A stretch of 64,000 bases of DNA, taken from the IMG/VR virus record IMGVR_UViG_3300027860_000004, positions 32,001-96,000 of that record; one strand, given 5' to 3'. The position numbers and the translations under genes were made by a program. Position 1 is the stretch's first letter. Each line of letters begins with the position of its first letter. Shown one piece after another: positions 1-64,000 of the stretch. This stretch comes from a virus (Duplodnaviria; Caudoviricetes). The notes beneath the pieces are model-generated. The model made no database searches. It was given only the letters and a program-made list of their open reading frames with translations, and was not told the DNA's origin.

Positions 1-75
1 TGGTTTGTTTTTTGTTGCAACAGCAGTTTTTGTTACTGTTGCTGTTGTGGATTTACGTGTAACTGGTTTACTCAT
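1..75 (-). CDS. 5' end of a Lys/Thr-rich protein (MSKPVTRKSTTAT...), runs off the window
   Basis: ATG at 75 with AAGAGG SD; frame open to the window edge. Confidence 0.6.
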   Translation of the reverse strand, partial: MSKPVTRKSTTATVTKTAVATKNKP

Positions 76-119
76 TTTTAACCTCTTATATTTAATATAT
101 AGTAATTTTAGAAATTATA

Positions 120-662
120 TTAAGAATCATCACCAAAATCTAACTTAGTTAGATTAGTTGAAGATTTCTTAGGTGATTTGGGTTTAGATTGAGTAACAGC
201 CTCCTTCTCTGTATTTTTATTTTTAAATATAGATGTAGCTACAGTTTCTTCATCTATTTTGGGTTTCCCAACAAGAGTATTTTTATGTTTGTTGGGGTCA
301 AAAATCTCTACTTTGGCTTTTCCTTCATTAGGAACGCCAGTATCAAGAGATTGTTGCATTGCATAGTCGCCAATATTTTCAACTGGTTTACTTTGAACTA
401 CAGGCTTAAATTCTTCTAAATTATGCTCTATTTTTTTTGCTTTTTTAGTTTGTTTTTCTTCTTCTTCAGTTACTTTAATACCAAGTTGAGAAACACGAAC
501 TAGCTTTTCTCCGTCTTTAGGAACTATATGTTTTATATTAATAAGTTTTTGAACTCCAGGATATCTTAATTCTACTTCTGATAGCTCAAATTCTTGATAT
601 GGTCCTACTACTCTTGGGCCATAAATGTGCATATTTACATTTAAAGCATTCTTAAATTTCAT
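120..662 (-). CDS. hypothetical protein downstream of the major capsid gene
   Basis: 180 aa ORF co-oriented with the head module. Confidence 0.7.
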   Translation of the reverse strand: MKFKNALNVNMHIYGPRVVGPYQEFELSEVELRYPGVQKLINIKHIVPKDGEKLVRVSQLGIKVTEEEEKQTKKAKKIEHNLEEFKPVVQSKPVENIGDYAMQQSLDTGVPNEGKAKVEIFDPNKHKNTLVGKPKIDEETVATSIFKNKNTEKEAVTQSKPKSPKKSSTNLTKLDFGDDS

Positions 663-773
663 CTAATTTTTAACTCTTTCTACTCTGTGGTACAAATATA
701 TACGCGAGAATATAATTTTTGTATCATGTCATGTTAGATAACAAAATTACATTTAATATTATATAACACAAAT

Positions 774-804
774 AAAAAAGAGCCAGTTTTCTGACTCTTT
801 TTTT
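774..804. terminator. bidirectional intrinsic terminator after the capsid gene
   Basis: AAAAAGAGcCAG-tttt-CTGaCTCTTTTT hairpin flanked by A and T runs. Confidence 0.7.
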
Positions 805-826
805 AATTTCTTTACAACTACTAATA

Positions 827-1699
827 TTAGTTGACAGAAATTTTGCTAATACCTTTAGGGTTAACAATTGCGATACCAATTTCTTCGTAGATTACGAATC
901 CAAGACGAAGTTTGTCTGGTTGGTCGGCAGGAATAACTGTAACTTCTTGTCTTACTGGCATAACACCAACATATTCTGCTGGGGATGTGATAAGAACTGA
1001 ATCATCAGGAACTAAGTTGCTGATAAGAATGTCGTTGGTCCAAAGACGACCAAATACACCTGTTAACAAGACTTCACGTTGTGTAACGAAATCGAAGTAG
1101 TCTTTACCCCATGCACGAATATCAGCAAAACGTTGGCTATTCATAACAATTTTAGAGGTTGTAAGACGGTGTTTTTCGATTTTTGCAACTGCTGCGTTGA
1201 TAAGGTCAAGAGTTAAACGGCCAGAAGCTGTTTGAATCAAGTGGTTGAATGCAGGATTAGTTGTTTCTTGTGGGGTTGCTGCGTCAACTGCTTTTAAGAC
1301 TTCAGTATCTTCACGTTGTGCAAGTTCGTTTTTAGCTTTAACTTGGGCTCTGTCAATCAAGTTGAACATACGTTGTTTAACTTGTGATAAGCTCATTGTT
1401 GGACGAGTAACAATTAAGAAGGTAGGAACTAAGAAGTCTTCACCTTCGATGATGCTAACTGGTACTTCACCACGTTTTGCAATCAATGTTGCTGGAACGT
1501 CGATATCTTTTTCATAACGAGCAAGAGCGCCTTGTGGTAATGGGTCAACCAAAATCATTTTGCGACCGATTGATTGATAAAGCAATGCGGTTTGAATTGG
1601 ATTTGCCATGCTTTCAGCAAGAGCGTAACGGCCTTCTTCAGATTGAACTGCTTCGGCAAGAATTGCTTCTCTTTCGTCAGGAGTCATAATTTTATTCAC
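827..1699 (-). CDS. major capsid protein (HK97 fold, encapsulin-like size)
   Basis: 290 aa, GTG start with GGAGG SD; LA.SM..PI...L.Y..IGRK..VD.LPQG N-terminus and EEIGIAIVNP.GI C-terminal strand typical of large-phage capsids; follows scaffold and protease genes. Confidence 0.85.
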   Translation of the reverse strand: MNKIMTPDEREAILAEAVQSEEGRYALAESMANPIQTALLYQSIGRKMILVDPLPQGALARYEKDIDVPATLIAKRGEVPVSIIEGEDFLVPTFLIVTRPTMSLSQVKQRMFNLIDRAQVKAKNELAQREDTEVLKAVDAATPQETTNPAFNHLIQTASGRLTLDLINAAVAKIEKHRLTTSKIVMNSQRFADIRAWGKDYFDFVTQREVLLTGVFGRLWTNDILISNLVPDDSVLITSPAEYVGVMPVRQEVTVIPADQPDKLRLGFVIYEEIGIAIVNPKGISKISVN

Positions 1700-1811
1700 G
1701 GGATTTACCTCCGACGTTTGAATTTATCAAACGTTAACTTTAGGGTATTGTGTGTTTAGGGTTTTATTTTTAATTGAGAGGTGGATAAACCACCCCTCAA
1801 CCAAATTTTTA

Positions 1812-2408
1812 TTATAGAACTGTTAACTTGAAGTTAAGGAAGTTATTACCATCGTTGGCAAGGACAACTACACCGACAGCAAGAGGTCCAGAACTTGGAG
1901 CAACGTTTGTTACACGGCCGGTTCCGTCTTGCATGACGTAAAGTGTTTGACCAGGTGTGTATGTTTGGGTTGCATCGTATTGGTCAGTACCATAAATACC
2001 ACCACGGGTATAAATTGTTACGTAACGAGTATCAATGTTAGGGTTTGTTGCTGTTTCGTCGCGTAAGTTAGTTGTGGTAGGAATGGTGTTTGGTGGAATA
2101 ATATTATTGATACCATTTGTAGTACCGAATAATGAGTTACCATGACCTGGTTGGTTGAACAAGGTTTCGTTTCCGTAACCTGTTGCATCAACACCTGATA
2201 AGAATGAAGCGATTGAGATACCTGGGTATGCAGAACGACGGTCAGCAAGAATACCGAATGCGCCTGTTACACCGTCAGAAACCACACCGTTGCCGTTTGC
2301 ATCAAGCATACCAATTGCCCCAGCTTCCCAATAAATTGGGGCAGATGAGTTAAAAGGTTGAACTGGAATTTGGCCTACTGGGGTTCCTTCATAAATTGGA
2401 TGAAGCAT
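1812..2408 (-). CDS. putative capsid decoration/cement protein
   Basis: immediately upstream of the capsid gene; TDQYD..YTPGQTLY..G.VT..VGVV beta-rich pattern. Confidence 0.6.
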   Translation of the reverse strand: MLHPIYEGTPVGQIPVQPFNSSAPIYWEAGAIGMLDANGNGVVSDGVTGAFGILADRRSAYPGISIASFLSGVDATGYGNETLFNQPGHGNSLFGTTNGINNIIPPNTIPTTTNLRDETATNPNIDTRYVTIYTRGGIYGTDQYDATQTYTPGQTLYVMQDGTGRVTNVAPSSGPLAVGVVVLANDGNNFLNFKLTVL

Positions 2409-2512
2409 TTTTGAACTCCTTAATATTACTATTTGCGCTGAACTGGTTTTTCACAGCCAGTACAAATTTGGATGTTTACAAATTAAGTAATATAAAAGTA
2501 TTTAAATTTAGT

Positions 2513-2551
2513 AACAAAAAAGGCACCTTTTTTATTAAGGTGCCTTTTGTT
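2513..2551. terminator. intrinsic terminator after the scaffold gene
   Basis: AAAAGGCACCTT-N7-AAGGTGCCTTTT perfect inverted repeat. Confidence 0.8.
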
Positions 2552-2566
2552 AGAACTAAAACTAGA

Positions 2567-4450
2567 TTATCTTAATCCAAGTTTTGCATCTTTTTCAAGT
2601 TTACTTTCAATGGTTTGCCAATCAAGATTTGCAAGAGCAGCAAATTTTGAATCCTTAGATAAACGTGGTGTAGAATCAACACTTCTCAAAGTGATTGGAC
2701 TCTTAAGACCAGCAGTTGTTTCAAGACCCATTTGGTCATTACCAGGTTTACGAGCAACTTTTTTAGCAGATGGAGTTTCAGGAGATTCGTCATAAACATC
2801 CTCTACTGCGCCATTATCTTCAAATGTTGCATCGTTTGCTTTAATGGAACGATTTTCTGGTGTTGGGACCATTTCGATTGCTTCTTTTTGAAGAGTGAAA
2901 CGTGTTTCGTCAAGAGAAGCATAACGGACTACAAGTTCATCATATTGTTGTTCAGTTGCAACTAAACCTTTTGCTTGAGCTAAACGAGCAAGTTCAATTG
3001 CGCTGGCAAGACCAACAAGACGGTCACCTGTTGGAGTTTTATCAGATTCTGCTTTTGCAGTTTCCCAATCTTTTGCTTTTTGATGAGAACCATCACCAGT
3101 TTCTTTTTCTGTTGGTGGAACTGGATGGTCGGGTTGTAAATATGTTCCCATATCTTTTGTAGTACGTTTGTTTGTTACGTTTTTAGCAGAATCTTTTTCT
3201 GTTTGAACTTCACGTTTTGATTCTGGTGTATCACCAAAGTAAACTTCTGCTTCATCAGCATGAGTTGCATCTGTAGGAAGTTTTTGTTTCTTTGTTTCAA
3301 TTGTTGAAATAGGACGGTCAGCAGTTGCCGGAGAATAAGCGATAGGAGCATCGCCTTTAAGCGGACTTTCGACTGTTTCAGTTGATTTTGGCATTTCTTT
3401 TGGTGTTGGTTCTGATTTGCCATCAACTGTTGCTGTTCTTTGCATACGAAGTTTTGCAAGATGTGCAACTACTTTTGCTTTGCGGTCATCTTCTTCTTTT
3501 TCTTCTTGAACATCTTTACGGTCTTCTGGGTCCGCAGGGAAGACATTTTTTTCAGAATTATCAAGAGCTTCAATTAAATGAAGAAGGGCATATTTTATAG
3601 CAGCTTTATCCATTGTTTCGTCATCCTTTTTGTCGTCTTCTTCGGCATCGCCTTTTAAGAAATCTGGTTTGTCGTCATTTTCCATCATTTCAGCTAATTT
3701 ACGAAGATTTGAAGCTTTTTCTAAACGAGCAGCTTTTGGAAGTGAAAATAAAGAGTTCAAACGTGCTTTAACTTCTTTTTCTTCAGCAGCATCATCAGAC
3801 TCTGGTTTTTCTTCTTCTTTATTCATTTTTGGTTCACTTTCTTCTTCAGAATCTTCTTCTTTTTCAGCAGGAGCAGATTCTTCGCTTTTTGGCGGTTCTG
3901 CTTTTTTAGGAGGAAAAGGAGCAGCAGGCGCTTCAGCAGATTTTTCTTCTGCACCAGCTTTTTCTTCTGCGGCATCATCTTTCTTTAAAGAAGGCATATC
4001 ATTTTTGCCCATATCTTTTTTGATAAGCATTTCGATAACATTAACAAGGGCATCTACTGCTGGGTCGCCAAGTTTTTCTGAAGTGTGTTCAAGGTCTTCA
4101 ATAGGAGCAAGTTCTGGAATTTTTGCTTCGGCAGTTTCTTCGGCTGGAGTTTCACCAAAAGCATGGTCCATAGGACTCATTGCCGGAGGCATTTCTTCTC
4201 CAAAAGCTTTTGCAAGTAAAGCTACAACTTTAGAAAGTGCAGCCTCTTTTTTGCTTGGTGCAGTTGCTGGAACGCTATATGAACCTGCTCCATCTTTTGC
4301 ATCCATTTTGCCCATAATTTTTTCAACGACTTTTTGAATAAAAGCGTCATCTTCGGATACTGCGTCAACAATCCCATCAATATTTTTTGGGTCTTCAGAA
4401 GCCTTAGCAGTTAATGCTGCAAGACGTTCTTTGATAGATTTCTTATCCAT
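2567..4450 (-). CDS. putative capsid scaffolding protein
   Basis: 627 aa acidic, E/K/P-rich low-complexity protein between protease and capsid genes. Confidence 0.55.
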   Translation of the reverse strand: MDKKSIKERLAALTAKASEDPKNIDGIVDAVSEDDAFIQKVVEKIMGKMDAKDGAGSYSVPATAPSKKEAALSKVVALLAKAFGEEMPPAMSPMDHAFGETPAEETAEAKIPELAPIEDLEHTSEKLGDPAVDALVNVIEMLIKKDMGKNDMPSLKKDDAAEEKAGAEEKSAEAPAAPFPPKKAEPPKSEESAPAEKEEDSEEESEPKMNKEEEKPESDDAAEEKEVKARLNSLFSLPKAARLEKASNLRKLAEMMENDDKPDFLKGDAEEDDKKDDETMDKAAIKYALLHLIEALDNSEKNVFPADPEDRKDVQEEKEEDDRKAKVVAHLAKLRMQRTATVDGKSEPTPKEMPKSTETVESPLKGDAPIAYSPATADRPISTIETKKQKLPTDATHADEAEVYFGDTPESKREVQTEKDSAKNVTNKRTTKDMGTYLQPDHPVPPTEKETGDGSHQKAKDWETAKAESDKTPTGDRLVGLASAIELARLAQAKGLVATEQQYDELVVRYASLDETRFTLQKEAIEMVPTPENRSIKANDATFEDNGAVEDVYDESPETPSAKKVARKPGNDQMGLETTAGLKSPITLRSVDSTPRLSKDSKFAALANLDWQTIESKLEKDAKLGLR

Positions 4451-4535
4451 TAGAATTAATACTCCTCACACTACGAAAAACAAAGTTTAAATACTTTATC
4501 TACAAAAATTAGACTATTTAAGTAAACTGAAAATG

Positions 4536-7500
4536 TTACAACTTACCTAAACCACCGGCACTTGGGTTAAGTTCTTTAGGTTTATTTGATTTAGTTTTAA
4601 CTGGATTATTTTTACGTTGGGTGCCACCTTGAGTATACCCAGGGCTCATATTCGTTCCATCAAGACAAACGCAAGAATCTGTTGGCATACCACAAGTTGC
4701 ACATGGTTTATTCGAAGAAGCAATAAATTTATTTAAATAACTTGCAGTTTTTTGTAAAGTTACATTAATGAAAGTTTCTAAACAAGCATCTTTTTTTTCT
4801 TTATTCCAATGGGCCATTGCTTCTTCGTAAGTCATACCATTATGACGCATTTGACAAACTGCACCGCATTCTGGCGAATCTTTAGGTGCATTCTCATGTG
4901 ATTTTGCTTTATATTTCATTTTTTCATTAACCCAATGATTTAAATTATCATTAAATTCAATATCATTTTTATGAGGTGCTTTGCCTTTATCTAATTCTTT
5001 CCAAAAATCAGGGTGTTGTTCTAAAAATTTTCTACCAACTTCACGCACTTCATCTTCGGTTAAATATTCTGCTTTTTGATGCAATGAAGCAAATTTAATT
5101 AATGCCGAATCACTAAATATCTCTTCTGCCATAGAAGTAATAATATCTGAAACATCATAACCATCATCCGCAAGATATTGGCCAGCAGTAACAATAATAT
5201 TAAATTCATTCAATGCTGCCATAATAGGATTATCTTGGATAATATCTTTACCACTTAAACCATATGTTGAAGATTGTGGTTTTGGAGTAGGTTTATTAGT
5301 GAAAGATTTGACTTTATCGCCGACCCATTTTTTAACGTTATTTAAACGGTCTGATAAAGCAGGCTTATTTTGAATATCATGTTTTCCTGGAGCATTATTA
5401 AAATATTGATGTACTCTATCAAGAAAATTATTAAACATGCTACCTTGATTAGGGTCATCATGTTTGCCACCACCTTCAAATAAACTTGGATATAATTTTT
5501 CCAAAGATTCATTTGTTAAAGGCGAATTATCATATGAAACAAATTTATTGTCTTTTTTACGTTGCTCAGAAGGTCCTTGATAACGTGGATATTCTTTAAG
5601 AATTTTTTCAGGTGGAGCAGGTGGCAAATTTTGCATTGGACCTCTTGGTTCCATCCCATCATCTATTCTGCGTTGATTGATTTCGTTTGAAGAAATAGCA
5701 GGTCCATGCTTTTTATCATATTTTGTACGAGCAGGATTCTTTTGTAATTTTTGGTATGTTTCAGGGCGACGACCAGATGGTAATTCAGGATTAGTTCCAG
5801 AAACGTTGAAATTAACACCACCTGGATTTACTAATGCAATTTTATTTAAAACTGATTCAACATTAATACCTTCGTCTTCAAGATTTTTTGCAATTTTTAG
5901 AATTACATCTTTAAGACCTGCATAAACAGAATAGTTATTTTCTTGATTATTTAATTGTCCCATTGCTTTATCCAATGTTTCTTTTACATGTAGTTTTTGT
6001 AGTGGGCCAGTATCTTGATATGTTTTGCCTTTACCTAAATTAATTGTTGCATGTGGGTGTTTATCAAATTTTCCAGAATCAAGTAAATCATGATAATCCA
6101 TTAATTTTCCAACTTGATGTTCTGTTATACCATTAGAAGGCAATCTCATATCACCAGGAGACACATGTACATGGGAACTTGGTAAGTTATCTGCTTCTTT
6201 ATCTTTACCAATATCTCTTAAATGATTTTCATAATCCTCATGATGAGCATAACCAGGAACACTAAAAAAATTACCTTTAGGGTCAATCCAACCATATGGA
6301 GTTAGAGGTCCTGGTTTCCCTAATGGAACTTCTTGAGGTTTTGGTTTGTTTCCATTAACCATTTCTCTAATTTCTTTTAGAGAAGTCGCTAAACTATATA
6401 ATTCTAAAGCAGAAGCATAATGGTCAAAATTTTGACCTTTATCATCATTATTTGGACTATCATTTGTTATTTCACTTGGCTTAGTAACTTTTATGGTAGG
6501 CTTTTTAATTGGTAAAATTGGCTCTTGAGGAAACATCTTGGTTGGGTCAATCATAGATGCTTGACCCAACATAGGCGAATCATCTTTATTAGGGTCGTGT
6601 TCACCACCATAATCAATACCTGTGTCATGCATATCGGCATATTCACCATCAACTGCTTCGCCATCAACATCAGTAGCACCAGAAATACCTTGGTCATCAG
6701 CAACTATAAACAATTTTTTTAAAATTGAAGCATCATTATTAGATAATAAACCTTCAACAGTTAATTTTGTAATTATTTTATTAAATACTTTAGTTACTTT
6801 TGGTTTATTTGTTCTTCTAGCTTCATTCCACCATTGGTCATGTTTTTCAGGCATATATAAATCTTTTGATTCTCTAGGCCCTTTTACTTGACGTTCTTCT
6901 TTAGGAATTGAGCGACATTTAGCACAAAATAAGCCACCATCAGCAGGTGAGGAACAGCCTTCTCCAAAACATTTAACTTGTTTTTTAGCAGCATTTTGTT
7001 CAATTTTTTCAGGATTATTTTTGGGAGTAACTTTTGGTAATGTGGATTTAACTTTATTTACTACTGAATCAATAGCTGGTTTAGTTTGAGGAGTAATCAT
7101 TTGTTGTGCTAAATCTCCCCAAGGTACTCCGCTACTTTGAAGTTGCACAAAAGTATTCATTAAATCATTCAAAGAAGCTTTTGAAAGAATTTTATCAATA
7201 TCAAATTTATCTTCGCCGCCACCATAATATATGATTTTACATAAAAGTTCTTTAACGCCTGCAACTTTTGCAGCACGAATTCTGTGATTTCCGTCATCAA
7301 CATAAATCTTGCCATCATGTTGAATACCTAAAGTGACAGGATTTTCTCTTTGCCACTTAGTATCACTTACAATTTTAGACATGCCTTGGATTTTATCCAT
7401 GTCTAATTTTAAAACTTTATGCTCACCACGAAGTCCTGGTAATTTTATCAAATAAGAAACAGGCAGACTAACTAATTTTGTATGTCTAGCAGTAGGACGA

Positions 7501-8033
7501 CCTGGATGTTCTTTAACCCACTCTTTATCTTTGGCTTTTTGATATTTTTCTGGTTCCATGATTGATGCTTGTTTTTCTCCAACATTTTCTTTTGAAACTT
7601 CATAGTGATGACCCGGCAAACCTACTTTAGCCGGGCTAATATCTCCCATAATATAACCATCTTGATTTTTATAAGGTCCAAAATCATGTGAAATATTTTT
7701 TTGATGTGGTGAAGGACTATTATCAACCCAAGTACGTAAACCACGAACAGGAGCATGAGTATAACCCATTTCACTTAAAGCTTTTGTTCTATGATTGCCT
7801 TCTCCTAAATTTACAAGATTTTGTTCTGGGTCAAATGACAAAATTAATGGTTCATTTAATCCGTTTGAAGAAATATCTTTTTTTAATTCATTAATATCTG
7901 TTTTACCAATTTTATTTCCTGGAATAGAATGAAGAAAATCAAGCGGCATTAAAGAAACTTTATTATCTTTGGTATATGCATTATCATGCCATTTGCCATG
8001 TGGAACTTTAATATCTTGATTTAATTCATCCAT
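4536..8033 (-). CDS. large multi-domain head-module protein with two ParB/Srx N-terminal-like domains
   Basis: GLNEPL..GEGNHR.KAL and NPVTL..VDDGNHRIRAA motifs, a GWIDPKG module and several Cys clusters. Confidence 0.65.
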   Translation of the reverse strand: MDELNQDIKVPHGKWHDNAYTKDNKVSLMPLDFLHSIPGNKIGKTDINELKKDISSNGLNEPLILSFDPEQNLVNLGEGNHRTKALSEMGYTHAPVRGLRTWVDNSPSPHQKNISHDFGPYKNQDGYIMGDISPAKVGLPGHHYEVSKENVGEKQASIMEPEKYQKAKDKEWVKEHPGRPTARHTKLVSLPVSYLIKLPGLRGEHKVLKLDMDKIQGMSKIVSDTKWQRENPVTLGIQHDGKIYVDDGNHRIRAAKVAGVKELLCKIIYYGGGEDKFDIDKILSKASLNDLMNTFVQLQSSGVPWGDLAQQMITPQTKPAIDSVVNKVKSTLPKVTPKNNPEKIEQNAAKKQVKCFGEGCSSPADGGLFCAKCRSIPKEERQVKGPRESKDLYMPEKHDQWWNEARRTNKPKVTKVFNKIITKLTVEGLLSNNDASILKKLFIVADDQGISGATDVDGEAVDGEYADMHDTGIDYGGEHDPNKDDSPMLGQASMIDPTKMFPQEPILPIKKPTIKVTKPSEITNDSPNNDDKGQNFDHYASALELYSLATSLKEIREMVNGNKPKPQEVPLGKPGPLTPYGWIDPKGNFFSVPGYAHHEDYENHLRDIGKDKEADNLPSSHVHVSPGDMRLPSNGITEHQVGKLMDYHDLLDSGKFDKHPHATINLGKGKTYQDTGPLQKLHVKETLDKAMGQLNNQENNYSVYAGLKDVILKIAKNLEDEGINVESVLNKIALVNPGGVNFNVSGTNPELPSGRRPETYQKLQKNPARTKYDKKHGPAISSNEINQRRIDDGMEPRGPMQNLPPAPPEKILKEYPRYQGPSEQRKKDNKFVSYDNSPLTNESLEKLYPSLFEGGGKHDDPNQGSMFNNFLDRVHQYFNNAPGKHDIQNKPALSDRLNNVKKWVGDKVKSFTNKPTPKPQSSTYGLSGKDIIQDNPIMAALNEFNIIVTAGQYLADDGYDVSDIITSMAEEIFSDSALIKFASLHQKAEYLTEDEVREVGRKFLEQHPDFWKELDKGKAPHKNDIEFNDNLNHWVNEKMKYKAKSHENAPKDSPECGAVCQMRHNGMTYEEAMAHWNKEKKDACLETFINVTLQKTASYLNKFIASSNKPCATCGMPTDSCVCLDGTNMSPGYTQGGTQRKNNPVKTKSNKPKELNPSAGGLGKL

Positions 8034-8036
8034 ATT

Positions 8037-8558
8037 TTAGCATCCTAATACTTCAATTTGACTAATTAGTTCTGCTAGTATTTTTTTATCTTCGGTTTTT
8101 TCTGCTTTTTTAAGTAGTTGTTCTGCCAATAAAGCTTTGCAATCGTCAAGCATTTCATAATTTTCTTCATCTTGACCATTATCTTCTTCAATTTTATCTA
8201 AAATATGATGCATTAATTCAACTAATGAAGAAGTTAAATCATCATCATCTTCGTTATCAGTAAATTCTTCAATAATTGTTTCAGGAAGTTCAGTTGTTGG
8301 AACATCTTTTGTAATACCTTGGTCATTCTTTACCATAGATGCTTCAACATCGGGTTCTTCGCCAAGTTGTAATTCATTTATCGTTGCCAAAAGTAATAAT
8401 CCGGCTTCTTTTGAACGAAAAGAAACATCTTCTGTTGCCCATGTTTCAGGTTTAATAATTGCTTCAGGGACCGAACTTGCTTGGCTAAATATGCGCCATT
8501 CTGATGGTTCATTAATATATTGAGCAGTAAAACGTCCACTCGTTAAAATTTCATCCAT
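8037..8558 (-). CDS. acidic hypothetical protein
   Basis: 173 aa, tightly packed in the head operon. Confidence 0.7.
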   Translation of the reverse strand: MDEILTSGRFTAQYINEPSEWRIFSQASSVPEAIIKPETWATEDVSFRSKEAGLLLLATINELQLGEEPDVEASMVKNDQGITKDVPTTELPETIIEEFTDNEDDDDLTSSLVELMHHILDKIEEDNGQDEENYEMLDDCKALLAEQLLKKAEKTEDKKILAELISQIEVLGC

Positions 8559-8560
8559 AT

Positions 8561-9343
8561 CTATTTAATCTCTCTTTGTTGACGAGCATAACGAATACCT
8601 TGAAGAATTGTTGTTTCAATACCAACTTTTTCAACACTACTTTCGATAGCTTCAAAAAATTGATTACCAGATGCAGCTTTTTGAAGTAATTGTTGAAAAT
8701 CTAATCCTTTTTGTCTAGCAATAATTTCAATTAATTTTGCTTGTGGGTCTGCTCCAACGGTAACCCAGGAAACTTCAATAAATTCAACATCTTTATTGAT
8801 TTCATAAACAGGCTTACCATCATATGCTCCGCCTTTATGCATTTTAACATGAAAACAATAATTTGCTGTTGTTTTTGCTTTATGATGACAAATACTGCAT
8901 TCTGAAAAAGCAACTTGACAACCCATACTTACACTATCAATTTGTTTTGAACGAATCATTTGGCAGAAATCTGGATATGCTTTTTCATTCATTTCTAATA
9001 ATGTAACTACATATTTATCTCCGCGAGATTCAACCCAACGTGCATCAACAATTTTACCACGTTTTTTTTCAATATCATTTGAAGCATGATTAACAAAAAC
9101 GCCTTTTCCAATAAATGTTTTATAGGCCTTTTTTAATTCTTCTTCAGTAAAATGGTCACCATTTCCATTAGTTCCGACAGAAACTGCTCTTACAGCAACG
9201 TAAAGCATCCCGTCTTGTTTTTCAAAAGACCAATCGCCATCTTCAGCAATTCCATAAGATGGTGCTACATTTGCAGTACGCCATGAAGATGTTTTGTCCA
9301 AATTTGCTTCTAAAATTGGAGCATTTGCAATCTTATAAATCAT
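8561..9343 (-). CDS. prohead maturation protease with Zn-ribbon insertion
   Basis: N.NGD.F, FVNH (catalytic His), SVSMG (catalytic Ser), CSIC..C.H insertion, EVSWV..GAD. Confidence 0.85.
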   Translation of the reverse strand: MIYKIANAPILEANLDKTSSWRTANVAPSYGIAEDGDWSFEKQDGMLYVAVRAVSVGTNGNGDHFTEEELKKAYKTFIGKGVFVNHASNDIEKKRGKIVDARWVESRGDKYVVTLLEMNEKAYPDFCQMIRSKQIDSVSMGCQVAFSECSICHHKAKTTANYCFHVKMHKGGAYDGKPVYEINKDVEFIEVSWVTVGADPQAKLIEIIARQKGLDFQQLLQKAASGNQFFEAIESSVEKVGIETTILQGIRYARQQREIK

Positions 9344-9347
9344 TTAT

Positions 9348-9902
9348 TTACCTTTTTAGAGGATTAGAAATACTTTGAGGTCCATCTGCTGGCGAACTTA
9401 TTGTAGTTGTAGTAGTATTAATCGGAATGGATGGATTTGCTGTATAAATTGCATGAGAAATTACAGTAGTAGCGATAGAAGATACAACTGCTGCGAGAAC
9501 AGAGGCAACAGCGTTACGTATCCATTCTGGAGTACGGTGTCTTTTAAATTCTTCAATATCTTCATCACGAACTTCATTTTCCTTATCGTATTTTTCTAAA
9601 TTTTGTTCAATAGCAGCAAAACGTTCTTCAAAAGTTTCCCATTTGGTTTCTAATTCTTGTCTAGGAACAACGCTATTAATTTTTTCTTGAATATTTAAAG
9701 ATGTTGATTCAAGTCTTTGAGCAGCATATTCACGATAAGTATTAAATTCTGAACTTAAAACAAATCGGTTAAATTCACTTTTAAGATTAGCTACTGTATT
9801 ATTTAAAGCATCTATTTCATGCCTAGTTGGTAAACTATCTACCTTGATTGCTAAATCACGAATTAATTGCTGTAATAATGCATTATCATCCGGCATAATC
9901 AA
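9348..9902 (-). CDS. coiled-coil protein with a C-terminal hydrophobic segment
   Basis: heptad-rich N-terminus then AVASVLAAVVSSIATTVI. Confidence 0.55.
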   Translation of the reverse strand: MIMPDDNALLQQLIRDLAIKVDSLPTRHEIDALNNTVANLKSEFNRFVLSSEFNTYREYAAQRLESTSLNIQEKINSVVPRQELETKWETFEERFAAIEQNLEKYDKENEVRDEDIEEFKRHRTPEWIRNAVASVLAAVVSSIATTVISHAIYTANPSIPINTTTTTISSPADGPQSISNPLKR

Positions 9903-10051
9903 TTATCCTTTAAAAACAATAGCCAAACTTGTGCAATCGCCAAGTTAGCTCACATGAAAAGATTATGCAATTACCATATTTTTGCAACCACGAATATGCT
10001 TTGACATATAATATAACTATAACAACTCTGGCATCCATAAAGAGGTACGCT

Positions 10052-10573
10052 ATGCTAGACCAAACAGAAGTATTAAAATTATTAAAAAAACCATTACCAA
10101 CAAAAGTACGTGAAGGCCGTAAAGGCGCAGTTTATACATATATTCCAACAAGATATGTTTCTGATAGATTAACAGACGTTTTTGGACTTAATTGGAGTTT
10201 TGAAATCAAAGGAACATACATTGAAAAAGACCATGTTGCAGTTTTAGGAAGACTCGTTTATCCTTTAGGGGATGGTTCTTTTGGATTCAAAGAACATTTT
10301 GGTGGAACTAAATATGAAGATTCAGTTGGTTTAGGAGATTCACTTAAAAAAAGTGCTTCGTTGGCTTTGAAAAAGGCAGCATCATTAATTGGGATTGACC
10401 TTCAAGATGAAGAAGATACTCCCGTGAATGACGAACAGCGAGCAAAAATTTTAACCTTAGTTAAAAAAGTTGACGCAAATGCAACAACTGAAAAAATAGA
10501 AGAAATGATATCAGGCATGAATTATGCTCAAGCCGAAGAAGTAATATCAACTTTAGAAAAAAATATAGCATAA
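10052..10573 (+). CDS. sak: Rad52/Rad22-family (Sak) ssDNA annealing protein
   Basis: YI..RYV..RL..VFG.NWSFEI and K.A.S.ALKKAA..IGI motifs; start moved to ATG 10052, which has an AGAGG SD. Confidence 0.8.
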   Translation: MLDQTEVLKLLKKPLPTKVREGRKGAVYTYIPTRYVSDRLTDVFGLNWSFEIKGTYIEKDHVAVLGRLVYPLGDGSFGFKEHFGGTKYEDSVGLGDSLKKSASLALKKAASLIGIDLQDEEDTPVNDEQRAKILTLVKKVDANATTEKIEEMISGMNYAQAEEVISTLEKNIA

Positions 10574-10576
10574 ATC

Positions 10577-10602
10577 AAAGCCCTCGAAAGAGGGCTTTTT
10601 TT
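10577..10602. terminator. bidirectional terminator between convergent genes
   Basis: AAAGCCCTC-GAAA-GAGGGCTTT plus T run. Confidence 0.85.
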
Positions 10603-11587
10603 AATGTGGTACAAAAGAGCATCTACATCCAACATGGTTAAAATAATCAAAACCTTGTCTTGTCAAAACATCTGCTACGCTTTGAAAATCATAATAACAA
10701 ATAAAATTCAAAAAATCATTTCGGTTTGGCAAAATATTATTGTTTTCATCCATTAAAACCATATCACCAACTTGAATTGCACGACAATATCCGCAATCAT
10801 CGTGATGTTGACCTGTTTGCCAAACAACTTCTTTAACTTTATCATGCATTAATTGCGCTATATTACCTGCTAAATAAGCATTTCTAATATGATTTCTCGC
10901 AACTGTTTTTAAATCATTAGTAAATGAATCAGATTTTAATGTTATAAATTCATTTAAATCTGCTCTCTTTATATTTTGATTAACTAATTTTTTTATATCT
11001 GTATTTAAAGATGAAATAACTTTTCCAAAACCAATATTAAATTCGTTTCGAGATTGTTTATAGAAATCGAAGTATAAATTTTGAATTTCTGGAGTATTTA
11101 CTGTAAATCTAGATTCTATGGCGGAATTACCATTGAAAAGTGTTTGATGAAATCTACCTTGAGCAAATATTAATGGAAGATATTCTTCATATAGTTTATC
11201 TAAAAAATTAAATTGTTCGTCAGCAGTTTTATTTATTACTTTTTGAAGAGAAGCAATTTTAGGAGTAAGTTTTGAAGAGGGATTAATTTGGTTAATTCCT
11301 TGAACAAAATTATTAGAAATTTCAACCAAATTATCAGTAAGTTCTCTATCTAAACCAATTTGAAGCCTTTTGGCACTTCGAATAATTTTAGCATTATTAA
11401 TTTTATCAATCCATGATTGTTGATTTTGTACTTTAGTTTGCTTTTTTAAAACTATTGGAGCAAGGTCAGCATAAACAACATCATTAAATTTATCAATTGA
11501 ATGATTAGCTCTTATTTCTAAAGCCTTTAATTTTTCAAGAAGACCAATTAGTTCTGCTTTTTTTTCTATCTTACTCTTCATCTGCAA
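10601..11587 (-). CDS. MuF/SPP1 gp7-like head morphogenesis protein
   Basis: directly after portal; W..DDCGYC..HVGCRC C-terminal motif. Confidence 0.7.
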   Translation of the reverse strand: MQMKSKIEKKAELIGLLEKLKALEIRANHSIDKFNDVVYADLAPIVLKKQTKVQNQQSWIDKINNAKIIRSAKRLQIGLDRELTDNLVEISNNFVQGINQINPSSKLTPKIASLQKVINKTADEQFNFLDKLYEEYLPLIFAQGRFHQTLFNGNSAIESRFTVNTPEIQNLYFDFYKQSRNEFNIGFGKVISSLNTDIKKLVNQNIKRADLNEFITLKSDSFTNDLKTVARNHIRNAYLAGNIAQLMHDKVKEVVWQTGQHHDDCGYCRAIQVGDMVLMDENNNILPNRNDFLNFICYYDFQSVADVLTRQGFDYFNHVGCRCSFVPH

Positions 11588-13361
11588 TTAAAGCCTCTAT
11601 TTGTTGTTTAATTTTTGCTATTTCTTTTTTTAATCCAACATTAGATTGAAGCGATGCTGCAATTGGCGGTCTTGTTGTTGCTCTTTGTGCGGGAGCAAAA
11701 CCTGCGCCAGATGGGATAGTGTCTATACCTCCAGAAGTGCCAGATTGTGGCAATCCTTGAAGTAAATCACCTTGTGGTGCCGCCGCATCAACGCCTGGAA
11801 CGGTCATTGGTTGAGCTTCAACATTCATTGGCATATTTTGTCCTGTCATTTTCATTTGCAATGCCATTTGTTGAGCTTGCATTTGTGATGTTAATGACAT
11901 TTGGATTGCCATTTGTCTAGCCATAATTCTACTTGAATCAAAGATTGTATCTCTTTCTTCTTGAAGATTCAATGCTTCTGTTTCAGAATTGATATGTAAT
12001 GCATCTAACATTGTTTTTGCTGAAACAAGATTCATTTGGCGTAATTGTAAAAGGGTTTGTTGACGAGAAAGTTCATCTTGTAAACGTAAAGCATCCCATT
12101 TAAATTCTGGAACAACTAAAAATTCAACATCTGTGTCTGGGTCTTTGTCGTACCACCCATTTAATTCTGCAAGAGGTTTAAAAATCTTTTCTTCAATAAA
12201 TTCTTTTAATGAAGTTCTAAAATTTTCAAGTTTTTGTAAGAATGCGTTACCACCAATAGATGCATTTGCATAAGTTGGCCCTAATCCATCAAGAAATGCG
12301 CGAGATACACCCAAACCGGAAATAATTTCACGTTCGATAAAATCATATTCACCATTTAATTGAAGTGTTTTACCTGCAATACCTTGCCAATCTGCTTGAA
12401 ATCTTTGGTGAGTAACAAGAATCATTGACGGGTCATTAATTAATGCTGTCAATTGCATTTGCATATCATCAATAGCAGCTTGGTCTGGAAGTTCATCAAT
12501 AGTGCCAAGTTTAAATATCTTTAATGGCATAACATAACGTTCAGCAATTGTAAACTGAGCGCGACGAATCATTTCTTTGTACATAAGTGTTTTAAAAACA
12601 CGTTTCAACAAAGGTATACCATATGTACCATAGGGAGTTGGAGTGTGTTTTAAATGTGTTATATGAGCATTATCAATAGGTATATTTTTACCTGCTCTAA
12701 CAGCCATAATTACATCTGGAGCATACATCTTTAATTCATTGTATTGTTGACGAGGTTCTTGGTCAAAAACTAATCGTTTTAAGTTATCATCTGGAATCAT
12801 TTCATAATATGATTCAGCAAGTAACATATTGGCTTTAACTTCTAAGTAATCAGGATTAAGAATTACAAATCGTTTCCAATCTGATTTTTCTTCATCAAGT
12901 TCACCCATAATAAAAACGTCGCCAATTTTCCAATATTCTAGTGAAATACCTTGAAGCAATTCACGAATTTTAATCCTCTTCAACATATCTTCACAATATT
13001 TTCTGTAATGAGGATTAGAACACTCCACACTCCAATCAGTAATTGGTAAAGAAGCATATAAATCAATAACAGCAGCAGGTATTGCTTCTGTTTCATAAAA
13101 ATGTCTTACCCAAACATTAACTTGTTTTCTATCGCGAGGAAGTTGTAAAGATGTTGGAGTATATAATGGATTGTAATATGTAGGTGGTGCAATTGAAAGA
13201 CCACTTGCCATTTTTCGCATCCCATTAATTTTTGAAGAACCATTTTTTATAGTTTTCATTAATTCTGGACCAATATAAGTTTCCATGCGAACTAATCCAT
13301 CGCCACCCGTAATTGGTTTTAAATCAACTAATTTTGATTCACTCGTCTTTTTTCTTGCCAT
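11571..13361 (-). CDS. portal protein
   Basis: 596 aa; EYWKIGDVF, ILNPDY, HLK..YG.P.LKR motifs, Q/P/G-rich tail, position in head module. Confidence 0.85.
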   Translation of the reverse strand: MARKKTSESKLVDLKPITGGDGLVRMETYIGPELMKTIKNGSSKINGMRKMASGLSIAPPTYYNPLYTPTSLQLPRDRKQVNVWVRHFYETEAIPAAVIDLYASLPITDWSVECSNPHYRKYCEDMLKRIKIRELLQGISLEYWKIGDVFIMGELDEEKSDWKRFVILNPDYLEVKANMLLAESYYEMIPDDNLKRLVFDQEPRQQYNELKMYAPDVIMAVRAGKNIPIDNAHITHLKHTPTPYGTYGIPLLKRVFKTLMYKEMIRRAQFTIAERYVMPLKIFKLGTIDELPDQAAIDDMQMQLTALINDPSMILVTHQRFQADWQGIAGKTLQLNGEYDFIEREIISGLGVSRAFLDGLGPTYANASIGGNAFLQKLENFRTSLKEFIEEKIFKPLAELNGWYDKDPDTDVEFLVVPEFKWDALRLQDELSRQQTLLQLRQMNLVSAKTMLDALHINSETEALNLQEERDTIFDSSRIMARQMAIQMSLTSQMQAQQMALQMKMTGQNMPMNVEAQPMTVPGVDAAAPQGDLLQGLPQSGTSGGIDTIPSGAGFAPAQRATTRPPIAASLQSNVGLKKEIAKIKQQIEALIADEE

Positions 13362-13371
13362 ATTAAATTAA

Positions 13372-14673
13372 TTAACTCCCAGAGGGTACAACACCGCTGA
13401 AATCTCCGCCGCCTTCGCCGCCGAAACCACCGCCTGTATTAATGTATTGAAAGTAATTATCTTTACCATCAAAATCATCTTGTACTTTTTTATATTTTGG
13501 TAAACCTTTTTGTTGAACCCAATTTGGGTCTTTTTCAGGAATGCTTGTATCTTGAATTTTACCATCTGTCATCGCGGCAGGTTGAGGTAAAATAACTCCT
13601 GGATAAACGTCATTTTCATCATCATTTCCACTATTTGGATTAACATTTGGAACTACTGGACCATAATCTGCTTGTTTAGGAAAAGCACATTTATCACAGC
13701 AACGTCCACGAATATCGTTGTAATCAGTTTTACCACATTTTCCGCATGGCATTTTACCAGTTTTTGCAAAAACTTTTTTTAAGTAATCATTTAAAAAAGC
13801 GTCACCCATACTGTTTGAACTTACAATACCACTATAAAGTTTAGACTCTTCTTCAGTTCCACTATAACCTTGCATAGGGTTTGCATCCATACGAGTATTA
13901 TCACTAGATTGGTCGCCTGTACCAAAATCATGAGTTGCTCTGTCATGCTTACGCCCGACTTCATCAGGATATTCAATATCATCAACGTTTGAACCAGTAT
14001 CCCAACCATCCACATCACTTGCAGTACGAGCAAAAGGATTTAAAGTTGTTATTAGTCGAGCATACGAATAATCTCGGCCCTTATTTATTTCTGGAATATT
14101 TTGATATTGGTTTTTACCAACAATTTCAGGGTCATCTAATATCATATCTTTTGCGGGACCGGATACATGAGGAGCATCGGTATTTGAAACGTAATTAATA
14201 CCTTGTTGATTGTTTTCTAACTCTTCAATAGGATGGCCACCATGCAAAATTTCAGGTGAATCTGGAGCATGGTGTGTAAAGTTTGCTCCTCCACCAGCAA
14301 CAGAATCATCAGGAGAAAGACCATTGAAAGATGCAGAAACAACTACATTTGCATGGTTATCATCAACTGCACCTTCACCAAAAGGGAAATCAGAAAATTC
14401 ATTGGAATCTGAAGTGTTTGGTTTATCTTTGTCTGCTTCTGAATTAGCAGAGTCATGAACATTTAAAGTCATTGGCATCATTGCAGGTTGGTATTCATTA
14501 TCTCTTTGTACACCACCACTACCATATGGCGTTTCCATTTCACTATTATATGTTTCAGAACCATCAGCAACATTACGTTGGTCAATATCACCTGAACCAG
14601 AATAAGATTCTGCAAATTTTTGGAACCAATCGCTCATATTAGCATCCTGTCTTAAATATTTAATTTGATTCAA
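13372..14673 (-). CDS. acidic low-complexity protein, possible internal head protein (alternative start 14637)
   Basis: D/N/S/G-rich 433 aa with one CxxC..CxxC cluster. Confidence 0.6.
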   Translation of the reverse strand: MNQIKYLRQDANMSDWFQKFAESYSGSGDIDQRNVADGSETYNSEMETPYGSGGVQRDNEYQPAMMPMTLNVHDSANSEADKDKPNTSDSNEFSDFPFGEGAVDDNHANVVVSASFNGLSPDDSVAGGGANFTHHAPDSPEILHGGHPIEELENNQQGINYVSNTDAPHVSGPAKDMILDDPEIVGKNQYQNIPEINKGRDYSYARLITTLNPFARTASDVDGWDTGSNVDDIEYPDEVGRKHDRATHDFGTGDQSSDNTRMDANPMQGYSGTEEESKLYSGIVSSNSMGDAFLNDYLKKVFAKTGKMPCGKCGKTDYNDIRGRCCDKCAFPKQADYGPVVPNVNPNSGNDDENDVYPGVILPQPAAMTDGKIQDTSIPEKDPNWVQQKGLPKYKKVQDDFDGKDNYFQYINTGGGFGGEGGGDFSGVVPSGS

Positions 14674-14911
14674 TTGTTACAACAGAAACAAAATCTTCAA
14701 ATCCATTACCATCAGATTGTTCTAATTCTGATTTTTCGATTAGAAGTAAAGCATCTTTACGATTCATAAAGTCTATAATTTCATTAGAGATTTTACCGAC
14801 TTCATCCATATCGCCATGAATTGTACAAATATCGCGTTCTATTAATAAACTTAATATAACTCTTTCAGTACGTTCAAGTTCTTCTTTGATTAAATCTAAT
14901 TTTGTAATCAT
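14660..14911 (-). CDS. hypothetical protein
   Basis: 83 aa in operon. Confidence 0.55.
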   Translation of the reverse strand: MITKLDLIKEELERTERVILSLLIERDICTIHGDMDEVGKISNEIIDFMNRKDALLLIEKSELEQSDGNGFEDFVSVVTIESN

Positions 14912-14940
14912 TAAATTGGAACTATCCTTGTTAAGAGAAA

Positions 14941-16089
14941 TTACGCAACTTGTTGTCCTTTATCAATGTTTTCTGTGTACGTGCCAGGTATACCATCAAA
15001 AGAAATGTCCAATGTATTATAAGCAGAAACCCAATTTTTAATTTTATGACTTAATAAATGATTATTACCAACATAATCAAAATTATTTTTTCTTAATTCT
15101 TTTCTTAATTCCTTATTATCAATTAATAATTGAATAGATTTTTTCCAATCATTTTTTGATTCTGCCAATAAACCAACTTTATTTGTTGATTCATTTACAT
15201 ATTGGAGATATGGCCCAAATCGTGAAGCAACAAAAGGAATGCCAGCAAGTCCATATTCAATTAATTTAATATATGATTTACAAGCATTAAAAACAAAACT
15301 TTCTAAAGGTGCTAAAGCAATGTCTAAATCAAGTGATTGTAAAACTTTATAATACTTGACTGTCGGATTTTCATTGTCTTGGGAATAATTTGTTCCATGT
15401 CCGTTTTTGTCTCTTGGAAAGGTATCTCCTGCAAAACTCATGCGTTGGCGAATTTCAAAAGGAAACATTCCTCTCATATCAGAACCCATAAATACAAATT
15501 CTACATTTTTATTGGTCGTAAAAATATCAATAAGAGCAGGAACAACCTTTTTAAAGTCATCAGTATGTGTGGAGGAACCTGCCCATCCAATTCTTATTTT
15601 TTCATTATCAAAATTTTTCTCTGACAATTCGAATTTTTCAAAGACATTATTATCCAAAGCATTATAACACACGTTTATATTCTTGTTAAAACGGGTATAT
15701 TCCCTCAATAATTGTGGAGTTGAAACAGTAACCATATCAGCCAAATCAAGCAAAATCTCGGTATTTTTGGTTGCGATTTTTCCTCCACCATAAATTTTAG
15801 ACGATGGATTTGAGTTCGGAATCGCATGTAAGTTGTCGTCAAATTCAAAGACGACCTTTCCATGAGGTACATTTTCTTTATAAAGTTTGGCTTGCTTGAT
15901 TACTCCTTCCGCATGTTGTCTTTGGAGAACAAGAACATCAAATTTCGATGTTTTATCAGGGAAAAGTATGTTCGTTATTTCAATCTCTGCCCCCAAATTT
16001 GCAAGCGCCTTATAAGGAAGCAAACAGCGATAATAGCCGCATCCTAGCAAGTCACCAACAGCAATCAAGATACGGGGATGGTTGTTCAT
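14941..16089 (-). CDS. GT-B (GT4-like) glycosyltransferase
   Basis: GCGYYR..P, FEFDDNL, IGWAGS.TH, DIALAPL..FN.CKS.IKLIEY..AGIP.VAS; GGAGA SD before ATG 16089. Confidence 0.85.
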   Translation of the reverse strand: MNNHPRILIAVGDLLGCGYYRCLLPYKALANLGAEIEITNILFPDKTSKFDVLVLQRQHAEGVIKQAKLYKENVPHGKVVFEFDDNLHAIPNSNPSSKIYGGGKIATKNTEILLDLADMVTVSTPQLLREYTRFNKNINVCYNALDNNVFEKFELSEKNFDNEKIRIGWAGSSTHTDDFKKVVPALIDIFTTNKNVEFVFMGSDMRGMFPFEIRQRMSFAGDTFPRDKNGHGTNYSQDNENPTVKYYKVLQSLDLDIALAPLESFVFNACKSYIKLIEYGLAGIPFVASRFGPYLQYVNESTNKVGLLAESKNDWKKSIQLLIDNKELRKELRKNNFDYVGNNHLLSHKIKNWVSAYNTLDISFDGIPGTYTENIDKGQQVA

Positions 16090-16111
16090 AGAAAATTTCT
16101 CCAATTGAGTG

Positions 16112-16140
16112 TTGACAATAAATGACAAATGTGTTAGGTT
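16112..16140 (+). promoter_or_regulatory. sigma70-like promoter for the 16197 gene
   Basis: TTGACA-17-TAGGTT. Confidence 0.45.
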
Positions 16141-16196
16141 CTATTCATAAAGCGGAATATAACCGCTTGAAACACTTGACTTTAAAAGGAAATAAA

Positions 16197-16823
16197 ATGG
16201 CAGCTACTGCAACAGCAACGAGCAAAACCACTACTTATAATGATATTCCAAAAGGCCGTGGTGTGCGGATTTTTGAACAAAATAAGAAGAAAATTGCCGT
16301 CGTTCCACGAAATTCTGCGCGATTTTTAGAAGGGCTCTTAGCCCAGGGACCCTATAACCAAGAAGAATGGGTAGGTCAAAAGAACGTCTACATTATTGAA
16401 AAAGACCTCGCAAAGAAAATTTTCCCTGAAAATCCCGATACTGCTCCAAGCCTCGCAAATTCTTCACGTAGCCTTCTTGAAGACAAAAAAATTCTTGAAA
16501 CTGTTCGCTCCGGCTCCCCATCAACGCGAGCCATCGTGAAGGTTCTCGTTGATGATTTTGTTCAATCAGAAACCAATCAGGGTGTTCGTCCTTCCACCAA
16601 AGGTCCACGTAAGGCTCGCGTCAAAAAGACCGCAGATAGTCGCACCACTTCTTCGCGCAGAATGACCACGGTAGGTCGTCCTTCTGTTGCTTCAAAAGTT
16701 CAAGCCAAGGACAAATTCCTTGATAGTTTAGGAATCGAATCTGTGGCCGAATTCCGCCAAGGTATCGAAATGCTTGATTATATTGAAGCAACGTATCCAA
16801 ACATTTACAAAAAAATGATTTAG
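16197..16823 (+). CDS. basic hypothetical protein, possibly nucleic-acid binding
   Basis: ATG 16197 with AAGGA SD; K/R/S/T-rich tail; GC-richer than neighbours. Confidence 0.65.
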   Translation: MAATATATSKTTTYNDIPKGRGVRIFEQNKKKIAVVPRNSARFLEGLLAQGPYNQEEWVGQKNVYIIEKDLAKKIFPENPDTAPSLANSSRSLLEDKKILETVRSGSPSTRAIVKVLVDDFVQSETNQGVRPSTKGPRKARVKKTADSRTTSSRRMTTVGRPSVASKVQAKDKFLDSLGIESVAEFRQGIEMLDYIEATYPNIYKKMI

Positions 16824-16842
16824 TTTTAAAAACTAACTTTAA

Positions 16843-16877
16843 AAAAAGGGCTCTAGTAGCAATACTAGGCCCTTTTT
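16843..16877. terminator. bidirectional terminator
   Basis: AAAAAGGGC.CTAGT-agcaat-ACTAG.GCCCTTTTT. Confidence 0.75.
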
Positions 16878-17742
16878 AAATAAATTTTTCAATTTGTTTA
16901 GTGTTTTTCGCATCTGTAATTCCCCACATGCCAGATGCTTCTTTAGGAATTTCGATGTTTTGATTTTTCCCAACTTTATCCCGGTCGATTCCATGACAAA
17001 GTTTATAATATTCCGGTTTACATTTATACATGCATTCTGGTGAACTTGGTGCTAATTTGAATTCTGGCTCTTTACCTTCCATTACATGTTTAATTAAAAT
17101 TTGTGAATATTTCAATAAATCATTTATCATTTTTTGATTTTTAGGAACTATAAACTCGGTGATTTTGTGAGAGTCTTTTTCTTCATAAAAAATTATACTT
17201 TTTGTAACTGTTCTGCCCTTTAAAATCGCTTTAATTTCTGGGTCATCTTTCATTTCATTTAAAAGATGAAAATATAATTGAGTTTGTTTTATATGTTCTT
17301 CATCAGGAGAATTATTATCTTTCATTTTCTTCATTGCATAAGATTTACATGATTTCAATTCAACAAGATAAAGTGTATTTTTTATTTCAACAAGTAAATC
17401 TAAACGAGCTTTTATTTTATTTTTAGTATCAATTAAAGTTTTTTCACATAGCTTAACAATACCTATTTTGGCTAAAACATCTTGAATGTATTCATGAAAT
17501 TGATTACCAACAACTTTAGCTCTTTCATTTTCATAAGAGAATTCATCGTCTTTAACGGGTTCTAAAAATCCATTACCGCTAAATTTAAAATTAAAATATG
17601 CTTTAGTCATGCACATATAATCTATAGAAGGAGAAAGATTTTCTTTTTTTCTCCCAGCATATGATGACGCATTTATTTTAGCATAATCTATGACTTTTTC
17701 TTTTAAAAGTGGTGCTAAAATTTCTACTTGTTGAAAGTTCAT
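16876..17742 (-). CDS. Cas4-like PD-(D/E)xK exonuclease
   Basis: N-terminal Cys, G..FHE.IQ, RLD.L, VELKS, Q.QLY and three C-terminal Cys (Fe-S pattern). Confidence 0.8.
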   Translation of the reverse strand: MNFQQVEILAPLLKEKVIDYAKINASSYAGRKKENLSPSIDYMCMTKAYFNFKFSGNGFLEPVKDDEFSYENERAKVVGNQFHEYIQDVLAKIGIVKLCEKTLIDTKNKIKARLDLLVEIKNTLYLVELKSCKSYAMKKMKDNNSPDEEHIKQTQLYFHLLNEMKDDPEIKAILKGRTVTKSIIFYEEKDSHKITEFIVPKNQKMINDLLKYSQILIKHVMEGKEPEFKLAPSSPECMYKCKPEYYKLCHGIDRDKVGKNQNIEIPKEASGMWGITDAKNTKQIEKFI

Positions 17743-17757
17743 GTTTCTATTATAGAA

Positions 17758-18516
17758 CTAACTTTCTGTAAAACTGTTTGCAAATTCATCGGTAAGTTTT
17801 TCTACTAATTTATATTTTTCTATAGTTAATTTATATAAATTATATTCTTTATAAATTTCTAACCAATTGGTCATTTCTTTTTCAGGATATTTGTCATCTT
17901 TATAATATTTTTCCATATCTTCCGAAGCGAATCCATATTTTTTCTCAAATTTTTCTAATTTAGCTTTTAATAATTTGATTCTATTTTCAGCAAATGCTAA
18001 TGTTTTATCGGGTTTTTGTTTATGTTTCCATACATTAGGATGAGTTATAGTATTTAATAAAATTTTGGCTAGTGTTAACTTAGCAAAATCTCTTTCGGAT
18101 AAGATTTCCATAAGTTGTTTTGTAAATTGTGAATTTTCTTTATTATCTGCTTCAATAATTTTCCATAAACCATAAGTTAAAATTAAATCCAAGAAGTTTG
18201 TAGATGCTTCACCTTGAGTTATATTACTTAAACTTCTCCAAGAGTAACCTAATTTAGGCATTATTGATAAAATTAAAATATCTTTTATTTCATGTTCGGG
18301 GTTCAAATCTTTTAAAATATCATTTATAAATTTCGAATATAATTTTATAAATTTATAAATTGCATTTTCATCTGGCTCTCCATTTTTTTGTTTTAATTCT
18401 CTAGAAATAACTTTGTATTCTTTATCATCATTTAGTTTTGCTGATTTGATATCAAATTCATCTTCATTTGCAAATATTGCAAATTCACCTGTTTCTGGAC
18501 TGTAATGAAAACGCAT
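17758..18516 (-). CDS. hypothetical protein
   Basis: 252 aa ORF. Confidence 0.65.
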   Translation of the reverse strand: MRFHYSPETGEFAIFANEDEFDIKSAKLNDDKEYKVISRELKQKNGEPDENAIYKFIKLYSKFINDILKDLNPEHEIKDILILSIMPKLGYSWRSLSNITQGEASTNFLDLILTYGLWKIIEADNKENSQFTKQLMEILSERDFAKLTLAKILLNTITHPNVWKHKQKPDKTLAFAENRIKLLKAKLEKFEKKYGFASEDMEKYYKDDKYPEKEMTNWLEIYKEYNLYKLTIEKYKLVEKLTDEFANSFTES

Positions 18517-18816
18517 TTAAAGCACCGTATCTTCGGGCGAACTTTGCCCGTAAGACCCTTGGAAAATTACACTTGAAAACGGAATATCAACAGATACTTT
18601 CTCACCAGGAAACAAGATTGATAAAGCCAATTGAGGCATCGTTGAATTATCTCCGTAATAAACACCCCCATACCCAAATTTTATCTCTGTAATTATTCCT
18701 TGACCATATTTAGTTAAAATAGGATTTCCAACTCTTAATGGTAATTGAGTTCCTCTAGGGCAAGGAACATTTCTGAGATATTGAGCATACGGATTACCAT
18801 TAGAATTATATGACAT
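18517..18816 (-). CDS. hypothetical protein, possible SH3-like barrel
   Basis: VG..I.TKYGQG.I.EI pattern. Confidence 0.55.
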   Translation of the reverse strand: MSYNSNGNPYAQYLRNVPCPRGTQLPLRVGNPILTKYGQGIITEIKFGYGGVYYGDNSTMPQLALSILFPGEKVSVDIPFSSVIFQGSYGQSSPEDTVL

Positions 18817-18849
18817 ATCATTTACTTTTCTGAGAATGATTCTTATTTG

Positions 18850-21201
18850 TTACCATTGACGGGCTCTAAATAAACCACTTGTTGGTAATTTCTGATATTT
18901 AGTGAAGTTACTTGCTGTTTTTGCATAAAATGCGGTTCTTACAGCATCAATAACATGGTCTGGAGAAACAGTTCCTTTAGAATAAACAATTTGTCCACCG
19001 CTACCAGTAGAATATGTATGATTTCTAAATTGATTTTCAATTGAGTCATCAAATTCTAAACCTGGCATTTGTAATAAGTTTCTTTCAGCATGGTAAATAA
19101 TCATATTTGTCATTGCTTCTTTTGCTGGAGCAGTAACTTCTTTTCCATTAATTTTATCAACTACAAGTCTTCCACCAAATGGAATTGGAATCAATCTTTT
19201 ATCAAAATTATGTAGAGCAAATTTATTCCATCCTGTGCGTTTAGACATAAGAATTTGAGCAACAGCAGTACCATTACTTCCGGCATCCATTCCGAGCATT
19301 TTAAATTGATAATAATTATCTAATAAAGCTATTAAATCTGCTTGAATATCATATGTAACATGTTCCATATGAATTCGCAAAACCATCTTCATAATTCCAT
19401 TCCATTCTTCAAAAACAACGAATTCTGAAGGGTCGGCAGAATAACCTAAATCAGCGCCAAACCAATATTTACATCCTGGATGCTTAGAAGGAAATCTTCT
19501 ATTTAACCAACCGCTTAAATCATTACCAATAGCATGAAGACTTTCTGGAGTAAGATTTAATAAACGATATTCTGGAGATTCTTTATTATCATTTTTGTAT
19601 TTATAAGCAAATACTTTTTCAAAGACCAACCAGTTGAATACACCCATGTCAACAGTCCCCCAATCTGCCATGATTTCATGTTCATATTGGGTTGTATTTA
19701 ATTCGGCTTTAAAAGAACGGTCTTGAATTTCATCATATTTTGGGTTTTCCCATGATGCAAACCAAAATTCTTTATAACCCCATTCTGGGTCTGTACAATT
19801 TGCAACTCCTATAAAATTAGCAACATAGGAATGGTCATTTTCAACTTCAAGATTATATACCGATAAACTTTTTATTTCAAATTCATTGTTAGTAATAGGA
19901 AGATAAATGAATTTATCATCTACATGACCAAAATTAATTGCTAAATCATCAAACTTACTTAAATTATAACATTGTTTTAAATTTAAAGGTATAGCAAGGA
20001 AATCTCCTGGATAAAGTTCTTCAATAGGATAATATTGTGCCTCTGGCTTTTGTACTCCATCATGTAAAGATGGAAGCAAACATTCGTTGGATGGATTCCA
20101 TAACATTTGTTCACAATAATTACAAAAGTGATTTTCTTTTTTTACTGCCATTACTCTGTGATTTGGAGTTGCTTTTATTGGCACTTCTGAGCCCATATAC
20201 CATACAGAATGCATATTTCCGGTATATGGACGGTTCATTATCTTAGTGACCCTTGCAGGCTCTGCAAAGCGGTTAAAAACAACATCGTCAACTTCTATGT
20301 CTTCAATATTTTTTATAGTTCCATCTGATAATAAAATAGGAGTGTCATTTTCAAAACATGCTTTAAAAAAGTGTGCGCGTCTTCCAGATGGTGTGGAAGA
20401 TAATACTGTTAAGGCTTCATCACCAGCATTGATTTCAGTTGCTTTTTCAGCAGCGAAGAATGATGCTGGCATATAATCTGCTTCGTCATATAATTTATAA
20501 TCAAAAGTTTTAGAACGTGCTGCCTGTCCATTTGCACCAGGTCCTCTAAATACAAGAGTTGCAGGTTGACTCCAACCATCAACATGAAATTCAATTTGTG
20601 GGAATGGATTTTTTTTAACTACAATAATTCCTTGGTCCATTGCCATACAATATTCAGGGCATTCATTCAAAAATTTCATTACGCGGTCAAAGACTGTTTT
20701 TGCTTTATCAGCATCCGCAGAAGCCAAAATAATATTAGCTCCGCGTGTGTATTGTTTTTCCCGAATTACAATGCCTTTAGGATTTTCCGGTGTAATTTTA
20801 GATTTATCTCTTACCGGAAATTTCTTTTTATATTTAATAGGTTTAACTAAAGCAAGATATAACGCGCCAAGAGCAAGAACCTCAGTTTTCCCAGATTGTC
20901 TTCCAATACGCCAAGCAAATCTTTTAATTGGTAAACCACGAAAAGCCTTGATAGGGTAATTTTTTGGATAAGTATATAATTTATCAAAACATCCAAGCAA
21001 TAAAACTTGATAAAATGCTTTTGGTGACCATTTAAATTTATTTTGAGCCCAATATAAAGCATAAGAACTTCTGGCAAGTGCATAATCTCTATGTAATTGC
21101 TCTGTTCTTGTTATAATTTCTTCTTCAAAAACTTCATTTTCAGCCTTTTTTATTGCTGATTCATCAAGTAATTTACCTAAAACATTTATTGTTTCGCTCA
21201 T
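18850..21201 (-). CDS. terL: terminase large subunit (intein-containing)
   Basis: Walker A GRQSGKT, Walker B LYDEAD, SSTP coupling motif, RNase H-like GADLG / MDA / DHVIDA. Confidence 0.93.
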   Translation of the reverse strand: MSETINVLGKLLDESAIKKAENEVFEEEIITRTEQLHRDYALARSSYALYWAQNKFKWSPKAFYQVLLLGCFDKLYTYPKNYPIKAFRGLPIKRFAWRIGRQSGKTEVLALGALYLALVKPIKYKKKFPVRDKSKITPENPKGIVIREKQYTRGANIILASADADKAKTVFDRVMKFLNECPEYCMAMDQGIIVVKKNPFPQIEFHVDGWSQPATLVFRGPGANGQAARSKTFDYKLYDEADYMPASFFAAEKATEINAGDEALTVLSSTPSGRRAHFFKACFENDTPILLSDGTIKNIEDIEVDDVVFNRFAEPARVTKIMNRPYTGNMHSVWYMGSEVPIKATPNHRVMAVKKENHFCNYCEQMLWNPSNECLLPSLHDGVQKPEAQYYPIEELYPGDFLAIPLNLKQCYNLSKFDDLAINFGHVDDKFIYLPITNNEFEIKSLSVYNLEVENDHSYVANFIGVANCTDPEWGYKEFWFASWENPKYDEIQDRSFKAELNTTQYEHEIMADWGTVDMGVFNWLVFEKVFAYKYKNDNKESPEYRLLNLTPESLHAIGNDLSGWLNRRFPSKHPGCKYWFGADLGYSADPSEFVVFEEWNGIMKMVLRIHMEHVTYDIQADLIALLDNYYQFKMLGMDAGSNGTAVAQILMSKRTGWNKFALHNFDKRLIPIPFGGRLVVDKINGKEVTAPAKEAMTNMIIYHAERNLLQMPGLEFDDSIENQFRNHTYSTGSGGQIVYSKGTVSPDHVIDAVRTAFYAKTASNFTKYQKLPTSGLFRARQW
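19798..20358 (-). mobile_element. mini-intein (187 aa) in TerL
   Basis: block A CFENDTPILLSDG..IEDI..D.V, block B ATPNH, block F VYNLEVE.DHSYVAN, end VAN|C; no LAGLIDADG motif. Confidence 0.9.
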
Positions 21202-21222
21202 TAAATTTAAATCCTACTATAT

Positions 21223-21256
21223 AAATAAGAGTTCTTGATAGTAAGAACTCTTATTT
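21223..21256. terminator. 14-bp perfect hairpin just upstream of terL
   Basis: AAATAAGAGTTCTT-gatagt-AAGAACTCTTATTT. Confidence 0.6.
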
Positions 21257-21270
21257 GAATCTTTATAAAA

Positions 21271-22125
21271 TTAAATCTTTCGGAGACTATCTTTTATTGA
21301 TTTCTTACTTGCGGCTTTTGTTGCACCCATGCCTGAATTATTTGGCATTTGCGATATATCGTTGTTGTAAGTTTCTTTATCTTCATTTGTAGCACTATTA
21401 GAAACTTTACCATCTTCGCCATAAGGTTTGAAATTTGAGTTTAGCCAAGAACAAGACTTTGCTGCTTGAACTTTTTCAACATCTAAACCAAATTTACAAG
21501 TTCCGTTAGAAACATCATAATTTGCACAAACAGAACAAGGATAATAAGGATTACTTCTATCTGAACCATTTAATTCAGTTGATGCTTGTTTCTTAGTTTT
21601 TTTATGAACATCAATTTGTTCTTTTGGTTTTAAAGATTTTTCATCGCCAACATCATTAACGTCTATACCTTCTTCTTCTTGTTCAAGAGGGTCTACAGTA
21701 CCAGTTTCTTGTTGACTATATGGCTTTTCTGTATTTTCGCCGCTCATCCATTTAGCCAATTCAACTGGGTCTGCATTTGGATTTAAAGAAGTATCACTCA
21801 TTGGGTCTGCTGTCGCACCAGGTGCAGCAGTTTCTGTGTTGCCTGAATCTTTCATAACAATTTCAGGCATTAATCTAACTGGAAAAGTTATTCCATTAAT
21901 ATCTACTTCAAATAAATTACCAGAAACTTCAGGCTCTGGCGGTGGTAAATTTTCTGGCGCAGGCGCAGTAGGAGGAGCCGTTTGCTGTTGGTCCATCATT
22001 GGATTTAAACCAGGAAGAACACCATTAAGTTCATCTTCCGGTAATTTATCTAAAGCTTCTTTTTTTAATTTAGTTTCAAATTTTGTAAAGAATTTTTTTA
22101 ACCAATTTGGTTCATGATTACTCAT
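21271..22125 (-). CDS. P/E-rich hypothetical protein with a Cys cluster
   Basis: ATG 22125 with GAGG SD; CSVC..C..C. Confidence 0.65.
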   Translation of the reverse strand: MSNHEPNWLKKFFTKFETKLKKEALDKLPEDELNGVLPGLNPMMDQQQTAPPTAPAPENLPPPEPEVSGNLFEVDINGITFPVRLMPEIVMKDSGNTETAAPGATADPMSDTSLNPNADPVELAKWMSGENTEKPYSQQETGTVDPLEQEEEGIDVNDVGDEKSLKPKEQIDVHKKTKKQASTELNGSDRSNPYYPCSVCANYDVSNGTCKFGLDVEKVQAAKSCSWLNSNFKPYGEDGKVSNSATNEDKETYNNDISQMPNNSGMGATKAASKKSIKDSLRKI

Positions 22126-22357
22126 TATTTTTACCTCTTGAAACAAGAAGTTCTCTAGCTTGCCAAAAAGCAGACATTACATTGTATTTTGCTCTGTCGT
22201 ACATTCTATCGCTAGGAATTGAACCCTCAAGAGATTGAATTGTTTCTTGCATTAATTTTGCAAGAACATAATCTGAGTATTCTTCTTCTGTTAAAGTGCT
22301 AATATCTCTGCCCTTGAATCTATTAATAGAAAGAGCATCTTTACTTTGATTTGACAT
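22118..22357 (-). CDS. hypothetical protein
   Basis: 79 aa, coupled to neighbours. Confidence 0.6.
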   Translation of the reverse strand: MSNQSKDALSINRFKGRDISTLTEEEYSDYVLAKLMQETIQSLEGSIPSDRMYDRAKYNVMSAFWQARELLVSRGKNNE

Positions 22358-22378
22358 TTCTAACCTATTCTTTGTTTA

Positions 22379-25117
22379 TTAACTAACCAAAGCGATATTA
22401 CCAAGAATACCAGCTTCATGTTTTTCTTTATTTACGGTAGCATATCCAATTTTTTCTGCTTCTTCTGGTGATTTTCCAGATTTTTCTTCAGATTCTTGAA
22501 TATGTTCTTCTTGACGGTGTTCTTTTTTAGTGAACTTTGGGTCGGAGCAATTCGCTGCCTCACCATGAAGTCCGCGTTTATCTGCTTCAGAAGTTTCTGG
22601 AACAGGTTCTGCAACATCATCAACTACAGTATAATCAGTAAATACTGCACTATCACCATCAGCTTCTTTCAATAAAGAAGCATCAACTTTATGTGCATAA
22701 GCGTAAAGGATTTCTTCATCCGTGTATCCTGCTTCAACAAGAGCAAGCATACCAAAATCAACAAATTCTTGCGGGGAAAGACTTGCAGTTGCATCTAATG
22801 CATCAAGTCCACCAGATGGAGGTTTTACTGCCTTTGGTCTACCTTTTGCTTTTGGAACGCCACCTGGAGTATCATATTTAGATTTGATTTCTGGAGATTC
22901 CCAATCAATTTTTTCTAAACCTTCTGGTTCTTTATCGGAAAGAGATTTCCATTCAGAACTACGGTCAACAGGTTTTGGAGGAGCAACAGGGCCAGAATTT
23001 TGATTTTGAAATTCTTTTGCTTTTTCTAAACGTAATTTTGATTCAGGAATATCGCTGTTACCCATACCTGGAAGGCTATCATTGTTAAGAGGAGCAACAT
23101 TGTTTAATTTATCAACATAGCTCTTAACCGCACTATTATCATATGCGCCGCCTTGGTCACCTGAGAATTGTGGACCGGCTACGGGTTGTTCTTTTGGTCC
23201 ATAATTATGAGACATGAACTGTTCAAAATCCATAGGTTGTTCACCACTTGATAATCCTGTCAAATGTTGACGATATTTTGATAAGGCTCCGGGAAATTGT
23301 GTATTAACACGATTACGATAACCTTCATAACTTTCATTTTCTGGTGACCAATGCGGACTATTTAATTCTTGAGAAGCAGCGTACTTGGTAATATTTCCAA
23401 GATATGTTGCAGACCAAGCCAAAGCCATATTCATATGAGTTGCTTCATCTGCCATTGGGTCTAATTGTTCTGCTTCGGGTAACATATCAACAGCAACATC
23501 AACTAAAGTATCTTCTAAAGGATTTGCTTGTTCTGTATTAGCATTTTGATTGGTGAATAAAGATTCATCATTCATCAATCCGCCGTTATCCAACATATTA
23601 TCTGGTGAAGGATTTAAAACTGTTGGTTCTAATTCAGTTAAAGCAGGGTCGCCGCCTAGTTGGCTGTCTGGAGCAAAGTTGCCACTATCAGGTAATGCAA
23701 TATTATCAACATTAACTTGTGGCTCTTGATTATCTTCAAAAGACATAAGTTGTGTTGGAAGTTCCGCAAATTTAACAAAGGAAGGACTTGTTGTTAAAAA
23801 CTCAGCAAAATGTTTTGCACTTTTGGCAACAAAACCATTATTTTCGCCTTCTGAAGAAAATAACGTACCAACATCAGCAACATGAATATTCCATGTTTTA
23901 TCGGAACCGTCGCTGTAAACTGCTGTTATAGCACCAATTGCAGGAGTATTAGCCAAAATTAATTTAGCTTTTTCATTCAAAGATACAGTTTGAACAGGTG
24001 TTGCACTAGAAACTTTTCCGGCGACACTAAATAAATTAAAATTAGAAGGTTTAACAACTTGTTTGTTAGAAGCCTTTTTTTCTAATGGACGAATACGAAC
24101 TGATGCTGCTTGTTCTACGCGATTAACAGGAGGTCTTTCTTCTGGCAAATCTTGCATATCATTAGGTTGACCATCAAAATAAGCATCTTCGGCATTTGGT
24201 GTGATACCTTCATTTAAACCAAAAGGTGGCATTTGACCATTTTCTGCTGTTGCATTTGGGTCTAAAGCACTAGCCATATCGTTATCAGGCAATTGACGAA
24301 CTTCTCCGACAATATCATTTGGCATAACACTTTGTTCATCTTGATTTAAGATTTGATTATCTAAAGGTAATTGGTCTTGAGGAACAAAAGTTGAATCCGG
24401 CATAACATTTGCTGGTGCAAGTTCGCCAATTTCATTGGCATTTGCTGTTGCTTGCATTGGCATTTCTTCAGACATTTCTTCGTTTTCGCCAGATTCCATT
24501 ACAGGAGAAGAAGCATCTTGTTCTGCATTACGAATATTACGTGTATAAGCAGATAAACCAACTCTACTTACAACTCCTTCAGACATTAAATCTTCAAGTG
24601 CAGTTGCGACAGATTGTTTGATACCTTTTGTTTTAATTGTGCCTTCTTCAAGAATTTCAGCAGTTGCATTAAGTTTTATAAGTTCTTCATGAACAATTTG
24701 ACGTAATGCGGTACGAGCAATCGTTGCATCAACAAGTGGAGTAGAAATTTTTGCAGGAACAATCATGTCTGCAACTAATTCAATATCTACTGCAACACCT
24801 AATTCAGCAACAATTCCTGGTAAATACTCAAGAACTTGATTTCTAACAGTTTCAAAAGAAACTGCTGTTTGATTCATAGCATTAGTTTTTAATTTATCAA
24901 ATGAACGTACAGAAGCGTCACTTGATTTGCGAGTAATTCCTCTACCTTCAAGTAATTCTTTTGCATCTTTCATTTCTGCCAAACGATTTGTTAATTTGGT
25001 TAATTCAGGAGATAAAGAATTAACATCTGTTCTTTCAAATGCTTCGTCTCCGATATTTGCAGTTTTAGAAATAGATTTCTTAGTAAAACCGCCCATAAAT
25101 TTTTTTAAAAGTGACAT
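22379..25117 (-). CDS. large acidic protein, possible internal head protein
   Basis: 912 aa, GGAG SD, many K/R-x-A motifs. Confidence 0.65.
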   Translation of the reverse strand: MSLLKKFMGGFTKKSISKTANIGDEAFERTDVNSLSPELTKLTNRLAEMKDAKELLEGRGITRKSSDASVRSFDKLKTNAMNQTAVSFETVRNQVLEYLPGIVAELGVAVDIELVADMIVPAKISTPLVDATIARTALRQIVHEELIKLNATAEILEEGTIKTKGIKQSVATALEDLMSEGVVSRVGLSAYTRNIRNAEQDASSPVMESGENEEMSEEMPMQATANANEIGELAPANVMPDSTFVPQDQLPLDNQILNQDEQSVMPNDIVGEVRQLPDNDMASALDPNATAENGQMPPFGLNEGITPNAEDAYFDGQPNDMQDLPEERPPVNRVEQAASVRIRPLEKKASNKQVVKPSNFNLFSVAGKVSSATPVQTVSLNEKAKLILANTPAIGAITAVYSDGSDKTWNIHVADVGTLFSSEGENNGFVAKSAKHFAEFLTTSPSFVKFAELPTQLMSFEDNQEPQVNVDNIALPDSGNFAPDSQLGGDPALTELEPTVLNPSPDNMLDNGGLMNDESLFTNQNANTEQANPLEDTLVDVAVDMLPEAEQLDPMADEATHMNMALAWSATYLGNITKYAASQELNSPHWSPENESYEGYRNRVNTQFPGALSKYRQHLTGLSSGEQPMDFEQFMSHNYGPKEQPVAGPQFSGDQGGAYDNSAVKSYVDKLNNVAPLNNDSLPGMGNSDIPESKLRLEKAKEFQNQNSGPVAPPKPVDRSSEWKSLSDKEPEGLEKIDWESPEIKSKYDTPGGVPKAKGRPKAVKPPSGGLDALDATASLSPQEFVDFGMLALVEAGYTDEEILYAYAHKVDASLLKEADGDSAVFTDYTVVDDVAEPVPETSEADKRGLHGEAANCSDPKFTKKEHRQEEHIQESEEKSGKSPEEAEKIGYATVNKEKHEAGILGNIALVS

Positions 25118-25147
25118 TTAATTCTCCTGAAAAAATCAAAAATTTCC

Positions 25148-26272
25148 TTATTTGGTACTAAAAGTTTTAAGGAAAACATCAAAGATTTTGTCTCGTTCAT
25201 TAACATTAATACGCGATAGTATGTTTTTCGTTACTTTATAAAGCATCTTATTCTCATAAGCATTGCTACTTTTTGCACTTTTTGCTAACCATTGTGATAC
25301 AACTGCAATTGTAAATTTAAAAGCACTTGCTAATAAATGTTCGACTCTTAACATTAAAGGAGTCTTTGCTACAGGTTGTTTTTTTGGTGAACGAACAGGA
25401 ATTCTATTCGAATTTTGTGGTTTTGGCTGTGGTCGATTATTATTACTTGGTCTTGGAGCCGGGGATGGATTATTTATATTTTGCTTTGGATGCTTTACTT
25501 GTGGAATAGGTTGTGTTTTCGCATTTTGACTATTATTTTGGCTATTAGATTGAGAAGAAGGATTTTGTTGCTGTGGTATAGGTTGTGTATCTTGCTCAGT
25601 TAGGGGGGTTTTTGTAAATGTATGTTCAGAACTAGAAGTAGGACCTTTTTTAATTAATTCATTAACAGCTTCTGTTGCTACATCTATTTCATTTTCAACA
25701 TCTTTAATAGATTGTTGTGGAACAAACTTTTTCAAATCATGTAAAAGAGCAACTTTATCTCTGTACCAAATAACCTGTTCTTCGAAAGAACCTTTTAAAG
25801 GAAAATTACCATAACTAGAAAAATCTTTAGCAAGTTGATTTAAGAATTCTTTATGCTCTGGATTTTTGCCTAAAAATATACAATAATATTCATCTTCCAC
25901 AACCATCTTGTTCCAAATTTTTTCAACAGCAGCATTACGACGACTTTTGTCTTTAATTTGTTTAGCTTCCATCATTTCGGGCATATATTTTTGAGTAACT
26001 TCTTCTCTATTTTTATGTCCTTCAGGTAATGGTGATTCTAATTTACGGTCCATCTTATCCCAATGTAAATCTTCGGGTTTATGACCGATAGTATCATAAG
26101 GACCAGCCTGAATTGTTCCATCAACAAGAAATACATGGACACCATTTGGCATAGTTTTCCATGTTCCTTTTTTTAATTGATTGTCAATGAAAACAAAATC
26201 ATAATCGTTATTAGCCGCTATAACTAATAAGTCTCGGGAAAGATAATCAAGAAAATTTGGATTATTTAACAT
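25148..26272 (-). CDS. hypothetical protein with WxTxxxGxHV motif and Q/P/N-rich linker
   Basis: GTWKTMPNGVHVFLVDG resembles a motif common in phage head-associated proteins. Confidence 0.6.
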   Translation of the reverse strand: MLNNPNFLDYLSRDLLVIAANNDYDFVFIDNQLKKGTWKTMPNGVHVFLVDGTIQAGPYDTIGHKPEDLHWDKMDRKLESPLPEGHKNREEVTQKYMPEMMEAKQIKDKSRRNAAVEKIWNKMVVEDEYYCIFLGKNPEHKEFLNQLAKDFSSYGNFPLKGSFEEQVIWYRDKVALLHDLKKFVPQQSIKDVENEIDVATEAVNELIKKGPTSSSEHTFTKTPLTEQDTQPIPQQQNPSSQSNSQNNSQNAKTQPIPQVKHPKQNINNPSPAPRPSNNNRPQPKPQNSNRIPVRSPKKQPVAKTPLMLRVEHLLASAFKFTIAVVSQWLAKSAKSSNAYENKMLYKVTKNILSRINVNERDKIFDVFLKTFSTK

Positions 26273-26274
26273 AA

Positions 26275-26514
26275 TTACAACTTTGGACTAGAATATTTGT
26301 ATAATTCAGTAGGACTATTCCAATCAAATATAAAACCTTGGTCAATATTGATTCCTATTCTTCTGTTTTTAATTGCAGGATATTTAACAAGCATATTGTG
26401 CCAGAATTTTGTACGAGCATCATAATATTCAGCCGTTAAACCTTGTTTAGCCATTTTAGCTATTGCGCGCATACATTGTTTATCTTCTTCGTCTATAATT
26501 ACTAATATTTCCAT
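26275..26514 (-). CDS. hypothetical protein
   Basis: 79 aa ORF. Confidence 0.55.
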   Translation of the reverse strand: MEILVIIDEEDKQCMRAIAKMAKQGLTAEYYDARTKFWHNMLVKYPAIKNRRIGINIDQGFIFDWNSPTELYKYSSPKL

Positions 26515-26848
26515 GAAAAAACCACCTAAATATCCTCAAACCCCGATGCGAAATTGTCTTTATTGTAATCACTTCAATAAGGTCGCTGTTTCCTGTGATT
26601 CACCTAAAGCACATCTTATTGCTACTTTCAATCCTAATCAAGAAAAAGATTGTATTTTATTTAAATATGATAGAACAGAAAATCCTGAAGTTCCTGAGAA
26701 GTTATTTGCTGAAAAATTTTGTATCGGTAAAAAGTGTCCTTATTATTTTGCATCTAAAAGAATTTGTACAAGACCAAGTTTGTGCCCCTATAAAGATGAA
26801 GAACCAGATATTTTTAATTCTATACAATTAAAAGAAGATAAATCTTAA
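26513..26848 (+). CDS. Cys-rich hypothetical protein
   Basis: 8 Cys in 111 aa. Confidence 0.5.
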   Translation: MKKPPKYPQTPMRNCLYCNHFNKVAVSCDSPKAHLIATFNPNQEKDCILFKYDRTENPEVPEKLFAEKFCIGKKCPYYFASKRICTRPSLCPYKDEEPDIFNSIQLKEDKS

Positions 26849-27489
26849 ATTTTTTCAGGTTTTTCTTCTTCAAAAGTTACATCAACATCTGTATAATTTG
26901 GTCTTTCTCCAGGTGCGGGAGTCCTTAAAACTAACGGTGGAACATTTTCTGGATTGCTTGCCCAAGCCTTGAAATTTTGTACATCTGAATTTGATTCTTC
27001 AGCATCCAAAGAGTCCTTAGCAAGCAATTGTTTGATATCTGATGATGCACTATCACCTTTAGCTGTTTTTTCTGGAAGCAATCCTAATGCTTTTAATGAC
27101 GCATGTATTTGTCCATGCGGGTCTTGTGAAGCAACTCGGTCAAAAAATCTTCCAAAAAAAGATTCTAAACGACTTTTACGTTGAACTCTAACAAGCCCAT
27201 TACATAAAAGAATAAGTTCAATTTCCATTGCTGTTGAAAATTCACCATATTTATCTAATAAATCTTTTTTTAATCTATTAAAATATTCAGAAGCAACATC
27301 TTTATCTTCACGTTTAAAATACATTGTATCTGGACGTAAAGCATATTTAGGTTCTTTTCTTAATTTATTTTTTGTTTTTTCTAAATTTTCAAGATTTTTT
27401 TGTTTAGTTTTACGACGGTCTTTTCCATCATTATCATTCATCTTGCGAACTTTTTCGTCTAAAAACTCATCTTCGTCTTCAAATAACAT
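26845..27489 (-). CDS. hypothetical protein, possible small terminase subunit
   Basis: helical 214 aa protein upstream of terL ending in LKALGL; weak evidence. Confidence 0.3.
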   Translation of the reverse strand: MLFEDEDEFLDEKVRKMNDNDGKDRRKTKQKNLENLEKTKNKLRKEPKYALRPDTMYFKREDKDVASEYFNRLKKDLLDKYGEFSTAMEIELILLCNGLVRVQRKSRLESFFGRFFDRVASQDPHGQIHASLKALGLLPEKTAKGDSASSDIKQLLAKDSLDAEESNSDVQNFKAWASNPENVPPLVLRTPAPGERPNYTDVDVTFEEEKPEKI

Positions 27490-27496
27490 TTAAATT

Positions 27497-27970
27497 TTAA
27501 CCTTTACCTGTTTTATCTAAATAATTTAAATAATCTAAGGCTGCTTTTACTTCTTCAGGCATATTAACTGGTAAATTAGTATTTGAACCAATAGGTTTGC
27601 CTTTTTCTTTTTTATAAACTTCTGGCAAATTAGTAACTGCTGCAAAAGGAGCATCTTCATGAGCTTTTTCAAGTTCTTTTGAAACTTCTTTTTCAACATT
27701 CATACCCTGATTATTACGAATGTTTGCCATTGGGATATCTTTGTCATTTGTTGTATCTTTATATGTTTCTGGAAGTGGTTTAACAGGCTTGTAAGGAACT
27801 TTTTCCATTCTACCGCCTTTATCTGAATTAAATAATAATGTTTTAGTATCACGCATTTCATATGATTCTAAATCATCTAATAATTCATTAAGTTTATTTG
27901 GATGTGAAAAAATTTCTTCTGCTTTAGGGGTAGAAACGTGATGCGTGTCCATATTATCTTTATCAGCCAT
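27497..27970 (-). CDS. hypothetical protein
   Basis: 157 aa, AAGGAG SD. Confidence 0.65.
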   Translation of the reverse strand: MADKDNMDTHHVSTPKAEEIFSHPNKLNELLDDLESYEMRDTKTLLFNSDKGGRMEKVPYKPVKPLPETYKDTTNDKDIPMANIRNNQGMNVEKEVSKELEKAHEDAPFAAVTNLPEVYKKEKGKPIGSNTNLPVNMPEEVKAALDYLNYLDKTGKG

Positions 27971-28099
27971 TATATTTAGACTCCTTTTAAGGGTTTACAA
28001 ATTTAAAATATGCATTTATACTATGAAAGAAGCAGAATGAACAATAAAATAGGACGCTCCTAAAAGCATCCTATAATATTTTAACTAAATTATACTTGA

Positions 28100-28300
28100 T
28101 TATGAACTTGAAAGAAGGTATATTTCTTTTGCTCCACCAATAATAACTTGAACTAGTGTCCAATTAACACCATGTAAATATGTTAATGCTGGTGCAGTAT
28201 CAATTATAGTAGTCGGCGAAGCAGCAACACTTTTACCACCAATTTCTTTACCATTAGCAAAATCAATCAATTGTTGATAGTCTAATTCTAAATATGTCAT
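28100..28300 (-). CDS. small hypothetical protein
   Basis: 66 aa, AGGT SD. Confidence 0.55.
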   Translation of the reverse strand: MTYLELDYQQLIDFANGKEIGGKSVAASPTTIIDTAPALTYLHGVNWTLVQVIIGGAKEIYLLSSS

Positions 28301-28325
28301 TGCTTACCTATATCAATCTTTTAAC

Positions 28326-28556
28326 TTAAGCCTTTGAAACTACAATAAGAGTGCTACCAATTTGGAATGATAAATTGGTAAAGTTAGATAAAACTAATTC
28401 TTCTAATGCTGCTAATGCTGAAGCAAAAGTAAATTTAACAGGCGCACCATTATTAGTTGCAGTAATTGAATAACCATCAAAACTGATTGTATCTTTTCCA
28501 GATGCAACTGCGGTAATAGCTGTTGATAATAATTGAAGATATTGTAAAACGCTCAT
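28326..28556 (-). CDS. small hypothetical protein
   Basis: 76 aa, AGGAGA SD. Confidence 0.6.
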   Translation of the reverse strand: MSVLQYLQLLSTAITAVASGKDTISFDGYSITATNNGAPVKFTFASALAALEELVLSNFTNLSFQIGSTLIVVSKA

Positions 28557-28625
28557 TGTAATTCTCCTAAAGGGAAGTGTACAAATATATACTACGCAAA
28601 GGAGAATTATTAGTAACTTAGAATA

Positions 28626-28964
28626 TTACGAAGACAATAAAATTTTACTTTTCTCTTGATACTGTAACAAAGAATTACATTTTGCATTGAAAAGTTGATT
28701 TCCTAATTGAGTTGTTACATCATAACTAAACTTTTCAATACCAGCCAATGTATCTTCGACATTATTTTTTGATAAAAATGACAAATCTAAAACAAAATTT
28801 ACTGCAATTGCTTGGGCATCAGTTGTAATATCAGCAATTTGATAAACAAAACTCAATGCATCTTGTTTACCAAAAGAAACATTTAAACCTGCTTGGCGCA
28901 TAAATGCAAATAATGCAACCGCAACTCTTTCAATAAAAATATCGTTATTATTTGATTCTTCCAT
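28626..28964 (-). CDS. hypothetical protein
   Basis: 112 aa, GGAGA SD. Confidence 0.6.
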   Translation of the reverse strand: MEESNNNDIFIERVAVALFAFMRQAGLNVSFGKQDALSFVYQIADITTDAQAIAVNFVLDLSFLSKNNVEDTLAGIEKFSYDVTTQLGNQLFNAKCNSLLQYQEKSKILLSS

Positions 28965-28972
28965 ATATTCTC

Positions 28973-29203
28973 CTAAACTATTCTAAATTGAAATCTCAAA
29001 TAAGGTTTTTTGCTGTTTTCTTTTTGAACATTTTCAATTTCTTTAGCATATTCTTGCTTCTTCTTTATTCTAGTAATATTTGAAGAAAGTTGCTCATAAG
29101 TTTTGAAGCCACTAACAATATTTTCACAACTAACACAAATCAATGTCTCGGAATCGAATTGTTTTAAATTTTTACTAGAACATATTGGACATTTTAACTT
29201 CAT
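28973..29203 (-). CDS. Zn-ribbon protein
   Basis: CPIC..CVSC. Confidence 0.55.
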   Translation of the reverse strand: MKLKCPICSSKNLKQFDSETLICVSCENIVSGFKTYEQLSSNITRIKKKQEYAKEIENVQKENSKKPYLRFQFRIV

Positions 29204-29421
29204 TAATAAGTAAAACCAAAAGATGTGTCAGGTAAAAATGCCAAACAAAATATACCAGATTCTTTTTGTTCCTCTGTGGCATAAGGAACATAGGTTCCAT
29301 CATCAAGAAAAAATACTACACGACCTGCTTTTTTAAATTCATGTTCGAACTTAGCCATACGTTCCATAGTTTTTTCAAAGGTAAGTTCTTCTTGATTACG
29401 ATTATTGTCTTCAAAATCCAT
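29203..29421 (-). CDS. hypothetical protein
   Basis: 72 aa, coupled. Confidence 0.55.
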   Translation of the reverse strand: MDFEDNNRNQEELTFEKTMERMAKFEHEFKKAGRVVFFLDDGTYVPYATEEQKESGIFCLAFLPDTSFGFTY

Positions 29422-29432
29422 GATTACACCCT

Positions 29433-29732
29433 TTACATAGAATCTACCGATGTTGAAAGTAGCAATGATTTATATTCTTCAATCATATCTTCGTTTTCAA
29501 TAAAATAATATGTAATTTGACTCATCTTTGTTTGACGAGCAAGTTCTTTTAAGAACAATTCTGTATCAGAAGGCACAACATGTCCGTAAACACTAACCAT
29601 TGTTGCATTATAAGGGCGATGAGCATTATTTGTTAAAACCCAAATCCTACCATCATCTTGTAAAGTAAAAATACCTACAACTTCTGGTTTGGATTTAGGT
29701 TCTTTTTGAAACATTGCTATTGTTGCGCTCAT
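29433..29732 (-). CDS. hypothetical protein
   Basis: 99 aa, GGAG SD. Confidence 0.6.
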   Translation of the reverse strand: MSATIAMFQKEPKSKPEVVGIFTLQDDGRIWVLTNNAHRPYNATMVSVYGHVVPSDTELFLKELARQTKMSQITYYFIENEDMIEEYKSLLLSTSVDSM

Positions 29733-29733
29733 T

Positions 29734-30273
29734 TTAAACTCCTAAGTGTTTACAAACGGTATCCAAAATCTCTTGAGGAGAAAGATTGTCTGTATTCACA
29801 AACAAATTTGGTTCTTCTTTTAAAGAATATTTGCTGGAATCATAAAAAGCACGTTCTGGCATTTGAAAAGGAACTTTATTTCCTTTTTCATCAATTGTCC
29901 AGCGGTCAGACCTCATAAGTTCGCGATTTTTCCAAGTATCATAACTACAAGCAAGTCTAATAACCTGAGAAGAATACTTAGAACGAAATTCCTCTACCAT
30001 CTTGCGAAAATCTTCAGACATACCAGTAGAATTAGCAATAACTTTACGACCCGCAGAAAGTTCATTTTCTACGCGCCTACGTAAGGTTGCAAAAGTATCA
30101 AAGAATTTACCATCACGACCAATTCCTTTTGATTTTCCTCCTGGTTGACCACTTAATTCAGTACGAATGGCATCAGAAGAAAAAACCTTACAACCAAGTT
30201 TTATGGCTAAGGCATCGCAAAGAGTGTCTTTTCCTGAAGAAACATTACCTACAACTACTAAAAGTTCGTTCAT
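29734..30273 (-). CDS. P-loop kinase (AAA_33 / polynucleotide-kinase-like)
   Basis: VVVGNVSSGKDT Walker A, SSDAIR, R..MR lid. Confidence 0.8.
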   Translation of the reverse strand: MNELLVVVGNVSSGKDTLCDALAIKLGCKVFSSDAIRTELSGQPGGKSKGIGRDGKFFDTFATLRRRVENELSAGRKVIANSTGMSEDFRKMVEEFRSKYSSQVIRLACSYDTWKNRELMRSDRWTIDEKGNKVPFQMPERAFYDSSKYSLKEEPNLFVNTDNLSPQEILDTVCKHLGV

Positions 30274-30299
30274 ATTTTTAGTCCTCTCTTAGTAGTATA

Positions 30300-31448
30300 C
30301 TATACTCCGAAAGTATTTTCAAATTCAACCAAAGCCTTTTTAAGTTTTTCAAAATTTGAATCGAAAGATTCTCTTTTATTATCAAAAGAAGGCTTGTTCA
30401 AATTGTTTGCTACTTCATCATGACATTCTATCATTTCAGGTGATATAGAAGAAAAAACAATATCTGCTAAATCTCTATCGCCAATTCTTAACATCAAATC
30501 TTTAATTGGCGTATAGTTTTCTCTAGTTATTCTTAATCTAACCATAAGAGCAGTTGTCATTTGTTCTGGAGTTAAGAACGTTGCAAATTCATGTTGAGAA
30601 AGAAAAACATTTCCATTGGAATCAATAAAATGACGTTCAAATCTTTCGCGGACTTGATTATTTACAAGAGCATAGGCTGTCCAATGTTGGATTAAAAAAT
30701 AAAATGCTCTTTTTTGTTCGGATTGATAATCATAATTACTAGTCATAGGATAAAGTTGAAATGTTTGATTTTCCAATAAAGTTACTGCATCATGGAAAGC
30801 CGTTGCAGTAACTAATTTATCATTTAAATGACCAAAAAATACTTCCTCACATTGCAATCCTAAAAGTTTACCAGCTTGTGCAGCCAAGACTCTATTAACT
30901 GCTGAATAAGCATCATCAACGTATCCATTAATCAAAAATGGGACACCATTAATATCTTTCCATAATTTCATAGGAATAGTATTGAAAGATACCGGACTTT
31001 TTATGGTTTTATAAACGCTTAAATCGCCTAAATCTAATTGGTCATATGACATAAATGGAAAACGGAAAAGACCAAATTTTTTAACATTAATTTTAGGCGC
31101 TTTATAATCAGACTTAGGTTCCGTAGAATTTTGACTAAGTTGTTGCTCATCATTTATAAATACAGATTGTTTTAATTTATTTAATAAATCAATATTAGAT
31201 TGTCCGTAAGACTTTAAGAATGCTTGCATTTTTGGGTCTATTGGACGATATTCGTTTACAAATTTCAAAAATTCAAGGACTGCATTTTGAGCATTTTTAA
31301 TATTTTTGCTTTGTTGTATTGCTTGAGTTAATTGTTCTAATCTAGTTTGCAATCTTGGATAAGAAGCGGTATTAGCAGCAATAAGGCCAGCTATAATTGG
31401 CATAACTACATTAGCATCTAATTTAGGTTGTACGGTTCCATTAGCCAT
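30300..31448 (-). CDS. hypothetical protein, possibly a degenerate HipA/PI3K-like fold
   Basis: VLAAQAGKLLGL resembles HipA-like helices, but catalytic motifs are not evident. Confidence 0.3.
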   Translation of the reverse strand: MANGTVQPKLDANVVMPIIAGLIAANTASYPRLQTRLEQLTQAIQQSKNIKNAQNAVLEFLKFVNEYRPIDPKMQAFLKSYGQSNIDLLNKLKQSVFINDEQQLSQNSTEPKSDYKAPKINVKKFGLFRFPFMSYDQLDLGDLSVYKTIKSPVSFNTIPMKLWKDINGVPFLINGYVDDAYSAVNRVLAAQAGKLLGLQCEEVFFGHLNDKLVTATAFHDAVTLLENQTFQLYPMTSNYDYQSEQKRAFYFLIQHWTAYALVNNQVRERFERHFIDSNGNVFLSQHEFATFLTPEQMTTALMVRLRITRENYTPIKDLMLRIGDRDLADIVFSSISPEMIECHDEVANNLNKPSFDNKRESFDSNFEKLKKALVEFENTFGV

Positions 31449-31799
31449 TTATATTTGCCTCAAATAATTTAAAACTTCATCTTTACAGATTGTTTCATAC
31501 TCATCCATAATATTTTGAAATATAGATGGTGTAAAATTTTCATCATAAGGTTCAATTTTTAAATTAATTAGTTTATTTAAAACATCTTGATATTTATTAA
31601 CATTATTTTTATCAAGAAGATTTTGAATTTTTTTGATTCTATCTTCTATCTTATCAAGAACTGACTTTTTAAAATTCTTTGATTTTTTTGACTTAATATT
31701 TTTTGGTTCAATTCCGTAATATTCTCTTATTTGTTCCATAAAATCGTGACTTGCGCCACGCTCACTAACATTTACAATGTTTTTGCATAGACGGCACAT
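31449..31799 (-). CDS. hypothetical protein
   Basis: 116 aa, GGAGA SD. Confidence 0.55.
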   Translation of the reverse strand: MCRLCKNIVNVSERGASHDFMEQIREYYGIEPKNIKSKKSKNFKKSVLDKIEDRIKKIQNLLDKNNVNKYQDVLNKLINLKIEPYDENFTPSIFQNIMDEYETICKDEVLNYLRQI

Positions 31800-31824
31800 T
31801 TCGATTCTCCATGATTTTAAATTT

Positions 31825-32151
31825 TTAGATAGGTCTATTTATGTATTCACCTTTATCTAAGCGTTTAATTAATTCATTTTGACATTCGAAATGTACTTCA
31901 AGTAAAATATTAGGGATTCTAAGATAATCAGGTAGCCCACCAACATAAGCGCGCGTATCTAATACTTTATAACCTATAAGCCAATTGTTACCATTTTGTC
32001 GTACCCACATAAAGTCATCACAAATGCAGCATTTTATTGAACTTCTAGTTTCTTTAATTCGACCATATTCGCCTTCGGTATAACGTGTTGTTTCGGTATC
32101 CAAAGTTGATTCAATGAAAGAATTAGAGCGAGTCATAGTAAGATGATTCAT
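31825..32151 (-). CDS. hypothetical protein
   Basis: 108 aa. Confidence 0.55.
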   Translation of the reverse strand: MNHLTMTRSNSFIESTLDTETTRYTEGEYGRIKETRSSIKCCICDDFMWVRQNGNNWLIGYKVLDTRAYVGGLPDYLRIPNILLEVHFECQNELIKRLDKGEYINRPI

Positions 32152-32228
32152 GGTGATTACCTTTCAATTTTTTAGGGAGGTAACTTCTTCTATCAAATAA
32201 AATATGAAAGTAGAAGTAGATAATAGTT

Positions 32229-32516
32229 TTATTTCCCGTATCCCATTGGACAATCATTTGGAGCAGGATTATCCATATGTGATACTTCATTTGTTAATTC
32301 ATATGTACAACCCAATTTGTTAGGAAAAGAATTATATTTACAAGTCGAACAAACAAAGGGAATCCATGTCTCGAATGGTATCAAATCTAGACGCTCAACG
32401 TGCGGAATCGAATCTAAAATTTGATTTGCTAATTTTTGTTTAGAAAATATATTACCTTCACTATCAAAAAGTCTCGGTAATATATTTTCTATCATTTTAG
32501 TTAATTTTTTTCTCAT
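32229..32516 (-). CDS. hypothetical Cys-containing protein
   Basis: 95 aa, GGAG SD. Confidence 0.55.
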   Translation of the reverse strand: MRKKLTKMIENILPRLFDSEGNIFSKQKLANQILDSIPHVERLDLIPFETWIPFVCSTCKYNSFPNKLGCTYELTNEVSHMDNPAPNDCPMGYGK

Positions 32517-32588
32517 TCATTCGCTCCATTTTCTGTCGTTAATTAGTATCATAATAAAAGAAGCAAAACAAAAAATAGGAAACATATT

Positions 32589-32933
32589 ATGGAAGATGAA
32601 GAAAAATTTGAAGAGAAAAATCTTGACAATCAATTATACAGGATAACACCTTCAAATAAAACAACAATTTTAACAGCATTAAAAATTTATAGCCAACTTC
32701 CGCTGAATATAAATAAAGCAAATGTTGAGCAAATTTTAAAAGATTTAGAAACACCAATTCAAATTAATTCAGAGACGAATATTGAAATAAAAAATACTAT
32801 GCAAAACGAAACTTTAAAAAATAAATTACAAGTCTTGAAAAGAGCTATGACCGAAACAAAAGAAAAAACAACAAACCCTGAAAATAAAAAACTAATTGAA
32901 CGCCTAATAGATATGATTCCTGAAGTTGTATAA
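32589..32933 (+). CDS. hypothetical protein, first of the plus-strand accessory block
   Basis: 114 aa, AGGA SD. Confidence 0.6.
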   Translation: MEDEEKFEEKNLDNQLYRITPSNKTTILTALKIYSQLPLNINKANVEQILKDLETPIQINSETNIEIKNTMQNETLKNKLQVLKRAMTETKEKTTNPENKKLIERLIDMIPEVV

Positions 32934-32973
32934 TCTATAGAGAATCATTCCTATTTAACCTTGATGAAAGACT

Positions 32974-33381
32974 ATGAATACACGAACTCATTTGCTAGAT
33001 AAATTGCAATCAGATTTGCGATTTAAAAATTTTTTCGAAGAACAAGCCAGCAATACAGATTATGAATTGACATTAACTATTCTTGAGTTATTTGAACCAT
33101 ATATGACTATATTGAAAGACCAAATAACAAAAGAAGGTTATGAATTAGCAGTTCATGCGTTTGTTTCTAAACCAAAATTATTGTCCTTAGACCTACAAAA
33201 AATGGATGAAGATATTATTCTTTTTGATTTTTGTTGGGAGCCTTTAAACAAAAGAAAAGAATTTATACCTCATGAATTTAATCCAAAATCACTTTCTAAA
33301 AAAATTATAGATTCATGTTTGGCCGAATTTAGTAGAGACATTGGCATTACTGCGGAGCTTTTTACAGATGCAAGATTTTAG
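32974..33381 (+). CDS. hypothetical protein
   Basis: 135 aa. Confidence 0.6.
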   Translation: MNTRTHLLDKLQSDLRFKNFFEEQASNTDYELTLTILELFEPYMTILKDQITKEGYELAVHAFVSKPKLLSLDLQKMDEDIILFDFCWEPLNKRKEFIPHEFNPKSLSKKIIDSCLAEFSRDIGITAELFTDARF

Positions 33382-33871
33382 TTCTAAGATTGAAATTGCA
33401 ACTAAAGAAATTCTAAAACCCGCAATTCATAAATTTATAACTAAAATCCAAAATGATGTTGATAAAATAACAGTAGAAATTTCTGAATTTCTAAAACCTT
33501 ATTTTTACATGAATATTCCAGAATCAGCAATATGTGGTTTAGTACATCCTGTTCTAGAAATTCAATCTAAAGATATTGCGCCAGATTATCAAATTCAAGC
33601 AATGCCTGAATGGTATGCCTATTATTTTCACAAAGATGGAACAACATCAGATATTATGGGTAATGACCTTGATAATTACTATAATCTTTTAGTAAAAGTT
33701 AATAAAGAATTTACTGATAAAAACAATATATTAATAAATCTTTATGCTGTGCGTTCAAGTATTCATAAAAAATTGATTTTTTCTTATATTGATAAAAATA
33801 AAATGGCAGATAAGTTTTCCATTATGGGCCTAAAAGTTTTTGGTCAAAATCCATTAACTTTGATAGAATAG
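33368..33871 (+). CDS. hypothetical protein
   Basis: ATG 33368 with GGAG upstream. Confidence 0.6.
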   Translation: MQDFSSKIEIATKEILKPAIHKFITKIQNDVDKITVEISEFLKPYFYMNIPESAICGLVHPVLEIQSKDIAPDYQIQAMPEWYAYYFHKDGTTSDIMGNDLDNYYNLLVKVNKEFTDKNNILINLYAVRSSIHKKLIFSYIDKNKMADKFSIMGLKVFGQNPLTLIE

Positions 33872-33880
33872 AGGACAATT

Positions 33881-34273
33881 TTGATAGAAAGAAAAAATAG
33901 TGGCAAAAGATTCACGGGTCTTGAACAATGGAAATCTGAATTTTTTCAAAAGAATTATGTTAAAGTAATTGATATACAATCAATAGATTGTAATACTAAA
34001 ACCAAACTTTACCGCTTTTATATTTTGGTTAATTATACAAAACGTACTTCTGAAGAAAAAAAATCATCATTAACACTTCTTGAACAAGTTATAGAAATTC
34101 GTGATATTGAAGACTCAAGAGACATACGGCGCGCAAGGAGAGCATTTGAATATCGTGCCAATGCCGCCATTAATAAAACAAAAGCAAAGAATCCAAATTT
34201 TCAAAAAATGTTTGCGGAAATACCGCTTACAAAACTAGACTGGGGTCATTTTTACCCAGATGGTTTTAACTAA
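33881..34273 (+). CDS. basic hypothetical protein
   Basis: TTG start with GAGGA SD. Confidence 0.6.
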   Translation: MIERKNSGKRFTGLEQWKSEFFQKNYVKVIDIQSIDCNTKTKLYRFYILVNYTKRTSEEKKSSLTLLEQVIEIRDIEDSRDIRRARRAFEYRANAAINKTKAKNPNFQKMFAEIPLTKLDWGHFYPDGFN

Positions 34274-34294
34274 ATAATAATAAGGAAAAGCACA

Positions 34295-35059
34295 ATGAAA
34301 CCTAAAAGATTAAGCGATGAATCTGAGATTACCGCAAATCAAAAGTTGTCAAATGCTATTGAATTATTAACAGATGTTGCGAATGAAGTTAAAGATAACA
34401 GAATAGCAAATTATGCACGTTCTGCATCCTTAACAACAACCTCTTTAGATTCACAAGCACTTAATTATGCAGCAACAAGCGTTGCTCAACCAGCAACTTT
34501 TGGAACAAACAACAACTCACACTATGTTGGTGATGTTGTATTACCATCTTCACCTTTACCATTTCCTCAACAAAAAGACCTTGCTCTTCAAAATTTTCAA
34601 TGGGGTTCAACACATACTTTACCTCAATTTTTTGAAGCATATGACCTTGGTAAATATCCAGTTGTTGATATTTCAGAAACAAATATTAAAACTATGGGCT
34701 GGGAAGATGGCAAAACTATTTATAAAGAATCTAAAGGGTATTTAGTAAATATTTTTGTTCCGGGAGTTAATAAAGAATTAATTGAAATTGAACTTGAAGA
34801 GGGTGGATATGCAGGGGTGGCATTTTTTCCTCCTAAAATGCAAATTCGTGTTCGTAAAAATTCAACAGATGAAAAAGTTTATATTTTAAAAGAATCAAAA
34901 ACATCATTCGCACATCGAATTGTTAGTTTACCTGCCGATGCAGATATTACTACAATTACATCTGGAAAAATGTCGGATGGAGTTTTAAGTTTTACAATTC
35001 TCAAAGATGAAAAACCTGAACAACCTGTTATTCAAAAGAAAAAAGTTCAAATAAAATAA
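34295..35059 (+). CDS. Hsp20/alpha-crystallin small heat-shock protein with long N-terminal extension
   Basis: Y.V.I.VPGVNKE.IEIE, F.R.V.LP..AD, DGVL.FTI.K and IxI-like tail VQIK. Confidence 0.75.
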   Translation: MKPKRLSDESEITANQKLSNAIELLTDVANEVKDNRIANYARSASLTTTSLDSQALNYAATSVAQPATFGTNNNSHYVGDVVLPSSPLPFPQQKDLALQNFQWGSTHTLPQFFEAYDLGKYPVVDISETNIKTMGWEDGKTIYKESKGYLVNIFVPGVNKELIEIELEEGGYAGVAFFPPKMQIRVRKNSTDEKVYILKESKTSFAHRIVSLPADADITTITSGKMSDGVLSFTILKDEKPEQPVIQKKKVQIK

Positions 35060-35090
35060 AAAAGAGGGCGGAAAAATGCCGCCTTCTTTC
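35060..35090. terminator. terminator between convergent genes
   Basis: GGCGG-aaaaatg-CCGCC hairpin with flanking A and T runs. Confidence 0.6.
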
Positions 35091-35587
35091 TATTTTTCAA
35101 ATTTACGTTGTTTTGAACCACCAACACTCTCCTCGTTAATGGCTCGCTCAAAAAATCCTACAGGCAATCGAATTTCAGGATTTGAAAAAACCCACATGTG
35201 ATATTGATTTGCGGTATCAACCTTACGCGATTCAGCAGGGTAAATTTCAAATCCTTCATTTTCTTCGCCAACAAGAGCATTCTTAATATCTTGCATTATC
35301 CGCCAGTCACGAATTGGTTCTTTATCTGTACGTTTAATAGAGAGCCAAATAACTTCAGGAAAGGTGGAACCTTCTGGTTGTTCTGCTATACGAACATTTA
35401 CTTGATATTCTTTATTTTCATCTAAATAAACTTTATCATTTTTAATGATTTCCTCATCCATAAGAGTTACTGCTTTTAGAGCATCATCAAATGATATAGG
35501 ATTTTTAGATGTTTTTACTACAACCTTAGCACGTTCTATTCTTTGTTCTATAGAAGATGGATATAAGAATGCTTTAGAAAATTTCAT
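35090..35587 (-). CDS. DUF7694-like phage protein
   Basis: LSIKR.D.EPI.DW..MQ.IKN.LVG.E..E.YPAES..VD.ANQYH.W. Confidence 0.7.
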   Translation of the reverse strand: MKFSKAFLYPSSIEQRIERAKVVVKTSKNPISFDDALKAVTLMDEEIIKNDKVYLDENKEYQVNVRIAEQPEGSTFPEVIWLSIKRTDKEPIRDWRIMQDIKNALVGEENEGFEIYPAESRKVDTANQYHMWVFSNPEIRLPVGFFERAINEESVGGSKQRKFEK

Positions 35588-35649
35588 TTTACTCTTCTTC
35601 TTTTGAGAATCATTTTTTATCTATTGACTAGTCTGATATACTATACCAC

Positions 35650-35994
35650 ATGAAGTCCGAATATGTCTACCTCATTGAAAATTCAGCCACTAAATCCTTA
35701 AAAATTGGCTATTCAAACAATCCTACAAAAAGATTTAAAGCACTACAAACAGGAAGTTCTACTCCCTTGAGATTGGTTGCCACCATAAAAGGCGATAGAC
35801 ATAAAGAAACTGAATTACATCACCAATTCAAACATCTTCGACTTGGCGGTGAGTGGTTTCGTTATGACAAACGTATTATTAAGGCTTTTCAAAAAAGAAT
35901 TCCATTATGGAAATATGTTTTTCTGTGGATAGTAATTCCTCCTATAATTGTATTATCCATAATTGCTATGGGTAGAACAGTTATAGCCAATTAA
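35650..35994 (+). CDS. T5orf172/GIY-YIG-like protein with C-terminal TM helix
   Basis: YVYLI..KIGYS.NP.KR..LQTG..E.ELH..F..GEWF; TG-a-TATACT 7 nt before the ATG (leaderless). Confidence 0.8.
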   Translation: MKSEYVYLIENSATKSLKIGYSNNPTKRFKALQTGSSTPLRLVATIKGDRHKETELHHQFKHLRLGGEWFRYDKRIIKAFQKRIPLWKYVFLWIVIPPIIVLSIIAMGRTVIAN

Positions 35995-36176
35995 TGAAAG
36001 AAGACGAAGACTTTTATTTTTGTGATTATTGCTTAGAACCAACAATTCATTCTCATGAAATTATTTTCAATGAGAAAAAAGATTTTATTGATGTTGTTTG
36101 TTGTTCTTGCTTTGATAGTTATAAAAATTTAAATATAATTCCCGTTGAACAACGAATAGAATTTTATTTCCGTTAA
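35994..36176 (+). CDS. small Zn-finger-like protein
   Basis: CDYC..CSC. Confidence 0.5.
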   Translation: MKEDEDFYFCDYCLEPTIHSHEIIFNEKKDFIDVVCCSCFDSYKNLNIIPVEQRIEFYFR

Positions 36177-36199
36177 TTTAATTTATAATAATAGGAGTT

Positions 36200-36595
36200 A
36201 TGCAAAATGATTCTTATTTTTATTATGACCCGCTTTTTTGTTCAAGATGCCATAAAGTTATTCGGGAAATTAACGAAATTCACTTCAATAATCAAATGAA
36301 ACCTTGCAAAGCTTCAAAACTTGCTAAAGGTGCTTTTGTATATTTAATTCATGATGAAGATAAAAACTTATTAAAAATTGGTTTTACGGAAAATCCTACA
36401 AGAAGATTTAAAGAAATAAAAAATGCCAATAATAATAAAACTAAAATTATTGGTTATATCATAGGAACTAAAACAAATGAAGCCAATCTCCATCGTAAAT
36501 GGAAACGGCTTCATGCAAAATTAGAATGGTTTAATTATGACGAAGAAATAATTGATTATTTCTTAAATCATCCTAGTTTTAAAAATTTAAATTAA
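36200..36595 (+). CDS. T5orf172/GIY-YIG-like protein
   Basis: FVYLI..KIGFT.NP.RR..E..LH..EWF; AGGAG SD. Confidence 0.8.
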   Translation: MQNDSYFYYDPLFCSRCHKVIREINEIHFNNQMKPCKASKLAKGAFVYLIHDEDKNLLKIGFTENPTRRFKEIKNANNNKTKIIGYIIGTKTNEANLHRKWKRLHAKLEWFNYDEEIIDYFLNHPSFKNLN

Positions 36596-36945
36596 TTTTT
36601 CTTTTTCTTTGAATTAGAAAAACTTGTTAATGTAGGTGTTGTTGTAATTACTCTCGGAGGCTTAATAAATGGAGCCGCTACAGATACAGATAAAATTTTA
36701 ATGTATTCTGGTACATGAAAGAAATATTCACCAGTTGGCGGATTTATTGCAGCACTTGGCGCAGGTGTAAAAGAAACAACATAATCAGTATTCGTTTCTA
36801 AAACATTAGTGATGATAGAGCCATCAATTACCGTTTTTGTGTCTAGAACTTCAGAACTATCAACACGTTTAATATAAGCTAAAGAACCATTTGGAACAGG
36901 ATTACGAGCAATTGAATAATTAACAAAATTCAAAGTATAAAACAT
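36592..36945 (-). CDS. stand-alone copy of a repeated virion-type N-terminal domain
   Basis: similar to the N-termini of 43096-43917 and 43945-45165. Confidence 0.6.
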   Translation of the reverse strand: MFYTLNFVNYSIARNPVPNGSLAYIKRVDSSEVLDTKTVIDGSIITNVLETNTDYVVSFTPAPSAAINPPTGEYFFHVPEYIKILSVSVAAPFIKPPRVITTTPTLTSFSNSKKKKN

Positions 36946-36946
36946 T

Positions 36947-37189
36947 TTAATCTTCTTTTTTAATTCGCCGAATTCTTTTGGGTTTAGTTTTGTCAGGAAT
37001 TCCAGCAATTAATACACCGGGAACATCAATTTGTTCAAAATCAACATATTCTTCAACTTCTGCCCATATTTCTTCTTCTGATAATAAAAAATTTTTTGAA
37101 CTACTACTAGTTTCTATATCTTCTATAATCGAAGTATTAATATCAGCCGATTCTTGTTGAAGTGCTATTCCATCTAAATATCTATCCAT
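36947..37189 (-). CDS. acidic hypothetical protein
   Basis: ATG 37189; coupled to 36945. Confidence 0.5.
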   Translation of the reverse strand: MDRYLDGIALQQESADINTSIIEDIETSSSSKNFLLSEEEIWAEVEEYVDFEQIDVPGVLIAGIPDKTKPKRIRRIKKED

Positions 37190-37285
37190 ATATTTATAAT
37201 ATACAATTTTTTGACAAAGATAACGCAAATTTACCAAACCGCCACCGCGCAAATTAATTGTTTATATCTGTAAAAGAGACATAAA

Positions 37286-37945
37286 ATGACTAGTAAAAAA
37301 ATTAAATTTGTTGAAGATAGTTCTTTATTTCCTCCAGGTTTCTTTTTATTAAAGAAGTTTATAAACGAAGAAAAGTGTAAAGAAATCGTAGAAATCATTG
37401 ATACACAGATAACAAAGGTTACACCATTCGACATATATAGTATGTATAATGGTAAGACGTTTAATTGTTTTATGACAAATTGTGGAGAATATGGATGGAT
37501 AAGTGATGGTGCCAATGGTTATAGTTACAGAAAAGAAAATCTAAAAGGTATAAAATGGCTACCAATGCCTGAATTATTTAAAAGAATATCTTTAGATGCT
37601 TTAAAAGAAACAATAAAAATTATACCCGAAGGTTATGAACCTCAATCTTGTTTAATTAATTTGTATCCACCAGGAAATAGTGGGAAATTAGGTTCTCACG
37701 TTGATAATACAGAATTTTGTTCTATGCCAATTATTTCTTTTTCTATTGGTGCTTCTGCGGTATTTAAAGTAGAAAATATTGGAAATATATTGTTAGAAGA
37801 AGGGGATGTATGTATAATGAGTGGAGAATCAAGATTTGTACGACATTCAATAACAAAGATATTAGATTTTAAAAAACCAAGAATAGCATTAACAATACGT
37901 CAAGTATATAATGGAGTACCCGTTTCATATAGACATATGAAATAA
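37286..37945 (+). CDS. alkB: AlkB-family 2OG-Fe(II) dioxygenase
   Basis: MTNCG..GW.SD..GY.Y, CLIN.Y, HVD, ISFS.G, HSI, RIALTIR. Confidence 0.9.
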   Translation: MTSKKIKFVEDSSLFPPGFFLLKKFINEEKCKEIVEIIDTQITKVTPFDIYSMYNGKTFNCFMTNCGEYGWISDGANGYSYRKENLKGIKWLPMPELFKRISLDALKETIKIIPEGYEPQSCLINLYPPGNSGKLGSHVDNTEFCSMPIISFSIGASAVFKVENIGNILLEEGDVCIMSGESRFVRHSITKILDFKKPRIALTIRQVYNGVPVSYRHMK

Positions 37946-37959
37946 GGATATATAAAAAA

Positions 37960-38322
37960 ATGAATGATGAAGATTATGACTATGAAAAAAATAGGAAATT
38001 AGAACCTGAAGTAGTAACTAGAGAGTTATTAACTCGTTTAGGGCAAGTATTTTCCAAAGGTAATCATATAGAAAATTCTCTAAATCAATTGTCTGCTTCG
38101 GATTTAGCAAGATTGAATTGGGATAATGAGTTTGCATGTCTATTAAAGACATTTTTTAATGCAAGGGATGCTGTTTATTTATGGCCTAAAAAGAAATTTA
38201 TTGAACTTGGTGGAAAGCCAGAAGAATATGGTATTGCTTTACATGGTGAAGAGAGTTGGAATAAATTAAAAGATTTTTTTAAAGATGAGATACAAAGACA
38301 GCATGACCGCCAAGAAGATTGA
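37960..38322 (+). CDS. hypothetical protein
   Basis: 120 aa. Confidence 0.6.
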   Translation: MNDEDYDYEKNRKLEPEVVTRELLTRLGQVFSKGNHIENSLNQLSASDLARLNWDNEFACLLKTFFNARDAVYLWPKKKFIELGGKPEEYGIALHGEESWNKLKDFFKDEIQRQHDRQED

Positions 38323-39106
38323 TAATAATTTATTTATTTTATATCGAAAAAGTTTAACTGATAAAGAAGAACTAGAAGTTATTAAAAAATATTTTCCTGA
38401 TAAAAATTCAGATTGTATGGTAGGTATTCAAAATAAGGTTGTTTTGGGGCGTTATTCTTGTGTACCATTTTATTCAGAAGTCCAACAAGGTCTTGCTGTT
38501 CAAAATTCTAGATTAATAAATTCTTTATCTGAGCATTTATATATAGCCAACTTTGATTATTATTGGGATATAGAAAATTATACTCCTAAAACTTGGTTTT
38601 CTTTAGTTGGTTTGCAAGATTCAGATGGTCCATTTATTGTTAAAGGACAAACAAATTCTAAGAAACATCAATGGAATACAATGATGTTTGCTCCAACAAA
38701 AGCAGATGCTATTCGTATTTCTATTGATTTAAAAAATGATTATTATTTAGGTTCTCAAGATATAATTATTAGAAAATATGAACCTTTAATTAAGTTAGGT
38801 GATTCCATAAATGGTTTATCTTTTACTAATGAATGGAGATTCTTTTTTTATAAAGAAGAACTATTAAGTTATGGCTTCTATTGGTCAGAATGTGATATAA
38901 AAGGTAGTATAGATGAGGCTGGAATAGATTTTGCTAAAAAAATATCAAAGATAGTAAGCAAAAGAACCAGTTTTTACACAATAGATATTGGTCAAAAAGA
39001 AAATGGTGAATGGACTGTTATTGAATTAAATGATGGTCAAATGGCTGGATTTTCTGATAATGACCCACACAAATTATATTCTGGACTTTCGAAATTAAAA
39101 ATATAA
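38303..39106 (+). CDS. ATP-grasp protein (R2K/DUF4343-like)
   Basis: FIVKG..NS.K, EWRFF, FYTIDIG, W.VIELNDGQMAG. Confidence 0.8.
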   Translation: MTAKKIDNNLFILYRKSLTDKEELEVIKKYFPDKNSDCMVGIQNKVVLGRYSCVPFYSEVQQGLAVQNSRLINSLSEHLYIANFDYYWDIENYTPKTWFSLVGLQDSDGPFIVKGQTNSKKHQWNTMMFAPTKADAIRISIDLKNDYYLGSQDIIIRKYEPLIKLGDSINGLSFTNEWRFFFYKEELLSYGFYWSECDIKGSIDEAGIDFAKKISKIVSKRTSFYTIDIGQKENGEWTVIELNDGQMAGFSDNDPHKLYSGLSKLKI

Positions 39107-39372
39107 TGCATAAAACCTGCATTTTATGTAAACGTTCTGGGCCAACACCTGATAAATTAGATTATCTTTGTTCCAAGGGTCGTTGCAGTAGCCTTAAACC
39201 ACCGCCTGATGGCAGAGAGCCTATGATAAAAGCAGTAAGCACATATGAGTGTGAATGCGGTTATGATTGCTGTTATCCATCTTATTGTAGCAATTGTGGT
39301 GCCCATTGCTTTCCTAGTCATTATAAATATTTAGAAGAACAACAAGGAAATCATAATAATAATGATTATTAA
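39106..39372 (+). CDS. Cys-rich hypothetical protein
   Basis: many Cys in 88 aa. Confidence 0.5.
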   Translation: MHKTCILCKRSGPTPDKLDYLCSKGRCSSLKPPPDGREPMIKAVSTYECECGYDCCYPSYCSNCGAHCFPSHYKYLEEQQGNHNNNDY

Positions 39373-39568
39373 ACTTGAAAAAAGACACTATATATACATA
39401 GTTGCAAGCATAATTGGTATATTAGTTTGCTTATTAAGTGGATATATGATTGCAATTGGTAATGCCATTGGAATTTTTACATTTTTATTAGGAATGGTAA
39501 CTTTAGGAGTTGGCCGTTCATACCTTCAAGGATTACCTAATTCTAGAGGACAAGTTGAAGATGACTAA
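39362..39568 (+). CDS. small two-TM membrane protein
   Basis: two hydrophobic segments. Confidence 0.55.
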   Translation: MIIKLEKRHYIYIVASIIGILVCLLSGYMIAIGNAIGIFTFLLGMVTLGVGRSYLQGLPNSRGQVEDD

Positions 39569-39968
39569 GGTTGAAAAAGATAAACTTTTTTCATTAATGA
39601 ATTCTTCTATTAAAGCCAAAATTCGTCAAGAAAAAGCGAACTTAGAAAAAAACAAGTTAGATAAAGCCTTACAAAAAGCATGTAAGCACCCGTATATTGG
39701 TTCGCAATGGAGGCCAAGTCTTTCATCTGGTTATGATTGTAATGGTGGAAGTAACTATAACCCTGGGCATTTAATTTGTTTAGTATGTGGCCTTCAACAT
39801 TTTAATGAATATGATGCAGGCCCTTTATATAATCTTCACTATAAAAATGAAGTTATAAGAGACAAAGATATAAATAATCTTTGGAAAATAGTGGGTTCTA
39901 AATTAATTAAAAGCATGATTCTTCAAGATATACCGGCAACAGAAGTAAAATATTTATTAGGAAAATGA
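39561..39968 (+). CDS. hypothetical protein (C.H..CxxC)
   Basis: ATG 39561 overlaps the upstream stop. Confidence 0.55.
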   Translation: MTKVEKDKLFSLMNSSIKAKIRQEKANLEKNKLDKALQKACKHPYIGSQWRPSLSSGYDCNGGSNYNPGHLICLVCGLQHFNEYDAGPLYNLHYKNEVIRDKDINNLWKIVGSKLIKSMILQDIPATEVKYLLGK

Positions 39969-39969
39969 T

Positions 39970-41106
39970 ATGGCAGAATTTAAAGTAATAGCAGATAAAA
40001 TAAGATTATTTCCACACCCAGGAGCAGATAAATTACTTCTTGGTAAGGTTGGTCCATTTCAAGTAGTTGTTGGTAAAGACAATGATTACAAAGAGGGAGA
40101 CATTGTAATTTTTGCTCCTGAACGTAGTATTCTTCCTGATGAAATTAAAGGAGACTATTGTAATACAGAAACTGGTGTTTCTTATTTGAGCGGTCCTGAT
40201 TCTAACCGTGTTAAACGTGTACGCTTACGTGGAGAATACTCTGATGGTGTCACGCTTAATAGAGATTGGGTTGTAGAAAAACTTGGTCTTCCTGTACTTG
40301 AAGATATTGCTTTAAATTATGATTATTCAGAAGCATTAGGAATAAAAAAATACGAACCACCTATTCCATTTAATATGAGTGGACAACTTGAACGTATTGA
40401 AGATGTTTCTTTTGCGGTCAATCATGATGTTGAACAATTTCGTCTTTATGTTGATGAATTCATTGATGGTGAACCTGTAATTGCAACCGAAAAAATTCAC
40501 GGTTCTCAAGTAAACATTCAACGTACAAGTAAAGGACGTTGGTATGTTACTTCCAAAGGTATTGGTAAAAATGGTCTTGCTATTCAAGAATCAGAAGGCA
40601 ATCTTTATTGGCAAGCATTAAATAATTCTGGTTTGAGAGAATTACTTGATGAATCACTAGGAACAGATGAAAAGAACCAAGAATATCAATTCTTTGGTGA
40701 AGTTTTTCCATGTCAAAAAGGTTATAATTACGGACAAGATAAGGCTACACTAAGATTATTTAGATTGAGAATTGACGGAAGAGAAATCCCTTTTTATGAA
40801 GTAAAGACAACTTCTAAAATATTAAACGATGAAAATGCTTCTTTCCATGAAACATCAAACATATTTGGTAAATTTTGGGAGAAAATAATTGAACTTTGGG
40901 TTCCAGTCATTTATATGGGTCCATTTAATGTAGAAAAATTAGTTGAAGCATCAAAAGGTTTAGAACAAGTTTCTGGTAAACAATTACACATACGCGAAGG
41001 CGTTGTTGTCTCGCCACAAGATACTCGTAGAAGTAAAGAAGGATTTCCTTTACTTTTAAAAATAATTAATCCTAAATACAAAGATACTGATGAAAGTTTC
41101 TCATAA
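39970..41106 (+). CDS. ATP-dependent RNA ligase, DRB0094/Rnl5 type
   Basis: N-terminal HPGAD.L OB domain, TEKIHGS (motif I), FGEV, REGVV, LKIINPKY. Confidence 0.9.
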   Translation: MAEFKVIADKIRLFPHPGADKLLLGKVGPFQVVVGKDNDYKEGDIVIFAPERSILPDEIKGDYCNTETGVSYLSGPDSNRVKRVRLRGEYSDGVTLNRDWVVEKLGLPVLEDIALNYDYSEALGIKKYEPPIPFNMSGQLERIEDVSFAVNHDVEQFRLYVDEFIDGEPVIATEKIHGSQVNIQRTSKGRWYVTSKGIGKNGLAIQESEGNLYWQALNNSGLRELLDESLGTDEKNQEYQFFGEVFPCQKGYNYGQDKATLRLFRLRIDGREIPFYEVKTTSKILNDENASFHETSNIFGKFWEKIIELWVPVIYMGPFNVEKLVEASKGLEQVSGKQLHIREGVVVSPQDTRRSKEGFPLLLKIINPKYKDTDESFS

Positions 41107-41108
41107 AA

Positions 41109-41438
41109 ATGACAGATGAAGAATTACGTAAAAAATTAAAAGATACATTTGAATCACTTTTAAATCAAACCGAAAATAATTTATTTTATGCAAAATTATC
41201 TTTAAATAAAAGTGATATTACTGAAGAAAAAAAGAAAGAATTAAAAAATATTATTGCGATTAATAATATTCAATTAATTTGCACTAAATCATATCTTACT
41301 GAAATTGAAAATTTTGACCGTGAAGTAATGGAAGTTCTTGTTGAATCTTTAGAACATTTTACTCCTCTACTTAAAGAAGCTTCTAATGAAATTCTTAATA
41401 AGACTCAAGAACTTTACAATAAAGAACTAAATTCATGA
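41109..41438 (+). CDS. coiled-coil hypothetical protein
   Basis: 109 aa. Confidence 0.55.
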   Translation: MTDEELRKKLKDTFESLLNQTENNLFYAKLSLNKSDITEEKKKELKNIIAINNIQLICTKSYLTEIENFDREVMEVLVESLEHFTPLLKEASNEILNKTQELYNKELNS

Positions 41439-41887
41439 CAAAAAAACAAAAATTAGATTCTTGTCCTTCCTGTCATCATCCTTGGGCTTGGCGTTCATTT
41501 GGATGGGGCGGTTCTAGAACTGGATGCTCTGAAGAAACTAGTTCTGGACCTTGTAATTCTGATTATTCATATTGTGAATGCAAACATGAATTTCATTGGA
41601 TAACTAGATGTACCTTTGTAAATAAAAACATTAACAAACAAAATTATATTTATAGAGGTCGCGATTATGACCAAAATGGTAGATGTACTATTGAATCATA
41701 TCTTATGACTCCAAACATGGAATGTGAAAAACATATATCTCCTCTTGACAAAGCACAAATAGATTTACTAATGGCAAATAAAAAAACAAAAGTCGAAGCT
41801 ATTAGAAATAAAAAAGAATTAGATTTTAAAATAAAAGAAGCTAAAAATTTACTTAAAGAAAACGGCTACAAAATAGTAAAAACATGA
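41435..41887 (+). CDS. Cys/His-rich hypothetical protein
   Basis: ATGA coupling. Confidence 0.55.
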   Translation: MTKKQKLDSCPSCHHPWAWRSFGWGGSRTGCSEETSSGPCNSDYSYCECKHEFHWITRCTFVNKNINKQNYIYRGRDYDQNGRCTIESYLMTPNMECEKHISPLDKAQIDLLMANKKTKVEAIRNKKELDFKIKEAKNLLKENGYKIVKT

Positions 41888-42135
41888 AATATAAGTGGGA
41901 ACAAAAACAAAAAACAACAACTTGGGCAGAACTTCGAATAAATAACGATGAAGTTCGAGTTTGTGATTTTAATATGACGGATGCTAAACCCGAAAAATGT
42001 AAAAATGGTATACATAGTGGTGTTTATCATTCAGACAGAATTTACTATGATGATGGCGGGTCTTGCTCATATATCAGAGTTTGTAGTAGGTGTCATGCAG
42101 AAGTCAAATCAGATATTTTGGATTTATTATATTAA
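41884..42135 (+). CDS. hypothetical protein
   Basis: ATGA coupling; C..H..CxxC. Confidence 0.55.
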   Translation: MKYKWEQKQKTTTWAELRINNDEVRVCDFNMTDAKPEKCKNGIHSGVYHSDRIYYDDGGSCSYIRVCSRCHAEVKSDILDLLY

Positions 42136-42295
42136 ATGAAAAAATTTCTTCAAAAAATATTCTGCAATTTTCAATTTCATTGGTGGATGACAAATGAATA
42201 TTTTTTAAACCAAAAGTTTAAAACCGTAACAGCATATTGTTACTCAATAAAAAGAACTTGTAGAATTTGTGATATCAAAGGAGAGTTAATAATAT

Positions 42296-42601
42296 ATGAC
42301 TGCTAATAATAATAAAACAGTTTGGGTTGTTGAATATCGAGAAATAGATGCAGTAGATAATTGTGTTGCACATATTGCTTCAACAAAATCTAAAGCTATT
42401 AAATTTATATTAGATAATCCCAATTTTAGCACAATAGAAACTAAATGGTATTGGTGGTTAGCAGAATATAATGTTGATTCTAATGATACCGTTTTTCCTT
42501 TTGATTTTAGCACGTATGTTTCACGTAATGGCTTTGAATCAAAAGAATTATGGCAAGTTTTAAATAATAATACACCCAAGAAAGTAAAAAATGAAGAATA
42601 A
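42296..42601 (+). CDS. hypothetical protein
   Basis: 101 aa. Confidence 0.55.
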   Translation: MTANNNKTVWVVEYREIDAVDNCVAHIASTKSKAIKFILDNPNFSTIETKWYWWLAEYNVDSNDTVFPFDFSTYVSRNGFESKELWQVLNNNTPKKVKNEE

Positions 42602-42779
42602 AGAAGATTTTAATTATGTAATTGCTCGTCAATGGGAATCTGGAGCTTTAAATTGTTATGCTTATCATACTCAAGTTAAATTTGGTAATCAAGAAGATGC
42701 TGAATATTTCTTGAATTATGTTAAAGAACAAGAGCCAAATTATGAATGGAGAATTATTAAACTTAAATGGGATGAATAA
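42591..42779 (+). CDS. hypothetical protein
   Basis: 62 aa, coupled. Confidence 0.5.
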   Translation: MKNKEDFNYVIARQWESGALNCYAYHTQVKFGNQEDAEYFLNYVKEQEPNYEWRIIKLKWDE

Positions 42780-43099
42780 TGTCAAAATTAAATACAATCA
42801 AAGTTAGTTTTGTTGACATAATGCCCGAAAAATTAGAAAATGGCATCGTTTATATTTCTGAAAAATTTGCTTTGGCAATTCATAAATGTTGTTGTGGAGA
42901 ATGTGGCTGGGAAACGGTAATGCCTTTTAATTTACCAAATTGTGATAGCCAAGCAAAAAATCCACATGCATGGGAAATAATATTGAAAAAAACAGAAGGC
43001 GCAGAAGATATTGTATCTTTCACGCCTTCAATTGGTAATTTTCAATATCCGTGTAAATCACATTACTACATTACAGATAATAATATTATTTGGATTTAA
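42779..43099 (+). CDS. DUF6527-like protein
   Basis: HKCCCG.CG..P..W..TPSIGN..CKSHYYI..I.W. Confidence 0.7.
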   Translation: MSKLNTIKVSFVDIMPEKLENGIVYISEKFALAIHKCCCGECGWETVMPFNLPNCDSQAKNPHAWEIILKKTEGAEDIVSFTPSIGNFQYPCKSHYYITDNNIIWI

Positions 43100-43917
43100 G
43101 GAATAGAATTTATAGTTACATAAACAAATAATGAAAAAGGAAATTGCAAACTAACAGGTGTATCTGTTAAAAATTGAAAATCTAAATTAATTGCTGTGGT
43201 ACTTATCGGTACAATTAAGGTTGAATTTGAAGTATATGGTAAACCAAGATTAGTTAATGGATTAACATAACTTGTTGATTCAGAAGTAAAAACCGGAACA
43301 GAACCGCCATTATAAAATTGTGTTTGGAATTGTATAAATTCAACAGAAGATTCAATCGTAACATCACTACAAAAAGCTTGGACTATACATTCTAAATTTT
43401 GGTCGGTACAACCTTCTGGTACTGGTGGCGGAACTATTTGTAAAGATGCTTGAGGTGATGAAACTACACTTGCAGTTATTCCTCCGCTTGCAAATCTTTC
43501 AGTAATGGAAATACCTCCAGCAAAAAAATAACTATTTGTATTTTGACTACCAAATACAAATACATGACTTCCTAAATATCTAGATACTATATGAGAACTG
43601 CCGCTGTTGCTTCCACTATTATTACTACTAGTTTGAGGAGGATTAATTGAAATAACAATAGTATTTCCAATAGCATATCCAGTAGAAAAATAAAAATTAC
43701 CTGTTGGAGCGCCAGAACCACTAAACGTAATATAATAATTATTTGATATATTTAATGATAATACTGAAGTAGAAATTTCATTGTTATTTACTGTTTTTGT
43801 ATCTAATAAAGTATTATTTTCGCCATCATAAATTTTAGCAGTTGTACCATTAGGAATAACTGATTGATTAATGTCACTAGACGCAAAATTTACAAAGAGA
43901 AGCGTAAAAGTAGACAT
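43096..43917 (-). CDS. putative virion fibre/decoration protein
   Basis: S/T/N-rich beta protein with the shared N-terminal domain; AAGGA SD. Confidence 0.55.
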   Translation of the reverse strand: MSTFTLLFVNFASSDINQSVIPNGTTAKIYDGENNTLLDTKTVNNNEISTSVLSLNISNNYYITFSGSGAPTGNFYFSTGYAIGNTIVISINPPQTSSNNSGSNSGSSHIVSRYLGSHVFVFGSQNTNSYFFAGGISITERFASGGITASVVSSPQASLQIVPPPVPEGCTDQNLECIVQAFCSDVTIESSVEFIQFQTQFYNGGSVPVFTSESTSYVNPLTNLGLPYTSNSTLIVPISTTAINLDFQFLTDTPVSLQFPFSLFVYVTINSIP

Positions 43918-43944
43918 TTTGTTATTCCTTTAAAAATAAATTTA

Positions 43945-45165
43945 TTAATTATTAAATACACCAAAAGGTGTTACTTTAACAACAACTGAAGGAATACTAA
44001 TTGAAGTGGCACTTGAATCAGCATAACCAAATTGTACAGGAATACTTGATGGTATACTTGTTCCATTACCAATACAGGTTGAACCAGTAATACTATAAAT
44101 AACTTTTGAACCACTTGCGTATGTGTAAGTAGATGTTGTTGGTGCAAAAGATATAACCATAGTATCTACCGATGTAACACCATTAATACTGATTGTTGGT
44201 GTCGTTGTTGGAACACTTCCTAAAGTTAATTCTATGATTGCAGTTACTTCTACTAAAACATCAGCAATATCATTAAGATTTGGTGCAATAGAGGTGGCAT
44301 TAGTAACACCAAAAGCACTTGCTCCAGGTAGACTTAATGTTCCATTTCCACTAGTCCATGTAAGTTGACCACCGCCAGCGTTTGTAGAAGATGCACTATC
44401 ACTTTGGAACCAAGTTCCACCAACGATATTATTTGAACTAATACTAAAATTAGTGCCAAAATCAGCTAACAATCCTCTGGCATAATAACCATTAGATTGA
44501 AGTGCAGTTTGAGAAATATAATCAAATCCAGTTAAACTATTTCCAAATGTAACATAACTTCCACCAGGAATAGTAGAAGCATTACTAAAGGTTGGAGTTA
44601 CAGTTAATTCTGTAGAACTTGGAACAGCAGTAACAAGTACAATGGCATAAGCAGAAGTTGAAGAATATACAACCAATGCAGAACCAGGTAAAAATTGTGA
44701 ACTGTCAGTAACCATTAATGTTCCAGATACACCTAAACCAAAATTATCATCTTCAGCAGAAGGATTAATAGTTCCAGAAGTAAATGCAGGAAATACGGGA
44801 CTATATGCAGCCGTTGTTTTTACAGGAAGACTAGCAATTGCAGTTGATGTTGTTGCATTATACAAAGATGGAGGAAGAACAGAAACACTCAAATTATTCG
44901 CATTGTTTGCATAATAAAGGGTGCTAGTATTGAAAAAATATGTTCCACTAGGCGCACCAGAACCACTAAATTTTACAGAATATTCAGCAGGGCCAGCAGT
45001 AAGAACAACAGCAGTTGTTGGTGCTACCCCATTTTGAACGGTTTGAGTATCAACTAATTGATTTGAACCATTATAAATCATACAAGTAGAACCATCTGGT
45101 ACAACTGGTGTCTCGCTAGATGTAGCATAATTTATAAAATTTAATACGGTTGGTAAAACTGCCAT
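43945..45165 (-). CDS. putative virion fibre/decoration protein
   Basis: ATG 45165 with GAGGA SD; S/T/G-rich; shared N-terminal domain. Confidence 0.6.
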   Translation of the reverse strand: MAVLPTVLNFINYATSSETPVVPDGSTCMIYNGSNQLVDTQTVQNGVAPTTAVVLTAGPAEYSVKFSGSGAPSGTYFFNTSTLYYANNANNLSVSVLPPSLYNATTSTAIASLPVKTTAAYSPVFPAFTSGTINPSAEDDNFGLGVSGTLMVTDSSQFLPGSALVVYSSTSAYAIVLVTAVPSSTELTVTPTFSNASTIPGGSYVTFGNSLTGFDYISQTALQSNGYYARGLLADFGTNFSISSNNIVGGTWFQSDSASSTNAGGGQLTWTSGNGTLSLPGASAFGVTNATSIAPNLNDIADVLVEVTAIIELTLGSVPTTTPTISINGVTSVDTMVISFAPTTSTYTYASGSKVIYSITGSTCIGNGTSIPSSIPVQFGYADSSATSISIPSVVVKVTPFGVFNN

Positions 45166-45274
45166 TTTATATTCCTCTTTTAAAAAAGATATTCTACATA
45201 AAATTATGCAATATTCATAAAATTTTAACTTATAAATAGACAATTTTCTTACTTTACTATATAATCCATTTACT

Positions 45275-45595
45275 ATGAAAATATTCGCTATACAAAATCC
45301 AAAGAAAAAAATCATAAATAAATGGCATATTTTTTCACATCTTGAAGATAATATTTTATATAGACCAAACTCAACGGTTTATTATGCTTCGTGCGGTTCG
45401 AGTTATGAATATAATCCTAAACATGAAGATTCTATCTATACAAAATTTAAAATAAAACCGATTATACAAGAATATACCAAAGATGATGAAAAACTTCTTT
45501 GTCCATCCTGTGTAATGCAAGCATGGAAAAGTGGTATAATTATGGTAGTACCCGTACCAGAAAAAGATGAATTTTACAATGAAGACGACTATTGA
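45275..45595 (+). CDS. hypothetical protein
   Basis: TAGACA-17-TATAAT at 45237-45265, ATG 9 nt later. Confidence 0.55.
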   Translation: MKIFAIQNPKKKIINKWHIFSHLEDNILYRPNSTVYYASCGSSYEYNPKHEDSIYTKFKIKPIIQEYTKDDEKLLCPSCVMQAWKSGIIMVVPVPEKDEFYNEDDY

Positions 45596-45810
45596 TATTT
45601 CATGTCCAAATACGCATGGCTCTCAAGAAGATTGGAATGGATTTAAATGAAATATAAAAAACCAAAAGTTAAACCATATAAAGATGCAAAAGAACCTGAA
45701 AGGATTATTCTTTCTAGAAAATCAAAATTAATTTTGCATAATTTAAATCAAGATGTGCATGAATATTTAAAAGAAAATCCTGTGCCCGAAATAGAAGTGG
45801 AATAATAATA

Positions 45811-46335
45811 ATGAAACGTAATTTATTTTTAAAATCAACAGCCGCTACAGCAGGACTAGTAGCAATATCTCCTATAACTGCTTTAGCAAATAATAATAAA
45901 CCCTCAAAATTATTTGAAGGTATGTATAGAACAGAATATCAAGACCCTAATTCTTCTTATAAAGAATATTTAAAATATGATGTTTATTTTAATGATGAAA
46001 AATTAGACCTTTTATCTATCGTAAATGATAAAAGTAATATATATTTTTTAATTTCTGATGGAGAAAATGGGCACAAATTTTTGGAAACCGCAATAGATAA
46101 TCATGTTAATGTTTCTTTAGATATGGATTTTATTAAAAATAAAAAACTTAAAAATATTAAATGTTATTTATCAAAATTTATAGACCATACTAACAAGACA
46201 TATCATCCTTATTGGTTTTCAAATCAATATCCTTCTATGAAACTTCCTCTTAAAGGAATAAGCAATGATGGTGTTATCTTTGCAGAATATGTTGATATTT
46301 TTACCCCAATACCTAAAGGATATATACCAGATTAA
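45811..46335 (+). CDS. protein with a Tat-like signal peptide
   Basis: MKRNLFLK..AATAGLVA..ALA; paralog of the next gene. Confidence 0.6.
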   Translation: MKRNLFLKSTAATAGLVAISPITALANNNKPSKLFEGMYRTEYQDPNSSYKEYLKYDVYFNDEKLDLLSIVNDKSNIYFLISDGENGHKFLETAIDNHVNVSLDMDFIKNKKLKNIKCYLSKFIDHTNKTYHPYWFSNQYPSMKLPLKGISNDGVIFAEYVDIFTPIPKGYIPD

Positions 46336-46355
46336 TAATAATTTCTTAAAAGATT

Positions 46356-46880
46356 ATGAAAAATTTTAAATATTTAAATCAATTTTGTAAATTGACTGTC
46401 TCATCTTTATTTAAACAAAACAAAAAATATTCTGAATTATTTAAAGATTTGTTTGAAATAATACCTTGGGAAACCAAACATGTTTTTGGTAATAGTGAAA
46501 GACTAGCCTGGCATTTTTATTTTAATGATGAAGTTGTAAACGTTCTACCATTTACAAAATCAAATAGCTTTTGTTTTACAATGACAGATGGAGAAGGTGG
46601 CCATAAATTTTTAAAAACAGCAATTACAAATAATATAGTTGTAAAAACTGATATCACCTGGAAAATGAAAACAACACCTTATAAATTTACTACTGAAACT
46701 TATACAATGGGACAACTATTTGACCATAAAAATAAAACATATCAACCACATTGGATTTCAGAAAAAATTTTATCTATTGGTACAATTGTTTATCCAGGTT
46801 ATGAATTTGCTAAAATGACAAACTCTATTCCAGAAAATTATAAACCAGTTGATTGGAAGACAAATACCTTCGTTATCTAA
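46356..46880 (+). CDS. paralog of 45811-46335 without signal peptide
   Basis: shared YFNDE, DGE.GHKFL.TAI.N, DH.NKTY.P.W.S. Confidence 0.6.
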   Translation: MKNFKYLNQFCKLTVSSLFKQNKKYSELFKDLFEIIPWETKHVFGNSERLAWHFYFNDEVVNVLPFTKSNSFCFTMTDGEGGHKFLKTAITNNIVVKTDITWKMKTTPYKFTTETYTMGQLFDHKNKTYQPHWISEKILSIGTIVYPGYEFAKMTNSIPENYKPVDWKTNTFVI

Positions 46881-47437
46881 TTTTTACTATCAGATGAATA
46901 AAAATAAAAATTATTCTTCAACCAACTATCCATTTCAATAGCCTTATCAGATGCACCATCATAATCAATCTTCCGAAATAAATCACGTAAAGATAAGCCA
47001 TAACGATATAACCAAGGGTCATGAGGATATTTAATAGCCCAATCCATAAATGAATCCTCTACCCAAATAGCCTTATTAAAAAGATAATGTCCATCATTAG
47101 GATAACCATAATCAGCACGAATATTTAAATCCTTTAACTCATTCCTAATCCCTAATATGGACTTCTTCATATGACCAAAATATGCATCCGCAGCAGCCAT
47201 ATCAGATAAATGAGAATTGTTAGTAGTAGTTGTTTCTTGGGCTAAAACCTTATTGCTTGTCAAAAATTCTAAACAGAAAAATATAGCAATAAGTGTAGTA
47301 ATAAAAATAACAACGACTTTTTTTGTTCTTTTCAAAATTTCCCTTCCCTTTCTACGGGCAATATAATAAATACCATAAACATTGACTATTGTCAATAGAA
47401 GAATAATAATAAGAAGAAGAAGAAGAAGAAATATCAA
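46877..47437 (-). CDS. exported or membrane protein (start uncertain)
   Basis: hydrophobic N-terminus; AD.YFG.MK.SILGIRNEL..W..KYP.DPWL. Confidence 0.55.
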   Translation of the reverse strand: MIFLLLLLLIIILLLTIVNVYGIYYIARRKGREILKRTKKVVVIFITTLIAIFFCLEFLTSNKVLAQETTTTNNSHLSDMAAADAYFGHMKKSILGIRNELKDLNIRADYGYPNDGHYLFNKAIWVEDSFMDWAIKYPHDPWLYRYGLSLRDLFRKIDYDGASDKAIEMDSWLKNNFYFYSSDSKN

Positions 47438-47649
47438 TATGCCCTACATACATCAAACAAAACGTCATAATCATCATGAAATAGGAAAAATCTATAAAGT
47501 AGAATTTAACCCGGATATTACAAAAGAAGAAGAAGAAGAAGAAGAAATATCAATATGCCCTACATACATCAAACAAAACGTCATAATCATCATGAAATAG
47601 GAAAAATCTATAAAGTAGAATTTAACCCGGATATTACAAAAGAAGAAGA
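47411..47649 (+). repeat. 116-bp tandem duplication bounded by (GAA)n
   Basis: 47411-47533 is identical to 47527-47649. Confidence 0.95.
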
Positions 47650-47839
47650 GAAAAAACAAAAATTACTCATAGATGAATATTATTACTATGACCAAGAACA
47701 AGGTAAAGTCTTAATAGATGAAGAGTCCTTCTATAAGAAGAAAAAGGTGGTAGAACAAGAACCATCATCATCACTATTATCCTTTGAAGAAAAATTCCAT
47801 CAATTTAAAACCAAAAATAATACACATAACAAAAAATGA
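47555..47839 (+). CDS. hypothetical protein; its 5' end is duplicated at 47439
   Basis: 94 aa. Confidence 0.5.
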   Translation: MPYIHQTKRHNHHEIGKIYKVEFNPDITKEEEKKQKLLIDEYYYYDQEQGKVLIDEESFYKKKKVVEQEPSSSLLSFEEKFHQFKTKNNTHNKK

Positions 47840-48087
47840 CATTAAAAACAGAAGATTTAATAATAGACCAAACCTCTCTTGTCCATGTAGACCCACATAA
47901 TAGAACCCCTAAATCTATTGTATTTGTAGTTAAAGAAATCTTTAAATCTCAAGATGATGAAAAAGTTTATGTCAATGGTAATTTTGTAGGATGGGTACTC
48001 TTGTCTTCATGTTATGATATCTATGATTTATGTGAAGTAGAAATTACAAAAGGTATTAAAAAAGCCGTTTCTAAAAAAATTTCATAA
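47836..48087 (+). CDS. hypothetical protein, last of the AT-rich block
   Basis: ATGA coupling. Confidence 0.55.
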   Translation: MTLKTEDLIIDQTSLVHVDPHNRTPKSIVFVVKEIFKSQDDEKVYVNGNFVGWVLLSSCYDIYDLCEVEITKGIKKAVSKKIS

Positions 48088-48305
48088 GAGAAAAAAAGAC
48101 CGGGGTATTTTTAGAAAATCCTATTCGGCGATGCCGGAATTGAAAAAGCCTATACCCGATTTTTGAAAAATTTGCATATAGAGAAAATAGGCTTGGCTCT
48201 TTACGGCATAGGGCATAGCATCAGGATTTACCCCCCCTCCTCTTTACAAAAATTTTACAGAGAAATGTCAAGTCTTTTTTGTAAAGAAATCTATGTATTA
48301 TACAC

Positions 48306-48340
48306 AATAAAAGAGGGAGGACCTTTCGGCCCTCCCCTTT
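48306..48340 (-). terminator. terminator closing the cassette array
   Basis: GGGAGG-N10-CCTCCC hairpin with a U-rich tail on the minus strand. Confidence 0.7.
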
Positions 48341-48346
48341 GTGCTT

Positions 48347-49015
48347 TTACTTATCGAATCCTGGCACGACCCATTCAATGTGGGCCGTGCGCGCTTGCTT
48401 TGATTCGTTGGGGGTCACGACGGCGTAGAGGGTGCCCGAATGGTCCGGCTGGTCGGAGACATAGATGCGACCCCCGTAGCGGGCACGAAGGGCGTTCGGC
48501 CCGTCGCTACGTGCGCCGCGCGTCACGGCATTGGGTTGATAGCGAATGAAGAGGGTTTCCTCCGAAGCCTGGGCCAAGCGCGCAGCCTGTTTGGCAGCAT
48601 ATTCGATGGCCTCGGTAAGGGCCTCCCCGTTGACGTCATCCTCCGTGACCAGGACCGGCATTTGGAGGAACCGTTGCTTTTGGGCCGGTTCACCGCAGGG
48701 GAGGATACCCTGGGCTTGAACCTCGGGGGATTCTTTAACTTCCGCTTCTTCCTTCTCGGTCATCGGACGGCGCAGGGCCGCGACGGCGATATATCCCGCC
48801 ACGGGGTCCCGGTCATACGCCTCGCGCATAAGTTTAACCATCCCGACCGAGGAAACGACCTCCTCAAAGGACCGGCGTAACTTCGCGCCACGGCCGGTCC
48901 GGTTCAGGGTGGCCTCATATGCTGCCCGCAGGGCGATGGTCATGTTCGTGACGCGAACGCCAAGCGCGACCTGTGCAGGGGTGGGGGCGGTGGTGACTTT
49001 TTGCATCGTTTCCAT
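48347..49015 (-). CDS. hypothetical early protein
   Basis: own promoter TTGACA-17-TATAAT-6-ATG. Confidence 0.8.
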   Translation of the reverse strand: METMQKVTTAPTPAQVALGVRVTNMTIALRAAYEATLNRTGRGAKLRRSFEEVVSSVGMVKLMREAYDRDPVAGYIAVAALRRPMTEKEEAEVKESPEVQAQGILPCGEPAQKQRFLQMPVLVTEDDVNGEALTEAIEYAAKQAARLAQASEETLFIRYQPNAVTRGARSDGPNALRARYGGRIYVSDQPDHSGTLYAVVTPNESKQARTAHIEWVVPGFDK

Positions 49016-49046
49016 GTTCTAATTATATCGAATTAGAAGGGTTATG

Positions 49047-49193
49047 TCAAACCGCTTGCGCGATATTGACGTAAGCGAAAGCAATCATTTTGCCTCGCGA
49101 ATTGTTGAGGGTCACTTGGAGGCACCCTTCGCCCCAGGGGGTAAAGGTGCAATAGTAGCCGCGCTTGATGGTGAAGTTCTTAAACGGTTCCAT
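49047..49193 (-). CDS. 48-aa protein MEPFKNFTIKRGYYC... (not in ORF track)
   Basis: TTGACA-17-TATAAT-6-ATG; TGA stop lies inside the next -35. Confidence 0.75.
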   Translation of the reverse strand: MEPFKNFTIKRGYYCTFTPWGEGCLQVTLNNSRGKMIAFAYVNIAQAV

Positions 49194-49229
49194 GTCCTGA
49201 TTATACAGAACAGAAGGGGTTATGTCAAA

Positions 49230-49297
49230 TACATTAAAAAGGGAATACCTCGCATTCTCACTTCCTTCGCCCTACGGCGGGAAGGGGACCAACCTTC
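49230..49297 (-). ncRNA. candidate ~70-nt small RNA
   Basis: consensus promoter 49304-49332, no start codon at +1, three hairpins then U5. Confidence 0.55.
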
Positions 49298-49328
49298 CCG
49301 CTTATTATAGAGTTAAAGGGTCGTTTTG

Positions 49329-49937
49329 TCAAATGGCCCCGCAGGGGTAATGGGTTGTCCTGGTCATCGGCGCGCACCCATAGGCGACCAGAACACCAGA
49401 GAAGGCCCGTTCTGAATCCGTTAGGCCATCCAAACCGATTTGGTGGGGTTTGCGGCGTCCTTTGTGTTGGCCCTCTTTGTAGGCCCGTTTTTGGGCCTTC
49501 TTGTCGATACGTTGGGCCGCAAGGTCCGCTTCCAATTCTGCAAGGTGGGCCGCTTCCTCCTGGTCCTCTTCGACGGGAGCGGTTTGGGGAGCGGGTTTGA
49601 CGGCGGACGCAATTTGACGAGAATACTTCGCCAATTTTCGGGCAACGAAGCGCGCTTGCTTCGGGGTTAAGGTTTGATACTTTTCGGAACCTTCCGCAAT
49701 ATCGGAGAGAATTTGCGCGTCGGTGCCATTGAACCCGGTTCCGTTATTATAGGCTGTCGCTTGGGCCATTTGTTCATCGGCCGTTTGGTTCGCATAAACG
49801 ACTCGGAGCGCGCGGTACGTTACCTTCCGTTGAAACGGGTTGATAAGGGTCGGTTCCGTTTGTGCAACTTCTTGCAGGAAGGATTTAATACCTTCTTGTG
49901 TTTTGAGGTCATGCACGGTCGTCGTCGTGTTATTCAT
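49329..49937 (-). CDS. conserved phage hypothetical protein
   Basis: QTADEQ..NG.GF...DA..L..LT.KQ..KY.RQ motif; leaderless promoter. Confidence 0.8.
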   Translation of the reverse strand: MNNTTTTVHDLKTQEGIKSFLQEVAQTEPTLINPFQRKVTYRALRVVYANQTADEQMAQATAYNNGTGFNGTDAQILSDIAEGSEKYQTLTPKQARFVARKLAKYSRQIASAVKPAPQTAPVEEDQEEAAHLAELEADLAAQRIDKKAQKRAYKEGQHKGRRKPHQIGLDGLTDSERAFSGVLVAYGCAPMTRTTHYPCGAI

Positions 49938-49974
49938 AACCTAATTATACATATTAGGTGGAGTTATTGCAAAT

Positions 49975-50295
49975 GAGGTTCCCCCAAAGTGACCAACCTC
50001 GGGAGAACCTCTTTGCGCCTAATCAATACACTTGAAGAGAGGTTTTGCTTTTCTTTCGTTTTTTCTTTCGTTAGTGTCTAACCTTGTCGGATTCGGCGCG
50101 CAGTTCGCCTATCTCATACATTCAAGGTTTAAGACTCTAGGTGATTCGCTTTCTCCTTTCTTTTGGAGGAGACTCGACAAGGGCCAAGGTTACTCAGGGG
50201 AGGTGAACGTATCCCGCTAGTTCCTTGTCTCTTTCAAACCCTTGTCGATATACGTCGTAGGTGTATTCCTACGTTCCGCTTTCTCCTACCCTTTA
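49975..50295 (-). ncRNA. candidate structured RNA in a ~320-nt gap without a convincing ORF
   Basis: nested inverted repeats 50167-50172/50282-50287, 50174-50183/50239-50248, 50256-50261/50268-50273. Confidence 0.45.
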
Positions 50296-50298
50296 AGT

Positions 50299-50568
50299 TT
50301 AATGCTTTTCGGGAGTTATGTCAAATGTCGAAGCGTAATACTTCTTTCCGACCGTATACGTTTCATAGGCGAGGCCATCGAAGTAATCGGCCAAGGAACA
50401 GAATCCTAGCCCGAAGTCTACAAGTAGCCAAAGGTCCGACTCCATGAAGTAAAGGCCCATACATTCGCAAATATCGCGCACGTACACTTCTCCGGTGAAG
50501 AGGAGACGGAGCGCATTGTTGATGAGAAGGAAGGTGATAACTTTGAAGAGGTCGCAGTAAAGTTTCAT
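50299..50568 (-). CDS. hypothetical protein (start moved to MKLYC)
   Basis: TTGACA-17-TATGCT-7-ATG. Confidence 0.7.
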   Translation of the reverse strand: MKLYCDLFKVITFLLINNALRLLFTGEVYVRDICECMGLYFMESDLWLLVDFGLGFCSLADYFDGLAYETYTVGKKYYASTFDITPEKH

Positions 50569-50611
50569 CTTCGTTAGCATACACCTTTCAATTTATTATG
50601 TCAAATGCCTT

Positions 50612-50776
50612 TTAGTCGGCAACCTTTACGCGAGCGTTGCGACGATGGTTCTTGTATTTGCCTTTCCCGCGCTTCTTATTGTAGGGGGAGTGCCAATCTT
50701 CGTGATACATCGTTCCGCGCTTGGTTTTGCGCGAGACTTCCAATTCGTAACGGAGGTTTGCTTCTCGAACATCCAT
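50612..50776 (-). CDS. 54-aa basic protein (not in ORF track)
   Basis: TTGCAT-17-TATACT-6-ATG; MDVREANL..NKKRGKGKYKNHRR. Confidence 0.75.
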   Translation of the reverse strand: MDVREANLRYELEVSRKTKRGTMYHEDWHSPYNKKRGKGKYKNHRRNARVKVAD

Positions 50777-50863
50777 GCGTTAAGTATAAACCTTCTTTTT
50801 AGTTAATGCAAACCAAGAGGAGGGGGTTCTATTTATTATAGTGCAAGAAAAGAGAAAGGACCC

Positions 50864-51175
50864 CTACCCTCGGGGGTCCGCTATTTCTCCCTTTTGGATG
50901 AGGTAGTCCGTCATTAGGTCCCCCGTAGACTTGAAGGGCGGAACATATGTCCGGTATGCTTCTCGACCCTCTTCCATCCAAGCGTCATAGCCATCTTGGT
51001 CGAGGATTGCATCGCATCGCATACAGGAGAGGAAACGGCCCTCATCGGTGGCATCATCACGCTTAATCGGTTTCTTCGGGTTGCCATACTCGAACTTTTC
51101 CATCGCGCAATCGACGCAGAGGCGTCTCTCGGATTGGTCGCTGTTGACTCGGTAGCCAACGATATCGTTTTCCAT
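50864..51175 (-). CDS. Zn-finger-like protein
   Basis: CVDC..CMRC; leaderless promoter. Confidence 0.75.
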   Translation of the reverse strand: MENDIVGYRVNSDQSERRLCVDCAMEKFEYGNPKKPIKRDDATDEGRFLSCMRCDAILDQDGYDAWMEEGREAYRTYVPPFKSTGDLMTDYLIQKGEIADPRG

Positions 51176-51211
51176 GTCCTAACTATACACCTAACTTTTG
51201 GTTATTGCAAG

Positions 51212-51463
51212 TTACCAATCGAATTTAGTGCAAACGGGGCCGCATTTTTCGCGACATTCTCCAGAAGCATAGTGGTGGCGAATATGTTCCGACCGTTTCG
51301 CTTCTCGTTGGGCCTCGCGTTGACGACGAACCTTCTCTGCTTGCGGGTCATAGGTCCGACCGAATCGGTTCACCGGGAGGGCACCGTTGGCGAGTTCATC
51401 ACACCGGAGGCATCCTTCAACCTTCTTACCGAAGTTCGGGCCGTGATTGTGTTGCGTTCCCAT
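51212..51463 (-). CDS. Cys/His-rich small protein
   Basis: H.H..CLRC..H..C..C..C; leaderless promoter. Confidence 0.75.
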   Translation of the reverse strand: MGTQHNHGPNFGKKVEGCLRCDELANGALPVNRFGRTYDPQAEKVRRQREAQREAKRSEHIRHHYASGECREKCGPVCTKFDW

Positions 51464-51489
51464 AACCCTATATTACATTTAATTAGGAG

Positions 51490-51765
51490 TTATGTCAAGG
51501 GATTTAGAAGTGCGAGAAGCCTTCTCAATTCCTTGATTTGTTCTTCTTTTGCTTCGATAGCCTTTTCCAGGGCCTTCTCGAACGCTAGGATGGCCTCTTC
51601 TCCATCGGTGTAGAAGTCTTTGCGCGCGACGGAGTAGACTGTTCCGCAGGCAATTCTCCGACCATTATCGCGAACCTGTGAAACAGTAACTTCCCGAAGG
51701 TAAGGAATACCTTCGTGGTTACTGTCGATAATGAAACCTTCGGTTCCTTTGCGAATATCTTCCAT
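51490..51765 (-). CDS. hypothetical protein
   Basis: leaderless promoter; ends TTG-ACA-TAA in the next -35. Confidence 0.75.
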   Translation of the reverse strand: MEDIRKGTEGFIIDSNHEGIPYLREVTVSQVRDNGRRIACGTVYSVARKDFYTDGEEAILAFEKALEKAIEAKEEQIKELRRLLALLNPLT

Positions 51766-51840
51766 CCTTTATATTTTAATTTAATCCCACAGTTATGTCA
51801 AGGAATAAGCCTATGATAAGTAGAAAGCAAAGAATGGAAT

Positions 51841-51873
51841 AGAGGAGGGCTTGAAAAGCGCCCTCCTCTTTTT
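51841..51873. terminator. terminator hairpin
   Basis: AGAGGAGGGC-N9-GCCCTCCTCT. Confidence 0.75.
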
Positions 51874-51875
51874 GG

Positions 51876-52055
51876 TTAATCACCTTCGGTTCCCGTTGCT
51901 TGCAGAAACCGTTCCCGGTTGAAACGGGGGTTCGTTATCGCCAACGAATCGGCGAAGGCAAGGGCCGCAGAACGTCGAGCGGAACGGAGACTTGCCGAAT
52001 GGGAAGGCATCCCTTTGATGGTGTCGGCAATCAGTTGAAAGTCTTTCTTCGTCAT
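51876..52055 (-). CDS. 59-aa conserved phage protein (not in ORF track)
   Basis: MTKKDFQLIA..NPRFNRERFL motif that I recognise from small phage proteins; TTGACA-17-TATAGT-6-ATG. Confidence 0.8.
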   Translation of the reverse strand: MTKKDFQLIADTIKGMPSHSASLRSARRSAALAFADSLAITNPRFNRERFLQATGTEGD

Positions 52056-52094
52056 GTGCTTACTATAAACCTATAACGAAGTTTTGTCAAAGAC

Positions 52095-52493
52095 TTACTT
52101 TCTCCGCTTGTTGTGATTTCCCCATCCCACAGTTTTCCAAGAATGAGGGAAAATTTCTTCAATGAACATAGCGACCTTAACAGGTATACCATACGAACGG
52201 TAGAGAGACTCCACTATGAGGGTTTGAAAGGTATCATGCCTTCCCCCTTCTCTTCCGTGATATACGTGGTCGATATAGTGCCCTAATTCGTGCAAGAGGG
52301 CCGCAGTATGTTCTGTCGTGGAACCATTTTTGCGGAAGTGTAGATAAATGATTTTGCTACGGGAAAAGTACCTTCCCGTATCTTTGTGGGCATCACGAAG
52401 CGAAGCAACTATGACCCGAGGAGCGGGTATGCCATAATCTTTACAGACTATGTTTGCATATTCTTGTGCCCATGTGGTCAAAGAAATGTTCAC
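52095..52493 (-). CDS. HExxH zincin-like metallopeptidase domain protein
   Basis: LLHELGH..H..H; GTG start 6 nt after TATACT. Confidence 0.7.
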   Translation of the reverse strand: MNISLTTWAQEYANIVCKDYGIPAPRVIVASLRDAHKDTGRYFSRSKIIYLHFRKNGSTTEHTAALLHELGHYIDHVYHGREGGRHDTFQTLIVESLYRSYGIPVKVAMFIEEIFPHSWKTVGWGNHNKRRK

Positions 52494-52601
52494 TTGATAA
52501 GTATAACCTTTTTTAAGTAGTTATGTCAAAGGCTTGTTCTCTTTAATTTATTATAGAGTAAAAGAAAGAGAGGCTCCCAGGGCAAGAACCTCCTCTTCGC
52601 T

Positions 52602-52859
52602 TTACTTTTTCTTGCCTTTCTTGGGTTCCATGTTGCGTTGACCCTTGGAGGCACGGATTTGTGCCCGCGTCATCTTCTTACGCTTGCGGGGTTGCTTGTC
52701 CACGGGGAGGGCCACAGGTGCCAGGATGGACAAACCCTGTTCCTCGGCGCGTTTATGCCCTTCCAGGACCCATTCGATATTGACCGGAACGGTGTTCGGA
52801 TTTTGCGAGAAGTTCTTCGCAGCGAAGGGGGCGAAGGTGGTCGTCATTTGCTGTTCCAT
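52602..52859 (-). CDS. protein with a highly basic C-terminal tail
   Basis: leaderless promoter. Confidence 0.7.
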   Translation of the reverse strand: MEQQMTTTFAPFAAKNFSQNPNTVPVNIEWVLEGHKRAEEQGLSILAPVALPVDKQPRKRKKMTRAQIRASKGQRNMEPKKGKKK

Positions 52860-52868
52860 GAATTAAGT

Positions 52869-53042
52869 TTATACCTTCTCGGAAGTTTTTGCAAGCGAAC
52901 CTTTGTTTTTATAGGCCGTTGTCCACTTGTGCCACTTGGTTCCAAAGTGTATCCCCATATGGTAGGAGACAACTCCACGATTTTGTTTCAACGCATGAGC
53001 ATAGCAGAAACGGTAAAGGCGTTGCTTCTGAAACTCTTTCAC
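52869..53042 (-). CDS. 57-aa basic protein (not in ORF track)
   Basis: TTGCTT-17-TAGAGT-6-GTG. Confidence 0.55.
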   Translation of the reverse strand: MKEFQKQRLYRFCYAHALKQNRGVVSYHMGIHFGTKWHKWTTAYKNKGSLAKTSEKV

Positions 53043-53139
53043 CTTCTTACTCTATCATAAACTGAAAGATAAAGCAAATATAGTTTTAAGATATTATAGC
53101 ATTAAAGGAAGAAAAGAACCCCCGGAGGGGGTCTAGTTG

Positions 53140-53166
53140 TTAGCCGAAAAGTTTGTCAAGTTTCAT
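53140..53166 (-). CDS. 8-codon minigene MKLDKLFG
   Basis: TTGCAA-17-TATAAT-6-ATG, then stop and terminator hairpin 53116-53133. Confidence 0.5.
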   Translation of the reverse strand: MKLDKLFG

Positions 53167-53201
53167 AACCTGATTATACCTTTTTGTTGATGTTATTGCA
53201 A

Positions 53202-53288
53202 ATGAGAGGAGTTTTCAATTAACGGGAAGAAAACTCTTAACAACTCCCGGCCTTTTCTGTGTCCCATTCGACCACGGGGGCCAACCTT
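53202..53288 (-). ncRNA. candidate ~90-nt structured RNA
   Basis: TTGACA-17-TATACT (53295-53323), no start codon at +1, GAGUUUUC/GAAAACUC stem. Confidence 0.5.
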
Positions 53289-53303
53289 AATTTAAGTATA
53301 AAA

Positions 53304-53483
53304 CTATTTGGTAGTTTTGTCAAACTTCCAGGTTGGCATGACTTCTTCGCGAGCCTGTTCTAGGCACAGGATGCACGTATATTCGTCCGCAACGATGCGA
53401 ACCGTATCCCGAGGGCGAAAGTCTGTTACCTTCGCACCACAACGAATTGATTCTGTTTTCTTGTCGAAAAGGTGGTTTAGCAT
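53304..53483 (-). CDS. small protein (H..CG..CxxC)
   Basis: ATG 53483 overlaps the upstream stop region. Confidence 0.55.
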   Translation of the reverse strand: MLNHLFDKKTESIRCGAKVTDFRPRDTVRIVADEYTCILCLEQAREEVMPTWKFDKTTK

Positions 53484-53752
53484 GAAAGTGCGAGAAGCCT
53501 TTCTTTCCAATCCGAGGAAAGTTTATCCCCTTCTGCTTTTTCTTGAAGAAGTTCGTACAGTTCGGGATAGGTAACATAATCCCGAGTATCACCTTCATCG
53601 GAGCAGAGAACCTCTACTGATTCACCTGCAACCGAATGAATCATGGGATTCGGTCCCATAAGAATTGAAACTTCCTTCCCATTCTCGAAAGAGATTACCG
53701 CATGACGTACACCACGCGAGGTCAAGAAGTGTGGTTTGATTTCAACTCTCAT
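53477..53752 (-). CDS. hypothetical protein
   Basis: TTGCAT-17-TATAAT-6-ATG. Confidence 0.75.
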   Translation of the reverse strand: MRVEIKPHFLTSRGVRHAVISFENGKEVSILMGPNPMIHSVAGESVEVLCSDEGDTRDYVTYPELYELLQEKAEGDKLSSDWKERLLALSC

Positions 53753-53838
53753 GCACTAATTATATCTTAAATTGAAAGATAATGCAAGAAGAAAAGAAGA
53801 AGCCTTGGGATGCTTGATTCCAAGGCTTTTCTAATATG

Positions 53839-54102
53839 TTATCCGTTATATTCGGAGAAACAACGCCCCTCGTCTAGTGCGACTTGATAGCGTTCGATGG
53901 ATTCGATACAACTTTCTAATTGTAGACGCGCCATCAGTAGGTCGCGATGAATCCCGCGATTATAGGATTTTTCGATGTTGACTTTATCAATAGTATCACA
54001 GGAATCATATCGCGCATGATACTCTTGAAGTTTGTTCTTCATCGCTTCTAATGAAGTGATTACATCAGAAGTGTTAAAGTTAGAAACCTTCGATTTAGCC
54101 AA
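53839..54102 (-). CDS. helical hypothetical protein (leadered exception)
   Basis: TTG start with AAGGAG SD; promoter 54160-54188. Confidence 0.65.
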   Translation of the reverse strand: MAKSKVSNFNTSDVITSLEAMKNKLQEYHARYDSCDTIDKVNIEKSYNRGIHRDLLMARLQLESCIESIERYQVALDEGRCFSEYNG

Positions 54103-54230
54103 AATTTTCTCCTTAGAAGAGTAAGCCCTAGAAGGGCAAAATTAGTTTTTACAAACCAAAACATATCAAATTACCAAAGTTATGTCAAATGTAGGTTGTT
54201 CTATATATAATAGTGTTGAAAATAAGAAGA

Positions 54231-54449
54231 AGGAGAGGTTAATTACTCCTCTCCTACTTTCCGCAAGGCGTCCCTTACTTGCCCGTTTTACATTCAGGTG
54301 GTGCCATACCTACACCATTCCGACAGGTGTTGTGGTTCTAAGTTTTTTAGTCCCTGGAAGTCAAACCCTAGACTTAAAAGCCTCCAGCGGGATTGTTTCC
54401 GTATCATCGCTTTTGTATCACGGTAAGGACGAACAATCAATTTCCTTAC
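54231..54449 (-). ncRNA. candidate ~200-nt structured transcript, or RBS-sequestered 48-aa ORF
   Basis: TTGACA-17-TATACT (54456-54484), several hairpins, terminator 54231-54255. Confidence 0.4.
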
Positions 54450-54549
54450 AACCAAAGTATATCAAAGCATTGAAGTTATGTCAAATGGAGTTTTATTCTA
54501 TGTATAATATACTTGAAAAGAGGAAGGGGAACCGGAGTTCCCCATTCTT

Positions 54550-54834
54550 CTACTTAATCCCGAGGCGGCGTTTGATTTCCGCTTTAACGAGGCGGGCTTG
54601 TTCGCCCTTGTAGGTGGTGGCGTTGGAGAGGAAATACATTCCAATGGACCGACCGGAGTCCGCACCATAGGCATCCTCGAATGAGGCCATATCGGACATG
54701 GCCTCTAAGTAGGGAACCGCACCGAAGTAGATTTTGGGCTTCCAGGACTTGCGAACGATATACGCAAGTTCGTTGACCGTCTTGCTTTTGAGTTCTTCCG
54801 CCGAAACGACGTTGTTGTTGTTGCTGATTTCCAT
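54550..54834 (-). CDS. conserved phage hypothetical protein
   Basis: W..YFGAVPYL.AM..YG.DS..YFLSNA..GE.AR.VK.E motif; leaderless promoter. Confidence 0.8.
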   Translation of the reverse strand: MEISNNNNVVSAEELKSKTVNELAYIVRKSWKPKIYFGAVPYLEAMSDMASFEDAYGADSGRSIGMYFLSNATTYKGEQARLVKAEIKRRLGIK

Positions 54835-54908
54835 AAACCTATTATACCTTTCGATAGAAGTTATTGCAAGAAAAAGAGCCTATCAGATTTCCGATAGACT
54901 CTCCAGAC

Positions 54909-55070
54909 TTAATCCTCTGTTTCGATTTCAAACATATCATTTCCTAGATAACGCACAGGCGTATCCGAAATGATATTGGCGACAATTTCCAAACCTTTTC
55001 CAGACGCCTCTCTAAGGGTTTCGGTTAATTGATTCAAAAGGTCTTGAAAAGAAATAACTTCTTTTGCCAT
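54909..55070 (-). CDS. 53-aa protein MAKEVISFQDLL... (not in ORF track)
   Basis: fills an intergenic gap; resembles 59772-60002. Confidence 0.55.
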   Translation of the reverse strand: MAKEVISFQDLLNQLTETLREASGKGLEIVANIISDTPVRYLGNDMFEIETED

Positions 55071-55120
55071 GTTTATATCATTCTCTCTTTCTTGAAGAAT
55101 CCCTTTAGACTTGTGAAAAT

Positions 55121-55378
55121 TTAATAATCTTCCGCTCGCCGCGCATCGGTTTCGTCTTGGTTGACGCCACTTGCAATAGTTCGACCAGAATCTTCGTCGT
55201 TGAACGTATCGACTTCGGTTCCATCCGGTAATTCGATATATTCACGAACGAGGCATTCATCATCAACGTCAACATCGACTGTTTCGATATTACTCACGTT
55301 GAGGGTAGAAGGAAAGAAGTCGCAGGAGGAGCGCACTTCGGTGCCACCATCCCATACCGAAACGTATGTTGCTTTCAT
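55121..55378 (-). CDS. acidic protein (start moved to MKATYVSVWDGG)
   Basis: GGAGA SD; second cistron. Confidence 0.7.
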   Translation of the reverse strand: MKATYVSVWDGGTEVRSSCDFFPSTLNVSNIETVDVDVDDECLVREYIELPDGTEVDTFNDEDSGRTIASGVNQDETDARRAEDY

Positions 55379-55382
55379 GTTT

Positions 55383-55583
55383 TTATTCTCCGAATCTATC
55401 GGGAACGATTTCCCACTTGCCGACTTTGTTTCCGTTGCTATCCAAGATATTCTCTTGGTCCCCGACGTATTGAGTGCTTTCATCGGAGGAATAACCCCGG
55501 AAAGAATTGGCGATAGCCGTCTTGACTTCACCGAAGGTTTGCATCGCATCGTTGTCGAGATTGATTTCGAGCGTCATCTTCAT
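55383..55583 (-). CDS. small phage protein
   Basis: I.LDNDA..I.D.NGNKVG.W; leaderless promoter. Confidence 0.75.
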   Translation of the reverse strand: MKMTLEINLDNDAMQTFGEVKTAIANSFRGYSSDESTQYVGDQENILDSNGNKVGKWEIVPDRFGE

Positions 55584-55620
55584 GCTTTAAGTTTAACAAC
55601 TTTCGGCAGTTATTGCAAAC

Positions 55621-55851
55621 CTAATGAACAATAGGAAAATGAATCGCCGGAACCCACGTTAATACCCACAGAACAAGCCAACAGGGGTAAACGAATGGGC
55701 AGAAAATACCGAATATCGCGGCGACGTACCAAGGAGCCCAAACTCCAAAAACCCAGAAGAGAATAAACTCTGCCAGGAGACAAGAAACGAGGTATATCAC
55801 CGAAAGGAATAATAATTGTATACCATAGAAAAACTTAATAAATTCATCCAT
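55621..55851 (-). CDS. small membrane protein
   Basis: very hydrophobic; TTGCAG-17-TAGAAT-6-ATG. Confidence 0.7.
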   Translation of the reverse strand: MDEFIKFFYGIQLLFLSVIYLVSCLLAEFILFWVFGVWAPWYVAAIFGIFCPFVYPCWLVLWVLTWVPAIHFPIVH

Positions 55852-55966
55852 ACTGTTATTCTACAACTTTGGGGAGGATTCTGCAAGGGTTCTGATTATT
55901 ATAGTTTAATAAAAAGAAAGGCAGGCTTTTTCTCCTTAGCCTGTCTCTCTTTTTTTGAGGAGGGTT

Positions 55967-56284
55967 TCAGTATTGAATCCGAACAGCCCCGCCGATGGTC
56001 AACTCTTTCCCTTGAACCGGATTCATCGCTTCCCGAACGAGGGAGAGGAGTTCCGGGAAGGAAGCGACCTTGGCCCCGTATTGGGTGTTAAGCATCCAAG
56101 TGCCGGGATGGCTTTTGGTCACGTTGTATAGTGCCAAAGCACTTTGTTTGTGAAGGGCGATGATTGCGTCATCTGATTGGAGGATGAAGTCGATATCCTC
56201 TTCTTTCGAGGGATAGATGACGAAGTTTCGCACCTTGCGGGCACCAGGGAGTTTGAAGTCAACGCTTGGAATGATGTTCTTCAT
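55967..56284 (-). CDS. hypothetical protein
   Basis: TTGACA-17-TATACT-6-ATG. Confidence 0.75.
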   Translation of the reverse strand: MKNIIPSVDFKLPGARKVRNFVIYPSKEEDIDFILQSDDAIIALHKQSALALYNVTKSHPGTWMLNTQYGAKVASFPELLSLVREAMNPVQGKELTIGGAVRIQY

Positions 56285-56319
56285 GTCCTAAGTATAAACT
56301 AATAACGAAGATTTGTCAA

Positions 56320-56544
56320 CTAATAGTCTTCTTCTTCGTCCTCGTTATCCTCCTCTAGGTTTACGTCGTCCATAACATCTTCGGTCGAATAGCCCAAGAC
56401 GTAAGCCTCTGGAAGAATTTCTTTCCCATTCCAAACTTCTACCTTATCAGAAATAAGGTGATTGAAGTAAAGGTGTTTAACATCTACTACTACTTCATCG
56501 GGAACGCTAACATTGACCCAGGTGACAAAGGTTAAAGTTTTCAT
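56320..56544 (-). CDS. acidic-tailed protein (start moved to MKTLTF)
   Basis: TTGCAA-17-TATGAT-6-ATG. Confidence 0.75.
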   Translation of the reverse strand: MKTLTFVTWVNVSVPDEVVVDVKHLYFNHLISDKVEVWNGKEILPEAYVLGYSTEDVMDDVNLEEDNEDEEEDY

Positions 56545-56649
56545 GTGCTTATCATACACCTTTCAGAAAGTTATTGCAAATAGGGTTATTCAATTTATTA
56601 TACACCAAAAGAGAGAAGAGAGAGCCGGAGCCCTCTACTTCAATCTTCC

Positions 56650-57072
56650 TTACACTTCCTTGACTTTGTACCCGAAGTTATTGAACACCTTAAGCACGTT
56701 CTCGGCGGTGCCGAGTCCGGGATTGCTATAATCACGTTGGCGGTTGTAAAGGGTTTGAGCCATAACGAGACTGATTTTGTTACGCGAAACCGTGAAGATG
56801 TAACCTTCGGTTTCGACAGCCTTCTTCGTTTCGGTCAAACCCATGCTGGTCAATTCGCGAAGGAATTTGATAGCCCCGATTTTATCGTAATCCCCATAAG
56901 GGCCGATAATGATAAACTTCAACGAAAGCGGGTCTTGCTTGCCTTCGATACGCAATTCGAGCAAACCCCGAAGGGCCATGTCGGTCACAATCGAAACGAA
57001 GGAGGTGCCATCCACCTTGTTATGGGGGATGAGGATTTCTTGGTCGCCTTGCTTCAAAACAATGTTCATCAT
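56650..57072 (-). CDS. protein with a ribosomal L7/L12 C-terminal-like domain
   Basis: DKIGAIKFLRELTSMGLTETKKAVE..AENVLKVFNNFGYKV. Confidence 0.7.
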   Translation of the reverse strand: MMNIVLKQGDQEILIPHNKVDGTSFVSIVTDMALRGLLELRIEGKQDPLSLKFIIIGPYGDYDKIGAIKFLRELTSMGLTETKKAVETEGYIFTVSRNKISLVMAQTLYNRQRDYSNPGLGTAENVLKVFNNFGYKVKEV

Positions 57073-57117
57073 GTTTTTATTCTACCTTTTTCTTGAAGTT
57101 ATTGCAAGAAAGAATTA

Positions 57118-57303
57118 TTAGGGAACGTAGAAAACAGGTGAACCATAATCAGGATTGTATTCCTGAACAGTTTTCCATTCGATGAGATTTTGTTCTTCCA
57201 AAGCCCGAATGGCTTGAAGTGCAGCAACGCGAGTCACACCCGGCAAGAAATGAATGACCGCCCCAACTTGCCGAGGTTCTTTGTTCTCATTGTTATTGTT
57301 CAT
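57118..57303 (-). CDS. small phage protein
   Basis: ends EYNPDYGSPVFYVP; leaderless promoter. Confidence 0.7.
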   Translation of the reverse strand: MNNNNENKEPRQVGAVIHFLPGVTRVAALQAIRALEEQNLIEWKTVQEYNPDYGSPVFYVP

Positions 57304-57391
57304 ACTTCTATTATCAACCTTTAGGGTAGTTTTGTCAAAAATTATTCAATTTATTATAGCATAAGAAAAGAAAGAGGGCCAAAGCCCCCTT

Positions 57392-57595
57392 TTAGTCCGG
57401 GTCGTACTCTTCCCCAGGCGCTTCGTCGTGCATATAGCGCATGACTTCAACATCTTCGACCTCCGCGAATTTGATTCGAGGAGTCTGCTTATATGCGGCG
57501 TCCCGAATCTCATCAATATCGGGGTTCGCATTATCCAGATTAACTTGATATTTGCGAACCTCCGTAACAGTTTCTGTTAGAACGAACAGGGGCAT
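57392..57595 (-). CDS. small acidic protein (start MPLFVL)
   Basis: AGAGGAGG SD. Confidence 0.65.
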   Translation of the reverse strand: MPLFVLTETVTEVRKYQVNLDNANPDIDEIRDAAYKQTPRIKFAEVEDVEVMRYMHDEAPGEEYDPD

Positions 57596-57777
57596 CCGTA
57601 GTCCTCCTCTTCTTCCCATTCTTCATAGTCGATATTCTCGTCAAAGAAGTCCTCTTCTTCGACAAATTCGCCATTCGCTTCGGAAGCGAGGCAGTTTTCC
57701 TCGAAACGGATGGCATCCCCGAAGGGCATCGAGTCGTAGGGGTCGTAAGATTCGTAACCGCTGTAATCTTCATCCAT
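57577..57777 (-). CDS. extremely acidic 66-aa protein, DNA-mimic candidate
   Basis: D/E- and aromatic-rich; TTGCAG-17-TATAAT-6-ATG. Confidence 0.7.
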   Translation of the reverse strand: MDEDYSGYESYDPYDSMPFGDAIRFEENCLASEANGEFVEEEDFFDENIDYEEWEEEEDYGCPCSF

Positions 57778-57799
57778 AAACTAATTATAGACCTTCTCT

Positions 57800-57982
57800 T
57801 TAGTTACTGCAAGCGGAGAGAGGATACCAACGGCCACCATCTTTCCCTCCGCTTGCATGATAGCGAGGCAACTGCGGGACGCAGAAGATTTCCCCTTCCC
57901 GCTTCTTGGTAACGTAGCAAGGAACGTCTTTCAAGCGACCACGACGAGGTGTAGCGGCCTGAAGAAGGTTGGCATCTTTCAA
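57800..57982 (-). CDS. small hypothetical protein
   Basis: overlaps the upstream stop; ends in the next promoter. Confidence 0.5.
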   Translation of the reverse strand: MKDANLLQAATPRRGRLKDVPCYVTKKREGEIFCVPQLPRYHASGGKDGGRWYPLSACSN

Positions 57983-58230
57983 CTAATCCACACCTTGTAG
58001 GCATCGGCAAGGTCGTAAAGATAGTCGAGCGAATCATTAAAGTCATCTACCGACCCATTTACAGATGACTTGTAAAAATCGTTTGATAAGTCCGTAGTGT
58101 CAAGAACATTGAAAGGTGAATTTACTCGAAGCCTTTCCATGATTTGATTTGCAGCGGCCTTGACTGAATCTTCATCTTCAGAAGTGTCAAGAAGGTCTTT
58201 GATTTGGAATTGAGACAGCCATTTACCCAT
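57979..58230 (-). CDS. acidic protein (start MGKW)
   Basis: GGAGA SD; DF...LD.LYDLAD...VWI. Confidence 0.7.
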   Translation of the reverse strand: MGKWLSQFQIKDLLDTSEDEDSVKAAANQIMERLRVNSPFNVLDTTDLSNDFYKSSVNGSVDDFNDSLDYLYDLADAYKVWIS

Positions 58231-58231
58231 A

Positions 58232-58408
58232 TTATTTCTCCAGCAAAGCGACAAGGAACCCATGTTGATAGATGAAGGGTAAATTATCGAAGAGAGCCTT
58301 CTGGTTCTTCGTTGCCAGGGAGAGAGCAAACTCCTTCGCCTTGTTATAGGCGCTCAACTCCACAAAGGAGGAGGTCAAAAGTTCTTTCGCTTCATCTTTC
58401 GTCATCAT
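58232..58408 (-). CDS. 58-aa protein MMTKDEAKELL... (not in ORF track)
   Basis: TTGACA-17-TATACT-6-ATG. Confidence 0.7.
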   Translation of the reverse strand: MMTKDEAKELLTSSFVELSAYNKAKEFALSLATKNQKALFDNLPFIYQHGFLVALLEK

Positions 58409-58434
58409 GCTCTAAGTATAAACTTATTGCGGAG

Positions 58435-58650
58435 TTATGTCAAAGGAAGCGGAATTGTAGACTCGAACCAAACTTCTTTGTCGTAATCATTATACGTGAT
58501 TTTAACATGGCTGTATTCTACGGCATGGCGATGAATAAGATTTTTCGCAAGATTCAATGCGCCTTGCTTTGAGTCCCGAGTCCAGAATTGGACTTGTGCG
58601 GGATATTCACGTAGGGTTGCAATGATGACAAATGGTTCGGTATACTTCAT
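58435..58650 (-). CDS. hypothetical protein
   Basis: TGGACA-17-TATATT-6-ATG; ends TTG-ACA-TAA. Confidence 0.7.
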   Translation of the reverse strand: MKYTEPFVIIATLREYPAQVQFWTRDSKQGALNLAKNLIHRHAVEYSHVKITYNDYDKEVWFESTIPLPLT

Positions 58651-58665
58651 GCTATGAATATAAAC

Positions 58666-58935
58666 CTATTCAGGAGTTTTGTCCAACAATGGGAGGAAAG
58701 AAACGATATTCTTTCTTAATTTATCATAAACAACTCGAACAGTCTGACCCTGCCATTCGAGCGTATGAATAGTGACCCGATTTGATTGGGTCACAACATT
58801 TTGACTTCGACCGGACATAATATGACGCTTTAATTCTATCATATTTTGATGGTTGAAGTCAATTCCGTAACGCTCCAATGCCCTCCGCTTGGCATGTTTA
58901 CGTTGGCACTTCCCTTTGCTAACTCGCTTTCCCAT
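58666..58935 (-). CDS. basic protein, possible RelE/DUF4258-like fold
   Basis: HAKRRALERY..VVYDK..IVSF. Confidence 0.5.
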   Translation of the reverse strand: MGKRVSKGKCQRKHAKRRALERYGIDFNHQNMIELKRHIMSGRSQNVVTQSNRVTIHTLEWQGQTVRVVYDKLRKNIVSFLPLLDKTPE

Positions 58936-58957
58936 TATTGTTGTTCCCTTAAATAAT

Positions 58958-59045
58958 TGGTGGGGAAGGTGGGACTCGAACCCACATGAGATTTCTCCCG
59001 TCGCGTTTTAAGCGCGATGCTTCTGACCAATTTAGCCACTTCCCC
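58958..59045 (-). tRNA. trnL: tRNA-Leu(UAA)
   Basis: GGGGAAG/CTTCCCC acceptor, TCGCG-CTTAAAA-CGCGA anticodon arm, long variable arm, GTGGG-TTCGAGT-CCCAC T arm, encoded CCA. Confidence 0.95.
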
Positions 59046-59448
59046 GAATAGATGGATGACTATAATATCCTCCGCATTTTCGAGAACAATAATTTTCTTT
59101 TGTTACTTTATTTTTTTGTCTGTCTTGGCGCTCACGTTGACTAACTTCTGCTTGAAACTCTTTTCCGCAAGGGCAAGTATATGTTTTATATTTTCTTTGC
59201 CTTCCGTGGTCAACCCAAACGGATTTTCTTCTATTTTCTATTCCGCTCAAAACTTGCAAGTTCGACAGTTCATTGTTTCTTATGTTTCCATCCTTGTGGT
59301 CAACTTCTTCCCAATCCTCAAGTTTCCTTCCTAATGCTTCTTCCATGAGGTAACGAGGATAAGAAATAGTTATCAGGGATTTATCGTCTAATTGCTTGAC
59401 AATTCTGCTTCTGCCGTCCTTGGCAGTATATGGTCCGTATATCTTCAT
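59032..59448 (-). CDS. HNH homing-endonuclease-like protein
   Basis: RY.ME..LGR.L...EEVDHKDG...NN..SNLQV, C-terminal CPCGK..YCSRKC; AAGAGG SD. Confidence 0.85.
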   Translation of the reverse strand: MKIYGPYTAKDGRSRIVKQLDDKSLITISYPRYLMEEALGRKLEDWEEVDHKDGNIRNNELSNLQVLSGIENRRKSVWVDHGRQRKYKTYTCPCGKEFQAEVSQRERQDRQKNKVTKENYCSRKCGGYYSHPSIRGSG

Positions 59449-59485
59449 GGCTAACAACCTCTTTGTTAACCATTATATTAAAAAG

Positions 59486-59728
59486 TTATTTGGTTCGACC
59501 AGCAATAGCCTCTACATAATTTTCAAGGCAACGACGAGTATGATATTCTGGATTTTTGTTATTAAATTGACTGTAGTAATTCAACAGCCCTTGCTTTTGA
59601 CTGTCACCTGGTTTAACTGTAACAGTAAACTCGTTAAACACAAATGAAACCGGATTGCCTAGCCGGTTTGCAAACTCGCGAGCATATTCAACTGCTCCGT
59701 TAATATGATGAATGCTGTTTATTGACAT
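59486..59728 (-). CDS. hypothetical protein
   Basis: TTGCAA-17-TAGAAT-6-ATG. Confidence 0.75.
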   Translation of the reverse strand: MSINSIHHINGAVEYAREFANRLGNPVSFVFNEFTVTVKPGDSQKQGLLNYYSQFNNKNPEYHTRRCLENYVEAIAGRTK

Positions 59729-59771
59729 ACTCCTATTCTATCAACTTTCTTTAGTTATTGCAAAAAAATGA

Positions 59772-60002
59772 CTAAAGAGGACCAGAACCTAAAAAGTAGT
59801 CCTCTTCCTCTTCTTCATCTTCTTCTACGGCGAAGGTGGCACTCAGTCCTGGATGACTTGTGCTAATAGTGTTATAGCGTTCTTCGGTAAGCCGAACCTC
59901 GCGTTCATAGATAGCAGAAGCGATGCGCGCAAGGCTACGTCCGTCGCTATGTTCGATACGTTGCACCAAGTCACGAATGAGGTCCTCGCGTTCAATCTTC
60001 AT
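59772..60002 (-). CDS. acidic-tailed protein
   Basis: TTGCAA-17-TAAAAT-6-ATG. Confidence 0.75.
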   Translation of the reverse strand: MKIEREDLIRDLVQRIEHSDGRSLARIASAIYEREVRLTEERYNTISTSHPGLSATFAVEEDEEEEEDYFLGSGPL

Positions 60003-60087
60003 GACCTTATTTTATCAACTAATTGGAGTTCTTGCAACTCATACTATTTATTATATAACTAAAAGAAAAAAGGAGGACGAACCTCCT

Positions 60088-60384
60088 TTAGACAGGGAAT
60101 CGAGGAAGAGGTTTTTCGGTTTGAGGGCTTGCTTTGAGAAACTCTACGTGCCCCTTTAGGTCCTCTGCTGCCTTCAAGTAATCACCACGCTTATACTTGC
60201 GGCCGGTGTATTCTGAAGCCATCTTGAGCATTTGAACAGGTCCAACGCCTCGGGTCGGAATCATCTTCAACTTTGCATAGCCGATGAGACTTTGTGCCAG
60301 GATAGCGGCCCGGAAAATATCCACATCCCCTTTGGCAAGGACTCGGCCGTTGTGGGTGCGTTCGGCAAATGATTGATTATCCAT
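60088..60384 (-). CDS. phage hypothetical protein
   Basis: TG.KYKRG.Y..A..DL; TTGCAA-17-TAATAT-6-ATG. Confidence 0.75.
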   Translation of the reverse strand: MDNQSFAERTHNGRVLAKGDVDIFRAAILAQSLIGYAKLKMIPTRGVGPVQMLKMASEYTGRKYKRGDYLKAAEDLKGHVEFLKASPQTEKPLPRFPV

Positions 60385-60449
60385 GACTTTATATTATCAA
60401 CTTTAAGAAGATATTGCAAGTCATTTTATTATTTATTATATCATTATTC

Positions 60450-60672
60450 CACAACGAGGACCGGCGCTAGGCTCGGCCCTCCTTGGGATAACGCGCTAGG
60501 TCCCGGATTTGAACCGGAAACGCCACCTATTTGCTTAGGTCCGAACCTAGATGAAGTAAGAGGATGCTCGCACAACTTTTATATGCTGCCGGTCAAGAGA
60601 GTCTTATCTCTCACGCTTTGTTTAGGCGGTCCTACTTGTCCACCTACCTAGAACCTTAGTTTGTCACTCTGT
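60450..60672 (-). ncRNA. tRNA/tmRNA-like structured RNA
   Basis: TTGACA-17-TATAAT (60679-60707), CUAGGU/ACCUAG closing stem, UCCGG-UUCAAAU-CCGGG T arm. Confidence 0.6.
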
Positions 60673-60713
60673 GATTAGATTATATCTTCTTGAAGAAGTT
60701 TTGTCAAAACCCT

Positions 60714-60902
60714 TTAGTTAGAAGGGTCAACAGATTGGAGTCTAAAGGACCGTGCGGCTTCACGCATTTCGGCAAGCATATTCTCTGCTTCACGATAGTC
60801 GCTAGGTCCTGGCGCATCCTTTGTATGGTCGCCAAGGATAACTTCAAGGGCAGCAATACGGTTCGGCGTGACCTTTACTGTTGCTTGGTTAGAAGTATCC
60901 AT
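60714..60902 (-). CDS. small hypothetical protein
   Basis: second cistron. Confidence 0.55.
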   Translation of the reverse strand: MDTSNQATVKVTPNRIAALEVILGDHTKDAPGPSDYREAENMLAEMREAARSFRLQSVDPSN

Positions 60903-60907
60903 TATTT

Positions 60908-61327
60908 TTAGATGGTTGCCTTGAAAGAAACCAGGTTGTAAGAGTAGGGCGAGTTCTTGACCAACTCTTCATATTGCGGACGAGTAAGGATACCCGCAGC
61001 AAGAAACTTTTTGGCGACCTCTACATCGGCCGTAAGTTTCTCGGGAACCTCCACAAAGTTAATCTTGAAGTTCCCCCGCTTGTTACGGAAGGTGCCGGAA
61101 ATGAAGGTTTCTTTGTTCTCACCCAGGGCCTTGCGAATGGCCTTAATCTTGGGCTTGAGGTCTTTCTCCAACTTCGTTTCCGCAGCGGATTTCAGTTCGG
61201 AGGTAAGGATATAGTCCCGAAGAACGGCAACGATTTCGGTTTGCGTATCTTCGGTAAGTGCGGTGACACCTTCTGCGGTCACGGGCACGATGACTGTTTG
61301 GGCGTTTTCGAGAAGTGTGTTGCTCAT
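60908..61327 (-). CDS. hypothetical protein
   Basis: TTGCAA-17-TATAGT-6-ATG. Confidence 0.8.
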   Translation of the reverse strand: MSNTLLENAQTVIVPVTAEGVTALTEDTQTEIVAVLRDYILTSELKSAAETKLEKDLKPKIKAIRKALGENKETFISGTFRNKRGNFKINFVEVPEKLTADVEVAKKFLAAGILTRPQYEELVKNSPYSYNLVSFKATI

Positions 61328-61397
61328 GTATAAACTATAGACCTTTCAGAGAGTTATTGCAAGCAGCGGTTGTACCCGCTTTGCCTACGGTGAAGCG

Positions 61398-61426
61398 AGT
61401 ATAACATATAAAAAACAAAAAGTCAA
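61398..61426 (-). promoter_or_regulatory. extra tandem promoter without an adjacent start codon
   Basis: TTGACT-17-TATACT followed by an AGCGG/CCGCT hairpin. Confidence 0.6.
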
Positions 61427-61473
61427 GTGCATTCTATTTATTATAGCGTTGAATAAAGAAAAAGGAGGATTTT

Positions 61474-61686
61474 TTATTTCCCCTTCTTCTCCTGTTGAAG
61501 AAAATAGTTAATGACTTCTGCTACCCGATACTTATGATTGACCCAGGTAATAGTCTCTCTGAAGATAATTTGATACCCTGCGGGGTATTCTACGATGACA
61601 AGGTTTGCATTATCAGTAGGTAAACCTGCTTTAGCAAACTCTTGCTTGATATAGTTTTTTGAGAATTTTACTTGACTAGGATTCAT
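61474..61686 (-). CDS. hypothetical protein (start MNPSQV)
   Basis: overlaps the upstream stop. Confidence 0.55.
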   Translation of the reverse strand: MNPSQVKFSKNYIKQEFAKAGLPTDNANLVIVEYPAGYQIIFRETITWVNHKYRVAEVINYFLQQEKKGK

Positions 61687-61909
61687 TGACAGTAGAAGGT
61701 AGAACGATTCGACCATCCCCCACGGCTTCGACCAGCGTGGCAAACATTTCGTTAGATGCCTTCTGTCGGTCAAGGTGACGCTGCCACGATTCCTGAAAGG
61801 CTTTGCTTTCTGCATCGCGATAACCTTTTCGATACTCAGCATCGAGCATTTCATCGAGTTCCGATTGCTTCATCATAACAATCGGGTTTTTGTCTGTGTG
61901 AATAAGCAT
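61676..61909 (-). CDS. hypothetical protein
   Basis: TTGACT-17-TATAAA-6-ATG. Confidence 0.7.
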   Translation of the reverse strand: MLIHTDKNPIVMMKQSELDEMLDAEYRKGYRDAESKAFQESWQRHLDRQKASNEMFATLVEAVGDGRIVLPSTVNES

Positions 61910-61935
61910 ATTCTATTTATAGACCTTTCAAGGAG

Positions 61936-62304
61936 TTAAGTCAAATCTCCATCATGCCCGACAGTAAACATGACAATCTCAAACATATCACGGGCTTTGA
62001 TTGCTTTAATTGCTTCGCGTTCTCCTGTGTCGAACCAAATGCAAACCGGAAAAGTTTGTGGAACCTCCATCAAACAATCAAGTAATTCCCCAACGGTCAA
62101 GGCTTGGCTTTCATCGGCCGGTTCTTCATCATAGAGGGGAGGTTCAATCGACTGAGCATTGATTGTAACCATTGACAAAGACGGCGAACCCTCTACAGTT
62201 TCATAAGAAACATTTGTAAAGAAAGAACCATCATCCACCCGGCATTCAAACTCCGGGTTAGTGTAGAGATTGCGAAGCGTTTCTCGCAGTTCGCTAACTT
62301 TCAT
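61936..62304 (-). CDS. acidic protein (start MKVSEL)
   Basis: TAATG coupling; internal repeat MKVSEL/LTVGEL. Confidence 0.7.
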   Translation of the reverse strand: MKVSELRETLRNLYTNPEFECRVDDGSFFTNVSYETVEGSPSLSMVTINAQSIEPPLYDEEPADESQALTVGELLDCLMEVPQTFPVCIWFDTGEREAIKAIKARDMFEIVMFTVGHDGDLT

Positions 62305-62495
62305 TAGCCTTGCAGAACCCCCAAGGTGCCGCAGCCCTTGCAAATATCATCCGGTTCTGGGGGATGACCAAAGTCCTCGAAAAACATTTCGATTGCTTCT
62401 GGGTCATAGTCAAGAGTGATTGTGTTAATCACTTGTCCCTGGTTTTCGCATCCCTTGGTTTCACAAACCACAGAGAAAGTCACTTCTTCTAGCAT
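62304..62495 (-). CDS. small Zn-ribbon-like acidic protein
   Basis: C...GC.N..CKGCG; TTGCAA-17-TAGAAT-6-ATG. Confidence 0.7.
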   Translation of the reverse strand: MLEEVTFSVVCETKGCENQGQVINTITLDYDPEAIEMFFEDFGHPPEPDDICKGCGTLGVLQG

Positions 62496-62521
62496 GACCT
62501 TATTCTATCAATCTTAAAGAG

Positions 62522-62713
62522 TTATTGCAAATAAGGAGGCGGAGTTAGTCCCCGCTTGTGAAGCAATCCCAATTCGTTTAGAACCGCAATAGCAGTAGCC
62601 TGCATCCGATACTCATTCCAATCCTTAAAATCAAGTCGATTCTGCGGGGTGCTATTGCGAATGGCTCTCGCAGTTCGTTCGATAAGGGCAACTTCTTCAT
62701 CGGTATAATCCAT
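62522..62713 (-). CDS. hypothetical protein
   Basis: TTGCAA-17-TATAAT-9-ATG; ends TTG-CAA-TAA. Confidence 0.7.
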   Translation of the reverse strand: MDYTDEEVALIERTARAIRNSTPQNRLDFKDWNEYRMQATAIAVLNELGLLHKRGLTPPPYLQ

Positions 62714-62798
62714 AGTCAAAACATTATATCAAGAATTAGAAGTTATTGCAAGGGTTGTTATTCAATTTATAATAGAGTAATAGTAAAAAAAGAGGCCC

Positions 62799-63293
62799 TT
62801 AGAAGGCCCCTGGGGTTAGTTGAGACTTCACAGGTGCATATACTACAACCTGTTCATTTCCGACCATTCCAAGGCGATTCTTGACCGCTTGGGATACATC
62901 TATGATTCGATGCGTCCATAGGTTTGGTCCTCTATCTTCTACTTTACAAGTAGCATACTTATGGGTCTTTACATTCTTGATAATGACCCGAGTATGAAGA
63001 GGGAAGTACCAGGAAGCGCACATATTTTTGTGGGTATCGAATATGATTCCTGAAGCAGTAGGCTTCCCTTGTGTATTGTCATCCCCCCAAGGGCATAGAT
63101 TGCGGTTTCCGGCGCATCCATACCAAGAGGCTTCACCGCGAGCCTGTTGACGAAAGTGATTGTTTTGCTGCCCATGATGAGCAGCAATTCGTCGCGTATG
63201 CTTTAGGTGAGATTGTTCACTTCGCGGATGTTCTGTGCATCCGAAGAGGGAGACTCCAATCAATATGATTGAAAGATAAACTCTTTTCGTCAT
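62799..63293 (-). CDS. RlpA-like double-psi beta-barrel lipoprotein (lytic-transglycosylase-like)
   Basis: lipobox-like LFGC, GEASWYG, TASG..FD, VEDRGP, RIIDVS. Confidence 0.85.
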   Translation of the reverse strand: MTKRVYLSIILIGVSLFGCTEHPRSEQSHLKHTRRIAAHHGQQNNHFRQQARGEASWYGCAGNRNLCPWGDDNTQGKPTASGIIFDTHKNMCASWYFPLHTRVIIKNVKTHKYATCKVEDRGPNLWTHRIIDVSQAVKNRLGMVGNEQVVVYAPVKSQLTPGAF

Positions 63294-63329
63294 GAATTAA
63301 GTTTATCATCTTCAATCAGTTAAATCAAA

Positions 63330-63485
63330 TTATTGCTGATATATTACTACTACGGGAGTATGTCCCGGAACAGGGTGATACTGAGAAAGACTTGCATCTT
63401 GCTTCAGCATTAACATAACACCCCAGAGAATGATAAGTCCGGTGACTCCACATTGAACTAGAATACCTGCAAGTTTTCTATTCAT
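63330..63485 (-). CDS. 51-aa single-TM protein (not in ORF track)
   Basis: MNRKLAGILVQCGVTGLIILWGVMLML...; abuts the upstream stop. Confidence 0.55.
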   Translation of the reverse strand: MNRKLAGILVQCGVTGLIILWGVMLMLKQDASLSQYHPVPGHTPVVVIYQQ

Positions 63486-63486
63486 G

Positions 63487-63687
63487 TCAAAAGCGCCCGT
63501 GATAATGCTTTTCCACTCGCGTAATCAACTTGACGCGCTGACCATCCTGGGTCATTTCTTTTTCTTGTTCGGACCAAGCAGGACGAGATTCACCAATGAT
63601 ACAATCCGTGCAACCGCAATCGCTTGGGTCAATATATTCGGTCGTTTCCTCAAAATAAAGGACCACACTTCTACGCTTATTATTCAT
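63487..63687 (-). CDS. small protein with CGCTDC motif
   Basis: AGAGGAGG SD before ATG 63687. Confidence 0.65.
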   Translation of the reverse strand: MNNKRRSVVLYFEETTEYIDPSDCGCTDCIIGESRPAWSEQEKEMTQDGQRVKLITRVEKHYHGRF

Positions 63688-63692
63688 GATTA

Positions 63693-63965
63693 TTAAACCT
63701 CCTCTTTTTCCAAAGATTTTTGAGATTGTAGCCATTTTTGATATTCGTGGTGACTATCATTAATGCCCCAATGACGTTTGAGGTCACGATAATTATGCCC
63801 TGTGCGAAAGCCTTGGTCAACTAATTGTTGTAAGATATTAGCGCGCATCTTACAAATGTCGCAATCAAGACCCCAATCACAAGAACTAAGTCCTACAAAT
63901 AAACTATCTGTAATGTGTGAGGCTTCTCGGTCGCTAAGATTTAATTGAATGTTCTTCTTTTCCAT
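63693..63965 (-). CDS. hypothetical protein
   Basis: TTGCAA-17-TATAAT-6-ATG. Confidence 0.75.
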   Translation of the reverse strand: MEKKNIQLNLSDREASHITDSLFVGLSSCDWGLDCDICKMRANILQQLVDQGFRTGHNYRDLKRHWGINDSHHEYQKWLQSQKSLEKEEV

Positions 63966-64000
63966 ACAAAGATTATATCGAAATCTTTTAGTTATTGCAA

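Follow-up and report, generated by a model that had tools for sequence, protein, structure and literature searches.

Does the repeated motif that stands directly ahead of start codons in one part of an uncultivated large phage form a library of early genes, each with its own promoter and each giving a leaderless mRNA? The original prediction for positions 48347-64000 was that it does, and its interpretation is supported in part by the analysis described here. The window, that is, the whole 64,000-nucleotide stretch that was analysed, corresponds to bases 32001-96000 of a 130-kb virus contig (78% complete) from a moss metagenome.

A one-strand array of sigma70-type motifs

The motif, TTG(C/A)(A/C)A(T/A)AACT followed by a 17-bp spacer and TAtAAT, recurs on the minus strand as predicted, and the array proved larger than had been claimed, with ~73 copies spread across 46 kb. 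This one-strand region occupies genome positions 80347-126328, and window positions 48347-64000 are its promoter-distal third; the continuation past the window edge that had been anticipated was found, since the copies reach genome 126328 and only 40 of them lie in the window. Thirty-nine copies had been counted in 48347-64000, to which a weaker copy at 61426 is added here. The 17-bp spacer is kept throughout save for the 18-bp copy already pointed out (promoter 52529, start 52493), and it often ends in TG; roughly every second copy has this dinucleotide ahead of its -10. In a promoter scan, the match to the sigma70 consensus reached 12 of 12 hexamer positions.

A 29-nt PWM built from 45 of the array sites gave, at a cut-off of 10 bits, 75 matches on the minus strand and 5 on the plus strand of the 130-kb genome, compared with a mean of 2.6 in 20 Markov-1 shuffles; this test is partly circular because the same sites went into the PWM. 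In the non-circular test, the bare pattern TTG-N20-TANNNT-N6-ATG had 46 minus-strand and 4 plus-strand matches, and the reversed pattern used as a control had 0 and 1, respectively. A general promoter scan of 48000-64000 returned 65 sites versus 24.0 +/- 5.5 in shuffles. Because 73 of the 75 PWM matches fall between genome 81050 and 126328, the motif is not genome-wide, and the possibility that it is equally common elsewhere in the genome can be set aside. By their sequence, the array sites look like sigma70-type promoters.

Conservation extends past the -35 hexamer, where positions 8-11 are A, A, C and T in 42, 38, 45 and 38 of the 46 bare-pattern sites. These four to five bases are unexplained by sigma70 recognition, and a phage factor may be needed. 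The promoters could then be factor-gated or of a middle type, with AACT as the site of a phage activator, a sigma-appropriating factor or a repressor. T4 middle promoters have a MotA box at about -30, and the -35 hexamer of the array is TTGCAA about as often as TTGACA, both of which speak for such gating. However, the primary-sigma consensus by itself already fits the TTG, the TAtAAT, the strict 17-bp spacing and the frequent TG, and the 130 kb of this incomplete contig yielded no gene for RNA polymerase, a sigma factor or an anti-sigma factor. We consider gating by a factor unlikely, though worth keeping in view.

Start codons at a fixed distance from the -10

In ~50 copies, a start codon lies 6 nt (rarely 7 to 9) past the -10. 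An ATG at an offset of 6 nt was present at 43-45 of the 73 promoters, and every other ATG offset from 0 to 39 at no more than 6 promoters each; 7 promoters have an ATG at 7-10 nt. All 33 start codons listed in the original prediction were reproduced: the 30 at 6 nt comprise 27 ATGs with ORFs of at least 48 aa, one ATG of a mini-ORF (53166) and two GTGs (53042 and 52493), and the starts at 7 nt (51765 and 50568) and 9 nt (62713) were also recovered (Table 1). Overall, ~19 of the 73 promoters lack an adjacent start or are followed by nothing more than a short ORF; those without an adjacent start in the window number 7 of 40 (61426, 60707, 54484, 54188, 53323, 50324 and 49332).

RNA polymerase initiation favours the position 7 nt past the -10, at a purine after a pyrimidine. 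Given a start codon 6 nt past the -10, transcription is predicted to start at the A of the AUG, as had been proposed. On sequence alone this placement fits both the spacing and the flanking bases, with C or T at -1 and A at +1 in 43 of 43 offset-6 copies and a pyrimidine at -1 in 44 of 46 sites of the non-circular bare-pattern set. The reading frames agree with these starts: 44 of the 46 pattern ATGs are in frame with ORFs of 48-299 aa, a competing in-frame start with an SD occurs within 30 codons in just 2 of these 44 ORFs, two early proteins have homologues that start 0-3 residues from the predicted start, and in three other early proteins the alignment to Pfam and PHROG profiles begins at residues 4-13.

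SD sites, second cistrons and terminators

No SD precedes the array starts. Elsewhere, an SD was found at a candidate start of 39 of 71 late ORFs, compared with 9 of 71 in a control window, and second cistrons in the array have GAGGAGG, AAGGAG or GGAG cores or overlap the upstream stop, which bears out what had been noted for both groups. The further suggestion that the array escapes a lasting block on SD-dependent initiation is disfavoured, because the late genes of the phage themselves rely on SD sites. The cassettes had also been described as self-contained; each does have its own promoter, but a terminator-like hairpin stands at the ORF end in only ~10 cases for the 40 window promoters, so most ORFs would also sit in read-through transcripts, within which array ORFs would have no usable SD.

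The scarcity of hairpins would suit a short-leadered arrangement, in which polycistronic read-through RNA, or starts lying a few nucleotides farther upstream, account for most translation and the AGG-rich spacer provides a minimal SD. Within the 6-nt spacer, A is indeed over-represented at -5 (23 of 43) and G likewise at -4 (24 of 43), placing AGG or AAGG 2-4 nt ahead of the ATG, an excess that might reflect the remnant of an SD at very short spacing and not a discriminator element; the ATGs at 7-10 nt point the same way. However, 30S binding needs more room than the 1-3 nt that would separate such an SD core from the AUG, genuine second cistrons of the array carry long SD cores that are normally spaced, and the sharp 6-nt peak with its all-pyrimidine -1 position is characteristic of start-site selection and not of ribosome binding. 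In a Lactococcus study, leaders of 4-14 nt were wholly absent (PMC10986495). Taken against this evidence, short leaders are distinctly improbable.

Table 1. Features of the array, with putative promoters and predicted starts (window coordinates unless marked genome; nt, distance after the -10)
Feature	Position	Strand	Promoter	Start	Product or remark
Cassette	63693..64000	-	64000-63972 (TTGCAATAAC-17-TATAAT)	ATG 63965, 6 nt	90 aa
Cassette	62799..63328	-	63328	ATG 63293, 6 nt	164-aa lipoprotein-like DPBB protein
Terminator-like hairpin	62811-62791	-			of DPBB cassette 62799..63328
Cassette	62522..62751	-	62751	ATG 62713, 9 nt	63 aa
Cassette	62304..62530	-	62530	ATG 62495, 6 nt	63 aa; then coupled ORF 61936-62307
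Cassette	61676..61944	-	61944 (-10 TATAAA)	ATG 61909, 6 nt	77 aa
Weaker promoter copy	61398..61426	-	61426		no adjacent start; next promoter 64 nt downstream
Cassette	60908..61362	-	61362	ATG 61327, 6 nt	139 aa
ORF-less unit	60445..60707	-	60707		~230 nt without ORF; possible non-coding RNA; no Rfam match, fold z -1.9
Cassette	60088..60419	-	60419	ATG 60384, 6 nt	98 aa; hairpin 60089-60069
Cassette	59772..60037	-	60037	ATG 60002, 6 nt	76 aa
Cassette	59486..59763	-	59763	ATG 59728, 6 nt	80 aa
SD-led HNH endonuclease ORF	59032-59448	-			downstream of cassette 59486..59763
tRNA-Leu (anticodon TAA)	58958..59045	-			within early array
Cassette	58435..58685	-	58685 (TGGACA)	ATG 58650, 6 nt	71 aa
Cassette	58232..58443	-	58443	ATG 58408, 6 nt	58 aa
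SD-led ORF	57979-58230	-			after cassette 58232..58443; missing in relatives X3 and X6
Cassette	57577..57812	-	57812	ATG 57777, 6 nt	66 aa
Cassette	57118..57338	-	57338 (-10 GATAAT)	ATG 57303, 6 nt	61 aa
Cassette	56650..57107	-	57107	ATG 57072, 6 nt	140 aa; segment resembles C-terminal domain of ribosomal protein bL12
Cassette	56320..56579	-	56579	ATG 56544, 6 nt	74 aa
Cassette	55967..56319	-	56319	ATG 56284, 6 nt	105 aa
Cassette	55621..55886	-	55886	ATG 55851, 6 nt	76 aa
Cassette	55383..55618	-	55618	ATG 55583, 6 nt	66 aa; then SD-led ORF 55121-55378
Cassette	54550..54869	-	54869	ATG 54834, 6 nt	94 aa; hairpin 54543-54526
ORF-less unit	54190..54484	-	54484		~260 nt without ORF; hairpin and T-run at end
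Leadered exception	53839..54188	-	54188	TTG 54102	57-nt leader; SD AAGGAG; 87 aa
Cassette	53477..53787	-	53787	ATG 53752, 6 nt	91 aa
ORF-less unit	53205..53323	-	53323		~90 nt without ORF
Mini-ORF unit	53117..53201	-	53201	ATG 53166, 6 nt	8 codons; hairpin 53133-53117
Cassette	52869..53077	-	53077	GTG 53042, 6 nt	57 aa
Cassette	52602..52894	-	52894	ATG 52859, 6 nt	85 aa; hairpin 52593-52569
Cassette	52095..52529	-	52529 (sole 18-bp spacer)	GTG 52493, 6 nt	132 aa
Cassette	51876..52090	-	52090	ATG 52055, 6 nt	59 aa
Cassette	51490..51801	-	51801	ATG 51765, 7 nt	91 aa
Cassette	51212..51498	-	51498	ATG 51463, 6 nt	83 aa
Cassette	50864..51210	-	51210	ATG 51175, 6 nt	103 aa; hairpin 50879-50858
Cassette	50612..50811	-	50811	ATG 50776, 6 nt	54 aa
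Cassette	50299..50604	-	50604	ATG 50568, 7 nt	89 aa
ORF-less unit	49975..50324	-	50324		~300 nt without ORF
Cassette	49329..49972	-	49972	ATG 49937, 6 nt	202 aa
ORF-less unit	49226..49332	-	49332		~75 nt without ORF; T-run at end
Cassette	49047..49228	-	49228	ATG 49193, 6 nt	48 aa; stop TGA within next -35 (TTGACA)
Last cassette	48314..49050	-	49050	ATG 49015, 6 nt	222 aa (GC 0.62); hairpin 48337-48314
DPBB paralogue pair	genome 116447-115953 and 95293-94799	-
Paralogue family	genome 125.6-129.5 kb	-

Gene content and composition

Only 8 of 68 ORFs had a PHROG match, and an all-against-all comparison of 192 minus-strand ORFs (genome 80000-130281) yielded no paralogues other than one DPBB pair and one family. 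On these comparisons, the cassette ORFs are mutually unrelated ORFans. Their GC3 ranges from 0.21 to 0.72 per cassette, versus 0.166 +/- 0.045 in late ORFs.

At window 48000, the GC content rises abruptly from 0.27 to 0.52, and the array and the GC-rich region both end at the last cassette (48314..49050). Such a jump might mark a mis-assembly that joined a GC-rich array and an AT-rich remainder from two phages, in which case the contrasts between early and late genes would be artefacts; in addition, a junction-spanning contig of the near-identical strain X2 is not shown among the contigs listed. However, strain X2 has depth in every bin over the junction, the GC content declines gradually and without a step as the array approaches its opposite end, AT-rich DNA also holds promoters of this consensus (genome 116852-126328, and another at genome 62322), and the array encodes tRNAs for UUA and AGA, codons that occur mainly in the AT-rich late genes. 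A chimaeric contig is therefore very improbable.

Cassette gain, loss and replacement between strains

Related contigs from three other metagenomes, mostly 85-97% identical, are not fully syntenic with this phage but differ by gene-sized joints, which represent insertions, deletions and swaps. Twelve of 24 joints are listed inside the region; of the 24 endpoints of these 12, 6 are no more than 4 nt away from the start of a -35 or from a leaderless ATG, whereas 1.0 was expected (P ~2e-4), so the predicted gain and loss of cassettes with breakpoints in the motif is seen among relatives. In relative X4, the joint 49047->49192 swaps an ORF body exactly between its own ATG and the next -35, with 374 other letters in place of the ORF body of cassette 49047..49228; in relative X6, the joint 58441->58687 runs between two -35 elements, and the whole cassette 58435..58685 is missing. 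We infer that recombination at the promoters caused these strain differences. The array is absent from 25 relatives that share the capsid lineage (Bacillus phage G group).

Breakpoints at repeats would also be seen if the repeats were DNA-level elements (recombination, packaging or replication sites) that merely resemble promoters, but their strict orientation, two hexamers at 17 bp with up to full sigma70 consensus, fixed distance to in-frame start codons and placement between ORFs make this scarcely credible.

A model of the putative early region

The explanation that we favour, and regard as probable, is an early region built of promoter-plus-AUG units that yield leaderless mRNAs and are shuffled in a PeSL-like manner, with the late genes SD-led. 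In this model, genome 80347-126328 would be the early or host-takeover region of an uncultivated myovirus, and its ~73 copies of one strong promoter would be read by the host primary-sigma RNA polymerase. Transcription from the A of the AUG would produce mRNA with neither a 5' leader nor an SD, translatable solely from its 5'-terminal AUG, which would explain why nearly every gene has its own promoter. The 38-bp promoter-plus-AUG unit would express any ORF placed downstream, and its copies would double as homology for recombination, so that ORFs of diverse origin could be gained, lost and swapped between strains; late genes would use ordinary SD-led initiation. If the model is true, an unusually large set of genes is translated without a ribosome-binding site.

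Comparison with known systems

The closest parallels are the PeSL (promoter-early stem-loop) cassettes of the T4-type phages RB49 and phi1 (Arbiol et al. 2010, PMC2839356; Comeau et al. 2014, PMC4122927). In both systems, a genome carries ~50 copies of a repeated early promoter of sigma70 consensus, which are concentrated in plastic regions and each stand directly ahead of an ORFan, and the repeats bound the indels or replacements between close relatives; a PeSL, in addition, includes a terminator of the stem-loop type and has an SD and start codon at its end (PMC2839356, PMC4122927). Unlike PeSLs, the array has no SD, no leader (predicted ATG at +1) and no conserved stem-loop, has a terminator in about one-quarter of cases, carries an extended -35 motif and belongs to another phage lineage, with a Bacillus phage G-like capsid.

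Leaderless transcripts of the Thermus phage phiYS40 were reportedly described by Sevostyanova et al. in 2007, and this leaderless class stems from -10-only promoters. The phage is a large AT-rich myovirus that uses host RNA polymerase; one temporal class of its mRNAs is leaderless, for which a link to translation-initiation control has been proposed (reviewed in PMC3594737). That class is middle and late, whereas the class in the array looks early, has full -35 and -10 elements and coexists with SD-led late genes. Searches of phage collections gave no protein similarity to Thermus phages.

In bacteria, -10 motifs adjoining ORFs in Deinococcus-Thermus and leaderless genes in Actinobacteria and Lactococcus resemble the array in that TANNNT at a fixed few bases ahead of the start serves as promoter and translation start together, and a -35 set 17 bp upstream strengthens the adjoining -10; Cluster O mycobacteriophages have 2-3 SigA-like promoters with predicted leaderless mRNAs (PMC12340547, PMC4351075 and PMC10986495). 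In those accounts, such genes are scattered in hosts or few per phage, whereas the array has ~50 with a near-identical promoter. The host-takeover module of Bacillus phage SPO1 and the clustered early promoters of T4 and T5 likewise form dense sets of small early genes without assigned functions, read in one direction from many strong host-sigma promoters; they differ from the array in their SD-led starts and in having fewer promoters than genes.

Predicted promoters and their distribution

The minus strand of the window carries 40 copies of a predicted sigma70-type promoter, recognized by its -35 element, spacer and -10 element. TTG is invariant in the -35 element and is followed by CAA or ACA, and the best copies match TTGACA at all six positions. 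The -10 element reads TAnnnT in 37 of the 40 copies (consensus TAtAAT), the remaining ones being given as GATAAT, TATAAA and TATATT, the last in promoter 58685 (promoters are named by their first minus-strand base) and also fitting TAnnnT. The spacer is 17 bp in 39 copies and 18 bp in one (52529). Thus, the original prediction was right about the array and about a 17-bp spacer with a single 18-bp exception, but the 39 copies that it counted become 40. As it also anticipated, the array runs past the window edge, being approximately three times longer than its window portion, with approximately one promoter per 630 bp.

Chance does not explain the number of motif copies. The bare pattern TTG-N20-TANNNT-N6-ATG matched 46 minus-strand and 4 plus-strand sites of the record, compared with 0 and 1 for the reversed-pattern control. 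A 29-nt PWM, with matches counted at 10 bits or more, gave 75 minus-strand matches versus 5 on the plus strand and 2.6 in shuffles, a comparison that is partly circular in that 45 of the sites served to build the PWM. Of the 75 matches, 73 lie inside genome 81050-126328 (coordinates of the whole record), indicating that the motif is concentrated, as predicted, and not spread over the genome.

To describe the anatomy of the unit, we used the 46 sites chosen by TTG, TANNNT and ATG alone. Their consensus reads (T/C)TTG(C/A)(A/C)A(T/A)AACT, approximately 10 variable bases, (T)G n and TAtAAT, followed by a 6-nt spacer with A enriched at -5 and G at -4, a pyrimidine (Y), ATG and a purine. TG is found two bases ahead of the -10 element in about half of the copies (G in 27/46). 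At positions 8-11, right after the -35 hexamer, A, A, C and T occur in 42, 38, 45 and 38 of the 46 sites. This conservation of AACT, in a set without selection for AACT, exceeds what the -35 hexamer accounts for and may mark a regulator site.

Start codons at the predicted 5' ends

In 30 of the 40 window copies, a start codon lies 6 nt past the -10 element: 27 are ATG codons opening ORFs of 48-222 aa, one is an ATG opening an 8-codon ORF, and two are GTG codons. The distance is 7 nt in two copies and 9 nt in one, and seven copies are without an adjacent start. All of the 33 start positions originally predicted were recovered exactly. Across the array, ATG occurs at offset 6 in 45 of 73 promoters and at every other offset from 0 to 39 in at most 6, and the base at -1 is a pyrimidine at 44/46 sites of the bare set and 43/43 of the PWM set. 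Bacterial RNA polymerase favours a start 7 nt past the -10 element, at a purine with a pyrimidine before it, so the spacing and the Y-1/A+1 pair would place +1 on the A of the ATG. For the 43-45 promoters with ATG 6 nt past the -10 element, Y at -1 and A at +1, we infer that the 5' end is at the start codon. No SD was found upstream of these starts, as just 6 nt separate the -10 element from the ATG and the promoter lies beyond.

The ATGs appear to be real reading-frame starts. Forty-four of the 46 open ORFs of 48-299 aa, an alternative SD-led in-frame start within 30 codons was present in 2 of these 44, and the N-termini agree with those of homologues. For the 222-aa protein, a homologue with 42% identity begins opposite residue four and one with 93% identity has an identical start; the first or second methionine of the 140-aa protein is where its homologues start; and in three more predicted leaderless ORFs, located outside the window, alignments to Pfam and PHROG profiles set in at residues 4-13.

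Shine-Dalgarno sites and the proposed mode of expression

Second cistrons in the array either have a normally spaced GAGGAGG, AAGGAG, AAGAGG or GGAG or overlap with the upstream stop, and an SD core precedes the candidate start of 39/71 late ORFs versus 9/71 in the control window. These observations bear out the expectation that second cistrons and late genes are SD-led or coupled, and indicate that the phage and its host clearly use SD sites; the missing SD before approximately 50 genes is thus, as judged from these counts, a property of the array itself. No shared late-promoter motif emerged among 29 upstream regions. GCGTA..TATA was rejected as a late-promoter candidate, with four occurrences only.

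We propose that the host primary-sigma holoenzyme would fire the approximately 73 promoters once the DNA enters the cell, and that approximately 50 transcripts would start with pppAUG, their translation beginning at the 5' end independently of SD pairing. The leaderless route uses 70S ribosomes, or 30S subunits with IF2 and initiator tRNA, and is opposed by IF3. For the 40 promoters, the minus strand has 14 distinct terminator-like sites, of which approximately 10 fall at an ORF end; with so few hairpins, many ORFs would also lie inside read-through RNA. There they would have no usable SD, so that each leaderless gene would need a promoter of its own, which would account for the promoter density. 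The late genes' own need for SD sites speaks against the earlier idea that the array serves to escape a block on SD-dependent initiation, at least a lasting one. The overall interpretation as a leaderless early-gene library is largely supported by the sequence, from which we infer the start sites, the timing and the translation route.

Promoters without an adjacent ORF

Among the seven window promoters without an adjacent start, 54188 is separated from a TTG start by a 57-nt leader that includes an SD, and 61426 precedes the next promoter, 61362, by 64 nt. An ORF-free stretch of 75-300 nt lies downstream of each of the remaining five (see the table); some of these stretches terminate in a hairpin or T-run and could thus be small RNAs. 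Rfam and ARAGORN returned no match in the ORF-free stretches, tRNA was the sole Rfam match in window 48000-64000, and we do not claim structured RNA, the fold z of three stretches being -1.9, -1.2 and -0.1. A tRNA-like T-loop string occurs within the 60707 unit, and in the related strain X6 a replacement covers 178 nt of this unit. At promoter 53201, an ATG at 6 nt opens the 8-codon ORF MKLDKLFG, immediately followed by a strong hairpin and a T-run; this unit could produce a micropeptide or a short RNA.

Coordinates of features in and around the array
Feature	Position	Strand	Remark
Tail sheath, tail lysin	immediately upstream of window
Major head protein, portal, RNA ligase	within window 1-48000
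Large terminase, 783 aa	window 18850-21201	-	Hint/intein-like matches, residues 282-464, below Pfam cut-offs
T5orf172/GIY-YIG-like gene	window 35650-35994	+
T5orf172/GIY-YIG-like gene	window 36200-36595	+
AlkB-like 2OG-Fe(II) oxygenase	window 37286-37945	+
AlkB-like 2OG-Fe(II) oxygenase	L016 (whole record):11884-12441	-
222-aa early protein	window 48347-49015
ORF-free stretch	window 49226-49332	-	consensus promoter
ORF-free stretch	window 49975-50324	-	consensus promoter
ORF-free stretch	window 53205-53323	-	consensus promoter
ORF-free stretch	window 54190-54484	-	consensus promoter
ORF-free stretch	window 60445-60707	-	consensus promoter
ORF of promoter 53201	window 53140-53166	-	8-codon ORF
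140-aa bL12-like protein	window 56650-57072	-	predicted leaderless
tRNA-Leu	window 58958-59045	-
HNH endonuclease ORF	window 59032-59448	-
DPBB protein	window 62799-63293 (genome 95293-94799)		paralogue of the next
DPBB protein	genome 116447-115953		paralogue of the preceding
AT-rich block of paralogous genes (small family)	genome 125607-129533	-	upstream of first array promoter

Cargo of the cassettes

The products of the cassettes, each consisting of a promoter, the adjacent start and an ORF, are ORFans nearly throughout. Pfam matches at E of 0.01 or less were obtained for 5 of 45 window proteins, the curated cut-off being reached by three (HNH, DPBB and, marginally, ribosomal protein L7/L12 C-terminal domain), and PHROG matches for 8 of 68 early proteins. 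In an all-against-all comparison of the 192 minus-strand ORFs of genome 80000-130281, the only paralogues were one DPBB pair and one small family at genome 125.6-129.5 kb; with paralogues near absent, the promoters are alike and the cargo is unrelated. GC3 per cassette varies from 0.21 to 0.72, increasing toward the window-48347 end, and that of 65 late ORFs is 0.166 ± 0.045, a mosaic that fits cargo of mixed origin. The two DPBB (RlpA-like) proteins share 40% identity over 101 residues, and the one inside the window has a predicted lipoprotein-type signal peptide and a predicted leaderless start. The AT-rich block contains four members at 27-43% identity and another pair at 36%, with overlapping gene ends, and no array-type promoter was found among its genes.

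Differences between related strains

We compared the contigs of four metagenome runs over window 46001-64000. One strain (X2) is nearly identical, and the three others (X3, X4 and X6) are mostly 85-97% identical, with gene-sized differences. In X4, 374 other letters stand in place of the body of a 48-aa ORF (49048-49191). The break falls exactly between the ATG of that ORF and the -35 element of the following promoter, and the stop codon of the ORF overlaps this -35 element. X6 is missing one entire cassette, bounded by the -35 elements of promoters 58685 and 58443, and both X3 and X6 are missing the SD-led ORFs 57979-58230 and 60714-60902, the deletion of the latter ending at the -35 element of 60707. 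Larger replacements were found at 50327-50733, 51911-52474 and 61696-62300.

Endpoints were counted for the 12 same-strand joints listed inside the region, a partial sample, as 12 further joints exist beyond those listed. One joint lying outside the region and two rows marked 'opposite strands' were left out of the count. Six of the 24 endpoints are no more than 4 nt away from a -35 start or a predicted leaderless ATG, compared with 1.0 for random placement (P ~2e-4, 10,000 draws). This excess supports cassette gain, loss and swapping with promoter copies as preferred breakpoints. Of the reshuffling between repeats that had been suggested, gain, loss and swapping are therefore retained as probable, whereas reordering was not borne out. 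The HNH endonuclease ORF and the 5' end of tRNA-Leu share 14 nt, and the relatives' contigs have loose ends at 58911-58990, indicating that this spot is variable between strains.

Comparison with known systems

The closest known system is the PeSL of RB49 and phi1. Passages of PMC2839356 describe approximately 52 sigma70-like early promoters per genome, located before ORFans in plastic regions, which mediate indels and replacements, contain a stem-loop and end in an SD and a start codon. The array resembles the PeSL in its repeated strong sigma70-like promoter before ORFans in a plastic region and, as far as the listed joints show, in having repeats at the borders of indels and replacements among close relatives. 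However, the PeSL repeat includes a stem-loop terminator/attenuator, whereas the array is without a conserved stem-loop in or beside the promoter columns, and where the PeSL element ends in an SD and start codon, the array has the start codon with no SD and a predicted leaderless start. Given these two differences, the array would work like a PeSL yet is not one. No excised mini-circle of the PeSL kind was present among the contigs, a result that does not count as evidence against such circles.

Leaderless mRNAs usually occur as single cases in phages (lambda cI; a few mycobacteriophage promoters) or as a trait of certain host phyla, and no phage-wide leaderless early class was found within the literature searched. 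The leaderless class of phiYS40 is middle/late with -10-only promoters, whereas the array has a full -35 element and the late structural genes have SD sites, so that the polarity would be reversed, given the putatively early timing of the array. Part of a review (PMC3594737) describes the middle and late transcripts of phiYS40 as leaderless. Extracts from other reports describe promoter -10 elements abutting ORFs as common in Deinococcus-Thermus (PMC12340547), 2-3 such promoters in Cluster O mycobacteriophages (PMC4351075) and approximately 13% leaderless mRNAs in Lactococcus cremoris (PMC10986495).

We also searched for comparable arrays. The exact promoter-plus-ATG pattern gave 6 single matches in IMG/VR and at least 113 single matches in metagenome contigs, with at most two PWM matches per matched locus. 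Twenty-five IMG/VR records of the phage G capsid lineage, selected from the best 80 of 398 capsid matches (41-77% identity in the major capsid protein), had 0-12 bare-pattern matches per strand versus 0-5 in controls and displayed no excess of the bare pattern. Bacillus phage G (497 kb) has 1 match to TTGMMA-N17-TANNNT-N6-ATG, likewise no excess. The perfect consensus TTGACA-17-TATAAT-6-ATG occurs at at least 123 loci in IMG/VR, with at most three per contig among the 80 matches listed, of which the richest contig, G026 (L290; 21,755 bp), has 4 bare-pattern matches. Nothing comparable to the array was present among the matches listed, and uniqueness is not claimed. G026, an unrelated viral contig, is a small-scale case of the same arrangement: its four consensus promoters all lie on one strand, with an ATG 6 nt past every -10 element.

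Lineage and two codon regimes

The source record is linear, 130,281 bp long and 78% complete (CheckV), and window 1-48000 encodes late and DNA-metabolism genes of the myovirus type. The head protein and portal share 50.7% and 38.6% identity, respectively, with those of Bacillus phage G, and farther matches are to myoviruses of Mycobacterium, Rhodococcus and Gordonia. IMG/VR searches with the portal protein and with the 222-aa early protein returned no close protein relative. The window DNA was matched in six DNA runs of moss and soil metagenomes, none on record as RNA; the capsid search of GTDB contigs led to four metagenome-assembled bins of unrelated phyla, and the Atlas taxa for one early protein gave no pointer to the host.

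Window GC is approximately 0.30 as far as 48000, jumps to 0.52 and then remains at 0.41-0.48 until the window end, the GC-rich stretch of the whole record extending from genome 80 kb to approximately 122 kb. The same-consensus promoters in AT-rich DNA and the match between tRNAs and codons argue that both sides of this step belong to one genome. GC3 is 0.45 in 44 predicted leaderless ORFs (genome 80347-126293) and 0.15 in 44 long late ORFs (genome 1-80000). Between these two sets, the share of TTA among Leu codons is 16 versus 57%, that of AGA among Arg codons 10 versus 43% and that of ATA among Ile codons 10 versus 24%. The tRNAs Leu(TAA), Arg(TCT) and Met(CAT) are encoded inside the array on the minus strand. 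The CAT tRNA could be an AUA reader, and early-made tRNAs may render the AT3-rich late genes readable.

A translational early-to-late switch by initiation mode, with leaderless early genes, SD-led late genes and array tRNAs as the mirror image of phiYS40, is a tentative reading that we consider rather doubtful. Under such a switch, a portable 38-bp promoter-plus-AUG unit would drive approximately 50 early genes as leaderless mRNAs; needing no ribosome-binding site, it could take up any foreign ORF and express it, and such capture would account for the spread of GC3 among the cassettes. The SD-led late genes (GC3 0.17) would be readable through the array tRNAs for UUA, AGA and perhaps AUA.

Residues 43-108 of the predicted leaderless 140-aa protein resemble the C-terminal domain of ribosomal protein bL12, through which bL12 contacts translation GTPases (Pfam 26.2 bits versus a cut-off of 25.9; PDB sequence matches at E 0.002-0.04), and its sole homologues are relatives at 82-86% identity. 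As part of the tentative switch, this protein would hint that the phage acts on initiation or elongation factors too. A structure model of it was set aside, with a mean pLDDT of 45.

The array would place in one genome approximately 50 natural leaderless units with a near-identical promoter and unrelated coding sequences, beside the phage's own SD-led genes. If the start sites are confirmed, these units would form a ready series for studying what makes a 5'-terminal AUG work and for testing initiation mode as a phage timing device, and PeSL-like promoter-bounded gene shuffling would be possible with a smaller unit without a ribosome-binding site. The promoter-plus-AUG unit could also find use as a compact expression part.

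Three further observations concern loci outside the array. The matches within the large terminase suggest an intein, the two T5orf172/GIY-YIG-like genes are neighbours, and the two AlkB-like oxygenase genes lie far apart.

Follow-up and report, generated by a model that had tools for sequence, protein, structure and literature searches.

Overlap of promoter repeats with gene ends and gene starts in a 45 kb early-gene array of an uncultured tailed phage

Where a repeated promoter abuts the start codon of one gene and contains the stop codon of the preceding one, the question arises whether the repeat serves as a device for delimiting, and even making, genes, or whether genes and promoters are simply packed very closely. 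The question is raised here by a window of 64,000 nt, forming part (positions 32,001 to 96,000) of the 130,281 bp record IMGVR_UViG_3300027860_000004 of an uncultured tailed phage; positions below are those of the window. Between 49,050 and 94,328 there are 75 near-identical σ70-type promoters, all on the minus strand and with a mean spacing of 612 bp, and this continuous 45 kb array is probably the whole early programme of the phage. The segment from 48.3 to 64 kb is the high-GC end of the early-gene region, and GC3 of the array genes is 0.39–0.56, compared with 0.15 for the remaining genome. The portal protein has its best known match in Bacillus phage G (38.6 %), followed by Mycobacterium phage Myrna-like phages, and T4-type phages are absent from the organisms listed for the 232 records that match it. 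DNA of the phage is present in runs labelled as moss metagenome.

The promoters have the form TTG(A/C)(C/A)A-(T/A)AAC, 13 nt, TAnnnT, 6 nt, ATG, with a distance of 35 nt from the −35 element to the ATG and a junction of about 38 nt overall. Offsets run from the initial T of the −35 hexamer, and the AAC occupying +7 to +9 is nearly as invariant as the hexamers themselves. The 75 promoters are weight-matrix sites; at a threshold of at least 16 bits, the matrix gave 59 sites on the minus strand of the whole genome and none on the plus strand, and a consensus scan of positions 48,000–64,000 gave 65 promoter-like sites versus 24.0±5.5 in shuffled sequences. Promoters and leaderless starts were both predicted from consensus and geometry; none of the RNA runs contained this DNA. 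The distance from the −10 element to the ATG is 6 nt in 46 of the 75 promoters, which places the ATG at the predicted +1, and 7 nt in three others; the messages from promoters with ATG at +1 should therefore be leaderless. The base before the ATG is predominantly C (0.59) or T (0.35) in a matrix of 31 sites, with A at +1. A further 17 promoters lack an ATG 4–10 nt past the −10 element and serve leadered genes or non-coding stretches. Exact stretches that one promoter shares with another extend to 15–21 nt and are centred on the −35 element. At approximately 17 junctions a terminator hairpin, a T-run and a TATAATAAAT motif are found upstream of the −35 element; terminator-like sites number 36 versus 16.9±4.3 in shuffles. 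A hairpin is lacking at the majority of the 75 promoters.

The extended −35 element carries stops in two frames, TGA and TAA, and both are used by upstream genes, as the first-pass annotation of this region had described. All ten stop positions that it named are correct, and one overlap can be added to its list, that of gene 50299–50568, whose TAA at +23 lies in the −10 element of the promoter at 50287..50324. Representative junctions and genes are collected in Table 1. Between 49,050 and 62,530 there are 36 promoters, and the upstream stop falls within the extended −35 at six of these and in the spacer or −10 element at five; a possible sixth case of the latter kind, a 35-aa ORF with a GTG start at 51801, is doubtful. 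Two rival ORFs that would end within the motif (53320–53598 and 57804–58046) were rejected; both encode sequences with an abundance of Ser, Arg and Leu that resemble off-frame reading, and the ORFs at 53304 and 57800 are therefore the better gene choices.

Table 1. Selected promoters, genes and units of the array (window positions; stop offsets in parentheses)
Feature	Position	Strand	Remarks
Promoter TTGACATAAC-N13-TATAAT-N6-ATG	49013..49050	minus	Serves 222-aa gene 48347–49015
TGA within TTGACA of the 49013..49050 promoter	49047..49049	minus	Stop of gene 49047–49193 (+1)
48-aa gene, predicted leaderless	49047..49193	minus	Ends at TGA in next −35 (+1)
Promoter TTGACAAAAC...TATAAT	49295..49332	minus	No ATG at +1; its TGA ends gene 49329–49937; serves ~65-nt non-coding stretch closing with hairpin and T-run
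Protein B gene, 202 aa	49329..49937	minus	Stop is TGA in TTGACA (+1)
Promoter	50287..50324	minus	Serves ~310-nt non-coding stretch 49978–50289
Promoter TTGACATAAC	51461..51498	minus	TTG-ACA-TAA (+6) is Leu-Thr-stop of gene 51490–51765 (protein C, 91 aa)
Promoter TTGCAAAAAC...TAAACT	52857..52894	minus	Gene 52869–53042 stops in −10 (+23)
Nearly empty cassette	53117..53201	minus	Promoter at 53201, ATG, 8-codon ORF, terminator hairpin 53117–53133
Promoter TTGACAAAAC	53286..53323	minus	Gene 53304–53483 passes −35 (..FDKTTK, stop) and stops in spacer (+17)
Promoter-to-promoter unit (54484 to 54188)	54149..54445	minus	Mostly non-coding
Promoter TTGCAGTAAC	57775..57812	minus	Gene 57800–57982 stops in spacer (+10)
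Promoter TTGACATAAC	58406..58443	minus	TTG-ACA-TAA (+6) ends gene 58435–58650 (71 aa, ..PLPLT, stop)
Promoter TGGACAAAAC...TATATT	58648..58685	minus	Gene 58666–58935 stops in spacer (+17)
tRNA-Leu (anticodon TAA)	58958..59045	minus	Within array; stretch mostly absent from relative's contig
62-aa gene 60714–60902	60709..60906 (unit)	minus	No promoter of its own; between stop codon and −35 at 60707
Promoter TTGACTTAAC...TATAAA	61907..61944	minus	TTG-ACT-TAA ends gene 61936–62304 (protein E, 122 aa)
Promoter TTGCAATAAC...TAGAAT	62493..62530	minus	TTG-CAA-TAA ends gene 62522–62713 (63 aa, ..PYLQ, stop)
Composite junction	62714..62811	minus	Hairpin 62791–62811, T-run, CTATTATAAAT motif, −35 at 62751, −10, ATG at 62713

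Across the whole array the automatic calls place the upstream stop inside a promoter in 27 of the 75 cases (16 at positions 0–9, seven in the spacer, three in the −10 element and one beyond it) and ahead of the motif in the other 48 (32 at least 41 nt upstream of the −35 element and 16 at 1–40 nt). Among well-called genes genome-wide, 15 stop in the extended −35 and six more in the spacer or −10 element. When the rate is compared with that expected from random frames, 15 of 21 curated entering ORFs end in positions 0–9 where 9.33 are expected (P=0.0039), and 16 of 27 do so among all automatic calls where 11.33 are expected (P=0.028); the excess over chance is modest. It is very unlikely that the overlaps are pure coincidence with no cause beyond an AT-rich motif: the nearly even frames of the ORFs entering promoters (11 : 7 : 9) and the marginal test on all calls are in keeping with that idea, but the array lies far beyond chance, more than a third of upstream genes end inside a promoter, and the curated test is difficult to reconcile with it.

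The layout has a counterpart in the PeSLs (promoter-early stem-loops), which are mobile regulatory cassettes known from T4-type phages (Arbiol et al., 2010, PMC2839356; Comeau et al., 2014, PMC4122927), and the first part of a PeSL cassette is the stop codon of the upstream gene (PMC2839356). We consider it probable that the array is a compaction of PeSL-like early-gene cassettes, and thus a leaderless variant of a known layout and not a gene-making device; plain compaction had been named as the alternative in the first-pass annotation, and it gives the best fit. Each small gene or short gene group would have its own near-consensus promoter for the primary sigma factor of the host, placed such that transcription is predicted to begin at the A of the ATG. 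Where the intergenic gap is less than 35 nt, the promoter would therefore be pushed into the end of the upstream gene, and since the motif has a TGA in one frame and usually a TAA in another, ORFs entering in either of these frames would end there, while those in the third frame would continue into the spacer or −10 element. The stop within the motif would be a by-product of compaction and of the base composition of the motif, and mutational economy may help, in that a TGA or TAA already present at a gene end makes up part of a −35 element. Apart from the stop overlap, the repeats act as borders at which gene units come and go between relatives.

The repeat has not been selected or designed to provide the stop, as is seen from the TAA at +6, which is equally frequent where it is unused (15 of 27 overlapped versus 30 of 48 non-overlapped promoters; Fisher P=0.63). 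For the TGA at +1, overlapped promoters have a slight lead (16 of 27 versus 18 of 48, P=0.09), and a TAA at +5, which occurs in three promoters (TTGACTAAAC twice and TTGATTAAAC), is used as a stop in all three, one of the three upstream ORFs being a doubtful 45-aa call. The use of all three of these variants, together with the frame-closing excess, suggests that motif variants and reading frames are to some degree adjusted to each other, which purely passive compaction does not predict.

This adjustment could also be explained if promoters arose in place on existing stop codons, so that a gene end seeds a promoter. Three to four of the ten positions of the extended −35 element are already in place in a TGA or in the four letters TAAC, and a promoter would therefore evolve most easily, by point mutation, at the end of a gene. 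Such an origin accounts for the modest association of frame with motif variant and for the off-consensus TTGACT and TTGATT hexamers with TAA at +5. The spacers resemble one another weakly, with on average 4.7 of 13 positions identical, as would be expected of independent origins rather than of copied cassettes. On the other hand, some spacers have runs in common, such as TAACTTCAAAAA, of up to 21 nt, which look copied or otherwise constrained, and the TATAATAAAT motif upstream of about 17 promoters looks either copied or under a constraint unrelated to sigma recognition. We regard seeding of this kind as unlikely, and note that it is compatible with compaction.

A comparison, made through alignment tables, with one relative, approximately 91 % identical (run X3), shows differences by whole units: the relative skips 297, ~502, ~700 and 198 nt and carries a 264-nt insert. 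The relative lacks the 297-nt promoter-to-promoter unit, its contig joining 54148 to 54446 with 6 nt (TTACAA on the plus strand) that fit either side, and it lacks the 198-nt gene unit adjoining a −35 element, with six letters in place of the 62-aa gene; it has 264 letters between 53135 and 53149, in the nearly empty cassette. Of the 24 breakpoint ends, seven are no more than 6 nt away from a promoter edge, against 1.5 expected (P=5×10−4). Gene units have thus been gained or lost at the repeats between these relatives, and gene shuffling is partly supported; we infer that recombination at the repeats caused the indels. The promoter-edge breakpoints could in part reflect alignments that restart at conserved promoters, and several joints are known from their two flanks only.

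The homologues of the array proteins bear on the origin of the genes. Protein J (69243–69785) has 1,603 homologues at E≤0.001 among 1,638 candidates, and in an alignment of 30 of these the conserved core ends at SGVEA and is followed by tails of 0 to ~30 residues, with the TTGLQ of protein J falling in the variable tail; its Met1 aligns with the conserved MGREVR start of the family. Protein B has 1,570 matches, covering approximately residues 36–125 of 202, and its C-terminal part is lineage-specific. In both proteins the conserved core stops short of the residues encoded by the motif. Searches found no homologue of protein C outside the phage and a close relative, and none of protein E other than itself. 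It had been predicted that C-termini ending in LT or LQ would be non-homologous additions: the distant homologues do lack the LQ tail, but the protein C orthologue in the one close relative found likewise ends in ...NPLT. In the 222-aa gene, the one gene whose differences from the relative were readable, 19 differences are listed between 48,359 and 48,560, and 16 of them are at third codon positions, which argues for purifying selection.

These observations weigh upon the proposal that the repeat is a self-delimiting cassette border, selected as such. With stops in two frames, a promoter and a start, it would turn DNA arriving between two copies into a discrete expressed protein and so promote gene capture and the origin of ORFans. 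It would account for the ending of ORFs in the motif beyond the random-frame expectation, the consistent use of TAA at +5, the lack of homologues of proteins C and E beyond the phage and its close relative, the coming and going of units at promoter edges, and a GC3 that would fit a foreign origin. It is nevertheless quite unlikely: unused copies of the TAA at +6 are just as frequent, only 38 of the 75 promoters close all three frames ahead of the ATG, most upstream genes stop before the motif, the start codon of protein J belongs to its gene family and not to the repeat, the 62-aa gene, present in one relative and absent from the other, lacks its own promoter, and the 222-aa gene shows a pattern of purifying selection. 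The 17 promoters without an ATG near the −10 element also contradict the first-pass claim that any DNA between two repeats becomes an expressed gene, and de novo birth is without support, proteins J and B having roughly 1,600 homologues each. A bolder form also seems improbable to us: the 38-nt junction, with its stop in two frames, promoter and start codon at +1, would be a minimal leaderless self-delimiting border that recombines through its shared 15–21-nt core, makes any DNA between two copies an independently expressed protein, and turns the array into a nursery where captured genes and ORFans arise in a lineage unrelated to T4.

The likeness to PeSLs extends to dozens of strong σ70-like early promoters in a variable region of small genes mostly of unknown function, a composite motif that opens with the upstream stop codon and closes with the downstream start codon, stem-loop terminators at many junctions and indels between close relatives at the repeats (here in a single relative). 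A PeSL has a Shine–Dalgarno sequence before the start, whereas here there is none and the ATG is at the predicted +1; in the 46 promoters with 6 nt between the −10 element and the ATG there is no room for a leader. The PeSL stop lies in an upstream AT-rich tract and its stem–loop within the promoter, while here the stop is within the −35 element or its TAAC extension, and the hairpin, found at only about 17–20 of the 75 junctions, is upstream of the −35 element. The phage is also not visibly T4-like by its portal protein. In leaderless genes of the Deinococcus–Thermus group the −10 element adjoins the ORF at 6–7 nt from the ATG (PMC12340547). The array has the same spacing and a predicted transcript start at the start codon, but differs in having a full extended −35 element as well. 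No sequence relation of the phage to Thermus phage phiYS40 was found. That phage reportedly has about 43 early −10/−35 promoters, a low-GC genome and tRNA genes, and its leaderless transcripts are said to be the middle and late ones. Phage morons are autonomous promoter–gene–terminator units, and the array resembles them in having single genes with their own promoter, often their own terminator, and deviant composition between other genes; morons, however, are isolated additions in a late operon, and here there is a continuous 45 kb array.

The array shows the extent to which phage early units can be compressed, with a promoter, an upstream stop and a downstream start in about 38 nt and a predicted leaderless message. 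The PeSL picture, in which repeated early promoters are borders for gene shuffling, is widened to an arrangement without leaders and to a phage lineage other than the T4-type ones so far described. Programs that look for ribosome-binding sites when calling genes will assign wrong starts to array genes, and it is the promoter that dictates short C-terminal endings, for example LT, LQ, LH and FD. Should further relatives show the same cassette behaviour, arrays of this kind would be a tractable site for studying how phages acquire and test accessory genes.

In the window from 48.3 to 64 kb all of the genes are encoded on the minus strand. Scanned over the whole genome, a weight matrix derived from 31 strict sites of the promoter repeat gives 77 minus-strand against 7 plus-strand matches at 10 bits or more, and 59 against 0 at 16 bits or more; the 75 sites scoring at least 11 extend over 49,050-94,328 of the window with a mean spacing of 612 bp. 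Their consensus is TTG(C/A)(A/C)A-(T/A)AAC-T, 12 more bases, TAnnnT, 6 bases and ATG. Of the 75 promoters, 30 have TTGCAA as the -35 hexamer and 26 have TTGACA; directly 3′ of it stands TAAC in 43 and AAAC in 18, and the AAC of these four bases, which the seed pattern did not demand, is about as invariant as the hexamers themselves. Around the -35, the repeats have identical runs of 15-21 nt in common. An independent consensus scan of 48,000-64,000 found 65 promoter-like sites (shuffles, 24.0 +/- 5.5) as well as 36 terminator-like sites (shuffles, 16.9 +/- 4.3). An operator formed by a palindrome around TTGCAA was rejected, as no mirror image of TAAC is present upstream of the -35.

In 46 of the 75 promoters the ATG, preceded by C or T, begins exactly 6 nt past the -10, so that its A falls on the usual +1, and from this placement we infer that their mRNAs are leaderless. 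A further 17 promoters have no ATG 4-10 nt past the -10 and are predicted to drive SD-led genes or stretches without an ORF (see the table).

The first-pass annotation held that the repeat supplies the stop codon of the upstream gene as well as the start of the downstream one, and all of the stops that it named are present and correctly placed; one more overlap can be added to them. Alternative ORFs that would end in the motif exist at 53304 and 57800, but were rejected, since their translations resemble off-frame reading whereas the ORFs originally chosen resemble proteins. When automatic gene calls are used to place the upstream stop relative to the -35 at all 75 junctions of the array, it lies at least 41 nt upstream at 32 junctions, 1-40 nt upstream at 16, within positions 0-9 at 16, in the spacer at seven, in the -10 at three and beyond the -10 at one. 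Residues encoded by the motif are visible at C-termini as ..LT, ..LQ, ..LH and ..FD.

Features of the promoter array and of its alignment with a diverged relative (window coordinates; offsets are counted from the first T of the -35 hexamer)
Feature	Position	Strand	Remarks
TGA at +1	ends 49047-49193 and 49329-49937	minus	
TAA at +6	ends 51490-51765, 58435-58650, 61936-62304 and 62522-62713	minus	
Stop at +23, in the -10	gene 52869-53042	minus	
Stops in the spacer	53304 (+17), 57800 (+10), 58666 (+17)	minus	
Further overlap, absent from the first-pass annotation	50299-50568	minus	stop at +23
SD-led gene (example)	53839-54102	minus	behind promoter at 54188
(C)TATAATAAAT(T/A)GAA motif	50841, 52556, 56603, 57359, 60056, 60441, 61446, 62775	minus	others beyond 64,000
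Stretches without convincing ORF, predicted to be promoter-driven	49978-50289, 54210-54449, 60440-60672, 49235-49297, 53205-53288	minus	
Insert of 264 letters in relative	between 53,135 and 53,149		
Skip in relative	54,149-54,445		one promoter-to-promoter unit; 6 nt fit both sides
Skip in relative	54,876-55,377		two genes; edge 6 nt upstream of -35 at 54,869
Mostly missing in relative	58,912-59,727		tRNA-Leu and two genes; edge at predicted leaderless ATG
Skip in relative	60,709-60,906		62-aa gene without own promoter; edge 1 nt upstream of -35 at 60,707

Among ORFs that reach the -35, the fraction ending in positions 0-9 was compared with that of random frames at the same promoters. A curated set, from which six doubtful automatic calls of 35-60 aa (four with a TTG start, one with GTG and one with ATG but no SD) had been removed before the count, gives 15 of 21 against 9.33 expected (P=0.0039), and all 27 calls give 16 against 11.33 (P=0.028). 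The frames of ORFs entering the promoters are near even (11:7:9), so the excess comes from the motif variant matching the frame. TAA at +5 occurs in three promoters (TTGACTAAAC twice and TTGATTAAAC once) and is used as the stop in all three, one of the ORFs being doubtful. TGA at +1 is present in 16 of 27 overlapped promoters as against 18 of 48 that no gene enters (P=0.09), and TAA at +6 in 15 of 27 as against 30 of 48 (P=0.63); the equal frequency of the TAA counts against a selected stop function. All three frames are closed before the ATG in just 38 of the 75 promoters. The promoter-supplied stops are real, but are mostly a consequence of packing.

Plain compaction, which the first-pass annotation had itself put forward as the alternative to its view, is the most likely explanation of this arrangement and the one that fits best, the genes being packed more tightly than the 35 nt of the module from -35 to ATG. 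Where the gap is shorter than the module, the promoter would overlie the end of the upstream gene, and the first in-frame stop would then be the promoter's own, be it TGA at +1, TAA at +5 or +6, or a triplet of the spacer or -10. A pre-existing stop codon may also help to seed a -35.

The C-termini of array proteins with homologues bear on the expectation that motif-coded ends are non-homologous additions. Protein J, the array gene product of 69243-69785 (180 aa, C-terminus ..SGVEATTGLQ, then stop), has 1,603 homologues at E<=0.001 among 1,638 candidates. In an alignment of 30 of the best 120, which were listed, the conserved core extends as far as SGVEA and is followed by unconserved tails of 0 to about 30 residues, a range that includes the five-residue tail of J with its motif-coded LQ. 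The LQ is indeed unconserved outside the array but is not an addition, and the tail looks, from the alignment, like a variable one trimmed against the promoter. Met1 of J aligns with the invariant MGREVR start of the family; its start codon is therefore the gene's own. A strongly conserved start, MGREVRMVP, and the motif EGTPISP mark the family, whose named members include Mesorhizobium and Parahaliea proteins; J has no match in Pfam or PHROG.

Protein B (49329-49937) has 1,570 matches, which in almost all of the 150 listed cover about residues 36-125 of its 202, and it matches PHROG 21015, of unknown function. The search with protein E (61936-62304) returned only itself among seven candidates, and that with protein C (51490-51765) itself and one relative of 90% identity, which also ends ..LNPLT. 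The array thus contains both members of large families and genes confined to its lineage. The suggestion that it is a site of de novo gene birth is not borne out: there is no sign of origin from non-coding DNA, and B and J belong to large families. Between 48,359 and 48,560, 16 of the 19 differences listed between the gene for a 222-aa protein and that of the relative are at third codon positions. Searches of array proteins against Pfam and PHROGs gave almost no matches; 52095-52493 has a weak Peptidase_M78 match under the cut-off of that family.

About 17 junctions carry a terminator hairpin, a T-run and the TATAATAAAT motif 19-40 nt upstream of the -35. This second conserved motif, (C)TATAATAAAT(T/A)GAA, directly follows terminator T-runs on the minus strand, with about 17 of its 24 minus-strand matches standing after a T-run at 19-40 nt from the next -35; possible identities are an UP-like element and a -10-only promoter belonging to another temporal class. 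A plus-strand promoter combining the palindromic TTGCAA with the TATAATAAAT motif was rejected, the distance from motif to next -35 being variable and mostly 19-40 nt. Fold z-scores of three of the ORF-less stretches are -2.81 (49978-50289), -1.75 (54210-54449) and -2.09 (60440-60672), and Rfam gave no match for any of them. A T-arm-like GGTTCAAATCC hairpin can be seen by eye in 60440-60672, with no ARAGORN call. The only Rfam match above threshold is the tRNA; weak matches (E 0.16-0.64) were taken as chance.

A diverged relative, known from the read-mapping tables of one sequencing run (X3), contributes two contigs of 7,079 and 7,945 nt that align to the window at roughly 91% identity, the longest piece covering 2,889 nt with 264 other letters and 68 gaps. 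Window 53117-53201 is a nearly empty cassette of promoter, ATG, 8-codon ORF and terminator, and as the relative has 264 extra letters there, the cassette has apparently lost a gene from within. The joints other than the insert and skips in the table involve stretches of similar length too diverged for alignment, two of which start 0 and 3 nt from a -35 (62,751 and 57,341). With one low-support joint excluded (56,343 to 57,601, depth 2, side 21), 7 of 24 joint ends fall no more than 6 nt from a promoter edge, a zone that makes up 6.3% of positions (P=5e-4), and 4 of 24 lie at the upstream edge alone (P=0.006), although alignments tend to restart at conserved promoters and several joints are recorded as 'between: not known'. 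The 74-aa protein of 56320-56544 has an acidic repetitive C-terminal tail, within which the relative has an 87-nt skip. In another run containing phage DNA (X2), a contig of depth 27.4 (the phage itself is at about 4-7 there) touches the window only at 54486-54503 and 62514-62531, adjoining the two promoters 54484 and 62530, and has 26 other letters in between; loose ends start there too, and this contig may be another phage in the sample with similar promoters.

The window spans positions 32,001-96,000 of one contig of 130,281 bp, which is treated as a virus record. Two runs labelled moss metagenome contain its sequence, one of them being the probable source, and a third contains the diverged relative; no RNA run was listed among those with the stretch. 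The record carries genes for a portal, a large terminase and an RNA ligase; the best known relative of the portal is that of Bacillus phage G (38.6% identity), followed by Mycobacterium phage Myrna-like phages. The structural region contains many large ORFs without any PHROG match, and the N-terminus of a 1,165-aa protein at window 4536-8033 shows weak ParB-like similarity (E about 1e-5). G+C content is 29-37% over most of the genome, as against 41-50% at genome 80-112 kb, a segment starting at window 48 kb. Codon usage of the array genes (window 48,000-96,000) is very unlike that of long ORFs elsewhere: GC3 is 0.39-0.56 at window 48-80 kb and 0.27 at 80-96 kb, against 0.15 in 35 long ORFs outside the array, and UUA makes up 8-12% of Leu codons against 58% outside; tRNA-Leu(TAA) is located within the array. 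The contrast is consistent with a GC-rich host, the early genes being either adapted to the tRNAs of that host or taken from GC-rich DNA.

Searches for related loci, which may omit the window's own record or one very near, found no match in phage records by megablast of 49,000-62,800 or by tblastn of the 222-aa protein, and no relatives in viral contigs by protein B or the portal; the 140-aa protein of 56650-57072 gave 110 pattern matches in metagenome contigs, none confirmed. The exact promoter pattern occurs at 114 loci in viral contigs (each of the 80 listed a single match) and at least 120 in genome contigs (those listed all single matches, mostly in AT-rich Firmicutes), and neither scan points to a host or relatives.

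The closest comparison is with the promoter-early stem-loop (PeSL) cassettes of T4-type phages, which, in the passages that describe them, begin with the upstream stop codon and end with the downstream start (PMC2839356), contain a sigma70 promoter and a stem-loop, and mediate the shuffling of ORFans (PMC2839356; PMC4122927). The promoter repeats with their shared runs of 15-21 nt, the hairpins at about 17 junctions and the indels of the relative together match the array to these cassettes. The array differs in its start, which is probably leaderless, in having the stop within the -35 and in carrying hairpins at a minority of junctions only, and its phage, judged by its portal protein, is not visibly T4-like. 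This exact layout did not come up in searches of the literature on leaderless early promoters in phages, which does not prove its absence. We read the array as a probable PeSL-like form of this known cassette type, with a predicted leaderless start and a stop inside the -35.

What the first reader, a model, noticed from the sequence alone, without database searches (positions are those of the whole stretch)
60450..60707. Promoter cassette carrying a tRNA/tmRNA-like non-coding RNA
Seen: a perfect TTGACA-17-TATAAT promoter with no start codon at +1. The transcript has 5' CUAGGU (60651-60646) pairing with 3' ACCUAG (60501-60496), directly preceded by a canonical T arm UCCGG-UUCAAAU-CCGGG. CCGCCUA can pair with either of two UAGGUGG copies, giving a D-like hairpin or a tmRNA H2-like long helix. 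Internal hairpins include GAGAG/CUCUC and UAGGU/ACCUA. There is no standard anticodon arm, no encoded CCA and no G3-U70 pair; the core is 156 nt. Inference: a tRNA mimic (reduced tmRNA-like, Y-RNA/YrlA-like, or a decoy for host tRNA nucleases).
Basis: partly seen in the sequence, partly recalled or inferred. Interest (0 to 1): 0.75.

Follow-up and report, generated by a model that had tools for sequence, protein, structure and literature searches.

The report
Phage gene for an oversized tRNA-shaped RNA
An uncultured large phage carries, behind a textbook promoter, a gene for a 156-base RNA that keeps the ends and elbow of a tRNA but has about 107 unrelated bases where the anticodon arm should be; it is probably a non-decoding tRNA look-alike, and nothing yet shows what it does.

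Summary
A 12/12 sigma-70 promoter (60707-60679, minus strand) has no ATG at +1. It precedes a 6-bp acceptor pairing (60651-60646 / 60501-60496), a D arm (60643-60626) and a canonical T arm (60518-60502). These lie in the largest non-coding gap (329 nt) of a tightly packed early region. This geometry is expected 0.005 times per shuffled genome and occurs 6 times: three ordinary tRNAs and three long ones, including this element.

It is not a member of any described family. ARAGORN at default settings and all 4227 Rfam models miss it, even at E<=10. It has no anticodon arm, no CCA and no G3:U70. The record has no Ro60 or SmpB gene.

The phage also has a tRNA with a 47-nt anticodon loop, a 182-nt tRNA frame and a 61-nt tmRNA-like acceptor/T-arm mini RNA. 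The oddity therefore looks like a genome-wide habit.

My best reading (0.5) is a promoter-driven, RNase P-processed, non-decoding tRNA mimic. Rivals are a decayed tRNA relic (0.25) and a spliced tRNA (0.1).

No covariation or expression test was possible. The only relatives (94-97% identical neighbour proteins) sit in collections I could not reach.

The parts
60702..60707 (-). -35 hexamer TTGACA (extended TTGACAAAAC, shared with other early promoters)
60679..60684 (-). -10 hexamer TATAAT; the 17-nt spacer holds the palindrome CTTCTT-C-AAGAAG
60652..60672 (-). Inferred 21-nt 5' leader. The start at A 60672 is inferred from neighbouring genes whose ATG begins at the 7th nt after the -10. The leader can pair with the trailer to extend the acceptor helix (13 nt, 77%).
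   Evidence: inference
60646..60651 (-). Acceptor 5' strand CUAGGU. U 60652 faces C 60495 as a mismatched seventh pair.
60626..60643 (-). D arm GUGG-ACAAGUAGGA-CCGC, 2 nt (AG) after the acceptor strand. It can extend to the 7-bp hairpin UAGGUGG/CCGCCUA.
   Evidence: pair probability 0.90-0.96
60519..60625 (-). 107 nt in place of the anticodon and variable arms. It holds the GAGAG-AUAAGA-CUCUC hairpin (60612-60597) and two mutually exclusive hairpins, UAGGU-UCGG-ACCUA (60549-60536) and ACCUA-AGCAAA-UAGGU (60540-60525). Its fold is not resolved.
60502..60518 (-). T arm UCCGG-UUCAAAU-CCGGG with G53-C61, U54, U55, C56 and A58
   Evidence: pair probability 0.91-0.93
60496..60501 (-). Acceptor 3' strand ACCUAG, followed by CGCG with no CCA
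60456..60481 (-). Trailer hairpin GAGGGCCG-(10 nt)-CGGUCCUC with no U tract. The same trailer is complementary to the internal CUAGGUUCGG (10 bp) and GACCGGC (7 bp), and this competes with the acceptor stem in the unprocessed transcript.
60385..60713 (.). 329-nt gap between the 62-aa gene (60714-60902) and the 98-aa gene (60088-60384). The other gaps I measured in this stretch are 5, 28, 43 and 85 nt.
   Evidence: The ORFs inside the gap are absent from the protein collection and have no homologue.

Best explanation
This is a real, separately transcribed RNA gene of a large uncultured phage, and it derives from a tRNA. Host RNA polymerase starts at about 60672 from a consensus early promoter. 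As the RNA is made, the acceptor, D and T helices form the tRNA corner and acceptor/T stack. Host RNase P removes the 21-nt leader, and a 3' nuclease plus the host CCA-adding enzyme finish the 3' end. The product is a stable RNA of about 156-160 nt. Its anticodon and variable arms are replaced by about 107 nt, so it cannot decode. It would act as a tRNA look-alike that engages tRNA-binding proteins, such as processing or modifying enzymes or host tRNA-cutting defence nucleases. The tRNA frame could also simply stabilise the inserted RNA.

What is shown and what is inferred:
- Shown: the promoter, the three helices and their non-random geometry, the absence of coding, and sister genes in the same genome.
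- Inferred: transcription, processing, stability and the mimic role.
For: - The promoter is 12/12 and belongs to a class enriched in the window: 14 sites against 1.19 expected.
- Eleven of 27 distinct strong minus-strand sites in 44-64 kb have ATG at the 7th nt after the -10. This one does not.
- The element lies in the largest intergenic gap of the stretch.
- The ORFs inside the gap are not in the 15-billion protein collection and have no homologue.
- The full tRNA frame is expected 0.005 times per shuffled genome. Six occur: three ordinary tRNAs and three long ones, including this one.
- In the 160-nt processed form, pair probabilities are 0.83 for the acceptor, 0.90 for D and 0.93 for T.
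- The conserved tRNA positions A14, G18-G19, A21, G53-C61, U54, U55, C56 and A58 are present.
- Sister elements in the same genome:
  - a tRNA at 44.9 bits on the Rfam model, with 47 nt in the anticodon loop and an encoded CCA;
  - a 182-nt frame;
  - a 61-nt acceptor/T-arm mini RNA with G3:U70 and ACCA.
- The phage carries an RNA ligase and an AlkB-like gene. Jumbo phages commonly pair tRNAs with RNA repair genes (PMC7824862, passages).
Against: - ARAGORN at default settings and Rfam at gathering, E<=1 and E<=10 do not call it.
- The acceptor has only 6 pairs plus a U-C mismatch. Position 8 is A, not U. Positions 15/48 are C/U.
- There is no CCA, whereas 6 of the 7 Rfam-called tRNAs of the genome encode it.
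- The core folds no better than shuffles: z = -0.40, with 65 of 200 shuffles as good.
- In the full 223-nt transcript the acceptor stem has probability 0.01. The trailer pairs with the interior, giving -73.6 against -68.6 kcal/mol for the tRNA frame.
- No U-tract terminator follows.
- The evidence is a single sequence, with no covariation and no expression data.
- Local GC (0.49) is barely above the flanks (0.42-0.43).
Confidence: 0.5

Rival explanations
1. It is a decayed tRNA relic. A former tRNA gene was disrupted in its anticodon region, sits by chance behind an early promoter, and is transcribed only as an untranslated 5' stretch of the downstream 98-aa gene's transcript, or not at all.
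For: - No tRNA model calls it.
- It shows A8, a 6-bp acceptor and no CCA.
- The middle has no exceptional stability, z = -0.40.
- No terminator separates it from the next gene.
- Several other promoters in this region also drive short non-coding stretches.
Against: - The acceptor, D and T helices are all intact and correctly spaced. Decay would be expected to erode them too.
- It has the best promoter of the 7-kb stretch.
- The downstream gene has its own weaker promoter-like site with ATG at the 7th nt after the -10.
- Two more long tRNA frames in the same genome suggest a maintained class.
Confidence: 0.25
2. It is an intron-bearing decoding tRNA. ARAGORN's relaxed reading gives a 94-nt class-II-like tRNA with anticodon UCA, a 66-nt intervening sequence at position 30/31 and a 26-nt variable arm. 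The insert would be cut out and the halves joined, perhaps by the phage RNA ligase.
For: - ARAGORN -i200 -ps90 makes the call.
- The sister gene at genome 103081-103195 is a good tRNA (44.9 bits) and becomes a canonical UGU anticodon loop if 40 nt are removed at the same kind of position.
- An RNA ligase gene (PF09414) is present.
Against: - ARAGORN's anticodon stem has pair probability 0.00 in both folds.
- The call appears only at a threshold that also gives several calls inside coding regions.
- Position 37 would be U.
- The insert is too short for a group I intron, and no intron or ribozyme family matches at E<=10.
- There is no splicing endonuclease (PF01974) and no RtcB in the record.
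- The inserts of the three long genes are not alike beyond shuffles.
- The long ORFs of the window are open under the standard code, so there is no sign that UGA is read.
Confidence: 0.1
3. It is a reduced tmRNA or a YrlA-type Y RNA.
For: - An acceptor plus a T arm.
- CCGCCUA can pair with the distal UAGGUGG just before the T arm, which is the topology of tmRNA helix 2.
- A 20-codon frame starting GCA GCA lies inside (read).
Against: - There is no G3:U70.
- ARAGORN -m finds no tmRNA, and no Rfam tmRNA or other hit appears at E<=10.
- The inner frame ends ...DLSK, unlike a degradation tag.
- The local D hairpin uses the same bases as the helix-2 reading and has probability 0.90-0.96.
- In YrlA the ends lie in the Ro-binding stem, the acceptor-like stem is closed, and the genes sit next to Ro60 (PMC4201824, passages). 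Here the ends are at the acceptor and no TROVE gene is in the record.
- A separate 61-nt RNA in this genome is the one that hits the tmRNA model (26.5 bits).
Confidence: 0.03
4. It is a phage attachment site, or a captured 3' piece of a host tRNA gene.
For: Attachment sites often copy the T arm and 3' acceptor strand of a host tRNA. This point is recalled knowledge.
Against: - The matching 5' acceptor strand and D arm are present 150 nt upstream.
- The exact 23-mer of the T arm and 3' strand occurs in none of the 185,579 species genomes scanned.
- The element sits behind a consensus promoter.
Confidence: 0.03

Closest known systems
Phage T4 small RNAs C and D (species I and II RNAs) of the tRNA gene region
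   Same: Both are small, stable, non-decoding RNAs encoded by a lytic phage alongside its tRNAs. They are longer than a tRNA and their role is unknown. PMC2330249 and PMC3014915 (passages) say they come from the tRNA-region precursor and that their roles are unknown. That they fold with tRNA-like ends is my recollection only.
   Different: This element has its own promoter and lies 1.5 kb from the nearest tRNA rather than inside a co-transcribed cluster. No sequence comparison was possible, because I held no T4 sequence and blastn against 50,697 phage records found nothing.
YrlA bacterial and phage Y RNAs (tRNA mimics bound by Ro60)
   Same: Both are non-coding RNAs with T-arm and D-arm mimicry. 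Some YrlA are RNase P substrates and receive CCA (PMC4201824, passages).
   Different: In YrlA the 5' and 3' ends form the Ro-binding stem, the acceptor-like stem is a closed hairpin, and the genes sit beside Ro60. Here the ends are at the acceptor, no TROVE gene is in the record, and there is no Rfam hit.
tRNA-like domain of tmRNA
   Same: Both have an acceptor, a T arm and a large insert between the 5' and 3' tRNA-like parts.
   Different: This element has no G3:U70, no CCA, no recognisable tag frame and no model hit. It has a true D stem, which tmRNA lacks (recalled).
Intron-containing pre-tRNAs of archaea and eukaryotes, and group I intron tRNAs of bacteria
   Same: Both are tRNA frames interrupted in the anticodon region.
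   Different: The insert is too short for a group I intron (recalled sizes of about 200 nt or more). There is no endonuclease homologue, and no credible anticodon stem remains once the insert is removed.
tRNA scaffolds and tRNA-linked viral small RNAs (mascRNA; gammaherpesvirus tRNA-like RNAs)
   Same: A tRNA-like frame is used to process or stabilise an attached RNA. This rests on titles and abstracts listed and on recalled knowledge.
   Different: Those are eukaryotic or engineered systems. Nothing of this kind turned up for phages in my searches.

Membership tests
tRNA (Rfam RF00005 / ARAGORN) | Covariance-model score at or above the gathering score (29 bits), or a default ARAGORN call | tested here: not met
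   There is no tRNA hit at gathering, at E<=1 or at E<=10. ARAGORN at default settings misses it, with or without introns allowed. It is called only at -ps90 -i200.
tRNA (Rfam RF00005 / ARAGORN) | T arm: 5-bp stem, G53-C61, loop UUCRANN | tested here: met
   UCCGG-UUCAAAU-CCGGG at 60518-60502; pair probability 0.91-0.93.
tRNA (Rfam RF00005 / ARAGORN) | D arm 2 nt after the acceptor strand, with A14, G18-G19 and A21 | tested here: met
   GUGG-ACAAGUAGGA-CCGC at 60643-60626. However, position 8 is A, not U.
tRNA (Rfam RF00005 / ARAGORN) | 7-bp acceptor stem | tested here: inconclusive
   There are 6 Watson-Crick pairs plus a U-C mismatch at 1-72. Pair probability is 0.83 in the processed form and 0.01 in the full transcript.
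tRNA (Rfam RF00005 / ARAGORN) | Anticodon arm: 5-bp stem and 7-nt loop with U33 and a purine at 37 | tested here: not met
   ARAGORN's stem has probability 0.00. The only loop with U33 and A37 (UUCGGAC) closes with 4 of 5 pairs and is separated from the D arm by about 75 nt (read).
tmRNA (RF00023) | G3:U70 alanine identity pair and a 3' CCA | tested here: not met
   The acceptor pairs are C-G, U-A, A-U, G-C, G-C, U-A. The 3' strand is followed by CGCG.
tmRNA (RF00023) | Model hit or an ARAGORN tmRNA call with a tag peptide | tested here: not met
   Searches give none here. The genome's only tmRNA-model hit is a different 61-nt element (26.5 bits, below the gathering score of 47).
YrlA / bacterial Y RNA | Encoded next to a Ro60 (TROVE) gene | tested here: not met
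   PF05731 is not found in the 130-kb record. The record is a fragment, so absence from the whole phage is not shown.
YrlA / bacterial Y RNA | 5' and 3' ends paired in a Ro-binding stem, with the acceptor-like stem closed by a loop | tested here: not met
   The ends lie at the acceptor stem. The family architecture is taken from PMC4201824 (passages).
Group I intron in a tRNA | Group I ribozyme core | tested here: not met
   No Rfam intron or ribozyme family matches at E<=10. The insert is 66-107 nt.
T4 RNA C / RNA D | Sequence or structure likeness to the T4 RNAs | not testable with these tools
   I held no T4 sequence. blastn of the locus against the phage collection found nothing.

The most novel reading that the evidence does not exclude
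This phage clade maintains a class of expanded tRNAs: tRNA frames whose anticodon arm carries 40-110 extra bases. There are three in this 130-kb fragment, plus a 61-nt alanine-type acceptor/T-arm mini RNA. Two readings would be new:
- The inserts are removed by a protein-only cut-and-ligate route using the phage RNA ligase. That would be the first non-self-splicing tRNA splicing in a bacterial virus.
- The inserts are kept, giving chargeable or processable but non-decoding tRNAs that soak up host anticodon nucleases or other tRNA-directed defences.
Probability: 0.12. Interest if true: 0.85.

Novelty: new variant of a known kind. Interest (0 to 1): 0.55.

Why it matters
Phage tRNAs are now seen as weapons against host tRNA-cutting defences. 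A tRNA-shaped RNA that cannot decode would be a pure decoy or scaffold, a different tactic. Standard tRNA finders miss it, so such genes are probably under-counted in phage genomes. The co-occurrence of three expanded tRNA frames, a mini tmRNA-like RNA, an RNA ligase and an AlkB-like gene in one genome gives a concrete system. It could be used to ask whether phages splice, repair or merely display such RNAs. If it is a relic, it matters little.

Tried and rejected
Homologue hunt. All of these failed:
- blastn of the locus against 50,697 phage records, and tblastn of a 912-aa ORF.
- Exact DNA patterns from the T arm and acceptor, from the D arm and from the neighbouring tRNA-Leu, scanned in IMG/VR, JGI metagenomes and GTDB genomes.
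- Neighbour proteins and the portal as single queries in IMG/VR.
- An alignment of the 139-aa neighbour in JGI metagenomes and GTDB genomes.

The neighbour proteins do have 94-97% identical relatives, on contigs of 13,175 and 274,834 b in ENA/Logan. No tool open to me returns that DNA.

I looked for gene calls laid over the RNA in relatives. The in-gap ORFs are not in the collection and have no homologue.

A portal alignment reached 3 IMG/VR fragments of 12-45 kb at 60-62% identity. They hold no tRNA.

Other checks that led nowhere:
- Antisense targets: no match of 12 nt or more between the element and the rest of the genome.
- A shared insert family: the three inserts align no better than shuffles.
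- The motif CCUAGCGCC occurs 3 times against 0.2 expected, in the trailer, in the 182-nt sister and in a coding region. I could make nothing of it.
- The GC-island argument was dropped. The whole 80-112 kb part of the genome is 41-49% GC.
- The third constrained fold returned the unconstrained structure, so I do not use it.
- My note says 15 of 27 promoters have ATG at +1. Recounting one search gives 11 of 27 at the 7th nt, 2 at the 8th and 1 at the 10th.
- No EndA, RtcB, CCA-adding enzyme, TROVE or SmpB gene was found in the record. The record is a fragment.

Literature: searches (listings only) showed no paper on phage tRNA genes with short inserts that are not group I introns.

Full report
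**What the window is.** The window is bases 32001-96000 of a 130,281-base IMG/VR virus record, linear and rated 78% complete. It encodes a portal, a large terminase, an RNA ligase, an AlkB-like oxygenase and an R2K ATP-grasp protein. The portal has a 99% identical relative on a 274,834-base ENA contig, and 60-76% relatives on contigs up to 312 kb. The 139-aa gene next to the finding has a relative on a contig of the same 274,834-base length. The element therefore probably belongs to a jumbo-phage clade, and the portal and the early region are probably joined in an independent assembly too. Nothing similar is in the 50,697 deposited phage records.

**The observation.**
- The promoter is the only 12/12 site in 57-64 kb. 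It is one of 14 sites with at most one mismatch in the window, against 1.19 expected. Most of these share an extended TTGACAWAAC.
- In this early region, 11 of 27 distinct strong minus-strand sites have ATG starting at the 7th base after the -10, and 2 more at the 8th.
- Six weaker sites show the same 7-base distance to the ORF starts. This points to leaderless mRNAs.
- The finding's promoter has no ATG there. By analogy I place the start at A 60672.
- The element fills a 329-nt gap where the other gaps I measured are 5-85 nt.
- The ORFs inside it are not in the protein collection and have no homologue.

**Is the tRNA shape more than chance?** I scanned with a plain descriptor:
- a 5-bp T stem with G53-C61 and a loop UUCRANN;
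- at least 6 contiguous acceptor pairs within 320 nt;
- a D stem 2 nt after the acceptor strand, with a loop starting with A and holding GG.

It finds 6 places in the genome. Three are ordinary tRNAs and three are long frames of 158, 114 and 182 nt. The first of the long frames is this element.

In 400 block shuffles the means per genome are 0.51 T arms, 0.41 T arm plus acceptor, and 0.005 full frames. The T arm (10 real against 0.5) and the correctly placed D arm are. The descriptor was written after I had seen the element, which inflates the figure somewhat.

**What standard tools say.**
- ARAGORN at default settings, with or without introns, and its tmRNA search do not call the element.
- Rfam's 4227 models give nothing at gathering score, at E<=1 over 27.5 kb, or at E<=10 over 701 nt.
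- Only ARAGORN at 90% threshold with 200-nt introns calls it. That reading is a tRNA with anticodon UCA, a 66-nt insert at position 30/31 and a 26-nt variable arm.
- Its anticodon stem has pair probability 0.00.
- The same setting produces several calls inside coding regions.
I do not trust that reading.

**Folding.**
- In the 160-nt processed form the acceptor, D and T helices have probabilities 0.83, 0.90 and 0.93.
- The whole core is no more stable than shuffles: z = -0.40, with 65 of 200 shuffles as good. The opposite strand gives z = -0.80.
- The 107-nt middle has one steady hairpin (GAGAG/CUCUC, probability 0.5-0.6) and two mutually exclusive ones built on UAGGU/ACCUA. I could not resolve it.
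- In the full 223-nt transcript the trailer pairs with the interior through a 10-bp and a 7-bp helix. The acceptor probability then falls to 0.01 (-73.6 against -68.6 kcal/mol for the tRNA frame).
- The 3' acceptor strand is transcribed before the trailer, so the tRNA frame could form first. This is inference.
- The trailer hairpin has no U tract, so the 3' end is unknown.
- Leader and trailer can also extend the acceptor helix (13 nt, 77%). That might hinder RNase P.

**The genome has more of these.**
- At genome 103081-103195 (outside the window) lies a tRNA at 44.9 bits on the Rfam model. It has 47 nt in place of the 7-nt anticodon loop and an encoded CCA. Its fold extends the anticodon stem into a compact three-way junction, z = -2.18.
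- At 103853-104034 lies a 182-nt frame. ARAGORN reads it as a tRNA with a 109-nt insert at the canonical 37/38 position.
- At about 121220-121280 lies a 61-nt RNA behind a TTGACAAAAC promoter. It has a 7-bp acceptor with G3:U70, a T arm and ACCA. It hits the tmRNA model end to end with the interior deleted (26.5 bits, E = 3e-7, below the gathering score of 47).
- Six of the 7 Rfam-called tRNAs and the mini RNA encode CCA. This element and the 182-nt one do not, and both end in CCUAGCG.
- The three inserts share no significant similarity.

**Interpretation.** The intact frame, the best promoter of the stretch, the non-coding gap and the sister genes make a functional tRNA-derived RNA gene the most likely reading (0.5). 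With no anticodon arm it cannot decode, so I commit to a processed, non-decoding tRNA mimic.

The rivals are:
- a decayed relic, or a mere untranslated leader of the next gene's transcript (0.25);
- a spliced decoding tRNA (0.1);
- a reduced tmRNA or a YrlA (0.03);
- an attachment-site fragment (0.03).

No EndA, RtcB, CCA-adding, TROVE or SmpB gene is in the record. The record is a fragment, so this weighs lightly.

**Comparison with known families.** The closest analogues are:
- the T4 RNAs C and D: small RNAs of unknown role from the tRNA region (PMC3014915 and PMC2330249, passages);
- YrlA tRNA mimics (PMC4201824, passages);
- the tRNA-like domain of tmRNA.
The membership tests for tRNA, tmRNA and YrlA each fail on at least one defining feature. 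I file the element as a new variant of the tRNA-mimic kind, not as a member of any family.

**Limits.** The only relatives are therefore out of reach. My statements that nothing is in print rest on the listings.

Noticed in passing
L002:12582-12696 (-) = genome 103081-103195, outside the window: A tRNA at 44.9 bits on the Rfam model with 47 nt in place of the anticodon loop and an encoded CCA. Its MFE extends the anticodon stem to 8 bp and adds two hairpins (z = -2.18). ARAGORN -i reads it as Thr(UGU) with a 40-nt insert.
   Followed up: partly
L002:13354-13535 (-) = genome 103853-104034: A 182-nt tRNA frame (7-bp acceptor, D arm, T arm) with an insert of about 109 nt. ARAGORN -i reads it as Thr(AGU) with an intron at 37/38. 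It has no CCA and, like the finding, ends in CCUAGCG. Rfam does not call it.
   Followed up: partly
L003:8721-8781 (+) = genome about 121220-121280: A 61-nt RNA behind a TTGACAAAAC...TATACT promoter. It has a 7-bp acceptor with G3:U70, a tiny hairpin, a T arm and ACCA. It hits the Rfam tmRNA model with the interior deleted (26.5 bits, E = 3e-7, below the gathering score of 47). It may be a stand-alone tmRNA-like acceptor domain.
   Followed up: partly
window 44000-64000, minus strand: Leaderless layout. Eleven of 27 distinct strong promoter-like sites have ATG starting at the 7th base after the -10, and 2 more at the 8th. Six weaker sites show the same spacing.
   Followed up: partly
window 49235-49303 (-); also downstream of the promoters at 53323, 54484, 54188 and 50324: Other consensus promoters drive stretches with no start codon. 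One example is a transcript of about 65 nt with a 9-bp hairpin, ending in CCCUUUUU just before the next promoter. These may be further small RNAs or long leaders.
   Followed up: no
genome 80001-112000 (window 48001-80000) against the rest: GC jumps from 0.30-0.33 to 0.41-0.49 across the early region. Both parts probably lie on one 274,834-base contig in an independent assembly.
   Followed up: partly
window 37286-41106 (+): A cluster of an AlkB-like 2OG-Fe(II) oxygenase, an R2K ATP-grasp protein and an RNA ligase (PF09414 with a PHA02142 OB domain). It looks like an RNA repair or modification module.
   Followed up: partly
window 59032-59457 (-) and 58958-59045 (-): An HNH endonuclease ORF (PF13392) whose 3' end overlaps the first 14 bases of the tRNA-Leu(UAA) gene.
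   Followed up: no
genome 121508-121580 (+): ARAGORN's default tRNA-Ala(CGC) is not matched by the Rfam tRNA model at E<=1 and has no CCA. Its T arm is 17/18 identical to that of the 47-nt-loop tRNA. The Rfam model finds three tRNAs (genome 113999-114072, 114590-114665, 114805-114877) that default ARAGORN misses.
   Followed up: no
window 60685-60701 (-): The promoter spacer holds the palindrome CTTCTT-C-AAGAAG. A related CTTCTTAAAG lies in the spacer of the next promoter-like site at 60419-60391. It may be an operator.
   Followed up: no
portal homologues P0014, P0022, P0031, P0034: Some portal relatives are 919-956 aa long and carry intein or homing-endonuclease domains (PF14528, PF14890, PF05203). 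The portal of this genome has none.
   Followed up: no
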